Shown here: positions 1 through 64,000 of the stretch, in pieces
Layout: the number at the start of each line of letters is the position of its first letter
How positions within the stretch are numbered: position 1 is the stretch's first letter
From: Chiloscyllium plagiosum
Taxonomy: Eukaryota
Length of the DNA stretch: 64,000 nt
Assembly (NCBI RefSeq): GCF_004010195.1
Contig: NC_057752.1
Location: forward strand, 6,088,044-6,152,043
Direction: 5' to 3'
Translations under genes and position numbers: made by a program
Notes under the pieces: generated by a model
Told to the model about the DNA's origin: nothing
The model's input: only the letters and a program-made list of their open reading frames with translations
Database searches by the model: none

Positions 1-505
1 TTCCTTCTTTTTCTTAACCAAACCCTCAATTTCTTTAGTCATCCAGCATTCTCTATACCTACCAGCCTTTCCTTTCACCCTAGTAGGAATATACTGTCTC
101 TGGACTCTCGTTATCTCATTTCTGAGGACTTCCCATTTTCCAGCCGTCCCTTTACCTGCGAACATTTGCCTCCAATCAGCTTTCGAAAGTTCTTGCCTAA
201 TACCATCAAAATTGGCCTTTCTCCAATTTAGAACTTCAACTTTTAGATCCAGTCTATCCTTTTCCATCACTATTTTAAAACTAATAGAATCATGGTCACT
301 GGCCCCAAAGTGCTCTCCCACTGACACCTCAGTCACCTGCCCTGCCTTATTTCCCAATAGTAGGTCAAGTTTTGCACCTTCTCTAGTGGGTACATCCACA
401 TACTGAATCAGAAAATTTTCTTGTACATGTTTAACAAATTCCTCTCCATCTAAACCCTGAACACTATGGCAGTCCCAGACTATGTTTGGAAAGTTAAAAT
501 CTCTT
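1..505 (-). mobile_element. CR1-type LINE fragment (ORF2 endonuclease-RT linker)
   Basis: Minus strand encodes a CR1-like LDLLL..GQVT.VSVGEHF..SDHDSISF-type sequence. Confidence 0.75.
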
Positions 506-1646
506 ACCATAATCAAATTATTCTTACCAGATTATTCTTACAGATAACCAAGATCTCCTTACAATGTGTTGGGAAACGAGTTAAAACTTTGTTTAGCTAT
601 TTGTGTCAAGATCTTTCTAACTGTCTTACACACAGACCTGTTTTGTTTTGGGGGCGGGGTGAAATAAACTTATGTTCTGTTAAAGAATATCTGTGACCTC
701 ACATAAAAAGGTTTCAGTGACTAACCACCACATTGACCAACTGTAAACATTGCATATGTTACCTATCAAGTCAGGTTACATTCTGGGATCCAACTTGTTC
801 AGTATTATCATCAGCTGGAATCATATCATCCAGATCTCCATTCCACTATTATGACATTTCACCCATCATTGAAGAAATCAAAAGGTTTTCTCTCTGACTA
901 GGCAGCATTTTCAAGTGTGAACCATTCTACATGAAGCCACCCTTGTGACTAGCACAGCAGCAGACCTTCAGGTACCAATTGAGAAAATGAACAAAATGAT
1001 TGGAATGAAAATGAATGTATAAAAAGGCAGGCATTATGAAGACCAAACAAAATAATGGCAGGAAAACAGAAGTCAAGAGAAATGGTCAACAGGTTTGAAA
1101 CGGGTTTCACATTTTAACTTCCTGAGAAGACTCATGGGAGAAGATGTTTATTGTCATCAAGAAATTGAAGCTAGAATAGCAATGCTAAAGGATGCATTCT
1201 TCCAAACAGGAAGATAGGAGCAGGATTAGGCCATTTGGCCCCTTGTGCCTGCTCCACTATTCCCATTACTATTTCATGAGATATGGACATCACTGGCAAG
1301 ACCCTTGAACTGGGTGGCTTGCTGGGCTATTTCAGAGGGTGATTCAGAGTCAGTCACATTTCCGCAGGTCTAAAGCCAAACAGTGAGGACGGCAGATTTC
1401 CTCCCTTAAAAGGACATTGGTGAACTGGATGGGTTTTTACGACAACTGACAATAGTTTTACAGTCACCATTACCCAGACTAACTTTACTAATTTAAGTTC
1501 CAATGGTTGCCATGATGAAATTTATAACCAGTGTGGCCAGAACATTAGGTAAAATCAATGACTGCAGATGCTGGAAACCAGATTCTGGATTAGTGGTGCT
1601 GGAAAAACACAGCAGTTCAGGCAGCATCCGAGGCGCAGTAAAAATC

Positions 1647-1672
1647 GACGTTTCGGGCAAACCCTTCATCAG
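1647..1672 (-). ncRNA. Minimal hammerhead ribozyme core in a PLE terminal repeat (1548-1680)
   Basis: Minus strand: uucCUGAUGA A GGG UUUG CCC GAAAC GUC gauu. Both conserved boxes, stem II, palindromic ACGU stem III and the GUC cleavage triplet are present. Activity untested. Confidence 0.7.
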
Positions 1673-1983
1673 GAATACAGGCCTGGGTCTCTAGATTACT
1701 AGTCCAGTTACATTACCATAATGCCACCATTTCGTCCATATCCAAGATATCTTTAATATTGGAAGTCTAACAATTTCATTCTTCCAGTCAATAAACCTTC
1801 ACAGCCCTCTGGAGTAGGGAATTCCAAAGATCCACCACCTTCTGACTGAAGAAATTCCTTCTCAGCCCAGTTCTAGGTAGTCTATCCCTTAGTCTGAGGC
1901 TGTTTCGCCTGGTTTTAGCCAGGGACTACTCAGGATAAGAATAAATAGAGAATAAGATTAAAAAAATTCAAAATTACCATGCC

Positions 1984-2798
1984 TGTGACATGGGGTGTGT
2001 TATACTGGGCCGAACTGGGGATTCCAAGGAAAGCAGATATTCCAAGACAAAGCTCTGACAAAGTGAAACAAAGCTCTGACAAAATATGGAAAGTTTATAC
2101 AGAACACCAGCAAACTGTGACAATGTAAACTTCAGAAGTTTTATCACTATTCATGGATTGAAAGAATCAGTAATAACCCTTTCTGAAATAAACTATTTCC
2201 TGAGATAAAAGGACAAGGACAAACTATTATGAAGGAATTAAAAACAAAATATGCCAATTAGCCATCTCTGGGGAAAAAGGAGGTGTCGAAGCAGCACAAA
2301 CTGTTTTAACATCAGCTTGATAACTAACTGCATTGTGACAAATGGGGAAATAAGAATTGCCTGCAGAAGAATTTGAGTCGTCAATGGCAGGACAGGCTGT
2401 GTTTGAAACAAACCAAGAAAACAGAACGTAATAAGGAACAGAAAAGCTACTCCTGATAAGAAAGGAAGCTACAGACTTGGTGACTTGAGAAGTATCATAA
2501 ATAATGTCATGCCAAGAGCTTAAAAAGACAGAAAATCATGTAAGAATTCAACATCAAGATTCTTCAACATCAGGATTCTTCAATAGTAGAACTCTGGAGA
2601 ACAATACTGCATAAGGATTAAACGCTGGACATCCAGAGATGGATGCTGTTGGTTGGAATTGTAGCTAAAGTCCACAATTAATTGAGTGATAACCAAGTTC
2701 AGTTGAGAGGCTGAAATTCCTTACTTGAGGGGACTTCTTTCTTAAGAACTAGCCAAATTAAAATGTAACTTATGATGCTCAAATCAGCTGTAAGCACA
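1984..2798 (+). mobile_element. Solo LTR related to the 20130-20966 LTR
   Basis: Starts TGTGACA. Shares blocks such as aaggaaca.a.aagctac..ctgataagaa.g..aagct.cag and tagcc.aatta(a)aatgtaactt with the other LTR. Flanks atgcc/ctgcc form an imperfect TSD. Confidence 0.55.
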
Positions 2799-2894
2799 CT
2801 GCCCTGGCCACATACCCATTAGAAAGGAAAGAAGCATGGAATGAATTGCCAGAGGAAATGGTGGAGGCCAGTACAATTACAACAGGTACAATAC

Positions 2895-3031
2895 CTCGAC
2901 ATCAGGAGTAGAACTGTCCTGGAGCGGCTGTGCAGACTCCTTGATCTTATGTACCTGCTGCATCAGCAAATCACAATAAAGTCGAAGCTCAGACATTTTG
3001 GATTTCAAGGTGTCCTCAGTTTCACTAATTT
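2895..3031 (-). CDS. PLEKHA3: PLEKHA3-like coding exon 4 ([46 protein letters not shown])
   Basis: Acceptor aatttgcag|AA, donor GAG|GTATTG, 137 nt. Carries the FAPP motif [12 protein letters not shown]. Absent from the ORF track. Confidence 0.93.
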
Positions 3032-6000
3032 CTGCAAATTCAAAACATTTTTAGAAAATATTTGAATTAAAAATGACAAATCAATCTTTTAACAAGAGGA
3101 TCAATCACAACTTCCTTTAGGGGACTCAGTAGAATGGGTCTTTCACAGAGGTAGCATGGACTAATTGGGCCAAATGGCCTCCTTCTGTGCTACACGATTT
3201 TACGATTTAGAGTCATACAGCATGGAAACCCTTCGGTCCAATTCATCCATGCCAACCAAGTTTCCCAAACTAAACTAGTCGCATTGGTCCAGTTTATTTC
3301 TGTGTTGAATGGAGTTGTTTTATTAAGAAAAAAAAAAGAGACATACATTCAGAGTGTGATGCCACCACATAGTGAAGGAAAGATTGCAAGGCGATAAAAC
3401 AAATGGCAGGCACAGCCAAACCCCTCACAAGGCAGCCCTGATGCCAGCCTCCTGGAAAACTCTGGGGAGGCTGGCAGAGAGACATGTGCACAGCATTGAA
3501 AGATTTGTTCCACTGCACTTCCTAAAGCTAACAAAAATGTTACAGCCGCCAGGTTCCTAGGAAATCTCTGCTTCATCCCCCAAGTATCCCAAATGGGTCT
3601 GCAACACATGTAGCCAAAAACGGACTGCTTGCAAACATCTGTTCAGTCCAATGAGACCTCTAATTTCAAAAGACTCTCAAACAGCCACGTCCTGATGGAG
3701 TGATGTGTGTTGGTGCATTTCTGCGTCCATCATCATCATTTTGGCTTCAACCAGGACATATGTTTTCCCATACACAATTCTTCTCAGACATTTTCCCAAA
3801 CTATTTCCTCAAGTTTCAAGCTCCCTGATGCTTCAGAGTAATGCAGGTTTAGACCAGATATAATCTCTGGTGTGTGCCAAGGTACCTATACTCATATCAG
3901 CGTGGCTACAAGGAGGAAGTGGACATTGATCTTGATATCTGCGGATTAGGGAGAGGAATAATTTGTGAAAACTCCATTTAAGGTGTAATTTTCTGTATGT
4001 AAACTATCAATGTGCATATATCCAGTAGATTTCAATGGATGACTATCAGAAGCAGCAATCACAGAAAATGCAGCACAGAAATATTCATGCTCCACATGAA
4101 CCTCCTTGAACACTAACAGCCTAATGTTCTCTTCTTTTCTCCCTTGTGTATTTATCCAGCTTCCCTTTATGTGCTGGTTGGCTCAACTACACTTAGAAGG
4201 AGAATCCTTATAGCCTGGAAACAGGCCATTCAGCCCAACAAGTCCACATCAACTCTCTGAAGAGTATCCCCCCCCAAAGCCATTCCCCTACCCTATTACT
4301 CTAGATTTACCCTGACTAATGCACCTAATCTACACATCCCTGAACACTATGGAACAATTTAGCATGGCCAATTCACCCTAACCTGCACATCTTTGGATTG
4401 TGGGAGGGAACTGGAGCACCCGAGGAAACCCACACAGACACAAGGAGAACGTGCAAACTTGACACAGACAGTCACCCGAGGCTGGAATCGAACCCCGGTA
4501 CCTGGTGCTGGGAAGCAGTAGTGCTAACCACTGAGCCATTGTGCTGCCCCATTTGTGGATGTCCACTTTCCCAACCACTTGAGTGGGGAAATAAGTTTCC
4601 CCATTATCAGATTTAATATCAATCTATTATGGAGTTGATGAATCCTGAACACTCATTCCTTCCTTATATTTAGCAGCGCCACGCATTCTTCTCGACGGGA
4701 ATGAGCAAATTCAACTCAAAGAATCAAACAGGTTGGTACTGGTCATTGTGTTTATAAACCCAATACAAAGTGGCAAGAGGGGGCTCTTCATGTATTTTCT
4801 GCTGGAAAGCATCTCAAAACAGCACATGGACCTGTAGCATTATAGGACAATAATCACAGCGCTCCAGTAAACAAAACTGGGAAACATCAAAACCATCCAA
4901 AAAAAAAACAGAATAAAAGGCACCACCTCGTTCCTTCTTGCTCCTGCTGTCTGCCAGGCAGGCTTTGGCACTTCCAAGAGCAACCAACCATTTCTGTCGC
5001 TCTGCAGCATTTACTGCTTTGAGGTAGAAATATTGTTCTCCAGGAATAATCAAGTCCATCCGGGTGAAGTCTGCTGTGTGCACTAGTAAGAAAAACATGG
5101 TATTTTAGTGGCAGAAGACAACAGTGAACCTGTTTCCTACCTTGCCTGTCATGTGAATCTTTCAAAAAAACCCTAATGGCCATATTGTACCAACAGTAAA
5201 ACAAGACAGACAAGGGTGCGCCAAGGAAATCCAACAAATGACAGACTGGAACAGATAAAATAAGCAAAAACAGGCTGAAACAGAATGTAGGAAGAGGAGA
5301 AGGCCATTCAGCCCCTCAAAGCTGTTCTGGCATTCAAAACAAAAGGCTTGGATTTATACACAACCTCTGGACATATCAAAGCCCATTACAGCCAATTAAG
5401 TGCAGTCACTGTTGTAATGTAGGTCATGTGGCAGCCAATTTGCAGACAGCAAGCTCCTGCAAACACCACATGATAATGACTTGATAATCTTCTGTGATGT
5501 TAATTGAGGGATAAGTATTGGCCAGGACACTGGGGCACTTTCTTCCTCAAAATAATACTACGGGATCTTTTACATACACCCAATCAGGTAGATGAGGCCT
5601 CATCTGAAAACAAAAGCACATCCAACAGTGCAGCACTCCTTCAGTACTGCGCCAGAGAGTCAGTCTGGGCTTTTGTGCTCAAGCCCTGGAGTGGGACAAG
5701 ACAAGAGTGCTACCAGTCATAGCTGACACTCAACAAAATCCTCATTGATCTGGTTCCCAACCTTTGCTCCATATCATAGGGTCATAGAGATGTACAGCAT
5801 GGAAACAGACCCTTCGGTCCAACCTGTCCATGCCGACCAGATATCCCAACCCAATCTAGTCCCACATGCCAGCACCCAACCCATATCCCTCCAAACCCTT
5901 CCTATTCATACACCCATCCAAGTACCTCTTAAATGTTGCAATTGCACCAGCCTCCGCCTCTTCCTCTGGCACCTCACTCCATACACGTACCACCCTCTGT

Positions 6001-9000
6001 GTGAAAAGGTTGCTCCTTCGGTCTCTTTTATATCTTTCCCCACTCACCCTAAACCTATGCCCTCTAGTTCTGGACTCCCCGACCCCAGGGAAAAGACGTT
6101 GCCTATTTACCCTATCCATGCCCCTCAATTTTGAAAAACCTCTATCAGGTCACCCCTCAGCCTCCGACGATCCAGGGAAAACAGACCCAGCCTGTTCAGC
6201 CTCTCCCCATAACTCAAATCCTCCAACCCTGGCAACATCTTTTCTGAACCCTTTCAAAGTATCCTTTAATACTCTTGGCTAGTAAGAAAAATCAGTTGGT
6301 CTCAGATTTAAACATTTCTATTGGAGCTCGCATTTGCTATATTGTGTGGGCCAATTTGACTTTTACCATCATTAGGGATTCTCAATATCTCTCCTCAATG
6401 GCCTCGCTCTGATTTTTCAAGTTAGGTCCTCAACTTACACTCTCCCTACTGGGGTTTCAGCGGCTTTGGTCAAGGAGACCGTTCCATCTCGGTTTATGCA
6501 AAGGAAATAATTGCAACAGTGGAATAAGAGCAGAGATTGTGTTTGAGTCAGCTTCACACATTGGTGTGGCCCAAGTATTCTATTTTTAAATACTTATTCC
6601 ATTCTATTCACAGAATCACCTGGAGAAGCAGGCTTCCATTCCTCCCTAATTTACCTGTATAAGCAGATTGCATTGTCACACTGGACAGACCTGAACTGCA
6701 CCCTCCCAGCGACATCAGTAAGGAAACATCAAACTTTGGCAGAACTCCAGAAGGGTTCCATTTGAAATGATACAAATTCCAAGCCTCATTTGGTCACAGC
6801 ATCAAGTTTGGTCATTTATACCCACACAAGCCCAGGTCAGGCCATACCGAACTGTGGGAGTGCTTTCCAAAGGGTTCCAGTGTGCATGTTTGGCAACTCC
6901 AAGCTCAACAGCTGCTTTCACTTTTCTACCTTTTATCTCGCACACAGCCATTTTGATGCTCCCTTTACTTCCTTTCCCAACATCTTCCTGCGAGTCGTAG
7001 TACGACAGCACAGTACCATCCAGCACAAAGTACCGTGGCTGCCAGCCTGTCAAAATGAAAGGGATTGGAAGAATCAGCAGAAGATTATGATTGCAACAAA
7101 TACAAAAAAAATTGTGGAAGGTTGTGAAGACACAACAATTTTAGGAACAGGAGGAGGCCATTTAGCTCCTCTAGCCTGTTCAGTCTCCATTCAATAAGGT
7201 CATAACTGACCTGCAACTTGACTCACATTTAGCAGCCTTTGCTTCTTAGCCCTTAATACAGTTGGTGAGCAAACTAAAGACCAGAAATTGTTGGAAAAAA
7301 GCTCAGCAGGTGGACAGAAATCAGAGTTAATGTTTCAAGGTCCAGTGACCCTTCATCAATTCTGAGGAAGGGTCACTGGACCTCAAAACATTAACTCTGA
7401 CTTCTCTGCACAGTTGCTGCCGGACCTGCTGAGCTTTTCCAGCAATTTGATTTCGTTTTGATTTACAGCATCTGCAGTTCTTTCAGTTTTTAAAAGACCA
7501 GTCTTAACTTTAACATCAACTGCGATTAACTTTGTAAATTTGAAGTCATTCGAAGCTCTGCTGTTCTGAGGCTTAACTCACACCAAATCCCATTCTCCTA
7601 TTACCCCCCCCCCCCCCGGGTCTCTGATCTACATTGACTATTATGGTCAGTCCCATAAATCAGCAGAGACATCGCTGCACTTGTTTAATTCTAGTACCCT
7701 TCAAGCACCTTGATTTTTAAATCACTCCACCATCGGTGGCTGCACCTTCAGTTGTTTGAACTCCCAAGTTCTGGGATTCCTTCCCTCTCTGTTTAAGAGG
7801 CTCCTTAAAACCTACTCGTTTGACCAAACGTCTGTGTGGCTCAATGAATATCCCTGAACATTACCTTTTGAATTAGGTTACTGATCTGGTCTGTGAAAAC
7901 AATTTGCAGAATTGCACATTGCAACTGCTAAACAACTGCAGGTACAAAACACAGTATCCCATGAAATTTCACATAACTGCTATAAGTGGCTGCCATTTGC
8001 ATCCCCAGACTAACTTCTGCGTCCTGCTCATTTAGACACAAATTCAAGAGTTAGCTTCGATATGCCTAGAACCCAAACTCCAGTCAAAAGACATTGTCAG
8101 CCTCGTGGCAGCTGATAGCTTGATGTAGTGTGCAACACATGGACACACTCGCACAGACTCCTGTGATAAAAGGACGTGGAACATTTAAGAAGTTGTGGCA
8201 CAGTGAGTCGTGCCCCTACCACTGGGCCAAACAGCTTCAAACCGTGCAAGTAATTGCTCAGGACTGAATGACCATGGAAGGCAAAAAGTAACGCAACAAA
8301 ACAGGTTGAACCAATGTTAAAAGGCTTCACTATGCAAATTGCTGTCACAAGCAAGTGTCATCCTTCTTCCAAGGGACAAACACAGCCACATCTCCTCGCC
8401 AATAGAGGGATTCTAGGGAATTCTTGGAGATTTCTGCAATGATAGTATTGATTAAAAGGAATCGGACAAGCAGGATTGCTTTCCCGCTCAAAAATCAAGA
8501 TCACATAATTCCAGAGGCAGCTGCGTCCCTCCCCAAAGGCTAACTCACAGATTACTGGAAAAGCAAACTGCAGCTTCTTGGACACACTGCCCAGGCCACT
8601 TAAAGCAGAACCCTGCAAACTCAGTCTGACGATGCACTCAGATGGTGCCACAGACACATTGCAAAACTCAAGCTTCTACAGTTTGCCTTTCAAATCCAAA
8701 GTGGCAAATTTGTGGCAGGGTTGTGCAGTTCCCGTTGTTGAATATATTTAAGACAGGAATCAATAGATTTCTAGATATTAAAAAAAGGTATCAAAGGAAA
8801 ATGGTGTAGAGGTAGATGGTCAGCCATGATCACATTGCATCATGGTGCAGAGTTGAAGGGCTGAATGGCCTGCACCTTTTCCTAATTTAGTAACAAGGGA
8901 AACATACAAATTAAGTGTTTCCAATCTGTGAACTTTTCCTTCACCAGGAGCTCTGTTTCCCTAAAAAGGAAACCTAAAGTCGACAAAATTTTCAATTTCA

Positions 9001-11341
9001 GGAAGCGACACTTGAAACCAGGCTACAGCACCAAGGAATGAATAGAGTAGGGTGTGGATAGAAGTATTTTGTTTCAGTTGAACTGGAGCTTGGTGTACAT
9101 TGTTTGGGAGCACCAGGCTCCACCTGTGTATGTTGGAGTGGCTGGGGTTAGAGTACAACTCAGAGTTTATGGTGAGGGAGCAGGTCAGCTCGAGTTGGAA
9201 AGCATGAAGAAAAAGGTTCACGATGAACAGCTGAAGCTTACCTATTGTTTCAACATTAGTCGATTTGGCCAGTTCTGTTGTAGCTGGCTGTTACACTGAC
9301 TGGGTTTCGACATTCTTATCCCAGCCTATTTACATTCTATACATTAAGTTCAGTACCAACCAGATCTCAGGCACACGGCTAGTAATAAACTGTTTCATTG
9401 CATTTTTCACCCAGATGATGCCATTGAGGATTGCAATGCCCTCTGAATGTGCCAGCCAATTAAAGACTGATCCATACGCAGATCAGCCAAGCAAGCAGGG
9501 GATTGAATAATTAAAAAGTTACTGTGAACTCTGTAAAGGGCAAGCCTTGCTCAGTTCTGAACAAAAGTCATATCAGACCCGAAACACTAACTGTTTCTCT
9601 CTGCAGACACTGCCAGCCGTGCTGAGTTGCTGCAGCACTTTTTATTTCAGATCTCAGTCATTTCAGTATTTCACATTTGTTAACAATTTTGCCTCCTCAG
9701 CTCTAGGGGTGCATGCTTCAGACCAAAGGTGTTGCCTTCCGGCTAGGGTGGTCCTACCAGTCAGGTAACAAGCCAATAAAAGGCACAAGAAATAGAAGCA
9801 GGAGTAGGCCATTTGGCCCCTCTCACCTGCTCCATTATTCAACAAGATCATGGCTCTCTGATGGTAGCCTCAACTCCACTTTCTTGTCTGATCCCACCCA
9901 ATCAATCAAAAATCTGTCTCATTCACCCTTGAATATATTCAAAGACCCAGCCTCCACTGCTTTCTGAAAAAGAGAATTACAAACACAATGACGCTCAGAA
10001 GAAATTGCTTCACATCTCTGCCTGAAATGAGAGACCCACTTATTTTGAAATCATGCCCTTTTGTTTTACATTCTGCCCCTTCCCATGGGAAACTTTCTCT
10101 CAGCAAACCTACCAAGTGCCCCCAGGATCTTATATATTTCAATAAGATCACTTCTCATTATTCTAAATGCCAATAAATGTAGACTCAACCTTTCCTCGTG
10201 CGCAATCTTTAGAAATCTTCTCTAAACTGTTTCCAATAAGGTACATGACTCCTTGAGTAAGGAGACCAGAGCTGTACACAGTACTCTGGGCACAGTTTCA
10301 ACCACATACACAGGTTACAGGTTCATTACATGCTCATGTAGATTTGACACATTTGCTCTACATCACAGGAGCAGACCATTCAGCCCACCTCCTCCATGCT
10401 AGTTTATACTCTAAACAAATGTTTCCCCATCCTTCATCGTCTCCACCAGCCTATCCTTCTATTCCTTTCTCCCTCGTGATTATCCATTCACTGCACCCAC
10501 TTCCTTGTGATTTTGAGTTTCACATTCTCACTGCTTTCTGGCTAAAGAGGTTTTTCCAGAATTTCCAACTGAGTTTATTAGTGGCTATATGATGTTGATG
10601 GCTTCTCAGTTCGGAGTTTTCACACAAAGGGAAATTGTAGCGTCCTTCTGCCTGCTCCGAGAAGCCATTTCATAATCGAAAGTGCTTCTTCTGTCAATTA
10701 ACTACATTTCTTACTTCCAGGCTCTCTTCCAATTCAACTAAACTCTGCCTGTAGAACTAAGGCTTGCTCAACCATTGCCAGAATCCAAACTAATTTCCCT
10801 AGCCCTCTTATTTCCTGAAAGGGAAAAGATCAACAAATGACCAGATTGTTGAACTGCAGCCACCCATCGTCTTTTCTGAACCCTTGATTTTGAAACGAAA
10901 CCTCAACAGCAACAATCCCTGCAGATGTTGGGAAAGACGAGGCAAGCTGCCCTTTAGAAAGCTTGCGTGGCTCAATTATGCGCCGGATTATCTGGTCGGA
11001 AGCCAAACAAAGCCCGAGGGTCGCACGCTGAATTGGCTACTGTCAGCTGTGGTAGAGACACGGGCCTCAACACCCCGTGTTCAGGATGGATCCAAACAGG
11101 TGTTCTCCCTCAAACAGCGATGCAGCAAACCTGCATCTGCAAAATCTACAGGAAGGAGACAGATAAAAGAACAACTGGCAATATGCACCGAGTGTCAGCC
11201 TTTTGCGGCGCCAGTACGCTGTTTCTTCAGGCTGCAGAAAGCTCAGTGCTGGTTAAGTTGTTTGGACAGCATCTGCAGCAAGGTATAAGACCCCATCTCA
11301 CCACTCAGATAATTGGTCCACTTGTGCAGTACTCCTTCCAT
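2895..11341 (-). CDS. PLEKHA3: FAPP-family PH-domain protein gene (PLEKHA3/FAPP1-like), coding exons 1-4; 3' part lies outside the window. join(11341-11302, 7046-6930, 5082-4927, 3031-2895)
   Basis: Spliced translation: [150 protein letters not shown]. This matches the FAPP1/FAPP2 PH domain plus the following helix. Exons are 40/117/156/137 nt, all GT-AG and in frame. Orthology to PLEKHA3, PLEKHA8 or a third paralog is not settled. Confidence 0.9.
4205..4550 (-). mobile_element. HE1-type tRNA-derived V-SINE
   Basis: Pol III A box tggctcagtggtta and B box gttcgattcc on minus, V-domain gtgggtttcctcgggtgctccagtt, HER1-like tail. Confidence 0.88.
4927..5082 (-). CDS. PLEKHA3: PLEKHA3-like coding exon 3 ([52 protein letters not shown])
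   Basis: Acceptor ttcttactag|TG, donor CGAG|GTGGTG, 156 nt, phase 1-1. Lies inside ORF 4814..5098. Confidence 0.93.
5340..5730 (-). mobile_element. Ancient SINE, probably of the DeuSINE (SacSINE1/AmnSINE-like) group
   Basis: Motifs gtagtcactgttgtaatgtagg..gcagccaatttgc and acagtgcagcactcc.tcagtactgc, recalled from that group. Not verified by search. Confidence 0.5.
5778..6260 (-). mobile_element. CR1/HER1 LINE 3' end
   Basis: ORF 5856..6128 ([27 protein letters not shown]...) plus the ctctatgac tail. Confidence 0.9.
6930..7046 (-). CDS. PLEKHA3: PLEKHA3-like coding exon 2 (PH domain: [38 protein letters not shown])
   Basis: Acceptor ttttgacag|GC, donor AAAG|GTAGAA, 117 nt, phase 1-1. Lies inside ORF 6802..7053. 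Confidence 0.95.
7278..7490. mobile_element. Palindromic PLE-derived element (family B) with a CUGAGGA...(G)AAAC hammerhead remnant
   Basis: cagagttaatgtttcaaggtccagtgacccttc|...|ctgaggaagggtcactggacctcaaaacattaactctg forms an inverted repeat centred near 7358. Confidence 0.75.
9785..10310 (-). mobile_element. Old CR1 LINE 3' fragment
   Basis: agaaatagaagcaggagtaggccattt...gatcatggct...ggagaccagagctgtacacagtactc. Confidence 0.65.
11302..11341 (-). CDS. PLEKHA3: PLEKHA3-like coding exon 1 ([14 protein letters not shown])
   Basis: Minus strand reads ATG GAA GGA GTA CTG CAC AAG TGG ACC AAT TAT CTG AGT G|GTGAGA. Kozak-like context gtcATGG, canonical donor. Confidence 0.93.
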
Positions 11342-11700
11342 GACAGAGGGGCAACCTCCCGAATACTATGCCCAGCCAGTTCACACACTCTCTGCCTCTG
11401 TGTATTTTTGCTGCAGGAAGCGGCGAGCCGCCTTAGTGATTGACAGCTCCTCGGCAGCCAATCGGACAACACCTCCGCCACGTTCCCCCTGTCAACTGAA
11501 TTCCTGTATTGTGCCGTCACAATCGCCCCCGTTCTCTGAGCGAGTCAATCAATAGCAGTGGAACGGCGGCTCTTGCGAGCGATTGGGGGGAGAGGCCGCA
11601 GGAGGGGGCGGGGCGATGGGTTAGCCAATGGGACGGCTCCGGAGCCGCGTGCGCTGGTTGGAAGATCACGAGGGGCCTGGAGCGGGTGTGAAGCTTGTGA
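11342..11700 (-). promoter_or_regulatory. CpG-rich TATA-less promoter and 5' UTR of the PLEKHA3-like gene
   Basis: CpG-dense segment just upstream of the ATG. CCAAT at 11458-11462 and 11625-11629, ATTGG at 11582-11586, Sp1 GC box GGGGCGGGGC at 11605-11614, ETS-like CAGGAAG near 11414. Confidence 0.75.
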
Positions 11701-11994
11701 GCGAATTGAAAAAGGCGAGTGCCAGGGTTTTGTAGTTTTGCGCTTTTATAGAAGGGCTAGGTTTACAACAGCAAAGAAGTTGCGTTCAAACTGTGCCGCC
11801 TGAGTTGGTTCATTATGTCCAGCTCTGGGCAGCGCACAGAGGGGAGGATGTGAAAGTATCAGGAAAGGTGCATCAAAAATTGATGCATGAGGGGTTCCAG
11901 GGAGACGAGAGAAACTCCAGCTGTTTTCCATGGAGAAGAGCAGGTTGAGAGGAGATATGAAGGGCTGGACAAAGGAGAGATTTCTTTTTAATTA

Positions 11995-12281
11995 AGTAAA
12001 AACAATGACTGCAGATGCTGGAAACCAGATTCAGGTCCACGCCCCCCTATGACCCACCCTCCCATCCTGGCACCTTCCCCTGCCACCGCAGGAACTGTAA
12101 AACCTGCGCCCACACCTCCTCCCTCACCTCTATCCAAGGCCCTAAAGGAGCCTTCCACATCCATCAAAGTTTTACTTGCACCTCCACTAATATAATTTAT
12201 TGTATCCATTGCTCCCGATGCGGTCTCCTCTACATTGGGGAGACTGGGCGCCTCCTAGCAGAGCGCTTTAGGGAACATCTC
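11995..12281 (+). mobile_element. Penelope-like element fragment, GIY-YIG endonuclease region, preceded by a short inverted terminal piece
   Basis: Translation PGTFPCHRRNCKTC...[37 protein letters not shown] shows a Cys knuckle plus (G)IY...YIG..RFREH. Truncated by the gap. Confidence 0.9.
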
Positions 12282-13251
12282 NNNNNNNNNNNNNNNNNNN
12301 NNNNNNNNNNNNNNNNNNNNNNNNNNNNNNNNNNNNNNNNNNNNNNNNNNNNNNNNNNNNNNNNNNNNNNNNNNNNNNNNNNNNNNNNNNNNNNNNNNNN
12401 NNNNNNNNNNNNNNNNNNNNNNNNNNNNNNNNNNNNNNNNNNNNNNNNNNNNNNNNNNNNNNNNNNNNNNNNNNNNNNNNNNNNNNNNNNNNNNNNNNNN
12501 NNNNNNNNNNNNNNNNNNNNNNNNNNNNNNNNNNNNNNNNNNNNNNNNNNNNNNNNNNNNNNNNNNNNNNNNNNNNNNNNNNNNNNNNNNNNNNNNNNNN
12601 NNNNNNNNNNNNNNNNNNNNNNNNNNNNNNNNNNNNNNNNNNNNNNNNNNNNNNNNNNNNNNNNNNNNNNNNNNNNNNNNNNNNNNNNNNNNNNNNNNNN
12701 NNNNNNNNNNNNNNNNNNNNNNNNNNNNNNNNNNNNNNNNNNNNNNNNNNNNNNNNNNNNNNNNNNNNNNNNNNNNNNNNNNNNNNNNNNNNNNNNNNNN
12801 NNNNNNNNNNNNNNNNNNNNNNNNNNNNNNNNNNNNNNNNNNNNNNNNNNNNNNNNNNNNNNNNNNNNNNNNNNNNNNNNNNNNNNNNNNNNNNNNNNNN
12901 NNNNNNNNNNNNNNNNNNNNNNNNNNNNNNNNNNNNNNNNNNNNNNNNNNNNNNNNNNNNNNNNNNNNNNNNNNNNNNNNNNNNNNNNNNNNNNNNNNNN
13001 NNNNNNNNNNNNNNNNNNNNNNNNNNNNNNNNNNNNNNNNNNNNNNNNNNNNNNNNNNNNNNNNNNNNNNNNNNNNNNNNNNNNNNNNNNNNNNNNNNNN
13101 NNNNNNNNNNNNNNNNNNNNNNNNNNNNNNNNNNNNNNNNNNNNNNNNNNNNNNNNNNNNNNNNNNNNNNNNNNNNNNNNNNNNNNNNNNNNNNNNNNNN
13201 NNNNNNNNNNNNNNNNNNNNNNNNNNNNNNNNNNNNNNNNNNNNNNNNNNN
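12282..13251. other. Assembly gap (N run)
   Basis: Run of N. Confidence 1.
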
Positions 13252-14600
13252 TTCCTAGCGTCCACCCTTTCCCAGCCATGTATTATCTTGTAAGTTTCTA
13301 ATAGATCTCCCCTTAATATTCTAAACTCCAATGAGTACAATCCCAGGATCCTCAGCCGTTCCTCTGTTAGACCTACCATTCCAGGGATCATCTGTGTGAA
13401 TCTCCGCTGGACACACTCCAGTGCCAGGAATGTCCTTCCTGAGGTGTGGGGACCAAAACTGGACACAGTACTCCAAATGGGGCCTAACCAGAGCTTTATA
13501 AAGTCTCAGTACACAATGGTGCTTTTATATTCCAACCCTCTTGAGATAAATGACAACATTGCATTCGCTTTCTTAATCACGGACTCAACCTGCATGTTTA
13601 TCTTTAGAGAATCCTCGACTAGCACTCCCAGATCCCTTTGTACTTTGGCTTTATGAATTTTCTCACTGTTTAGAAAGTAGTCCATGCTTGTATTTTTGCC
13701 AAAGTGCAAGACCTCGCATTTGCTCACATTGAATTCCATCAGCCATTTCCTGGACCACTCTCCCAAACTGTCTAGATCCTTCTGCAGCCTCCCCACTTCC
13801 TCAGTACTACCTGCCTGTCCACCTAACTTTGTATCATCGGCAAACTTCGCTAGAATGCCCCCAGTCCCTTCATCCAGATCATTAATATATAACGTGAACA
13901 GCTGCGGCCCCAACACTGAACCCTGCGGGACACCGATTGTCACCGGCTGCCATTCTGAAAAAGAACTTTTTATCCCAACTCTCTGTCAGACAGCCAATCC
14001 TCTATCCATACCAGTAGCTCACCTCGAACACCATGGGCCCTCACCTTGCTCAGCAGCTTCCCGTGTGGCACCTTATCAAAGGCCAAAACTGGACACAGTA
14101 CTCCAAATGGGGCCTAACAAGAGCTTTATAAAGTCTCAGTAGCACAACAGTGCTTCTTGGTCTAACCTACTTGTCACCTCTTCAAAGAATTCTAACAGGT
14201 TTGTCAGGCACGACCTCCCCTTACTAAATCCATGTTGACTTGTTCTAAATCCAACCCTGCTCTTCCAAGAATTTAGAAACCACATCCTTAATGATGGATT
14301 CTAGGATTTTACCAACAACCGAGGTTAGGCTAATCGGCCTATAATTTTCCATCTTTTGTCTTGATCCTTTCTTGAACAAGGGGGTTACAACAGCGATCTT
14401 CCAATCATCCGGGNNNNNNGCAACCATACTCAACTCAGCCCCCGACTCCCTTTAATTGTTGGGATATTACTCATGTCTTCCACTGTGAAGACTGACGCAA
14501 AGTACTTATTAAGTTCTCCAGCTATTTCCTTATCTCCCATCACTAGGCTCCCAGCATCAGTTTGAAGTGGCCCAATGTCTACTCTTGCCTGTCATTTCTT
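13252..14600 (-). mobile_element. CR1 LINE reverse-transcriptase fragment
   Basis: ORFs GVPQGSVLGPQLFTLYINDLD...KFADDTKLGG and DWKIAVVTPLFKKGSR..ENYRPISLTSVVGKILE. Confidence 0.95.
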
Positions 14601-15183
14601 TCTTATGTTTGTTTCTTATGTTAAAAGACATTTGGATAGGGACATGAATAGGAAAGGTTTAGAGAAATATGGACTAAATGCAGCTAAGTGGGGCTAGTTT
14701 TGTTTGGAAAACTTGGTCAGTATGGACAAGTTGGACCAAAGGGACTGTTTCCATGCTGTATGACCTCTGGGGCAGGTGTATGACCTCCAGCATCTGCAGA
14801 CCTCACTTTCTCCTCTGGGGCAGGTGCCTTGGCCCTCTTGGCCTAGAGGTAGGGACACTACCAGGTAGGGTGAAACTGTTCCTGGAGCGATTGAGAACAA
14901 GTGGACACCAAAAGTGATTGATTTGATTGATTATTTTCACGTGTACCAATATTGTGAAAAATATTGTTTTGCATGCTAACCAGTCACATCATACCTTACA
15001 TAAGTACAACAGGGTAATAGAGCAGAATACAGAATATAGTGTTACAGCTACAGAGAAGATACAGAGAAAGGTAAACTCTAATATGAGAGCTGAAAGAATT
15101 GCAGATGCTGTAAATCGGAAACAAAAACAGAAGTTGCTGGAAAAGCTCAGCAGGTCTGGCAGCATCTCTGAAGAGAAAGTCTT

Positions 15184-15505
15184 GGGGCGGCACGGTGGCT
15201 CAGTGGTTAACACTGCTGCCTCACAGCGCCAGGGATTTGGGTTTGATTCCAGCTCGGGTAACTGTCTGTGTGGAGTTTGCACATTCTCCCCATGTCTGCA
15301 TGGGTTTTCTCCGGGTGCTCCGGTTTCCTCCCACAATCCAAAGATGAGCAAGTTAGGTGGATTGGGCATGCTAAATTGCCCGTAGTGTTAGGTGCATTAG
15401 TCAGGGGTGAATGTAGGGGAATGGGTCTGGGTGGGTTGCTCTTCGGAGGGTCAGTGTGGACTTGTTGGGCCGAAGGGCCTGTTTCCACACTGTAGGGAAT
15501 CTAAT
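15184..15505 (+). mobile_element. HE1-type V-SINE, full length
   Basis: ggggcggcacggtggctcagtggttaacactgctgcctcacagcgcc...gggcctgtttccacactgtagggaatctaatct. Confidence 0.92.
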
Positions 15506-15900
15506 CTTGTGTCTGAGCACCAGGCGGTGTTAGCCTTGCCTGAGGATGCCGTGCAGTCTGTCCGGTGGATTGAGAAGCCCCATGGTTGTAAGGCACAATC
15601 AGGTGAAGCAGGAGTAAGCCATATCTCATTAAAACGGAGTACACAGTTCTTGACAGAAGAGTCAGCAGCCTGAAAGGGTAGAGGTGGCAGGAACCTCAGG
15701 GCATCTGAAGATTAATTTTGACGAGCACTTGAAATGCCATTTTATACACAGTTACGGGCCAAGTTCTGGAAAATGGGATGAGAATGGAAGGATGCTTGAT
15801 ATCTAGCAGGGATGCAATGGGCCTTTCTCTTCTGTTAAAACTTCTGGCTAGTAGTTGGGATCTGGAGTGGGTGATGGAGGCAGTTTCAATCGAGGCATGT

Positions 15901-16400
15901 NNNNNNNNNNNNNNNNNNNNNNNNNNNNNNNNNNNNNNNNNNNNNNNNNNNNNNNNNNNNNNNNNNNNNNNNNNNNNNNNNNNNNNNNNNNNNNNNNNNN
16001 NNNNNNNNNNNNNNNNNNNNNNNNNNNNNNNNNNNNNNNNNNNNNNNNNNNNNNNNNNNNNNNNNNNNNNNNNNNNNNNNNNNNNNNNNNNNNNNNNNNN
16101 NNNNNNNNNNNNNNNNNNNNNNNNNNNNNNNNNNNNNNNNNNNNNNNNNNNNNNNNNNNNNNNNNNNNNNNNNNNNNNNNNNNNNNNNNNNNNNNNNNNN
16201 NNNNNNNNNNNNNNNNNNNNNNNNNNNNNNNNNNNNNNNNNNNNNNNNNNNNNNNNNNNNNNNNNNNNNNNNNNNNNNNNNNNNNNNNNNNNNNNNNNNN
16301 NNNNNNNNNNNNNNNNNNNNNNNNNNNNNNNNNNNNNNNNNNNNNNNNNNNNNNNNNNNNNNNNNNNNNNNNNNNNNNNNNNNNNNNNNNNNNNNNNNNN
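15901..16400. other. Assembly gap (500 N, probably a fixed-size scaffolding gap)
   Basis: Exactly 500 N next to the minisatellite. Confidence 1.
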
Positions 16401-19206
16401 GGGAGGTGAATGTTGTACACAGGCAGCACGGGGAGTGAGGTGAATGTTGGATGGAGGGAGCGTGGGGAGGGAGGCGAATGTTGGATACAGGGAGCATGGG
16501 GAGGGAGCTGAATATTGGATACAGGAGACATGGGGAGGTAGGCGAATGTTGGATACAGGGCGCACGGGGAGAGAGGTGAATGTTGGATACAGGGAGCACG
16601 GTGAGGGAGTTGAATGTTGGACGCGGTGCACGGGGAGGGAGGTGAATGTTGTACACAGGGAGCACGGGGAGGTAGGTGAATATTGGATATAGGAGAGATG
16701 GGGAGGTAGGTGAATGTTGGATACAGGGAGCAGCTGGAGTGAGGTGAATGTTGGATACACGGAGCACGGGGAGGGAGGTGAATGTTGGATACAGGGAACA
16801 TGGGGAGGGAGGTGAATGTTGCATACAGGGAGCACCGGGAGGGAGGTGAATGTTCGATGGAGGGAGGTGAATGTTGGATACAGGGAACATGGGGAGGGAG
16901 GTGAATATTGGATACAGGGAGCACGGGGAGTGAGGTGAATGTTGGATACAGGGAGCACGGGGAGGGAGGTGAATGTTGAATCCAGGGAGCACGGGGAGAG
17001 AGGTGAATGTTGGATCCAGAGAGCACGGGGAGGGAGGTGAATGTTGGATACAGGGAGCACGGGGAAGGAGGTGAATGTTGGATCTAGGGAGCACGGGGAG
17101 GGAGGTGAATGTTGGATACAGGGATCACGGGGAGGGAGGTGAATGTTGGAAACAGGGAGCACGCGGAGGGAGTTGTATGTTGAATGGAGGTAGGTGAACG
17201 TTCAATACAGGGAGCACGGGGAGGGAGGTGAATGTTGGATCCAGGGAGCATGGAGAGGGAGGTGTATGTTGGAGCCAGGGAGCACGGGGAGGGAGGTGTA
17301 TGTTGGATACAGGGAGCACGCGGAGGGAGGTGAATGTTGGATACAGGGAGCACAGGGAGTGAGGTAAATGTTGGATGGAGGTAGGTGAACGTTCAATACA
17401 GGGAGCACGGGGAGGGAGGTGAATGTTGGATACAGGGAGCACGGGGAGGGAGGCGAATGTTAGATACAGGGAGCACGGGGAGAGAGGTGAATGTTGGATA
17501 GAGGGAGCACGGGGAGGGAGGTGAATGTTGGATACAGGGAGCATGAGGAGGGAGGTGAAAGTTGGATACATTGAGGCATGGGGAGGGAGCTGAATATTGG
17601 ATACATTGAGGCATGCGGAGGGAGGTGAATATTGGATACAGGGAGCACGGGGAGGTGAATGTTGGATACAGGGAGCACGGGGAGGGAGGTGAATGTTGTA
17701 TACAGGGAGCACGGGGAGAGAGGTGAATGTTGGAAACAGGGAGCACGGGGAGGAAGTTTAATGTTGGACACAGGGAGCACAAGGTGTGAGGTGAATGTTG
17801 TACACAGGGAGCACGTGGAGGGATGCGAATGTTGGATACAGGGAGCGTGGGGAGGGAGGCGAATGTTGGATACAGGGATCACAGTGAGGGAGCTGAATAT
17901 TGGATACAGGAGACATGGGGAGGTAGGCGAATGTTGGATACAGGGAGCACGGGGAGAGAGGTGAATGTTGGATACAGGGAGCATGGGGAGGGAGGTGAAT
18001 GTTGGATACAGGGAGCACAGGGAGGGAGGTGAATGTTGGATTCAGGGAGCACGGGGAGGTAGGTGAATGTTGTATACAGGGAGCACAGGGAGGGAGGTGA
18101 ATGTTGGATACAGGGAGCACAGGGAGGGAGGTGAATGTTGGATACAGGGTGCACGGGGAGGAAGGTGAATGTTGGATACAGGCAGCATGGGGAGTGAGGT
18201 GAATGTTGGATACTGGGAGCACGGGGAGGGAGGTGAATGTTGGATACAGGGAGCACGGGGAGAGAGGTGAATGTTGCACATGGAGCACGGAGAGGGAGGT
18301 GAATGTTGGATACAGGGAGCACGGGGAGGGAGGTGAATGTTGTATACAGGGAGCACAGGGAGGGAGGTGAATGTTGGATACAGGGAGCACAGGGAGGGAG
18401 GTGAATGTTGGATACAGGGAGCATGGGGAGTGAGGTGAATGTTGGATACAGGGAGCATGGGGAGGGAGGTGAATGTTGCACACGGAGCGCAGGGAGGGAG
18501 GTGAATGTTGGATACAGGGAGCATGGGGAGGGAGGTGAATGTTGCACACGGAGCGCAGGGAGGGAGGTGAATGTTGTATACAGGGAGCGCGAGGAGGGCG
18601 GAGAATGTTGGATACAGGGATCACAGGGAGGGAGGTGACTGTTGGATACAGGCAGCACGGGGAGTGAGGTGAATGTTGGATGGAGGTAGGTGAATGTTCA
18701 ATACAGGGAGCACGGGGAGGGAGGAGAATATTGGATACAGGGAGCACGGGGAGGGAGGTGAATGTTGGATACAGGGAGCACGGGGAGGGAGGTGAATATT
18801 GGATACAGGGAGCACGGGGAGGGAGGTGAATGTTGGATACAGGGAGCACAGGGAGGGAGGTGAATGTTGGATACAGGGAGCAAGGGGAGAGAGGCGAACG
18901 TTGGATACAGGGAGCACGGGGAGGGAGGTGAATGTTGGATACATACAGGGAGCACGGGGAGGTAGGTGAATGTTGGATACAGGGAGCATGGGGAGGGAGG
19001 TGAATGTTGCACACGGAGCGCAGGGAGGGAGGTGAATGTTGGCTACAGGGAGCACGGGTAGGGAGGTGAATGTTGTACACTGGGAGCACGGGGAGGGAGG
19101 TGAATGTTGGATACCGGGTGCACGGGGAGGAAGGTGAATGTTGGATACAGGGTCCACGGGGAGGAAGGTGAATGTTGGATACAGAGAGCACAGGGAGGGA
19201 GGTGAA
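16401..19206. repeat. G-rich minisatellite, 34-bp unit GGAGGTGAATGTTGGATACAGGGAGCACGGGGAG, roughly 80 copies
   Basis: Unit read directly. Minus-strand translations repeat every 34 aa, which equals 3 units. The left end runs into a 500-N gap. Confidence 0.97.
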
Positions 19207-19674
19207 TGGTATATGCAGTGTCAATGATTCCATCAGACTAATGTCATTTATCTTGATATAGCTTCTGAAGAGGATCTGATGTCTGTTCAGACCTATTAGC
19301 TAAACAGGCTGCTCTTATTGTTGTCATGTTTCTGAGATGTCCTTGAAGGAATGTGTTCCATTCAGAAACAGGTTTGGGCTGTTGGTTGACACATCCTTGT
19401 GCTGATTCCTGCCGATTCCATTCTGTAAAACATGGGTGGCTAAGGAATGCTGGCCGCAGTTCTCTTTCCATTTATGGCAATTTTTTCATCTGTCTGATAT
19501 GCATATTAAGGAGATCAGTCGCAGCTTGCTGGTTCCCACAGTCAGTGAATTGGCACCATTTCTGTCCCGAGCTCAGCTGATTTCATTGTGTGACAGCGCT
19601 CAAATTAACAGCAGTTATGAGTGTGCACCTTATTATCCATCTTAAAACATCTTGTGCACAACTTTAAATCTGTA

Positions 19675-20125
19675 CAACAACTTGTACTTATAAAGCACTT
19701 TTAACATCACAAAATGGCCTGAGGCTCTTTGTCGGAATGTTCGAAAATAAATTTTGGTACCACGCCACATCAGTAGCTTTTAGGTCAGAGGTTTGAAGGA
19801 GGAGAGTTTAAGGCCCAAGCAGCTGAAGACAAAGCTACCAATGGCGGAACAATTAAAATTAAAATTGTGTGTGTGTGTAAGAGGTTGGATTTAGAGGAGC
19901 ACAGAGAGCATAGAGTTTGGGGGTTCGGAGTAGATTACAGAGATAGGGAGGGGCAAAGACATGGGCGAATTTGAAACCAAAGGTGGGAATTATAAAATTG
20001 AAGAGTTGCTGGAGTCACTGTAGGTTAGTGAGCATGGGGTGATCGATGAGTGGGATTTGGTGAGAGTTAGGACACAGGATAGCAGAATTGTGGATGTGCT
20101 CGGGTTTATGCAGGGTGGAGCATCA
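19675..20125 (-). mobile_element. L2-like LINE 3' end
   Basis: Tail acaacaacttgtacttataaagcac. Homologous copies at about 7545-7850, 50040-50410, 61380-61665 and 63440-63850. Confidence 0.55.
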
Positions 20126-20129
20126 GAGT

Positions 20130-20966
20130 TGTGATATTATAGACTTCATAACTTTTAATAACTGTTCATGGATTGAATGAATCGGCAAAAGAAAACTGTT
20201 ACACACAAAAGAAAACAGCAATAACTCTGCCTGGAATAAGCAGTTAAGGAACAAGCTGCTACATGGAGACTGAAAACAATAAGCCATGCCTTGGAAAGGA
20301 GGAGGTTGAGATTTCATGAATAAAACTGCTTTGACATCTGCTTTATAAACTGGATGCTTTACTGTCACAAAGGTAGACAAGTAGGAGGCCAGAAGAACAC
20401 AGCAAGTCAGGCAGCATTAGGAGGTGGAGATGTTTCAGGTTTAACCCTTCCTCAGGACACTTATTTCTTATTGTCATAAAGGACAATGATTGGCCTACAG
20501 ACGAATTTAAGGAGTTAAATACAGGAAAGCTTTGTCTTCAAACAGACAGTTAAGGCCAAATGTAGCAAGGAACAAAGAAGCTACTTCTGATAAGAAGGCA
20601 AGCTGCAGTCTCAAGGACTCCAGGAGGACAATCAATATTTTGGATGAAAGGTCTTTAAGAAATCATCAATCTATCACCTCAGAGATCTGAAGGAGGAAAT
20701 TCTGTGTAAGAATTGAACAGCAAAACTCCCCTTTAGCAGAAGTCCGGAGAACAACTTTGCATAAAGTTTGAATCCTCGACACAGGTTCCACCATGAATCG
20801 GATAATAGCAAAGTCAGGCTATTAGGCTTAACTTGCTTATTGAGGGGTCTTAATTTAGTTGCTACGTGCAATAAAGTGTAAATCAGTGTTTCAGGACTTG
20901 ACTGCCTGTGAGATTTCTTAATAAATAGCCGAATTAAATGTAACTTGTGGTGATTTAGCCACAACA
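20130..20966 (+). mobile_element. Solo LTR (TG...CA, 4-bp TSD GAGT) inserted in an L2-like LINE; contains a PLE terminus at about 20385-20460
   Basis: gagt|TGTGAT...CCACAACA|gagt. The host L2-like sequence resumes after the TSD. Confidence 0.75.
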
Positions 20967-21864
20967 GAGTACTCTAGTCTTGAGGTTACAAAGACCAAGT
21001 GCATCATAATAAAAATTGAACAGGACGCACAACTTTCTCAATTCATTCAGATGACTCTCATACTGCAGTGATGTATCAGGGTTAGGTTGACAACATGCTG
21101 CAGAGAAATAACAGGGTGTAAACATCAAAGGATGTTGAAACCAACTTAAAATAGCACTAGTTCAGGGCACACCTTAGAAACTGGTTATTTTACATTCTGA
21201 TTGAGCATCATTGGACAAAAATGTTTTAAAGACGTCAATTTGCTGCAAATCTTGTGTATCATAGATTTTTTAGCATTCGTTTCTGGAATGTGAGCATTTC
21301 TGGCAAAACATTTATTGTTGAACCAATGGAAAATCATCAGGTTCTCATACACCCACCACTGAAGTCAGTGGTGCATTTGACTTATTCTGGTGCCATTAAC
21401 TGTTGGACATAGCTTATGCTGGGTAACCCATCATATATTGCAGAAAGACGACTGGTTTTCACAGCGAAATGTATTGAACAGTGTCTCGCAAACTCCCAGT
21501 TCAGAGATTGCACCTTCACAAGTAATTTTAATTCAAGGTGAACATGCACACCTGGGGTTATTTTCTCTCTTCTGCTCTGGAAAGAGTTGAATTTTGCTGG
21601 GAGGCAATTCCATGGACACTGGTTATCAGCCAGTGGTTTACGTTACAGAGATGGTGGTGTCATGGTAATGGCACTGGACTAGTAATCCAGAATGCCAGGT
21701 TAACGTTCTGGGGACGTGGGTTTGAATCCCACCTTGGCTTGGAGTGCCTATCAAGCGGGCTGCTTTGTCCTGGATGGTGTCAAGCTTCTTGAGTGTTGTT
21801 GGAGCTACAAGAATCCAGGCAAATGGGGAATATTCTATCACAGTCCTGACTTGTGCCTTGCAGA

Positions 21865-22765
21865 TAGAGTCATAGAGATGTACAGCATGGAAACAGACCC
21901 TTCGGTCCAACCCATCCATGCCGACCAGATATCCCAACCCAATCTAGTCCCACCTGCCAGTACCTGGCCCATATCCCTCCAAACCCTTCCTATTCATATA
22001 CCCATCCAAATGCCTTTTAAATGTTGCAATCGTACCAGCCTCCACCACATCCTCTTGCAGCTCATTCCATACACATACCACCCTCTACATGAAAATGTTG
22101 CCCCTGAGGTCTCTTTTATATCTTTCCCCTCTCACCCTAAACCTACGCCCTCTAGTTCTGGACTCCCCGATCCCAGGGAAAAGACTTTGTCTATTTATCC
22201 TATCCATGCCCCTCATAATTTTGTAAACCTCTATAAGGTCACCCCTCAGCCTCCGACGCTCCAGGGAAAACAGCCCCAGCCTGTTCAGCCTCTCCCTGTA
22301 GCTCAGATCCTCCAAGCCTGGCAACATCCTTGTAAATCCTCTCTGAACCCTTTCAACTTTCACAACACCCTTCCAACAGGAAGGAGACCAGAATTGCATG
22401 CAATATTCCAACAGTTGCCTGACCAATGTCCTGTACAGCCGCAACATGACCACCCAACATCTGTACTTAATACTCTGACCAATAAAGGAAAGCATACCAA
22501 ACGCCTTCTTCACTATCCTATCTACCTGCGACTCCACTTTCAAGGAGCTATTAACCTGCACTCCAAGGTCTCTTTGTTCAGCAACATTCCCTCGGACCTT
22601 ACCATTAAGTGTATAAGTCCTGCTAAGATTTGCTTTCCCAAAATGTAGCACCTCACATTTATCTGAATTAAACTCCACCTGCCACTTCTCAGCCCATTGG
22701 CCCATCTGGTCCAGATCCTGTTGTAATCTGAAGTAGCCCTCTTCGCTGTCCACTACACCTCCATT
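21865..22765 (-). mobile_element. CR1/HER1 LINE 3' 0.9 kb, nested in an older LINE
   Basis: ORF 22085..22930 (LQQDLDQMGQWAEKWQVEFNSDKCEVLHFG...[17 protein letters not shown]). The older LINE continues on both sides (21735-21865 and 22765-22890). Confidence 0.92.
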
Positions 22766-22894
22766 TTGGGGTTTCAGGAGGTGAGTTACGCGCTGCGGTA
22801 TCCCTAGTTTCTGACCTGCTCTTGTAGCCACTGTATTTATGTGGTGAGTCCAGTTGAGCTTCTGGTCAATGGTAACCCCAAGGATATTGATTTT

Positions 22895-23262
22895 TTTTTT
22901 CTTTATTCCTTCATGGGATGAGGGCATCACTGGCTAGGCCAGCATTTATTGCCCATCCCTAATTGCCCAGAGAGCGGTTAAGAGTCAACCACATTGTTGT
23001 GGGTCTGGAGTCACATGGGCCAGACGAGGCAAGGACAGCAGATTTCCTCCCCTAAAGGACATTAGTGAACCAGATGGGCTTTTCCTGATAGTTGACAGTG
23101 GATTCATGGTCATCATTAGACTCTTAGTTCCAGAGGTTTTTAATTGAATTCAAATCCCACTGTCTGCTGTGGCAGATTCAAACCCGGGTCCCCAGGACAT
23201 TATCTGGGTCTCTGGATTAACAGTCCAGCGATAATGCCACGAGGCCATCCCCTCCCCATCAG
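22895..23262 (-). mobile_element. Second tRNA-derived SINE family with a CR1-like tail
   Basis: Related copies at about 1265-1730, 35245-35855 and 21650-21735. Motif ggacattagtgaaccagatggg and B box gggtttgaatc. Confidence 0.7.
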
Positions 23263-24489
23263 TGATGGTAACACTATTGAATGTCGTGGGGCGATGGATA
23301 GATTCTGTCTTGTTGGAGATGGTCACTGCCAGGTATTTGTGTGGTGCGCATGTTACTTGCAGCATCTCAGCGCAAACCTGGATATTATTTGGATCTTGTT
23401 GCATTTGAACATGGACTGTTTTAGTATCTGAGGAGTCGTGAATGGTGCTGAACATTGACAAACATCCCCACTTCTGGCCTTATGATGGAGGGAAGATTAA
23501 CCCTTAACTGCCTTTAGAAAAAACTGAGCATGCCACTTAGGTCAAGAGCAATTATGTCTGGCTAACAAAGCTGGACTCAGCAGCTGTGCCTATATCCAGT
23601 AACACCTCCGTCCAGGTGTGAACTGTGGTCATTAATGGTCCCCGTCTGGAAGGGTGTGCAAGTCTGTGAGTAGGTTTTTTTTGTGTATGTCTATGTCTCT
23701 ATGGATGTGTGTGTGTGTCTAAGCTGTCTGTGAGTACATTTGTCTGGGTGTGTGTAGGTCCATCTTTGTGTATGACTGTAGTTTGGAACAGGAGAGACTG
23801 TGATGACCTTGTATTTGTAGTTTTCCCTTTCATGAAACATTTACTCAGGTCAGTTGCCTTACGTTTCCCACAACTTGGTACAAAACTCAAAATCAGTGCA
23901 AGTTTGGCAGGGTTATACTACAGCTTATGCCCACAAATTTCAAGAAACCACATTGGTTTAGAATTTAATTGATAGTGGACTCACTTTCCAAGCATAAAAA
24001 CAGATGCTTTCTGCAGTGGAAATGCCCTATCCCACTAAAATATCTCCCATTTCAGTATTAAAACTCCAGGCTCCAAATAAGCTTTAGGTGTTTGCAAAAG
24101 CAGATAGAAAGTCTGATGCCTGATTGAGGTGCCCCTTCCTGAAAGGGTTGCCCAGAACAAATTGCTGCTTCGTACAGGCTAACCAAGTCATGTCTTCATA
24201 GGAACTATTGGTGGTCTCAACTAGAAAGATGGGTTTAAACAATCATACTTACCTGAGTGTGGAACTGGAAGATGCTAAGATGTTTCCAGAGTAGCTGCTT
24301 TGAATACTCAGGCAAAATCCACCTGGATGTGGGTTTTCTCCTTCATGACATTAACTGGAGTTTGTCCAAAACCTCCTTTCCACCTAATCCTTTGTAATAT
24401 CCAGCTTGTCCTCTTCTACTATTACCAGTTCCCCTTTGATATCCTCTTCAGTGAAAACAGGCACAAGATTTGTTCATTATCCCAACTGA

Positions 24490-24690
24490 AAAGCAAAATA
24501 CTGCAGATGCTGAAGATGAGAGCTAAAACGGAAAGGTCTGGCAGCCTCCGTGGAGAAAGACAAAAGAGATAATGTTTCAGGACAATGATCTTTCTGTAGA
24601 ACCCCCATCATCAAACCTGAAATGAAAGCTCTTTCACTTTCTCCAGAGGCTGCCTGACCTTCTGAGCATTTCCAGCACTTTATTTGTGTT
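24490..24690. mobile_element. Older palindromic PLE-terminus element (family B-like)
   Basis: aaaatactgcagatgctg...aatgtttcagg / cctgaaatgaaagct...ctgcctgaccttctgagcatttccagcac. Confidence 0.55.
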
Positions 24691-25465
24691 ATTATTCCAG
24701 CTTATTAAAGTCTTGAGTTTATTTTACTTGTCCTTTTGTGACCCTATCTCGTCTTAACTCAACTTGTATTTATCTACCTGTAGACTACTAATCTTTTTCT
24801 ATTTTATGATTTAATTTTTTTCCCCATAAGACTTTCTTAGCATTTATTTTAAATCTTAAATTCATCCCTTTTTGTGACCCTCTGCTTTTCTGTTTATGTA
24901 CTTTGCAGGAATCCTTTTGTGTTAGTTTCCATATTATTCTCTTTAATTATCCATTCTTTCTCAATATTGTCCAGTTCTAATTTTCTTAGTGGAATATATT
25001 TCTCCTGTACTTTCTCAGTTTTTACATTTGATTTTCTCCCCTATTGTGCAATCTTTTTGCCTGTCTATATTTTTCTCCAGTTTATTTTCTTCAAGCTCCA
25101 TTCTCATATAGTTGACTTTTCCCCAATGTATCACTGTGATTTATGTACTGTCTATCTGGCATTCGAATCTTATTACTTTGTGATCACCCTTTCCCAGATG
25201 TTCCCTCTTCCTAATGTTCCCTGTCTGCTCTGTTTTATTTCCCTTTGTTTATGACGTCCAGCAATATATCCTCCATTCTTTCATAATGCTCTTGTGAAAC
25301 ACCCATGGACATGTTTCTAGCAGTAAAGGCACTCCAGAAATGCAAGTTGTTGTTGTCAAAAAAGACCACCTTGTCTGTGTGGTTCAGTCGAGAGTCTTGT
25401 GTCAAGAAATTGTTTCAGGTAAAAGCAAATGAGCGCCTTTGGAAATAATTTCTCGCAACTGCTGT

Positions 25466-25471
25466 TTTATT
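25466..25471 (-). terminator. Candidate polyadenylation signal AATAAA for TNS2
   Basis: Plus strand gttTTTATTaac equals minus strand gttAATAAAac, at the boundary between UTR-like sequence and repeat/low-complexity sequence. Confidence 0.4.
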
Positions 25472-25572
25472 AACAAATTAAATTCTGTTACACATTGCAG
25501 CACAAGATTCTTATAAACTCTGAATTGGCACAGGAAATGTTTAGGACAAGTTCCAACCGTGTCACACATCTT

Positions 25573-25588
25573 CCAGCAGGAGGCACTG
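25573..25588 (+). promoter_or_regulatory. Candidate CTCF binding site
   Basis: CCAGCAGGAGGCACTG matches the CTCF core and lies beside the putative TNS2 polyA site. Confidence 0.45.
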
Positions 25589-26877
25589 CTGTGACAGTTT
25601 TCTCACTGCTGATACTACGAAACAGAAATATTCTCTTAAGAATTCAATCATGCACTATTAAACATGATGCTGTCATTTTAGGAAATAAGAGGTAAAAATC
25701 TGGGAAACAAATGGTCACTTCAGTATCAAAGCACCCCCCCCCCCTTCCCCACCCCACTGAAAACATTTTTCATGGCAACATTGGCAGGCTAGCCGACTGT
25801 GAAACAATGGATGTGACCCCTGCTCCCCAGTATCAGTTAGAGAACTGATTGAATGAGGGGTGCTGGGGCCTCTGGTAATCTGTTTGGACTGAATTCCCTG
25901 AGCGCCGGATGGAGAATTAAAATCCTGGGCTGTTTGTGACTTGACCCAAGCTGACCATTCCACCAACCAGCTTCAGGGCTTTGAACAAGACACCCTCAGA
26001 GTCCAATTCAAAGTGAGAAGACAAGGCATGATCTTTCGTTTCTTTAGAGACGTAGTATACTTGGAGAGAAAATATGAACACGTGGTATACACACAAAAGA
26101 ATACATGGAGCTTTGTTTAGCTGGCATTGGATTGATAAAACACTAAAATACAAAAGTAAATAACAGCATAAGTATAATATATTATACGTTCTTGACTAAA
26201 GCTTTTTCCATAAATTCTCCATTATCAGGTAAAATAAATGTCTGAGCTATACAAATAAAACTATAGACTTTGATTAAAATATGTAATATACAATATGATG
26301 AAAGCAGTTCAAATCTGTACTTCCTCAGCTACCTTGTCTAATGTGTTGATCAGCCTCTGAGATTTGGACACAGCTTCCCCTAACACAGCGCAGGGGCCGT
26401 CACATTGCTCGGAAAGCACTGGCCACACCCTTTGGGAGAATAGTTCTTTTTTTCTCTAAGCCCCTGTACAATTGTCCAGAAGAGATAGCAATTGGCAAAG
26501 CAGCTCTGGGATTCCAGTGGCTATGTGCCAGTTTCCTCTGCATGTCTTTGAAATCAGATTGTCTGCACACATTCAATTCAGAGTGCTGCATTTCCCTCTC
26601 ATGCCAAGGATTCTAACACAAGCTGATTCCCTACTGACTTGCATCTCTCCTCTGATTTATACAATGGATATGTGAGAGAGGTACTCCGAGGACATTCCAA
26701 CTCCAGTGACACGGTGAGGCCTTGACTAGTGAAGGCACCCAGTGTGTGTCTGTCCCTTCCTCACTTAACCAGACTGTTGCCCCCAGAAGTTTTGTTTGTT
26801 TCAACCTGTGTCCGTTAGGTTAAACGTGGAACCACATTACCAGTAAAACATATTCCCTAACTCTCCCGACCTTCAGT

Positions 26878-27035
26878 AATAACAAAAATACAATGCTGGA
26901 GAAACTCATCTAGGTCACTGGATTCGAAATGTTAACTCCCTTTTTCTCTCCACAGATGCTGCCAGACCTGCTGAGTTACTCCAACATTCTCTGTTTTGTT
27001 TCAGATTTCCAGCAGCTGCAATTCTTTGTGTTTAC
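26878..27035 (+). mobile_element. PLE-terminus (family B) fragment in the putative TNS2 3' UTR
   Basis: ggtcactggattcgaaatgttaactc...cacagatgctgccagacctgctgag...ccagcagctgca. Confidence 0.6.
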
Positions 27036-30000
27036 TTCATCATCAACAACAATTCTGTTCACCCTTTCCTCCTCCCTCCAGGCGAAACTATGGGAAGCCC
27101 CTGGTTGACTGATAGTCACTGTTCTCAGAAAGAGACCTGTATGTTGAATATATCATTAGATATACACATTTGGCAGAGACAGATTGACATTTTAGGACTG
27201 ACTTTATCATTGCAATAGAGATTTCTCTGATTAATACTTTTGTCTATATCTGACTAAGAACATAAAAATATATTTTTCTTTACTGAACCAAATGTTCCTG
27301 ATCTCTTGTAACCCGAGATGGCGTGGAATCTTGTTCTCGGTCACAACCATGGCTGCTTTGGGCAATGTGGCTGGGAGAGTAACTTACTGATGACTGAGTC
27401 ATAGGCATTGCAGTTTCTAAACCACTATATTGACTTCAGCTTAGTTATACCTCTGACCAGTCCCTTGTTCTACCCCCTTCCCCACACCCCCTTGTGAAAT
27501 ACACTTAGAAGATATTTTACCAGTATAATTTGATTAGTCTGACATAATTTGATGTCAAAGGTTGTCTGATTTAAAGCTGCTGTGAAGCCTGTGTCCTGCC
27601 CATGGCTTCACGACACAACAGAATGTGAATTCAGATTCCTCTCAGCAACCCCAATAGAAATGCTAACCACAGTTATAAACTTCAAAACTATTGTGTTTGC
27701 AAATGGCATCTAACTATCTGTCCAAATAAATTTACATATTTAATAAAATAAGCACAGCAACAACTATCGCATTAACTCACCATCTGTCAGGCAGTATAAC
27801 TCCATTCTGAGATTTCATAATATTCCATTTTGTCACCAAGTTCATATACATATATTATACACATACTCATACAATATATTATATATACGACACTGTGAGA
27901 TTTCTGAGTCCCGTTCAACACTACAACCTTGCAATACTTCACATGACCATTGTGAAGGCAACTGAGCACTCAAAGCATTTTTGCAGGATATCTCATTTGG
28001 TCCAAATGATTCACTGCAATCTCATTCATCAAGGTTAATTCATACTCTCTCGGTTCATTTACTTGGCTCTGAGGAGGGGGAACTGGGTGGCACATAGGAA
28101 CTGCTGCATGAGAAAAGATCAGGCTCCATCTCCTCACTTTCTAACATCCTCACAGTTCCAAGATCCAATGATACTGGAGTAAGTGGTGGGCACATTGAAC
28201 TGGCTAAAAGGAATCAACGTGATATCAGTTAAAGCTGGACAATATTCTTCTCTCTGTCTGTCCTCTTGGGATATAGATGCTGCTGTGTTGGTCATCTCTG
28301 CTGTTTTAGTGCATTTAATGCTTCTGTTGAAATAGGTGCAACAGATGCTTTCCCAGGAGAACAGAAGGTTTGTGTATACTTTTATTTAGAAGGTGTGACA
28401 TTAAATTTCATGGATCATTCAAATATTTTGTTTCAATCTTTGCACATTTAAGGTTTAGTGTGATTAATTTGTACTGTGCTCAGGAATTCAGAATGTGATT
28501 GGCATGACCTGATGAAGGGAACAAGTTTGATTATATAAATAGAGAAAATATTAGAAATCCTCAGTGATTAGGAAGCAACCGTGGAGAGAGGAACAGTTAC
28601 ACTTCCATCAATAACACTTTGTCTGATTGGGATATGTATAGCAAAGAAGTAACTTTGCCATTGTCCAAAAGTCTTTAAGTTGTTGTTATGAAAATAAAAC
28701 CCACTCGATGATGGTATAATTCTGCTTTTGAAAAACATGCAGAAGATTGCATGGCAAGGAGCCAAACTAGCATCTTTTCTTCAATGGAAACTAGATGAGG
28801 GAGCAGAACAGGAGCAAGGAGCTGAGTCATAATGTTTTGCTGTGGGGAATTAATTGAAACCCCTGAATAACCAACTGTCTTACATGTGGGAAATCTTCTG
28901 AAGATGAGTTACAGATGTGAGGGACAGGCAACTTCACTTCTTCAGACTCTAAAAGGCTTGGGTTAGCATTGGAACATCAGTGACAGTGTTTAGTCCAGAA
29001 CAGGCCAGTGAATATGTTTCAAGAGATAAGGTCATGTAGTGTAACAAAACATTCAGAAATGAGGGTGTCACCCTTGCTCTAAGGTTAAGTTGGAAGGCAT
29101 GATTGGGGAGATGCTACACCTTACCTGTCTAAGTGTCCATTTATCATGTGTATATTCCAGACAGCAAATGTTCACACACACCGTTTAGGTGTGGGGCAGT
29201 ATTGTACCTGAGCCTGTTGCTATCTGCACCCATATACCCTCCTCACCCAACTCCTCAGGTGAACTCAGCACAGAGGCCCGATCCCTGGGTCTGACTGGGT
29301 TTGTTTGAGTTTAGTATCCCACATATTCCTCGAGCCCTGCTCGTTAATTGCACTCTCTAGTTTGTAGAAATCTCCATCAATGTGTGTGTTAAGAAAAAAG
29401 TCCTGGAATTAGCTTTAATCTGATTGAAGTGTTACAGTGTTAGATGACTCGTTCAGTAATTCAATGAAATGAATTTTAGGAGTTGACCTGTCCTATGCTT
29501 CACACTAAGGAATACCATGTCTGTTACATTTGATTGTTATATCAGGTAAATTGCACCAAGTTATCATCAGTTTCACACTCTTTCTGACATCGTGCCTTGG
29601 GTGATCTCACTGTTAGACCAGTGTGGGGCTGATATTGACATTAGACTGAGAGGACTGTATGTGTTGTAAACTGGGAGCCTGTCAATGTACACTTGGAGGA
29701 CAGTCCCAATGATCTGCCAGTATAGGATTTACTGTCTTTTTGAATCTGCTGTATCTATAATAGCGTACCCCTGATTTCACAAACCTGAATATATTGATGC
29801 CTAATAAGAGTCACCCACTATCCTTTAATCGCCTGAAAACACCCTTTCTCACTGTCAGCTCCTAGCTCCATTTCCCACACTTTATAATGTTCACAGGCAT
29901 CAGTCAGTGACCAAGCTTCTGCATTTTAACATAGACCTGAAAAAGCCTCCACCAAACCGCAGCATTACCGCCACTGAAACATATCTTGCGGTGACTTGTC

Positions 30001-30325
30001 ATTGTTTCTAAAGGCTTGATGGTTTCTGAGGGAAAATATGATTACAATGAGGTCAAGCCCTTCTTAGCTGTCCCTTCCTGACGCTAGAGCAATCAACTCT
30101 CAACTGATATTAATGAAATCTCCTGTCATCGGAATATTTAGATAGAAGCTACAGCAAGGTCTGGCTGAACTGAAACAGAGAAAGATATTTTCTTTTGTGT
30201 TTTAAAAAATGTTTTGATGCAAAGGAAGCTCATTCCTTTCATGTCTGACAGCAGTGGTGAGACAGAAGTAGCCATCCATCTTTCTTTACCAGCTCGTTCC
30301 CTTGGCTTCTCTCTGAAACGAGGCT

Positions 30326-30467
30326 TCATCTCTTCTGGGGCCCCAGCATGACCTTGGTGATGAAATTCACAATGGCTGATGCAGGCTGTTCTGGGTCGAG
30401 CTCAGCAAAAAGATGGCAGACATTGTCCAAAGTGCTGCCCTGCTTCTTTGCCACAAAACCAAACATT
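30326..30467 (-). CDS. TNS2: TNS2 terminal coding exon ([46 protein letters not shown])
   Basis: Acceptor ctctcttccag|A, TGA stop at 30328-30326. Confidence 0.96.
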
Positions 30468-33400
30468 CTGGAAGAGAGAGAAAGAAGGAAGTGAGAAAAG
30501 GGCTAGAAACTAGGTTCAATTTGGATTTCAGGCCGGACAGAAAAAATTTTGAAAATTTCAATTCCAGAAACATTCCTTAAGAAACTCCTTTAGGAGCTTA
30601 AGTAGCCATTAATTGGCAGCAAGCAGCCTTCCTGTTCGCTGCCTCCACCAGCCCTTTCAAAATTCACAAGCGTCCCAGCAGCATTGGGATCCTGAGAGGA
30701 TGTGCATACGTCAATTTTCTGATGCTACGTGCACCCAATCCCGTGACCCTTTGAAAATCCAATCAAACATTTCTTAAACTTCTTCCTTAACTGACGATAA
30801 GGGATAGGTTTCACAATCTACATCCTGCATGTAAGTTCAGGGCTGGAAATCGCATCTTACAGAAGACATTGAGGGCACAACACTAATGAGGCTTTAGTCT
30901 GCAGGGTAACACAAGATAGCTTTGTGAAAATTGTCAGTTCAAAAATAATCTTGCAAGTGAAGTGATTTGATCAGATTTCAGCTGAACATCTGTACAGGAA
31001 CTTCCTACACTGATGCTTCAAAGCTGGTAATGCAGGGATGTAGCTTTGGGTAATTGGGACCTTAACTCTGTTGCCATGGGGAATTTAGTCATTTTCTGTA
31101 TTGCATTTCCCCTCCTCCTAGTGCTGAACACATGGCCCAAATCAGAATCTTGAGATGCACAGATCACAGCTGTCAGGGCCAACACATGGTCCCAGTCTCT
31201 GAGATCCCCTGTGTACTTCCCGAATCACTTACTTTGATGTTGTACCATCTGCGTTGGTCCACCTGGAAAAGAAGAGATGCAATGTGGTAGGGTGTGAACG
31301 AGAACAAAGGCAGCTACAGCACTGAAGAATTCAGGTTAGAGGTGGGGAACTTATTTTTTCTAATTTTACATTTAGAAAAAAAAGCGAACACTACTGCATA
31401 AATTGTTTTTATATTATAGAACCAGATATTTTAAAAGTCCAATATCTAGCCGTATAACATCTTTGTATTCCATGGTTAAATTCAGTGTCAAATACATAAT
31501 TCTGATGCTACAATCCCCTACACAGATGTCAAACTGTTAACATAGAGGGGGTTAATGTCTAACTGCTCATTCCTAACTTTTCCATCAGATTAATCCTTAG
31601 GCAGTGTTTTTAGTTGAGCTTTTTCTCAAGCAGCTCCGTGTCACATGACCATGCTCTACAGGCTGTTACCAGGAAGGTACACAGAGCCAAAATCCAACTG
31701 CGTCTGGGGGAGCATTAACTCCCCTCTTCAGTCTGCCTGAAATTTATTTTCTTGTCCAAACAGCTGTTGATATTCGAGCATTTCAAACTTGCACATGCGG
31801 TACTCCCAGTGAGTATAGGGCCTACAGCAAAAAGCTGCTCCTAATTCGGCACAAATTGGCATTCACCCTCAGAGAGGCCAAAGGATGACTGTGTGGGAAG
31901 TAGTTGGAAATGTCATAATGTTGTGAGTTTTGAGGTCAAGGCAGAGCATAGAGAGCTTCCCTCTGCATTTGGTTGGGTTATATATGACTAGCTGTGAATG
32001 CTGGATGGAACAACGAATATTCTTCTCCAGTCCTAATACCCTCACCCTATGAGCACAAAGTTGAAAAGGAATGGATGATTGATAATAATACACCATCAAA
32101 GAACAAACCCAGCAAAGTTTAGCCATGTGTAATCTCTAAAGCAGTAATACCCAGATCAGCATGATAATAGCCCACTTTGCCCTAACTCGGGTCAACATAC
32201 CTTCGATCATGTGGATCTAGGTTACAGAATGTAACTGTGTTGACTGGATAATGGCGTCTGAAAAAAATTCTGTTGAGCACAAAAGAAACAAGTATGTTTA
32301 GAAATGGAAAGAATTTTACGACAGTGGAATTTCTTTTCAAACTGTTTTGTGAAATCCAGTTTTATCAGCAAAGAGAACAAATGGACAAGGTCAGTAAAAC
32401 TGGCCCGGCACTGCAGCAATGGCCCGTGTTTAAGATTCACATTCTCTGTCTCAAATAACTTTGTAGCTTGTAGGTGGCCAAGGATTCAAAAGTTATTCCC
32501 AATCAATTTTTTAAAGTTTGGAAATTGACAGATTTTTGTCAAATCAGCAACTATCCCCAAAATTTCACTTGTTTTGTGATTTGCAGAAGATCTGGTCATG
32601 GACCTGGGTGTGTTTTTGGTGGGAGGGCAGGTAAAATAGGCAGGTGCCCAATCAGCACTTTACCACTGACCCTTGACCCCACCTCATAATACAGAGGGCA
32701 GGCAGCTACCAAAGTTGGGAACCCACTTTTTGTAAATAAATAAGCGTTAATCGAGCTTGTTCTAATACCACACGTAATATAAGAAAATATGTCTGATACG
32801 GATATTTGGGCAGGTGTGCGCAGGTTGATTTTTAAATACCTATTTGAAGAAAAGCAGGAAGGAACACTGGGGAAGCACCTCTTTTGGGAGTTACTGTTTG
32901 TGAACTGGGACAGATTCCACCCACCACGATGATATCCCACCTTTCCTTTTCTGCTACTTGACAGAACCTGCACCCCTCCCAGGCTCTAGGATTCCTCCCC
33001 ACTCTCTAAACCCGGGGAACCGGAGTTTCTTGGGGCAGTCTTCAGGCCGTCTCCTGCAGTTCTGGCAGCATCTGCTCCTGAGCTCTGCCATTGCTTGGAG
33101 AAATGGAACTACTGACCATTCAATCACACTGATAGCTCCCAAGGGCAGGATGTCCCATGCAGTGTCTGATGTTAGCAACATAAGAACAAGAGGAGGCCAT
33201 TTGGCCCCTCCTCATGCCTCCACAACTCTTCAAGATATCTGAATTCCTTTAGGTTTGGCTTCTTGAACAGCCCCAACTTTAATTGCTCCACCTCTGGCTT
33301 TTGGAAGCTATGATCCCAAGGTTTGGTATTCCCTCCCTGCTTCTCTACCTTGCACTTTCCTCCTTTAAAACACTCCTTAAAGCTGACCTCTCCACTTCTC

Positions 33401-36400
33401 CTGGGTAGCACGGTGGATCAGTGGCTAGCACTGCTGCCTCGATTCTAGCCTTGGGCGACTGTGTGGAATTTGCACATTCTCCCCTTGTCTGCATGGATTT
33501 CCTCCCACAGTCCAAAGATGTGCAGGTTCGGTGAATTGGCCATGTTGAATTGTCCATAGTGTTCAGGGATGTGTAAGTTAGGTGCATTAATCAGGGTAAA
33601 TATAGCACAATAGGGTAGGGGCATGGGTCTGGGTGGGATCTCTTCAGAGGGTTGGTGTGGACTTGTTGGGTCAAATGGCCTGTTTCCACACTGTAGGAAT
33701 TCTATGATTCTATGGTGTGGCTTAAAGTCATATAAACCTCCTACAAAGCACCTTGGGGATTTTTTTTATGCTAAAGGTGCTATATAAAATGAGTTATTGT
33801 TGTTATAGTTCGAGTAACACTAATGTGGACTTACTTTCGTTGGCTGTCTGTTAAGGTGATGCCCTGGACTGAAACTTTGAAGTGTACCACAGTGGCGGTA
33901 GGCCGAGGCTTCATAGCAAAAGTCTGCATAGTTGCTTTGGCGACTGCTTGTGGCCCAGTCAAGGATTCTGTCTCCACTGAATTGATATACAATACATTGC
34001 AAGCTGAAATCCAGAAGAAATACTGCATCAGACAGTACAGTGCACTAGCCCAGCCCAAAGTCCAGATTAAAACAAACCAACTATTTAATACAAGCCAGCA
34101 GATTCCAGTAATGCTCTTACGAGGCATTAATGGCCGTTTCCTAAATTAATACCACGATTTTGATTCAATAATCTATTCATTGATGATATCTCAGTAATTC
34201 TATTGAACAAAGCTGAGAGAATTCTTATCCACTGATATAGAGCAGAAAGAGGCCAATCAGCCCATTGTGTCTGTGCTGGCTCTTTGGAAGAGCTCCAATT
34301 TGTCCTGAGTCCCCTGCTCTTTCTCCACAATCTCTCACATTATCCTGCTCTCGACATCCGGTTTCCTTTGCAAAAAAGAATTCTGTTCATCCTCTTCTCA
34401 CGTTGTTATTTGTGAATATTTTGAAGGAAATCCAATGCAGGCTGTTATTAAGGCCTGTGCAAAACCAGGCCCAATTTTAACTCTGCCTAAGTGAATGGCT
34501 TTGAGTGAGAGAGAATTAGGCCCAGTGTTCCCATTCTTCATTCATCCTAACAGAACAGCAGGTACCTTTTGGTCTGCCAGAAACTTGCTGGTCTTTCAGT
34601 TGTTCAGGACTAGGTATTGCAAACTGGCAGATTCCAACGTTCAGCACTACATGCTGAGGGATGCACTAAAGCATGGGGCAGCCACCACAAAGGTTCAATG
34701 AGGCAAGGCCACTGTCTAATGCCCCCCTCCAATCGTACACTCAGGGACAGGATCCCACGTACAGCCCTTGAACTGTATGCAGCAGAACCCATTTGGCATG
34801 AAATGTTTGGTATAATTTCATCCTCTAATTGTAAATGTAGTGAAGTACTTCAGAGTATTACACAGTGCCTTGAATGAAACTGAACTATTGTGCACTTTGT
34901 CACGTCAAATTTAATATGCCGTATATTACACCTTTAGAGATTGTATGAGGAAGGGATAGTTTTTAATAAACAGCAGTGAGCAGGTACCAACAGGAATCCT
35001 CACCCGCTCCCTGTTTGAGCAACTCTGCAGCAGTACTGGTGTTGCCAGGGGCAACATTATCCTGGGTTTCATCCATGGGATCTGGAAGGGAAAGGCACAG
35101 CAAATTATTGTCAGTTAAATCCTCTATCTGCAGCCCTCAGAGTTAGGAGAATTCTACTCACTAAACAATGGCAGGAACATCGCAACATTTTTATTGAGTT
35201 GTCTCGAGTTTTCATGGCTATTAGCCCCTTTTTTATATATACATGTTCTTGAGCTGTGAGTATCGCCAGTAAGGCTGACATTTATTGCCCATCCCTAATT
35301 ACCCTTGTGGTGGTAATGAGCTGTCTCCTTGAACAGCTGCAGTCTGTATTGTGCAGGTAAACCCACTTTTTTTTGCAGTTTGGTATAGCTGAGTTGCTTG
35401 CCAGGTCATTTCAGAAGGCAGGAGAAAGTGAGGACTGCATACGCTGGAAATCAGGGTCGAGAATTTGGTGCTGGAAAAGCACAGCAGGTCAGGCAGCAGC
35501 CGAGGAGCAGGAGAAGCGACGTTTCGGGCAAAAGCCCTTCATCAGAAATCCTGATGAAGGGCTTATGCCCAAAACGTCAATTCTCCTGCTCCTCGGATGT
35601 TGCCTGGCCTGCTGTGCTTTTCCTGTACCCACTTTGACATTTCAGAAGGCAGTTGAGAGTCAACCACAGTGGGTCTGGAGTCAGATTTCCTTCCCTGAAG
35701 GACATTAATGAACCGGATGAAATTTTCTACCAATTGAGTATTTTCACCATCTTTAATCATTCCAGATTTAGCAATTGTTTTAAAGTCTGCTCAGTTACTA
35801 TAGTGGGATTTGAAATTGTGTCTCTGGATTACTGATCTAGTCATGTTATCACTATGTTACTGTTCCAGTAGCCAGAGATGAGCTACACCATTCAGAGCAG
35901 GAAGCTCTGCTCTGCAGGACTGATCACAGGTACCAATAACAAGAAGGCACACAGATGGCAAGATCTAGAGTGATGCCTCCATGACGTATTGTTAGCCTGA
36001 CAGCTGAAGAATGATCGAGCAGAAAGTGAGGACTGCAGATGCTGGAGATCAGAGCTGAAAATGTGTTGCTGGAAAAGCGCAGCAGGTCAGGCAGCATCCA
36101 AGGAACAGGAGAATCGACGTTTCGGGCATAAGCCCTTTGGATGCTGCCTGACCTGCTGCGCTTTTCCAGCAACACATTTTCAGCTGAAGAATGATGCCAG
36201 ACAAAAATGTCATGTCAGGTAGCCATGAACACAGGAGGGCAGCACTGAGGCCAGGGCAGCTTTGAAGCAAACAAAGTGAATTTAAAATGATAAAGGGTGG
36301 AGAGCTGGTTCTCTCAATTTATCGACATCAGTGTCCAAATTAGTTAGGAAAGGCTGAGAAGAACTGAGCTCTGAGGGTTACTTCAAGAGCTATTGTATTA

Positions 36401-39400
36401 ATATTCTGTTTATTGCCAAGGATGAGGAATTTGTGCAAGGGGATTTACAATTATACTGCTAAAATTTGTGCTTTGCTCAAATTCAAGGTGGTGCCCTCAG
36501 GTGGTCCTGGAATAGTGCCCAGTAACAGTCAGTGTCTCCAGGATGGAAGAAAAGTTGGAAGAAACCCAAACTAAAAACCATGGCAAGTGCTGTCCAGCAG
36601 AGGGAATAAGTGCACCATGAATCAATATTGCAAACTCCATACCTATTCCAACAGTGGACAAATCCCCAGAATTTAAGAGTAAACATACAAAACATTTATA
36701 CAGTAAATGTTTTAAGGAATAATTGATCACAGATTATTTATAATTTGGTTCTGATGGTAAGAGTTTGTATCACAATCACTTCATTAAAAATAAAAAGCAT
36801 TAGAGAAGTTCACAGACCAAGGTCAGATAAACATTTTAGAAAGCAAACCACAATCCTAACCACAAGCATTATATATTCCAATATACCATTCCCAGCCAAT
36901 CATTCCATTGGAAAAGGGACCGAATTCTGACAAAACTGTGAGATGGAAAACCCATCTCGAATTTCCTTTGCTTCATGCTCGTCCAGGCCAACAAAGCTCA
37001 GAGTGCTAATAGGAAATAAACGGAGTTGGCCATTCAGCCGTTCCAGTCTGCTAAACTATTCAATAAGATTACAGTAGATCCTTGCTCTCGAATCTACTTT
37101 CCTATCTGTCACCACCAACCTCAGCATCACCCAAACCAATACCTTGGTTCCCTCAGTGTCCAAATGGCTGTTGATTCCATGCTTGAATATTGCTCTTCCA
37201 GCGCCACTAATTCAAAATCTGGTTTCCAGCATCTGCAGTCATTGTTTTTACCTACCCTGATTATCAATTGGGTCTGTTTCTGAGCTAGATGACTCTCTGA
37301 CTCAGTAACTGAGCTTCCATGGCCCTCTGGGATAGCAAAAGTTCAAAGATTCATGACCCTAGGGGTGCAAGTACATAGTTCCTCGAAATTGGTGTCGTGG
37401 GTACACAGGATGGTGAAGGAAGCATTTGGTATGCTTGCTTTTATTGGTCAGTGTATGGAGTCTAAGAGTTGGAATGTCAGGTTGTGGCTGTACAGGATAT
37501 TGGTGAGACCACTTTTAGAATACTGCATACAATTCTGGTCTTCCTGCTATAGGAAAGATATTGTTAAATGTGAAAGGGTACTGAAAAGATTTACATGAAT
37601 CTTGTTGGGGTTGGAGGTTTTGAGTTATAGGGAGAGGCTGAACAGTCTGGAGCTTTCTTTCCCTGGAGCATCGTAGGCTAAGGGGTGACTTTTAAGGTGA
37701 GGGGGAAAGACTTAAAAGGGATCTGACAGGCAACTTTTTCATGCAGAGGGTAGTGCATGTATGGAATGAGCTGCCAGAGGAAGTGGTGGAGGCTAGTACA
37801 ATTACAACATTTAAAAGGCATCTGGATGTACTGGTGTATTAATAGGAAGGGTTTAGAGGTATATGGGCCAAGTGCTGGCAAATGGGACTAGATTTATTGA
37901 GGATATCTGGTCAGCATGGATGAGTTGGACCGAAATGTCTGTTTCTGTGCTTTATAACTCTATGACTGATTAAGAAATTTCTCCCATTTGAATCCAAAAT
38001 GGCTGAGCCGTTACCCTACTATGAAATTACCTCTCATTTTTCTAAATCTCCAAAGGATACTGGTCCATTCATTCCTCGTTGGGCAATTCTGTCCCACCCC
38101 AAGAAAGCAATTCTTCACATTTCAAGCATTCTGAGGCTTTACAAGACATTGTGGATTCATTTGGAAAACTTCCCTTGTTCAATGAAGGCACAGCTTCATC
38201 CCTCCCTCAACAGGTGACAGTGATACGTGTGATCTTTAACCTGTGTCTTGAAAGCACTCAAGGTTGATTCTCCCCAAATATTCTGTAAGTATTTAGGTTT
38301 ATCTCGCCCTGACCCCCATCTCTTCCCATTCCCAATACTTTACAAGAAGACTGCTATCTTTTAGGTTCAGAGGGTGTGTTACCTTTGTCTGGAATCTTTA
38401 GCTTGTAGGGCAGGGAGATGGGTGTGATGGAGTGCTGATAAACCAGGGCTGATAGACTACCTGCATCAAACACAAAAGCCGGTTAGTTTTCAATCCCAAG
38501 GAATCACTTTGCAAAAGTATCTGAAGGGTCACTTTCTAAAGAAAACTCTTGCATTTATATAGTAGCTTAATACACAGTAAAACATTCCAAAGAACAGCAC
38601 TAGAAGTTGTAAATACCAGAAAGTCACAGATCACTCCAACAGAAAATTCAGGAGCAACATCTTTACCCATAGAGTGTGAGCATGTCGACGTTGCGACCAC
38701 AGGAAGTGGTTGAGACATATAATATAGATGCATTTAAGGAAGAAAGGTGATGAAACACCAGGGAGGCAGGGTTAGAAGGATAGAGCTAGATGAAGAGAAA
38801 TGGAAGGGAATTTGTGTGGAACAGAAATACCAGCACAAAACTGATGGGCTGAATGGTCTTGTTCTCTGCTTTTCTGTGTAATTCAATACCGTTTGATCTG
38901 TGATAAGTCATTTGGTCATGTCAGTAACTGAAGGTATGACCAATGGTGCAGTGACTAAAGTCGGCAATGCTCAAGAGGTTGGAAGTGAAGGAGCACATCA
39001 ATCTGTGGCTGCTGAAATGGGAGATTTTTCTGAGCGGTCTGACTTTGTTTTATCATGTGGTGTTTTAGTGACTGAGTGGTTTGTTTAAAAAAAAAGAGTT
39101 CTTTGCTTGACTTGGGGTGGCTCCTATTCGTTGCTCCTAGTTATTGAAGCTGTGGACAATGAATCAATCCAGCACATTGAGACTCTCGAAGATGCTCTCT
39201 CCAGCAGCATCCAGCATCTTACCAAAGTGAGGCTCATTCTGGCAACCCTTGATCTTCACCCCTTTTGGGCCTGTCTCGATGAGGAAATGCCTGACCAGCA
39301 GCTCATTGGGATCACCTGCAGGGACAATTTGCAGAAATTAGGACAGCACTGTGCCAAAAAAAAACGATGCGTGCGATACCCAGCTCAGTCCATCCAAGCC

Positions 39401-42400
39401 TAGCCTTCTCCGGATCCCTTTGCTCCCCAGCTCGCGAGGCCCTCACCACCGTAAATGAGCTGCCTTGTATATTCCAGTTACTAACAGTGGAAAACCCAGA
39501 GTGGGTAGTGGGTCAGAGCAAGACTGGCCAGGACAACAATCCCTTGAATTAAAGTAAAATCCTGCAGATGCCAGAAGTCTGAAATAAACACAGAGAACGC
39601 TGGAGAGACTCGGCATGCCTGGTAGCTTCTGCGAAGAGAGAAACAGAGTGAATGTTTTGAGTCCAGTATGACTCTTCAGAATCTCTCCAGTCTTGCCCAG
39701 TGACAAGACTCCGATGATGTGGAGGTGCCGGTGCTGACTGCAAGTGAACAGGCCCAGGCGAGCAAAGTGACTCCTCTTCCTTAGACTGCTCTGTGACCAA
39801 GGAGTCAGATCGAGTCTTCCCCATTTGCCTGTTTGGCCCTGATAAGTGAAATCCCATCTCATCCCCTGAAGCCCCCTCAATTCTATCGGTCTCACTTGCA
39901 GGTTGATGGGTGGTGCTTGCAGTTACAGTAAGAGTGGAAAGACCGCACAGGGAAGGTCCTTCAGCCCAGCGACCCCCCCATTCTGCATCCTGCAAACCCG
40001 TTTGTCCCACTCTCCCGCTCTACCCCTGTGAGTTTATTTTTCTCAATTGCCCATCCAACGCTTTTCAAAATCATTTATTGTCTCCATTTCCATCACCCTG
40101 TACGTTCTGATGCTAATTAAAAGTGGGCCAGCCTGTCAAGCAGCAGTTGCTGGCACATTCTTCATTTAAACAATGGAGCAGGGAATAGATTTTGCAGAAT
40201 TGTCCACAACCTTGTTCAGGAAGTGATGGGGGAGAGAGAGGAAGGGCTTGAGGGGGTAAAAATCGATTTGGAGCCACACACTGGGATCAATTCTGCAACT
40301 ACCCGCTGCAAGCTGGGATAGAACTGCAGTCAAAGTTCCCCTGAAACGTTCACAGTCAAACACAGGGCTGGATATCTGAAACATACCTTTCGTGCTGTGT
40401 GAGCTGAGGTTAGCTGGAGGTGTCACCACTTTGAGGGCAAGGCCATAAGCTCCCTGGAATGAATTGCTGTCTCGAATGAGAAAGGAGCCTGGCTCGCGAT
40501 CTTTCAAGAGGGCGATAGCTGCGAATGTGAGATATTGGATAACAGGATTTTACAATTCTGAATTACTGCTGCGAATGGCCTGCATGAGTGATTTGCTCAG
40601 ATCAGAAAAATGAGCAGTCACAAAGCTTCCTCCCATTAAACTCCAATCCACTATTTCAAGAATATCCGGAACAAAGGAACAGGAGGAGCCCTCTCCAGCC
40701 TGCTTTGCCATTCAGTAAGATCTGGGGCCTAATTCCATATCCTCACCTTTTGCTCATAACCTTTTTTTTAACCTTTGTCTAACAAAATTTACTAATTTTA
40801 GATATAACATTTACCACTTATTGAGCATCAATTGTCATTTGTGAAAGTAAGTTTCACATTTTTATCACCCTCTGTGCACAGACATGTTTCCTAATTTCAT
40901 TCGTGAAAGATCTGGCTCCAATGTGTGAAAATATGGTCCTTTACTTGAGCGTACGCCCATAAGATACAGGATCAGAATTAGGCCGTTCATCCCATCAAAT
41001 CTGCTCCACCATTCAATCATGGCTGATATGTTTCTCCAGCCCGTTCTCTTGCCTTCTCCTGTAACCCTTGATCCCCTTACTAATCAAGAACCTATCTCTC
41101 TCTGTCTTAAATACACTCAATGACATGACAGCAATGAATTCCACAGCCCTTCATCCCCAGGATCATTCTTGTAAACCTGCTCTGGACCCCCCTCCAACAC
41201 CACCAAATGCTTCCCTAGATACGCAGCTTTTTTGTAATGCCTACAATATTCCAATGCAGTCTGACTACAGGCTTATACAGCTTCAGCAGTACATCTCTGC
41301 TCTTGTATTCCAGCCTCTTGAAATGAATGCTAACTTTGCATTGGCCTTCCTAACTGCCAAATGAACCTACAAATTAATTTTAAGAGAATCCTGAACCAGG
41401 ACTCCTAAGTCCCTTTGTCCTTCAGGTTTCCGAAGCCTTTCCCCATTTAGAAAATAGTTAACAGTTATTTTAAATCACGTAATAGCGTCATAAAATCGCA
41501 CACATAGGAATGTTAAATTAACGGGCTAAGAATGTTTACCAGCATCACCAAATGTTATTTATAATCTGAAGATACTTAATGGCTTACTCATTAAAAAAAT
41601 ATGTTCCATGCCCCGTGCAAGTATCAAAATCCATATGTAAAGAATGTTGTAATTATTGTAAATAGACAGCACTGCACAAGATCTCTACATTTTCAATGAG
41701 AACAAAATACTGTGGATGCTAGATATCTGAAGCAAACACAGAATGTGAAGGTGCCGGTGTTGGACTGGGATGGACAAAGTCAGATGTCACATGACACCAG
41801 GTTACAGTTCAACAGGTTTATTTGAAATCGCAAGCTTTATGAGTGTTGCTGCTTCATCAAGTGGAGTCAGACTGGGTTTGATTCCAGCCTTGGGCAACTA
41901 TTTGTGTGGAGTTCTCCCTGTGTCTGCACGTGTTTCCTCTGGGTGTTTCTGTTTCCTCTCCCAGTCCAAAGATGTGCAGGTTAGGTGGATTGGTCATGTT
42001 AAGATGCCCATAGTGTCCAGGGATGTGCAAGCTAGGTGAATTAGGAAAATGCAGAGTTACAGGGGATGGGTCTCGATTGGGTGCTCTTCATAGGGTTGGT
42101 GTGGACTTGATGGGCTGAATGGTATACTTCTATGCGCTAGGGATTCTATAATGCTGGAGAAACTCAGCAGGTCTGCAACATCTGTGAAGAAACAGTGAAT
42201 GTTTCAAGTCTGGTATGACTTCTTCAATGCCCATGGTTTGAAACACAGACAAATAAACCTATAAGATAGAAGTTACTTTAAAAGGTACACTCTGAACAAT
42301 TTGTAGCTGCAATTTATTTCAATGGAGCTTCAGCATTTCTCATGGAATCTTACACACAAAATCCACTTTGTACCTTTGATAATGTGAATATCGATTTGTC

Positions 42401-45400
42401 AAATTCTTTTGTTGCACATATAATACAAAATCTTACTTATGAAAAAAGGATGACGGAAGCTTTTTCTCTGAACAGCCTGTTCCCCTTAGCGTCTTGAATA
42501 CTTGGATCAAATTAGCTCCAAACCTTCCAATTTCCAGAGAATTCACTCTAAACTGTGTAATCTCTCCTCATAGTTAACCCATGAGCCCTGGTATCACTGT
42601 TGAAGACAGTTTGAAACACCTATGCGACCAAAGAAAAATGATTTCTAAGGAACCCTAACTATTTATATAAATGCAACGAGTAAACAGAGAGAGGTAAGGA
42701 AGGCCATGGTACAGTTTAGAGGCAAATTAACAATTGGGGAGCTTTCTGCAGATCACTGCCCCGCCCCTGGCAACCACCCTATTTCCGATCTGGTTAATGA
42801 GTTAAGGAATAACATGATTTAATTGTGTTGTTGTCTATGGCACTGTGTCCAGAATGTCTTGTTGCCTTCTCATGCAGGGGGACACATTAAATGGTCTGTT
42901 CCCACAAGGCTATTTTTGAAAAAGGACCGTGGTGTCACGACAACAGGAAGTTATGGCTGAAGTATGTTTAGAGCTGCCTGATGATCCAACAAGCTATCTG
43001 GAGCTGCTGCGTTGGCTAAGCAGCTGCTTGCGAGCACAGATAAACAAAAACCTCAAAATGCTGCCCATGAAGGGGCCTGAATCAAGAGATCTGGGATTAA
43101 CCTTCATTAATATTATTTGGTCTTTTTTTGTAATATCAGCAACCCTCCCCAGCTTAAGGGGAATGTTTGGCTGCTTGCCTTACCAGATGTGGTCCTGAGA
43201 TAAGCAAGGAGGAGGGGACGATGTGAAAGAGACTGACAAGAACCCCAGAAGTAAGAACTCCAGCTTTGTGGCTAAACGGTTTTGGATAATTTTTCTTTAT
43301 AAACAACATTTTGCTATTTGGTGCCTCACTACTAATTTATGGGGCTTAACACCTGTTTCAATCTATCGCCAGGGGCATCTGAAAAGTGGGTCTATCCAAT
43401 AGAGGTTTTGATATCTTTCAGGCACCTTTTGGGGGCACTGAAATGGGCCCTTACTGTGTCTGCTTTATGCCCCTAGAATGCACACAAGCCCACTTTTTAC
43501 TGCAGCTGCACGATCGCTTCAGAACAGGAGACAGGATGAACAAAAAGCTTCCAGCCTAATCCTCAATGCCATTATGTGAGTAATTATGAGTAAATAACAA
43601 TAAGGGAAATTTGGCATATTGGTAATTTTAAAGTGCTTGGGGAAATACGGGTCAAGGTGGAATGTGGAGGGGAAGGGTCCTTGGATGAGTCTCCTTGTCA
43701 CTGTCAACTTTAAACCACAAACAACACCTTTCATCCAGACATGACAGTTCACCTTGGTCTCTGGAGATGTTCGGTTTATACCAAAACTTTGAGGTATCCT
43801 GGACAAACTTGGCACTGATCTGGTTTTCCTGATGTCCATCTGCAGAGAATAAGGACGGCAAATGATTAAATAAAGTTTACTGGTATTAGATTTTGCTTGT
43901 GCTTAGAAGGACTGTCTTCAGGCCATCAGGAAGGAGGGAAGGTGACATCATCAAGCGATATGCAGGGTCAAGAGTTGGGGGTTTCCTATAATTTGCAGGT
44001 TTTGGTGAGCTGGGTCTTCTCTGGTTTGACAAATTAGCAGCAAATGTCCAACAGGAAGATTCCAAGGCCTAGAAGGAAGGGATAATTCCTTGCCCTGAGG
44101 AAAAAGCGTTTCAACATTCCCATATTGAAGGAGCCATGTTAGAAACATTTACAAATGTCTGCCCGTCATTGAGGTAGGGGTGGGGAGAGTGTCTGGCCTA
44201 GGACCCTTATTAGACCTTGCAACTGCCAGTTCGTTGCTCAGTGGATTTGGGGATCAATCTTTGGGTTCACCACTTCGACAATGACTGGCACAAAAGATTG
44301 CTTGCTCATGATAAAGCTGAACAGGCCAGAAAGTTTGTAAACAGGGATTTTACAGTCCAGAATTTCCAGATAGTTCATCTTTTTCTGGGTTAAAGGGCGG
44401 TGTGTGGTAAATCGGGGGGGAGGGATCAGCAAGTTTAGGTGGTTAACACACTCCATTATTGCAATTCCAGTCCCAATCAGCTGATGCCCAATTGCCTTCA
44501 AGGTTCATGGCCCTTGGCATTTTGGTGCTCCCAACCAATGAGAACATTATTTGGGTAATCTCTTTGAGGGAACCAATGGGATACCAGAGTGCCAATGCTG
44601 CTGCCACACAATATGATAGCTTACCTGTCAATGATGACATTGAGAAGTCCAAAGTGGTGGGCGAGAAGGTCACATGGTGTGAGGCATTTTCAGCGGGAGT
44701 ATGATGAAGACTTCTTAGCGTTGGAGAGAACGACCTTCCGTTGCTCAATCCTTGGCTGGAGGATTGGCGTTGTTTCTCTGGCAATGGTGGCTGCTGGAGG
44801 CCTCCTGGGCTTCCCGATTGGTAGGTGAACACTTCGGCAGGCGACAAGGGAGTATAGTAGGGTGTGGAAATTGGGAAGGCAGGAGTCGGAGGGGCTTGTG
44901 AATCCGGGCTCCCTTGACAGGACTGAGGAGCAACCATATCTGGGAGCAACAACGGATGCTGCACTGAGGGGTTCATAAAACATGGGACACTTAGGGCACT
45001 GTTCACTGGATGTCTGACAAAGGGTGAACTCCCAGGCGTGTTGGCGACATAATGATCGGAGAAGCTCTCGACTGGATGACCCTTGAACACTAGGCTGCAG
45101 GTTGAGGAAAGTCCATTGGGGCTGTCTAGCCTTTTACTTTGGTTTACATTTAACTGAGTATCGACAGTGCCTGCCTGGTGCAAGTTCCCAGGGCTAACTG
45201 GAGCTGCACTGGTCTCCGTGCCAGTCGCTTGCTGGCTGCTCGACGGATGGTCTCTTGGACTTCTAGGGCTTTCGTTTCTATGACAACCGACAGACAAGCC
45301 ACTTTTCCCCAACCCAGAAGAGACAGGGGGTTGAAGGTTTGCTTCTGTCCCAGGTGGAGTTGTACATTGTGGGTCAGGAACCATCGATGGTTGGACTGGT

Positions 45401-48400
45401 GTTGCATGTCCACCCTCCACTGTCCCAATGCTGTTGATGATTTCAGATATATAACAAACATGAAAAAATACTGTTAAAAAATACTCCGTTTTTATTCATT
45501 TCTGGGATATGGGCATCGCTAGCATTTATTGCCCTTGAGAAAGCAAAGTGAGCCACCTTCTTGAATAAAGGGCGAAAGTGAGGACTGCAGATGTTGGAGA
45601 TTAGAGTCGAGAGTGTGGTGCTGGAAGAGCACAGAAGATCAAACAGCATCTGAGGAGCAAGAGAATCGACATTTTGGGCAAAAGCCTTTCATCAGGAATG
45701 AGGCTGTGAGCCGAGGGGGTGGTGAGATAAATGGGAGGGGGTGGGGCTGGGGGAAGGGAGCTGAGAGTGCAGTAGGTAGATGGAGGTAGGGGTGATGGTG
45801 GTAGGTCAAAGGGGAAGGTGAAGCGAATAGGTGGGAAGGAAGATGGACAGGTGGGACAGGTCATGAGGATGGTGCCGAACTGGAAGGTTGGAACTGGGAT
45901 AAGGTGGGGGGAGGGGAACTAAGGAAACTGGTGAAGTTCACTTTGATGCAATGGGGTTGAAGGGTTCTGAGGCAAAAGATGAAGCGTTCTTCCTCCAGGC
46001 GTCGGGTGGTTAGGGAGTGGTGAAGGAGGAGGCCCAGGACCTGCATGTCGTTGGCGGAGTGAGAAGGGAGTTGAAGTATTCAGCCAATGAAAGGTGGGGT
46101 TGGCTTCTGCAGGTGTCCCAGAGATTTTTCTGAAGCGCTCTGAGAGTAGGCATCCTGTCTGCACAATGTAGAGGAGACCGCATCGGGAGCAACGGATACA
46201 GTAAATGACGTGTGGAAGTGCAGGTGAAACTTTGATGGATGTGGAAAGGTCCTTTGGGGCCTTGGATGGAGGTAAGGGGAGAGGTGTGGGCACAGGGAAG
46301 GTGCCAGGAGGGGAGGGTTTGTTGTTGGGGCGAGGGGCCCTGACAAGGGAGTCGTGGAGGGAATGGTCTTTACGAAAAGCGAATGGGGTGGGGAGGGAAA
46401 TATATCTCTGGTGGTGGTGTCCATTTGTAGGTGACGGCAATGATGGAGGATGATGCGATGCGGTGGAAGGGGGGTTCTGTCCTTGTTGCGGTTGGAGGGG
46501 TGGGGTTCGAGGGTGGAGGTGTGGGAAGTGGATGAGATGCACTGGAGGGCGTCATCAACCATGTGGATGGGGAAACTGCAGTCTTTAAAGAACGAAGTCA
46601 TCTGGTGTGTTCTGTGGTGGAACTGGTCCTCCTGCGTTCACAGATGGAGGCACACCAGATGGCCTCCTTTATTAAAGACCACAATTTCCCCTCCCACATT
46701 GTTGATGATGCCCTCCAGCGCATCTCATCCACTTCCCGCACCTCTGCCCTCAAATCCCACCCCTCCAACTGCAAAAAGGATAGAACCCCCTGGTCCTCAC
46801 CTTCCACCCCACCAACCTCCGTATACATCGCACCATCCTCCGCCATTTCCACCATCTACAAATGGACCCCACCATCAGAGATATATTTCCCTCCCCACCC
46901 CATCTGCATTCCGGAAAGACCATTCCCTCAGCGACTCCCATGTCAGATCCATGTCTTTAAAAGAGGAGAAAGAGAGTCTGAGTGTGAGTGCATATGTGTC
47001 AGCCAGTGTGACAGCACATTGATGTGTGTTTGTGAATGTTTATGTGTGTGTATATGTGATATGTGAGAGAGTACAGATATTTCACATCACAGAATCATAG
47101 AGATATACAGCACAGAAATGGACCCTTCAGTCCAAATTGTCTATGTCGACCAGATATCCTAAATTACTTCAGTCCCATTTTCCAGCATTTGGCTGATGTC
47201 CCTCTAAACCCTTCCTATTCATGTATCCATCCAGATTAGTTTTAAATGCAGTAATTGTACCAGCATCTTATATCATTCTGATTAACATTATTTCATTTTA
47301 ACGTTGTTTACTATTTGTGACCTGTTCCTTTGAAATATATCTTCGTTGCCAGTGTAATGACATTTTTTGCATTATCAGGTCACACGTAATCACATCAGGA
47401 CCTAATCAGAAGACATAGGGGCAGACAGGCAAAGTGGAAAAGGCAGAGGGAGAGAGAAACATGCGCGTGTGCACACACACACACGATGGGGTGCCACATG
47501 GAGATGGGTCAGGATCCAATTGCAGGATGATTTGGTTTTGTGAAATAAGTTACAGTTAATGGTGGGAGTTTGAGCAAGTTGTCATGAACTGCTTAATTCC
47601 TGCAGTCTGCAGCAGCCGTTCCAGTTTCTGAGAACCACTGTGGTGCAAATGAAATGCAGATGCAGTGAGACGAGGAAGCAGTTGAACATAACAACTTTCA
47701 ATCTATTCTTGATGAGGAGCTGTCAGATTGAGCTTGCAAGGTTCAGCTGTGTGTTATCTTAACTGACAGAATGTGACAACTCAGAAGCTCTGGATACATT
47801 ATTTCATTCCAATAAACTCCTGAAGCAGCCTTAATTTACAAAAAAAAATTCTGCTTTTGATTTAGTTTTATTTCTTCAATGTGCTGCTATAAATCCTGTT
47901 GCAATTGTGTGCTGTGTTTCGAATTGTCAGTCAGCTTGATGTGTACACACTGACTAAATGCTCAGGTTTCAACCAGATGAAACACTCTCACTAAACCTGC
48001 TTACAACTGGATTTAAAATGAAAGGTTTTCCAGCCATCCAGAGGCATTAGCGAGTTTTGAGAAGATTTGTAGCTCAGGTTGAGGTTCTGGATGTAGGTTT
48101 GCTCGCTGAGCTGGAAGGTTCGGTCTCAGAAGTTTCGTCACCATACTAGGTAACATCATCAGTGAGCCTCCGGATGAAGCACTGGTGACATGGCCCACTT
48201 TCTATTTGTGTATTTAGGTTTCCTTGGGTTGGTGATGTCATTTCCTGTGGTGATGTCATTTCCATGGATGTCATTGCTTGTTCTTTTTCTCAGGGGGTGG
48301 TAAATGGGATCCAAGTCAATGTGTTTGTTGATAGAATTCCGGTTGGAATGCCATGCTTCTAGGAGTTCTCGTGCATGTCTCTGTTTGGCTTGTCCTAGGA

Positions 48401-51400
48401 TGGATGTGTTGTCTCAGTCGAAGTGGTGTCCTTCCTTATCTGTATGTAAGTGAGAGTGGGACATGTCTTTTTGTGGCTAGTTGATGTTCATCTATCCTGG
48501 TGGCTAGTTTTCTGCCTGTTTGTTCAATGTAGTGTTTGTTACAGTCCTTGCAAGGTATTTTGTAAATTCTGAGCAAAAAACCCAAACAAGCAGACAAAAC
48601 ACATCCTGAAACCCTAGCCAGTCTCCCTACATCAAAGACATCTCGGAAATGACTGCCAGACTAGTCAGACTCCATGGCATCATGGTAGCCCACAAACCCA
48701 CCAACACATGAAGACAGCAGTTAATGAACTTGAAAGACCCTATACAGACAACAACAAAACTAATGTCATTTACAAAATACCGTGCAAGAACTGCAACAAA
48801 CACTACATTGGACAAACAGGCAGAAAACTAGCCACCAGGATACATGAACACCAACTAGCCACAAAATGACATGACCCAGTCTCACTAGTATCCTTACATA
48901 CGGATGAGGAAGGACACCACCTTAACTGGGACAACACATCCATCCTAGGACAAGCCACACAGAGGCATGATTGAGAATTCCTAGAAGGATGGCATTCCAA
49001 CTGGAACTCTGTCAACAAACACATTGACTTGGATCCCATTTACCGCCCCCTGAGAAAAAGAACAGGAAACGACATCACCATGGGAAATGACGTCACCATA
49101 AGAAATGGCATCGCCAACCCAAGGAAACCCAAATGCACAAATAGAAAGCGGGCCATACCACGAGTGCTTCATCTGGAGGCCCACTGATAATGTTACCTAG
49201 TATAGCGATGAAACATCTGAAAACGAACCTTCCAGCTCAGCGAGCAAACCTACATCCAGATTCAGAAGCATTTTGTACTAAAATAAAACACTGTGGATTA
49301 AACTCAAGATAAAGACAGAAAATGATGGATAAATTCAGCAGGTCGGGCAACAACTGTGGAGAGAGAAACTAAGTTAACATTTCAGATCCATGGCCCTTCA
49401 TCAGAACTGGGAAAAGTTCCAGGTTGTGACAGGATTTGAGGAAGTGAAAAAGAGGGAGGGTGGAAAGAAGAATAAAAGGGAAGGTCAGTGAGCAGTTGAA
49501 GGGCAGGAGACGTTAAATAACAAAAGGTTTCATGCTGGCAAGGCCAAAGAGAATGGGAATGAGACAACTAAAATTATGAAAGCTGTTTCCAGAGGTGTGA
49601 ATGCCAAGACAGCAGCTGTCTAAGTACAAATTAAGGGAATAAGACACAAAACCGAGCACTCGTCCCCAGTCATGTCTCTGTTTGTGTGTGTGTGTATGTT
49701 TGCGCTTGTGTGTGTGTGTATTGATGAGGATCATTACATGAGGGCAGCAGCAACTCCTCCACAGTTGACACTTGAATAACTTCTTAGAAAAGACACACTG
49801 GCTGGAATTGGACCCCACTGGGAATTTGCTCCGTGTGTGTGTGTGTGTGTGTGTTGGTGGACTGCAGGGCAAAATTGATAGAGAATAGTATTTGATGAAG
49901 AGCAGGCTTTGAATGACATCTATCACTGCACTGGCATCTACAAGACAATATGCACAACAGTTACATACATACCCTTGAAGGCTTAGAAAGTGTATTTTTA
50001 AATTTAGAATTAGGAATTTGGATTTTCTTGCATTTAAATTCCTCTATTTCCTCACCTCTTCCTGGCTTTGTAATCTCCTCCAGCCCCGCACCTTCTTTGA
50101 CATGTGCATTCATTTAATTCTGGCCTCTTGCACATCCATTACTTCTGTTGCTCTCTCATTGATGGCCGTGCCTTTAGCTGCTTGGGCCCTGTACTCTGGA
50201 ATTCCCTTCCGAAACCCCTTGGCCTTTTTCTCTCTACCCTCCTTTAAGACACTCCTTAAAACCTACCTCTTTGATCAAGCTTTGCAATCTGTCCTAAGAT
50301 CTCCTTGTGTGGCTCGGTGTCAAAGGTTGTCTGATTATCATTTTTGCCAAGTACCTTGGAGAAATCTTATTCCATCAGGAGTGTACAAATGCACATATTT
50401 TTTGGTGTTGGTGAGCAGACAAATTCAGCAGACCATTTATTGCCCTGATGTTGCTGATCCGACCAGTAAGAAAGGGGTGCTTTGGACACCATTGTCAGAG
50501 CCTTGTTTTTTGAGGGGCCTCATGTTGTGCTGATATTGTCTCCATAGGAACCTAGCAGCATGGATGGAGATGACTTTCAGATGAGCTGTGAGAAGCAGGA
50601 TCAAATGAGTGTACTGGGCCTCACACTATCATGTTGTGCTGATATTGTCTCCATAGGAACCTAGCAGCATGGATGGAGATGACTTTCAGATGAGCTGTGA
50701 GAAGCAGGATCAAATGAGTGTACTGGGCCTCACACTATCACTCATTTAATAAGCACTCATTCAATATTCATGGCAACGAAGGTGATTGATGACTGAGAGT
50801 CAGACTGCTACATAAATGTATAAAGTCAGCCTCCAGTATGGCTGCCTGCATGCCAAAATCTGCCTTCTTAGTGTGCTGCCAGGGGAATGCTTCCATCTGC
50901 CACATGTGTAATCCATTCTCTGCTCAACAGATGTTAGATAAGTGGAAGCCAGCTCTCCTATCAAGTTCATTCCACGCAAGTCACATCACCCTTCCCTTTT
51001 TATCCCTGAAAATTTCAAGCCTTTGGTATCTCTTAGGGATGAAAGATGGATATCCAGGCAAGGACATTATTAATTCAGAAAATGGTATGTATCAGTGGAT
51101 CACTGCTCGCTTCCTTTTAAAGTAATGAAAAACACAGCCTGACCTGAAGAATCAACTCTGTTTCTCTTTCCAAAGAGGCTGCCAGACCTGCTGAGGATTT
51201 CCAGCATTCTCGGTTTTCATTTCAGATTTCCAAGTGTTTGCTTTTGCATGAATGCTTGTATCATGCTGTTCTAACCTGACAAATAACCTATTTATTTTAT
51301 GGACCAGCAAATCTGTGAGAATGGGGAGGGAGGGGGACTGTGGGGAATGCTGCACAAAGATGTTAAGCAAGTATCCATTGATACCATGATCAACCATTTC

Positions 51401-54400
51401 AAGGCGACGAGAACAACAGGGGCACTGAAAGGCTTTCATGAGACCAGGGAAACAGAATTATTAGCAGGTTATTCCCACAGATTTGTCACGTCTCACCTTG
51501 AATAGGACATATATTCTTCATAATGAGGAAAAAAAATGCAATAACGTGTTCAAAATCATGAGGTGTCCAGGCAGAAGCAATTGGGAGAAACTGTTCCCAT
51601 TGGTGGAAAGATTGAGAACCAGGAGACATAGATTTAAGGTGATTAGCCAAAGAAGCAATGTCAACATGAGAGAAAAAAAAGACACAGTGAGTGGTTAGGG
51701 TCTGGAATTCACCACCTGAAAGTGTAGTGGAGGCAGATTCAATAAGTGCTTTCAAAAGTGTACCAGATTATTATCTGAAAGAAAATATTTTCAGGACTGT
51801 GTAAAGACAGGGGAGTTATGTTGCTCTTGTACAGATGGCAGGGATACACAGGTTGATTACCTCTTTTGGTGCTGTAAACATTGTATGACTCTTTGACAAA
51901 TGTTTTACCTCCTTGGCTACCAGTCATTTAATACTCTTTACCAAGTATTTCTTAATGTCGCTGGGGCATCACATTATAAACCGCTAGTGATTTTTAGTGG
52001 TTCTGTCAGAAATAACTTAATAGGTTTGGTACATTTTTCACAATTCCACATATTTGTGTGTCTATATATTGAAGGTAGGAAACAAACCTTCAATTGACTG
52101 CTCCATAAAAGGAGTGAGAATACGTCTTGTGATGCAGCAGATAACACCCTGGTTTGAGTCCCACGGCAGGATTTGATGGAACAACGTAAATGTGAGTGTA
52201 ATGAAGCCAACCAGGTTGAATATAGGCTTGTAACTTCTCCGAACACATCCCAATGGCTGGGAGTAAAAGCATGAGAGATTCCTTGTTGTATGGAAAAAAA
52301 TTGGAACCTCTTCCATTCCTATCGTTAGCTCAAGACTACAATAAGCTTGTGAAAGTGTACACTGCCACCACCTGAATGAGAGCTTTTGCTGACAATTCTG
52401 GTGTTGCCATTCAAACCTTCTCTTGTTTCTTGTTCCTGCACTTGCTCAATTGCCACTCCCTTTTGCTTTGCGCATCTTTTCTGTCATTTAATGACAGAAT
52501 GCTATCCATAGGATGCTGTCCATCCTATGACAGACCTTCCCTTTTGTTCCTTTCCCACTCCTCCTTCTCCCTGCCTCCGTACTTGCTCTGAATCTGCTAC
52601 ATCTTTGCCCGGTTTTGATGAAAGGCGATTGCCTAAAATATTACATCTGTTGCGTTCTGCCTTCTAGCTTGACATGCATCCTGTTACCTTACTTAGAAAA
52701 TTTAATTTCACTATTTCCCATCGCTTCTCAATGATGCTATGCCCCCCCATTCAAAAAAGAAGGCACCAAATTCACTGGCATTTCCACGAATGGGCAGGGC
52801 AATAATCCATATTGCCACCTTGACTGACAAACATGGAGTGAAGAGCTTAGAAAGAAGGACCCGCTAAGGGGTAAAAGTGAAAAAAAGGTAGGTGAGGCGA
52901 TTGCAGTTAGTGATGTCAAGCCTGGTTCCAAAGAGTTGTTGGTGGTGGACTGTGGAATTGTTGGTTTTACTTACAGTGTGGAAACAGGCCCTTCAGCCCA
53001 ACAAGTCCACACCGACCCGCACCCACCCAGACCCATTCCCCTACACCTAAGACTACAGGCAATTTAGCATGGCCAATTCACCTAACCTGCACATTTTTGG
53101 ACTGTGGGAGGAAACCCACGCAGACATGGGGAGAATGTGAAAACTCCACACAGACAGTTGCCTGAGGTGGGAATTGAACCCGGGTCTCTGGCGCGGTGAG
53201 GCAGCACTGCTAACCACTGTGCCATCGTTGGTTGTTGAAGGACTGTGGAATTGTTGGTTGTTGAAGGACTGTGGGAGCCACCAGTCCTTTTTTTTAAATT
53301 AGATTCCCTACAGGGTGGAAACTTTAAGTCCTAACAGCCTGGAAAGAATGAGTTGGAATGACGTTGTGAGATACAGAAAAGAAACATCCTGCATAGTCCA
53401 TCCAACTCTGACTGCTGTAACATGTAGGCGAAAATGAGGACTGCAGATGCTGGAGATCAGAGTCAAGATTAGAGTGGTGCTGCAAAAGCACAGCAAGTCA
53501 GGCAGCATCCGAGGAACAGGAAAATCAATGTTTCGGGCAAAAGCCCTTTATCAGGAATGAGGCAGGGAGCCTCTGGGGTGGAGAGATAAATGGGAGGAGG
53601 GTGGGGCTGGGGAGAAGGTAGCTGAGGGTGCAATAGGTGGATGGAGGCGGGGGTAAAGGTGATAGGTCAGAGAGGAGGGTGGAGTAGATAGGTGGGAAGG
53701 AAGATTGACAGGTAGGACAGGTCATGGGGATGGTGCTGAGCTGGAAGGTTGGAACTGGGGTAAGGTGGGGGGAGGGGAAATGAGGAAATTGGTTTAAATC
53801 CACATTGATGCCCTGGGGTTGAAGAGTTCCACGGCGGAAGATGAGGTGTTCTTCCTCCAGGCATCGGGTGGTGAGGGAGTGGCAGTGGCGGAGGCCCAGA
53901 ACCTGCATGTCCTTGGCAGAGTGGGAGGGGGAGCTGAAATGTTCGGCCATGGGGTAGTGGGGTTGATTGGTGCAGGTGTCCCGGAGATGTTCCCTAAAGT
54001 GCTCTGCGAGAAGGTGTCCAGTCTCCCCAATGTAAAGGAGACCACATTGGGAGCAACGGATACAATAAATGACATGTGTGGATGTGCAGATGAAACGTTG
54101 CTGCTGTAACATGTAGCCCAGCAACATGGGCTCCTTCATAGGCACCTTCCAAACTCACGATCTCTACCACCACCAAATATAGGACAGTACGCACGTGGGA
54201 GCATCACCACCACAAGGTTTCCTTCCAAGTCACTCACCATCCTGACTTGGAAATATATCGCCGTTCCTTCAGCATGACCAGGTTAAAATCCTGGGACTCC
54301 CTCCCTAACAGCACTGAAGGTCTACCTACAGGAAAGGTGATTATCTGAAATATTAAGCAGCTCACCACCACCTTCTCAGGGGTAATTTAGAATGGGTAAT

Positions 54401-57400
54401 TAATGCTGCCCTTGCCAATGGTGCCCACATTCTGCGAATAAACAGAATAAATACATTTTCAATTAGGTTTCAAAGTGTACTTCAGTGTGACTGCAAAGAG
54501 CAACATACCTTTCAGTATTAGATGCAGGGCTGCTTGTGCATACAGGGGGTGAAGGTTCAGTTACATTCGATACAGATGTACAGATTTCCATGCCTTCTCG
54601 ATGGTGTTGCCGCTGAACCTCAGGTGTTTCAATTTCCCCAGAACTCTGGGACACAGACGCTTCTTGCCCACGTGATCCTGGATCAGGATTGAATTGGACT
54701 TCTGACAGAGGAGTGAGAACAACATGTATTTAGTGCCTTACTTTTGTTATACCTCTGGCTCAGGTAAATCTTTAGCACTTTCTGATGAACATATATACAA
54801 CCTATACAGCCACTAATGATTTGTAATAACAGAAGCAATATTTTTCTCCATTCTAATGAACTGCTTGACATGATCAAATGTATTTGTTATTTCTTCTTTT
54901 TTATTGTCCTGTCTCGAAGATGGTAATTTTTTTCTTGGGTGATGGCCCTGAAGGGCTCACCTCCATGATATTCTGTAAACATCAGTCATATATTTTAAAG
55001 ACAGTTTTCAACAGCAGCCAGAGGAATGTCATATGACTGCATTAAGTTAATAGCACCAAAATCATTCTTATGTGTCAGGATTTAGCTCACAGTAAATGAT
55101 CACAACTTAAAAACAGATTAAGGCCAAAATTTTACCCCCAGTGGGAGTGGGTTGGCAGACAAGGATGGACCGTAAAATCAGGTGGCAAGGCATGGCAAGG
55201 GCAGATGTTTGCTCATCTCCTTCATCACACAGGAATCCTGCCAGCAACAGAGTAGATGTCAGGTGATCTTCTCCTTCAGGCCAATTAAGATCCTTAAAGG
55301 GGGGTGCCCACACCAAGTGGCAAGGTTACCAAGGATACCCTGCACGCCTGTGAGGAAGTGAGTGTTCCACTTTCTGGTACCCTGTGCTGAACAAATGGCT
55401 ATCCAGTGGAAAGGACCCACACCTGTTTGAACTCCCTCACACCATTCTGCTAGAGTTCGAACTGTCACCAGTTCATCAGCCCTCCCCTCAGGACCTGGCT
55501 GACCAGCTCTGGCAAAGCTACCCCACTCACATCCATATCTGAGCTCAGTGGGGCTGGTTGAAGTCCCAGCAGTTCCATTCCTAGAGGCACTGCTGGGACT
55601 AAAGTGCTGGAGCAGCTATCTGATTAGCTGGCATCTGCATGAGGCCACACAGCAGCAGAAGCCATGACTTCAGGCAACTAATTGCCTGACCACTGTATAA
55701 TCTGGCTGATGCTTCCCAGACCAACAGAAAGGGGCTCATGTTCTACTTTTGAGTCAGTGGGCAAGGACACTACTTCTGCATAAAATCCTGTGGTAGGGTC
55801 ACAGCCCTTGATCAGCAACAATCCTGATGCTTTGATGAATGTACAATAGCCACTAGTAAATTGTTTGTGCCATTGACCATGGTCAGTTGAGCATTTTTGT
55901 TTCAATTGTATATCAGATGATAGTAATTGAGTTGACAGTCACACTGCAGTTGCTACGTGGTGCCACCTAGTGGCCAGAACTTTAACCTACACCATGACAT
56001 CTGGCTGAGCAAAAGAGAATTGGGAGTGAGTTGACACATCAAATAATAACAAATTAATTGTTGTAAAAATATGATCATAAACATTGATGAAGAAGCAGCA
56101 AGATTACAGAACATGAACTGTGGATGACTTTTAATAATAGAGATATAATTTGTTCAAGCTGCAGTGTGTAAAATTTGACTAGACTTGGGTAAAATGTAGC
56201 AAAACAATCTTTAAATAAATGTGGGTTTAAATGCAATATTTTTTCTGACATTTTGTTTGTTCTGCACAATGAGTGAGACCAAAACAATGAGAAGATTGTC
56301 CTTTAATTTGTAGCACCAGTGAAATCTTGTGCTTTTTGATGTTGCATTGTTAAACCAGTGAAGCTGCTAACACTGGGAGTCAAATTGTCCTCAGAGAGTT
56401 CAAGGGTATTGTGAATACAGAAAGATCTTGCTGGCGCTCTGGATATGACTAACATTCTGGCTGTCAGAGGGAATTCTCACATGCTACAAACACAGACACA
56501 CACACACTCACTAGTCTGAAAATAACATTCGAGTACAGATATGTAATTGCAGCTATAAGGCAAAAACAAAATAGGCACCAACGTGGTTGTGAGCTGAGTG
56601 ACCAAAATATTAAGAGTCTAATTTGTGAGGAAAGATTCCGAAGGGCTGGCTTTCTTCGGAAAAGGAAAACCGAGAGATGAAGTTTGCACATCAGGAAGGA
56701 GATTGAAAGAAGTTAATTGGAAAAACTGTCGGCTTTGCCAAAGTACTTGAATACCAGGGAACACCAATGAAAAGTAAGAACATTTGAAACTGATTTTCTA
56801 CCCACTCATCATCAATTTTGGGAAAATTGAGCCCAGGAAAAGTATTCAACGGCAAATTATATTTTTTTATTTACCAAAGGTAGTGACGTGTAGAATAAGT
56901 TCACCAGCAAAGGTTACTGAAGTGCAGCAGAAATGGATTTAAAAACAACTCTGTGTGTTTCTGGTGAGGCAAGGGATTGGATAATATGTTGAGGAGTTCA
57001 GCAGCTGAGGTGAGGTTAACAAAAAGAAACAAACTTGTCGAAAGAAATAGCCTTTCCTGGTTCAAAACAAAACAATCTGACCTTCCAATGCCTCATGGGA
57101 AATGTGTATTTACATTTTATTTTATTTTATTTTGCTGGGTCATATTTTGCAACCCTCAGTTTTCACCCCATGCATCAGGCACAAGTTCGACACTGTCCTC
57201 ACAGTCAACCCAGTATATTGCACTGATTACATTTAATCTTCTAGGATATCAGATGTGAGGAATTTCCAGTCACTTCAGAATCTAATTTGTCAGCTTGAGA
57301 TCCTCAAGAAGCCTTTGGGAGGCAGTGCAAAGAAGGTTCACTCAACTGATACCAGGTGTAGAGGGTGGCTTATGAGGAGATGTGCAGGATAGGTTAATTG

Positions 57401-59663
57401 GCTATGCTAAATTGCCCATAGTGTTCAGGTTAGGTGCATAAGTCAGGGGTAAATGTAGAGCAATTGGGTAAAGATATGGATCTGGGTGGCTTAGTCTTCG
57501 GAAGGTTGGTGTCGACTTGTTGGGCCGAATAGCCTGTTTCCACACTGTAGGGATTCGATGAATTTAGAATTTTGGTTGCATAGTTTGGGTCTGTGCTCAT
57601 TGGAATTTACAAGAATGAGGGGCAACCTTATTGAAACATATGAGATTCTTAGGGCTTTACAGGGTAGATGTGGAAAGGCCGTTTCCCCTTGTGGGTGAAT
57701 CTGGGATCAGATGACATGATCTCAGATTAAAGGGCTGCACATTTAAGGCAGAGATGAGGAGGCATTTCTTCTCTCAGAGGGTAGGGAATCTGTGGAATTC
57801 TTTACTGCACAGGGCTGTCGACGTCGTGTTGTTAAGTATGTTCAAGGTTGTGATAGTCAGATTTTTAATCAGTAAGGGAATAAAGGTTTATAGGGAAAAG
57901 GCAAGAAAGTGGAGTTGAGGATTATCAGATCAGCCATGATCTCACCAAATGACAGAGCAGATGGGCAAAATGGCCTACTTCTGTTCCTCTGTCTTATGAC
58001 CTTATTTACAATTAATTTAAACAAGGGAAAAGAAATGTGAGTTACCTCTGTCATCACTTACCAGAGGACTGGTGTGGAACAGTGGCTTCTCCACTTTGGT
58101 GATCTCCGTTTGCTGTTCTTGGCTTTCCCAATGAAAGTGGAATTAAACTAGGAGTCACTGGCAATGTGGAACCACTTTGAGCAGGAGGCCCCAGCACTGA
58201 AGACGACATGAGTGGACTACCTGGGAAGCCCTCATAGTTCCTACTGGCACAGTGTTGCTCTTGATAATGGTCATATGGACACCCACAGTGTGAGTGTTGT
58301 TGAAAATCTGGGCTGTACTTCAATTCCGGATACCTTAAGAAATGTGTACATGATTCAGGAGATCCTTCCATGCCTCTCTGAAGCTGTCCACGTGAAGAGG
58401 CTGGAATCTGTGAGGGATAAGTGTGTGCCATTGGTGCTGGAATTGCCATATTGGTATGTATGTGGTTATAACTGAATGGGCTATATCCATGTCCTCTTGG
58501 GTACTGGCTGTATGAATGCTCAGGCATCAGCAAAGGAACTGGTGGGGGTGCCTGACCATTTCTTATAGGGTGGTTTACCAAATGTGGCTTCAAATGCTCA
58601 TGCTGCCACATGTCTGGGTCCGGAGGACAAGGGTGCTGGTACAAGGAGTCATGATCCAGCTTGAGTGTATTAAATGCTGCTGCCGATCTCTCGATCTCTT
58701 CTTCTGACATCTTCAAGGAACAGTTCCGACAAGCACATCCATGAGACATAATCTCAGAAGCATCTTGCTCAAGAAATTGGACATGCTGTCCGTCAAGGAG
58801 ACCTTCCACCTGACGGTAATCCAGCAGCCGGTTCTTGTTTGTTTTCAGGTCATGATCTCTCTGGGTATCATCTCGAAGCCTTACTCGGTGGATAGGTCCT
58901 TGATGCAATCTTTCTGAACAAGGATACTGATGGAACATGGATGGGTAAACTTGAAGTACTTCATTGCATGGCCTTTGGTAGTTCATTCTTTCCAACATTG
59001 AGGCCTGGTGGTGAATGCTATCTATGTTTTTCACATGGTCATAAGAATCATGTGACCTGCCTTCTAGCCCCACGTCATTCAATTGTAGCACATTCCTTTC
59101 ATACATGGGCCGTCTTCGGTCCAGTGTTAGATCAGGCCTATAGTAGATATCATTTCGAATCCCATCGGGACTGTGACTATATCCAGGTATTCTGCGCTCT
59201 GGCGAGTGCTGGTTGGCTTTGAAAGGATAAGGATGATTGGTGTTATGAATGTTTCTTGGTAAAGTGGCAAACCGATTCATCTCACAGGCATCATCGTCAT
59301 CCAGGATGTCCGTCTCCCTGTCATTGGCGACAGGTCGCCCATTGGCACGGTTCTGCAAGGATGACCCAGTCTGTGCGGTCACATTGTGCGTGTTCTTCAC
59401 TGCGGCCACGCCAAACCCGCTGAGAAGCTGATCCAACTGCTCCTTCTCTACTTGTGATGGTGCAGGCTTCGTACTGATACTCTGCTCTTCTGTCTTTATG
59501 GAAGCAGTGGAGTGACCTGAGTCCGTGCTGACAGACAAGGTGTGCCCACAATGAACAGACACCACACTTAATGGGCTACCATTGGCAGTGCCAGTGCTGG
59601 GACTTCTTTTCTTCACTTTGGCATAGAGACTTCCATCTAGTGGACCTCGTGTGTGTAATACTT
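30326..59663 (-). CDS. TNS2: Tensin-2 (TENC1), last 12 coding exons; 5' part lies outside the window
   Basis: Twelve GT-AG exons (1602, 193, 806, 87, 132, 93, 78, 78, 169, 69, 30, 142 nt) splice in frame to a tensin SH2+PTB C-terminus ending [12 protein letters not shown]. Motifs [54 protein letters not shown] and [10 protein letters not shown] resemble TNS2 more than TNS1/3/4 (recalled comparison). Confidence 0.9.
31233..31262 (-). CDS. TNS2: TNS2 30-nt PTB micro-exon ([10 protein letters not shown])
   Basis: Acceptor ctcttcttttccag|G, donor TCAAA|GTAAGT, phase 2-2. Matches human TNS2 WTNPDGTTSK. Confidence 0.93.
32201..32269 (-). CDS. TNS2: TNS2 PTB exon ([23 protein letters not shown])
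   Basis: Acceptor ctcaacag|A, donor CGAAG|GTATGT, 69 nt, phase 2-2. Confidence 0.95.
33404..33715 (+). mobile_element. HE1-type V-SINE nested in an L2-like 3' end
   Basis: Same body as the 15184 copy. L2-like sequence on both sides (33240-33403 and 33715-33805). Confidence 0.85.
33835..34003 (-). CDS. TNS2: TNS2 PTB exon ([57 protein letters not shown])
   Basis: Acceptor atttcag|CT, donor CGAAA|GTAAGT, 169 nt, phase 1-2. Confidence 0.96.
35004..35081 (-). CDS. TNS2: TNS2 SH2-PTB linker exon ([26 protein letters not shown])
   Basis: Acceptor cccttccag|AT, donor GCGG|GTGAGG, 78 nt. Confidence 0.94.
35442..35625. mobile_element. Non-autonomous palindromic PLE terminal-repeat dimer nested in a SINE
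   Basis: Two inverted copies of the family A terminus meet at about 35547. Confidence 0.8.
35518..35545 (-). ncRNA. Minimal hammerhead ribozyme core (left arm of a palindromic PLE-derived element)
   Basis: Minus strand: CUGAUGA A GGGC UUUU GCCC GAAAC GUC. A mirror copy on plus at 35551-35578 has GAAA changed to AAAA. Confidence 0.68.
36016..36185. mobile_element. Short inverted PLE terminal-repeat element with a 15-bp flanking direct repeat
   Basis: cagctgaagaatgat occurs at 36001-36015 and 36181-36195. The internal arms are near-perfect reverse complements. Confidence 0.8.
37355..37968 (+). mobile_element. CR1/HER1 LINE 3' fragment
   Basis: [12 protein letters not shown]...[14 protein letters not shown] plus the ctctatgact tail. 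Confidence 0.85.
38383..38460 (-). CDS. TNS2: TNS2 SH2 C-terminal exon ([26 protein letters not shown])
   Basis: Acceptor tttgatgcag|GT, donor AAAG|GTAACA, 78 nt. Confidence 0.95.
39223..39315 (-). CDS. TNS2: TNS2 SH2 exon ([31 protein letters not shown])
   Basis: Acceptor ccctgcag|GT, donor TTTG|GTAAGA, 93 nt. Not in the ORF track. Confidence 0.95.
40387..40518 (-). CDS. TNS2: TNS2 SH2 exon ([44 protein letters not shown])
   Basis: Acceptor attcgcag|CT, donor AAAG|GTATGT, 132 nt. Contains the FLIRDS (FLVRES-like) motif. Confidence 0.96.
40960..41455 (-). mobile_element. CR1 LINE 3' fragment
   Basis: Tail ataagatacaggatcagaattaggcc and CR1 body motifs. Confidence 0.7.
41700..42230. mobile_element. 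Nested cluster: PLE family B terminus interrupted by a PLE family C terminus (41745-41845) and an HE1 SINE (41850-42150)
   Basis: The family B halves ...cacagaatg | atgctggagaaactcagcagg flank ggtgccggtgttggactggg...cttcatcaagtg and a V-SINE body. Confidence 0.65.
43753..43839 (-). CDS. TNS2: TNS2 exon, start of SH2 ([29 protein letters not shown])
   Basis: Acceptor ctctgcag|AT, donor CAAG|GTGAAC, 87 nt. Tensin hallmark [12 protein letters not shown]. Confidence 0.96.
44625..45430 (-). CDS. TNS2: TNS2 Pro/Ser-rich exon ([12 protein letters not shown]...PTPAFP...QPPLPEK...HHVTFSP...SSLT)
   Basis: Inside ORF 44443..45420. Acceptor tcatcaacag|C, donor ACAG|GTAAGC, 806 nt, phase 2-1. Confidence 0.9.
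45572..46950 (-). mobile_element. Penelope-like element (family A), 5'-truncated, with an inverted duplicated segment at about 46650-46950
   Basis: Minus-strand [26 protein letters not shown] and [17 protein letters not shown]. Terminal repeat with a decayed hammerhead motif at about 45668-45695. 46650-46950 is the reverse complement of about 46340-46615. Confidence 0.88.
48012..49260. mobile_element. Penelope/Poseidon-type element (family P) arranged as a long inverted repeat
   Basis: Plus 48620-49060 is a degenerate GIY-YIG region (..[13 protein letters not shown]...[34 protein letters not shown]...). 48086-48565 is the reverse complement of about 48773-49260. Hammerhead-like motifs occur at both ends. 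Confidence 0.88.
48125..48166 (-). ncRNA. Type I hammerhead ribozyme motif of PLE family P
   Basis: Minus strand: CUCA CUGAUGA U GUUACC UAGUAU GGUGAC GAAAC UUC UGAG. Stem I is CUCA/UGAG and stem II is 6 bp. A decayed mirror copy lies on plus at about 49181-49222. Confidence 0.7.
50520..50740. repeat. Perfect tandem duplication of 109 bp
   Basis: catgttgtgctgatattgtctcc...gggcctcacactat starts at both 50521 and 50630. Confidence 0.95.
51530..51890 (+). mobile_element. Old CR1 LINE 3' fragment
   Basis: VFKIMR...[17 protein letters not shown] in ORF 51483..51698. Confidence 0.7.
52968..53226 (-). mobile_element. HE1-type V-SINE with flanking duplication ggactgtggaattgttggtt
   Basis: SINE body on minus, with the 20-bp motif repeated on both sides. 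Confidence 0.85.
53428..54100 (-). mobile_element. Penelope-like element (family A) 3' fragment
   Basis: ORF 53525..54145 contains [31 protein letters not shown]...[19 protein letters not shown]. Same terminal repeat as the copy at 45572. Confidence 0.9.
54509..54701 (-). CDS. TNS2: TNS2 exon ([22 protein letters not shown]...[12 protein letters not shown])
   Basis: Acceptor ctcctctgtcag|AA, donor GAAAG|GTATGT, 193 nt, phase 1-2. It bridges the phases of the two flanking exons exactly. PVCTSSP resembles TNS2 PLHTSSP. Confidence 0.8.
55960..55976 (-). promoter_or_regulatory. Candidate CTCF binding site
   Basis: Minus strand TGGCCACTAGGTGGCAC closely matches the CTCF core consensus. Confidence 0.55.
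57310..58000 (+). mobile_element. CR1 3' fragment interrupted by a 5'-truncated HE1 SINE (about 57380-57560)
   Basis: agaaggttcact...gaggag | SINE tail | ggaatttacaagaatgagg...gatcagccatgatc. Confidence 0.7.
58062..59663 (-). CDS. TNS2: TNS2 large central exon ([20 protein letters not shown]...TVPHQSS)
   Basis: Inside ORF 58054..59748. Acceptor ttttgcaag|AAG (alternative at 59660), donor TCTG|GTAAGT, 1602 nt, phase 1-1. Tensin motifs [42 protein letters not shown]. Confidence 0.92.
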
Positions 59664-59824
59664 CTTGCAAAATATAAAGGTTTATAGTAAGTGGCAGCAT
59701 TACATACAAGTTGCATGTTTCGATAAAATACACATTTCTATTCGACACATCCAGGACTAAGATGACATTTGGTAATATATAATAGTCACAGACTATATGT
59801 TTACATGCATTATATATAAAATAG

Positions 59825-60082
59825 TAGGGTCATACAGCATGGAAACAGACTCTTCAATCCAACCAGTCCATGCCAACCATAATCCTAAACTAAACTAGTC
59901 CCACCTGACTGAACTTGGTCCATATCCCTCCAAACTTTTCTTATTCATGTACTTACCTAAATATTTTTTAAACATTGTAACTGTACCTGCATCCACCACT
60001 CCCTCTGAAAGTTTATTCCACACACTATCCACAATCTGTGTAAAAAAACTGCCACTCATGTCTTTTAAATCTTTCTCCTCTT
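59825..60082 (-). mobile_element. CR1 LINE 3' end
   Basis: Same tail as the other HER1 copies (ORF 59895..60152). Confidence 0.8.
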
Positions 60083-62544
60083 TAGGCATGGGACTACCAT
60101 TAAATTGTATTCTAGCATAAATCAGGAAAGAGTAGATTAAATGCCAATCCAAACCCTAATGATTGGAAGTAGTCAAAACACATCAGGCATTTGTTACTAA
60201 ATCTAGGCTGAACTCCTAAATTTTTCATCATCTCGTAGGCGCTTAATAAAGGCTCCTTTAATTTTCTCCACAGATTCCAGTCTTATAAAGCAACCAAAAC
60301 TTTGGACCTCACTTTGAAGAAGTCTGGTCGCCGTGCAAAATAATCTACTTTGGTCCATTGGTTCAGACTGAACACTCCTCAAACATGTTGAAAAGCAAAT
60401 GTATCTATCCTGGGGCCATTTTGTCACCATACCCCTGCTGCAATGTGTATACGCTCACTACATGGATGTTACGCTTAAGGCTGCTGTTCTCGTCAGTACA
60501 GATAAATAGCAAACAGCAAAGTAGTTATATGTAGTTTTTAAATCAATGGTTTGACTGACAGAGTGTGTGGAATGAACTGTCAGAGGAAGTTTTTAAATGC
60601 ATGAATTGGAAGGCTTGGAGGGATAAGGGCTAAATGCAGGCAAATAGGACTAGTTTCGTTTGGGAACATGGTTGGCATGGACTATTTGGACTGAAGAATC
60701 TGTTTCCATTCTGTATGACTCTATGAGTATGTTTCAAATCAGTGTTAACCAAGTAGAAATGCCCAGTCATCAGGAAGGACTGTAGCTGAATGCAAATCTT
60801 TGCTTTCTCAGGTTGCTGGATTGTGTACTGGTAAAATCTATCCTGGCAGTAGAGTGTGTTCTTCTGAGTATTGGACAGTGGGACCTTCACTCTGCAGTAG
60901 CTGACACCCAGTGCTTAAAATAGAACCACTTCCATTTTCCAAAGCTGACATCTTTTGCCATGCCAAGCACAGATAAAAAACACAAGCTTCTCTGCAGTAA
61001 ACTGAAAGATGCCTTTTAAACCACCGAATCAATCTTTAGACAATGACAAGTCATCTGTGGGAATTGTAATGGAACACTCCTTCAAAGCAATGTGAAATGC
61101 AGTGCCAGGTTTGTTTTCACCGTATGGTGTGACAGCTCAAAATAGTTCAAAGTAAATTGATGCCAACCTCAGCCAGAAGGCTGGTGTGGTTAAACAGCAG
61201 CCAATTCTTTGGAATAACCTCCTTTAAAGAACTGTCCACGAGACAAAATGTAGAAAGCACAAAGAGTCGTGCAGACAGAAAATCGCAGATGAGTAAAATT
61301 TAAAGGGATGGAGAGTATCACAATTGGCTGACAAGAAATCTGAAAAGCTCTTGGAAGAACATGGAAGATACGTCAATCCATTCCCAAGCTGAAGGGTCAG
61401 GTTTGCATGTCCCTGATTTCCATCATTCCACCTTTGGAGTCCATATCTTCACCTGCCCTGGGTAAAAACTCTGGAGTGCCTTTCCTAAATCTCTCCCTTC
61501 TCTCTTTCATCTTTTAAGACACTCTTTAAAGCCTACATCTTTGACCAAACTCTTGGTCACCTGTCCTGACATCCCTATATGTGTCTCATTGTCAAATATT
61601 GTCCGAGGGTATTCCTCCGATGCACCTTACTAAGTTAAAGGTGCTATATAAAGGCAAGTTGTTGATGGTGTGAATGTGCAGATAAGGGACAAAGCAGCCA
61701 AGCACTTTAGCTCTACACGGAGGTTATGCAGCACGAGGTGGCTGCAATGATGATAAAGCACTCTGCCACCTAATGGCACCATCCCATACGTTGGTACTGT
61801 AGCATGCCTGATTCCCACAGTCACAGGCTGTGCCAGCCCAGTGCTGCACGGTAGCTACAGCAGCAGATGGCACAGCTGACCAGAAACTGTGAAGACAACT
61901 CCTCACAACCATTGTCTGATCAACTACCATGAGGTTCAAATATGGCGGGTGATAGCTTGGTAGGTTCGAAACAGAAGTGTATTCAGCTTGGTATGGATAT
62001 GCCTGTATATGATCCCGGCAGGTGAACACAATGCAGTCTGAACTGGCAGGCATCCCTTCATTAGTTCTTTCTCACATCTCAGACAGGAGAATTCGCATTG
62101 GGAAACCTATTTGTGCCAGTACTGGTGTAGAACAATTGGCACAGAGACTTATGAGAACCAAGTGTCAGCAAGAGAGAAAATGGAAGAGCACTGGGCCAGT
62201 TAGAGCCGAAACAAAAAGCCCTACTGAACATTACCACTGCTTTCAAACAGACAAGTTATGGGCATCTGTCTCTTTTCCCTGTGTTGCTGTATTACATGAA
62301 CCAGAGCACACAAGTAAACTCAAAAAACTAGCTTTGTGGAGTGTGGAATATGGTCAACAGTGACAGCACCACACCATTACTTCTTCAATTATGAATATTC
62401 TAAACATGTTTCAGTAAAGATATTAAATGCAGGGCTGTCAAGACGGCAGATTCTGTGTTCAACATACTGCCCTACTGCCCATATCAAAATATGCCTTTAT
62501 AAAGATTACACCTTTAACACCAAGAAAATTGTTTCATTTTTCCA

Positions 62545-63440
62545 TTGACACCAAAATTGGAGGTAAAATGGACAGCAAAGAAGGTTACCTCAGAGTACAA
62601 TGAGGTTTTGATCAGATGGGCCAATGGGCTGAGGAGTGGCAGATGGAGTTTAATTTAGATAAATGCGAGGTGTTTCACTTTGGAAAGGCAAATCAGTCCA
62701 GGACTTGTATACTTAATGGTAAGGTCCTGGGGAGTGTTTCTGAACAAAGATACCTTGGAGTGCAGGTTCATAGTTCCTTGAAAGTGGAGTCACAGGTGGA
62801 CAGAATAGTGAAGAAGGCATTTAGTATGCTTTCCTTTATTGGACAGAGCATTGAGTATAGGAGTTGGGAGGTCATGTTGTGACTGTACAGGACACTTTTG
62901 GAATATCCTGTGCAAATCTGTCTCCCTCCTATAGGAATGATGTTGTGAAACTCGAAAGGGTTCAGAAAAGATTTACTATGATGTTACGAAGGTTGGAGGA
63001 TTTTGAGCTACAGGGAGAGACTTGAATTGGATTGGGGCTGTTTTCCCAGAGCATCGGAGGCTGAGGGGTGACCTAATAGAGGTTTATAAAATCATGAGGG
63101 GCATGGATAGGATAAATAGACAAGGTCTTCTCCCTGGGGTGGGGGAATCCAGAACTAGAGGGCATAGGTTTAGGGTGAGAGGGGAAAAATTTCAAAGGAA
63201 CCTAAGGGAAAACGTCTTCATACAGAGGGTGGTGCGTGTATGGAATGAGCTGCCAGAGAAAGTGGTGGAGGCTGGTACAATTACAGCATTTAAAAGGCAT
63301 CTGTGAATAGGAAGGACTTAGAGAGATATGGGCCAAATGCTGGCAAATGGGACTCGATTGATTTAGGATATCTGGTTGGCATGGACGAGTTGGACTGAAA
63401 GGTCTGTTTCTGTGCTGTACATCTCTATGACTTTATGACT
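62545..63440 (+). mobile_element. CR1/HER1 LINE 3' fragment
   Basis: ORFs 62616..62882 and 63022..63306 are the CR1 RT C-terminus. Confidence 0.92.
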
Positions 63441-63854
63441 CAGCTATGCCTTTGTTACCTCCAGAGCTGACACTTCCAACATGCTCCTGGCTGGTCTCCC
63501 ATATTCAATCCTCCATAATGTTGAGGTCATCCAAAGCTCTTCTGCCCATGTTTTAACACACAGCAAGTCCCATTCCCCTACCCCCGTGTGCTCGTTGACC
63601 TACAATAGTAACTGGTCAAGCAACATTTTGATATTAAAAATCTCACCCTTGCTTTCAAATCCCTCCCTATCTCCTCCAGCCTGACAGCCTTGTGAGATAG
63701 CTGTGCTCCTCTAATTCTGACTCCTTTAACAACCCTGATTTTAATCACTCCACCATTGGTGGCTGCACCATCAACTGCCTGGACTTTAAGCTCTGGAACA
63801 TTCTGCCTACACCTCTCCACCTCTGTACCTCATTCTCTTCTTTAAAGAATCTTA

Positions 63855-64000
63855 GGGGTGTTATGGTGGCTCAGTGGTTAGCACTGCTGCCTCACAGCAC
63901 CAGGAACCCAGGTTCAATTCCAGCCTCGTGTGGAATTTGTACATTCTCCCTGTGTCTGTGTGGGTTTGTTCCAGTTTCCTCTCACTGCCCAAAGATGTGC
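63855..64000 (+). mobile_element. HE1-type V-SINE 5' part (runs off the window)
   Basis: ggtggctcagtggttagcactgctgcctcacagc...ggttcaattcc. Confidence 0.85.

Follow-up and report, generated by a model that had tools for sequence, protein, structure and literature searches.

Hammerhead-ribozyme-bearing ends of several Penelope-like element lineages in the Chiloscyllium plagiosum genome and the probable origin of their short copies

Minimal hammerhead ribozymes (min-HHRs) are known from the pseudo-LTRs (pLTRs) of metazoan Penelope-like elements (PLEs) (Cervera and de la Pena 2014, PMC4209133). Judged by the available portion of that paper, the motifs analysed here in Chiloscyllium plagiosum share with min-HHRs the type I topology, an extra base between positions 9 and 10.1, a G10.1 that starts stem II, a palindromic 15.2-16.2 segment without loop 3, and a short stem I. 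The occurrence of several families per genome, mostly as solo copies, is also common to both, and the U3-A8 variant found here was reported there from Schistosoma. No shark row was found in the available portion of its alignment. In D. virilis, according to the accessible text of PMC2377424 and PMC4209133, the ribozyme follows a short first exon and an intron and does not stand at the start.

Neptune and Penelope/Poseidon elements (Arkhipova 2006, as given in PMC8557442; PMC3846280), as far as the available parts of these sources describe them, resemble the present elements in a reverse transcriptase (RT) with a DKG motif, a C-terminal GIY-YIG endonuclease, the presence or absence of a Cys-rich linker, 5' truncation, inverted copies, an optional tail of 30-40 bp, target duplications and TATA/Inr-like motifs in the pLTR. 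In contrast to these elements, many copies here are reduced to ribozyme and tail, and inversions meet at the ribozyme. PLEs have also been noted in the whale shark, in a source available in part.

A mechanistic account, again available in part, concerns PAc, a Poseidon element of Anolis carolinensis (Frangieh et al. 2024, PMC11167929). Reverse transcription begins internally, at two sites in the tail; nicking and extension affect both DNA strands, the template is uncut RNA, and the ribozyme cuts only in the presence of the protein. The present elements likewise have, behind the ribozyme, a tail with two priming ends, place the module at the ORF start, and appear to have been extended on both strands. 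The PAc scheme is built on in vitro results, whereas the present elements are known from sequence.

Animal non-LTR retrozymes have been described as PLE derivatives (Li, Clavereau, Pollet, bioRxiv 10.64898/2026.07.22.740005, available in part). A 224-nt unit found here is likewise non-coding with tandem ribozymes; however, its arrays comprise 2-4 units with mixed junctions, and the bulk of the short copies, hereafter stubs, are solo or inverted. The earlier note had called such lineages poorly described in elasmobranchs. Our literature search agreed: neither shark families of PLE ribozymes nor a start site located at stem I was the subject of any paper found, but the accessible part of the 2026 preprint does place PLE-derived retrozymes in one chondrichthyan. 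The ribozyme class, the dimer model, solo copies, inverted copies and the tail are already published. The class being known, the present finding is a further example of it.

The analysed window is a stretch of 64,000 nucleotides. It is apparently intronic, in a gene on the minus strand that has an SH2 exon (Pfam E 4e-05) and is presumably tensin. The hammerhead motif, or its decayed remains, was present at all 11 sites for which it had been claimed; those at 7362 and 49185 lie on the plus strand and the other nine on the minus strand. A profile search extended the list to 23 ribozyme-module copies (A 8, B-type 12, P 2, C 1) and gave 0 matches in the reversed window sequence. A covariance model trained on ten copies outside the window scored 10 of the 11 sites at 17.5-42.5 bits; it missed the decayed family C site, family C being absent from its training set. 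A strict descriptor returned 29 matches in 449 kb versus 0-1 in each of 10 dinucleotide shuffles. With Rfam covariance models at E<=1, the window yielded no hammerhead. Two of the 11 listed copies (1647-1672 and 35518-35545) have retained both core boxes together with palindrome and cleavage triplet; the remaining nine carry G8, G12 or 16.2 changes or are truncated. The features of the window are collected in Table 1.

Table 1. Penelope-like element modules and fragments in the window, with positions counted from its first nucleotide
Feature	Position	Strand	Remarks
Family A end module, full tail, no upstream body	1548..1676	-	core 1645-1672 intact; stem II 2 nt shorter
Family B head-to-head pair joined at ribozyme 5' edge	7279..7490	7279-7358 -, 7362-7490 +	both cores damaged
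Decayed family B end module, absent from the earlier note's list	9557..9649	+	
Family A inverted tail end adjoining Zn-finger linker and GIY-YIG fragment (+), entering assembly gap	11991..12281	.	
Family B tail without ribozyme	15090..15179	-	
Subfamily B2 end module (listed earlier as B at 20430)	20342..20458	-	stem III palindrome mutated
Old family B head-to-head pair	24534..24700	.	
Family B end module without 5' core box	26899..27033	+	
Family A palindrome centred on ribozyme 5' edge	35407..35652	.	- arm core intact, + arm G12 mutated; 15-bp target-site duplication (35407-35421, 35638-35652)
Family A inverted pair, join inside ribozyme	36001..36195	.	15-bp target-site duplication; 5' core box lost
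Family A tail alone	37191..37254	+	
Decayed family B end module	39581..39677	-	
Decayed family C end module and tail	41745..41863	-	
Decayed family B end module	42150..42226	-	
5'-truncated family A element: frameshifted endonuclease region, 3' UTR, ribozyme (G12 mutated), tail	45571..46640	-	
Family P (putatively Poseidon-type) inverted pair, each arm GIY-YIG region, ribozyme and tail	48050..49262	48050-48567 -, ~48610-49262 +	both cores damaged
Family B end module	49309..49404	-	core boxes intact; stem II mismatched; palindrome 15.2 mutated
Decayed family B end module	51138..51232	+	
5'-truncated family A element: GIY-YIG domain, 3' UTR, ribozyme (G8, 16.2 mutated), tail	53412..54116	-	16-bp target-site duplication

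Subfamily majorities fit the minimal type I consensus given in the available portion of PMC4209133. The core boxes C3-A9 and G12-A15.1 and the NUH triplet are present in every family majority, and the extra base that marks the minimal type I hammerhead precedes 10.1 in the stem II region. Stem III is a loopless 4-nt palindrome; families A, B and P share one sequence, whereas C has another and also differs in its cleavage triplet. In subfamily B3, U3-A8 replaces C3-G8.

Covariation was assessed on an alignment of ten natural copies from nine subfamilies, family C being left out because MAFFT shifted it. Over all stems, 83.5% of cells paired and six of eight pairs showed double changes, compared with 20-44% pairing in slid controls. 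For stem II the values were 87% of cells and three of four pairs, several representatives having been picked by a descriptor that demanded this stem. Stem I, never a hit-selection criterion, paired in 80% of cells versus 17-35% in slid controls. None of 500 shuffles reached the observed value, a count that is not a probability because the ten representatives are related. Its pairs 1 and 2 formed in all ten representatives, with three and two pair types, respectively, and double changes. Two further measures, the number of pairs with double changes and that of further pair types, were no better than in shuffles, and whole-module folding was no better than that of shuffled sequences (z -1.15 to 0.64). 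By eye, family C has a stem I of 3 bp; the commonest A subfamilies have a weak one (two pairs, a U-U mismatch, one pair).

Subfamily majorities and covariation thus support the earlier proposal of several parallel PLE lineages of minimal type I hammerheads with compensatory pairing at the lineage level. Invariable pairing of stem II, as stated earlier, is true of family majorities but not of every single copy, an exception being the mismatched one at 49376. The claim of a selected RNA structure has to be divided in the same way. Covariation and the U3-A8 core swap argue for selection on master elements. In contrast, selection on dispersed copies was ruled out, as their core decays like the flanks: among 89 sampled family A copies, chosen by tail and flanks, 36 have an intact core, and mismatch in core columns (variable position 7 excepted) is 0-22%, highest at CpG and similar to that of the flanks. 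Selection is therefore confined to the master lineages, and the dispersed copies are neutral relics.

The linkage of families A and P to a GIY-YIG endonuclease, noted earlier, was borne out by endonuclease fragments ahead of the modules in the window. Pfam PF01541 matched three of these fragments with E values of 0.011, 0.0006 and 0.0003, all below the curated cut-off, and did not match the fourth. The fragment at 53.5-54.1 kb shares 66% identity over 111 aa with an intact family A protein. Outside the window, locus L298 contains an open frame with a DKG motif, an RT (RVT_1 E 4.7e-08), a Cys-rich linker and GIY-YIG, with a family A ribozyme and tail behind it. Family B at L038 and family C at L090 and L053, the last across an assembly gap, are joined to an RT thumb region plus endonuclease, so that B and C, like A and P, prove to be PLE ends as claimed. 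For family P, the endonuclease alone was found ahead of the ribozyme module. Families A, B, C and P are accordingly ends of endonuclease-bearing PLEs, and the short repeats are for the most part decayed pieces of at least these four families.

The Cys-rich, Zn-finger-like linker is clear in A and C, degenerate in B and absent in P. By the criterion of linker presence or absence in the accessible part of PMC8557442, A and C would be of Neptune type and B probably so, the linker being common to Nematis, and P would be of Poseidon type. The family A module also occurs upstream of a conserved ORF start, which lies ~164 nt after the core and past the tail; the PAc start codon, in contrast, is at the beginning of stem II (PMC11167929, available in part). 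The family A anchor beyond the tail has 1,953 exact genome matches. Standing both before the ORF start and after the frame, the family A module is therefore a true pseudo-LTR. A pLTR at both ends, inverted truncated copies and an optional tail are the PLE traits observed. A search for a gap-free full-length element recovered none, all candidates having assembly gaps or internal deletions.

One exact 28-nt family A pattern had 19,641 matches in the 3.56 Gb assembly and 0 for the reversed control. Abundance was sampled at fixed positions on contigs C1-C42, where 120 stretches of 10 kb comprised 1,143,426 called bases. The profile search detected 394 copies (A 199, B 79, C 62, P 29, B3 14, B2 11) occupying 3.17% of sampled bases, and 12 of the 120 stretches had none. 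If the whole assembly resembles the 80 mid-chromosome stretches, with 238 copies per 757 kb, this sample of 0.03% of the genome corresponds to an estimated ~1.1 million copies. A relaxed descriptor gave 87 matches in the sample versus 2 in the reversed control, with one match outside all families; by extrapolation, ~260,000 descriptor-passing motifs would be present genome-wide. The available portion of PMC4209133 gives ~4,000 motifs for coelacanth and 9,000 for Xenopus, which are only roughly comparable with these exact-pattern and descriptor counts because the descriptors differ.

Most short copies reach from a point shortly before the ribozyme to one of two ends in the tail. Two clusters of 3' ends, separated by ~35 nt, are seen in A, C and P and are less distinct in B. 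Breakpoints of reads and contigs match them, likewise at two positions in the tail; these two-position 3' ends are the PLE tail. Target duplications of 15-16 bp were found at 3 of 13 window insertions and of <=9 bp at the others. A head-to-head partner lies within 1.2 kb of 113 of 199 A copies, 80 of these within ~25 nt, while 25 are tail-to-tail.

The 5' ends concentrate at the front edge of the ribozyme. Of 80 solo A copies, 36 end within 15 nt of the core. The A 5'-end rate is 0.028 per nt near the core versus 0.003-0.007 farther upstream (4-9 times). Among non-zero A stops, -4 is the most frequent (29 copies); it is also where 161 raw reads, whose flanks are mixed, break off. In family C, -9 accounts for only 6 of 37 ends and -2/-3 for more, a distribution due in part to a reference artefact; in B, 14 of 25 score 0 against the only two long copies. 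Family C matches occur in two length variants. Long B and C copies have an upstream box 29-32 nt before an A; we take these, by general promoter consensus, to be a canonical TATA box and an initiator-like base. Family A subfamilies carry a position-conserved AT-rich upstream box that matches TATA poorly. Family P has a TATA box and mostly long copies, without a 5' pile-up. Non-tandem copies bearing the ORF start also begin, by eye, at the ribozyme front edge. A cap-derived extra G was sought at the 5' junctions and not seen (8% G at -5).

Since the 5' boundary is accompanied by an initiator-like base and by a box of TATA or TATA-like sequence, the stubs are likely run-off copies of the transcript 5' end. 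We consider it probable that they derive from PLE RNA initiated at the ribozyme front, primed at the tail and copied on both strands, with the predicted ribozyme cutting the RNA of tandem master copies. The predicted start of transcription is the initiator base, ~30 nt downstream of the box; it precedes the core by 4 nt in A and B and by ~8 nt in C. If the RT were primed in the 5' module, a stub lacking the promoter would result; longer truncated copies would come from priming in the 3' module, and head-to-head pairs from priming at the nicks of both strands. The ribozyme is predicted to cut only as a dimer or with the help of the element's protein; cutting would process or silence the RNA of tandem masters, and uncut RNA would be the copied template. 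The evidence for the start site is good for A, thin for B with its two long copies, and mixed for C.

The same pile-up of 5' ends could arise if the RT were blocked, or switched template, at the ribozyme of the 3' module, be it folded, dimerised or bound by protein, with no RNA start involved. The clustering of A ends at the stem I edge, the additional C ends at -2/-3 beside its 3-bp stem I, and the many inversion junctions that lie inside the ribozyme with short homologies all agree with such a block, as does the PAc protein, which binds near its ribozyme and assists it (PMC11167929, available part). However, a block should stop the enzyme on entry from the 3' side and not after full passage. 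The canonical TATA boxes of B and C, 29-32 nt ahead of the initiator-like base, and the front edge shared by non-tandem ORF-start copies also speak against it, and we regard this explanation as unlikely.

For the head-to-head pairs, self-priming on the antisense template could replace priming at both DNA nicks, an idea put forward for rotifer PLEs on the basis of palindromic junctions (PMC3846280, available part). Here, however, both arms end outward at tail positions beside the target duplication, as two tail-primed cDNAs would, and in the accessible data PAc extends both strands in vitro (PMC11167929). Two-strand priming is thus preferred, and self-priming seems improbable to about the same degree as the RT block.

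Self-cleavage of the motifs is predicted from their structure. Copy starts were considered as evidence of cleavage and rejected, the count at the cut site being no higher than in other registers: among the first 100 listed of 5,242 family A matches, 12 stop at the cleavage site, while by hand count two other registers have 12-13 and neighbouring ones 1-7. Of the 199 profile matches, 11 start at the cleavage site or within 3 nt after it. Start or end pile-ups were sought in ~2,600 poly(A) single-cell reads of run X19 and none was found; run X20 had no matching reads. A search of the reads for a cleavage pile-up was also negative, this test and the count of copy starts both being insensitive. 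RNA reads break where DNA contigs break, as expected from passive transcription of dispersed copies.

The motif might persist as a structural or protein-binding signal with cleavage lost in these lineages. The weak stem I of the commonest A subfamilies and the lack of a cleavage pile-up in the reads would fit, and in the available part of PMC11167929 PAc ribozyme mutants transpose normally in vitro and RNA-seq lacks cleaved ends. On the other hand, the catalytic nucleotides are kept in all families, including the compensatory change from C3-G8 to U3-A8, and the palindrome is maintained through sequence change, as catalytic selection predicts. We hold loss of cleavage to be quite unlikely and retain the prediction of a cutting ribozyme.

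Abundant non-autonomous derivatives had also been proposed. One real self-propagating unit was found, an internal deletion of 224 nt with an identical junction in 37 genome matches. It is rare, and most stubs correspond to the autonomous end module. Ten of 12 examined loci of this unit contain two to four tandem ribozymes with a perfect 4-bp stem I, and several loci share whole arrays. Tandem, non-coding ribozyme units characterise non-LTR retrozymes, and the 224-nt unit has this form, while window copies are solo or inverted; the unit is retrozyme-like but rare. Most short copies look like truncation or run-off products because their 5' ends and inversion junctions are variable and their sequence is that of the autonomous end module. 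It is very unlikely that the stubs are independent SINE- or retrozyme-like families arising from their own short or circular RNAs: the recurring, mostly tandem unit and the vertebrate retrozymes of the preprint (bioRxiv 10.64898/2026.07.22.740005, available part) lend this some support, but derivative matches number 37 against about a million stubs, the stubs lack an upstream promoter-like box, share subfamily marks with long copies, and show no clear excess of cleavage-site starts.

Origin of the stubs from transcript 5' ends can be extended to a wider picture, which we put forward tentatively and judge somewhat short of an even chance. RNA would start at the first nucleotide of stem I under a pLTR TATA/initiator, the roughly one million stubs (3% of DNA) would be the fossil record of two-strand reverse transcription, primed at the tail and run off at the capped end, and the ribozyme would de-cap tandem masters. 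The ~260,000 core-intact copies, many of them intronic, could also cut host pre-mRNA through pairing in trans.

The copies constitute a large natural data set on how PLEs are copied and what role the ribozyme plays. Their ends offer in vivo support for internal priming and two-strand extension, which has so far come from only one purified protein. They also predict family-specific transcription starts, and the proposed link from start site to stub is the testable addition made here. The 224-nt tandem unit with its perfect stem I provides a ready substrate for a dimer cleavage assay.

Upstream of its RT, the family A ORF carries a long N-terminal extension that contains a tandemly repeated stretch rich in Ala, Thr and Pro. 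Among the copies bearing the ORF start (loci L211-L240 of the same genome, outside the window), the majority were chimeric, with the 3' UTR or the ribozyme fused at variable points onto a short 5' part. These variable joins suggest frequent template jumps. Stem I of the internally deleted 224-nt family A unit is perfect and 4 bp long; in its tandem form, the unit is a candidate retrozyme-like element. No copy of subfamily B3 was found within the 64-kb window.

Both core-intact ribozymes of the window are in sense orientation relative to the host gene, which resembles a tensin. The LINE 3' ends are presumably CR1-like, and the 109-bp duplication is possibly an assembly artefact.

Positions of the features in the window and at loci outside it (L-numbers)
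Feature	Position	Strand	Remark
Family A N-terminal extension	L261:1185-2300; L262	minus	
224-nt family A unit	L243:5708-6200	minus	short tandem arrays
	L244:3078-3700	plus	
	L263-L274		
Subfamily B3	L033:5845-6075; L090:4067-4184; L111:6919-7120		core swap U3-A8
Family A tail	1548-1645		
Family B tail	7395-7490		
Host-gene exons	40166-40549, 44443-45495, 58054-59829	minus	SH2 match in one exon
Minisatellite	16401-19208		34-bp unit, ~83 copies; adjoins assembly gap
Tandem duplication, 109 bp	50520-50740		exact, 100% identity
LINE 3' end, several copies	5776-6257, 21864-22933, 37358-37967, 62548-63438		weak RT match
tRNA-like head	21676-21740		

Conserved blocks are common to the tails of families A and B, and a similar nested hairpin is predicted in both, unlike the ribozymes of the two families, which differ. 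Together, the common blocks and the predicted hairpin may represent a protein-binding and priming signal.
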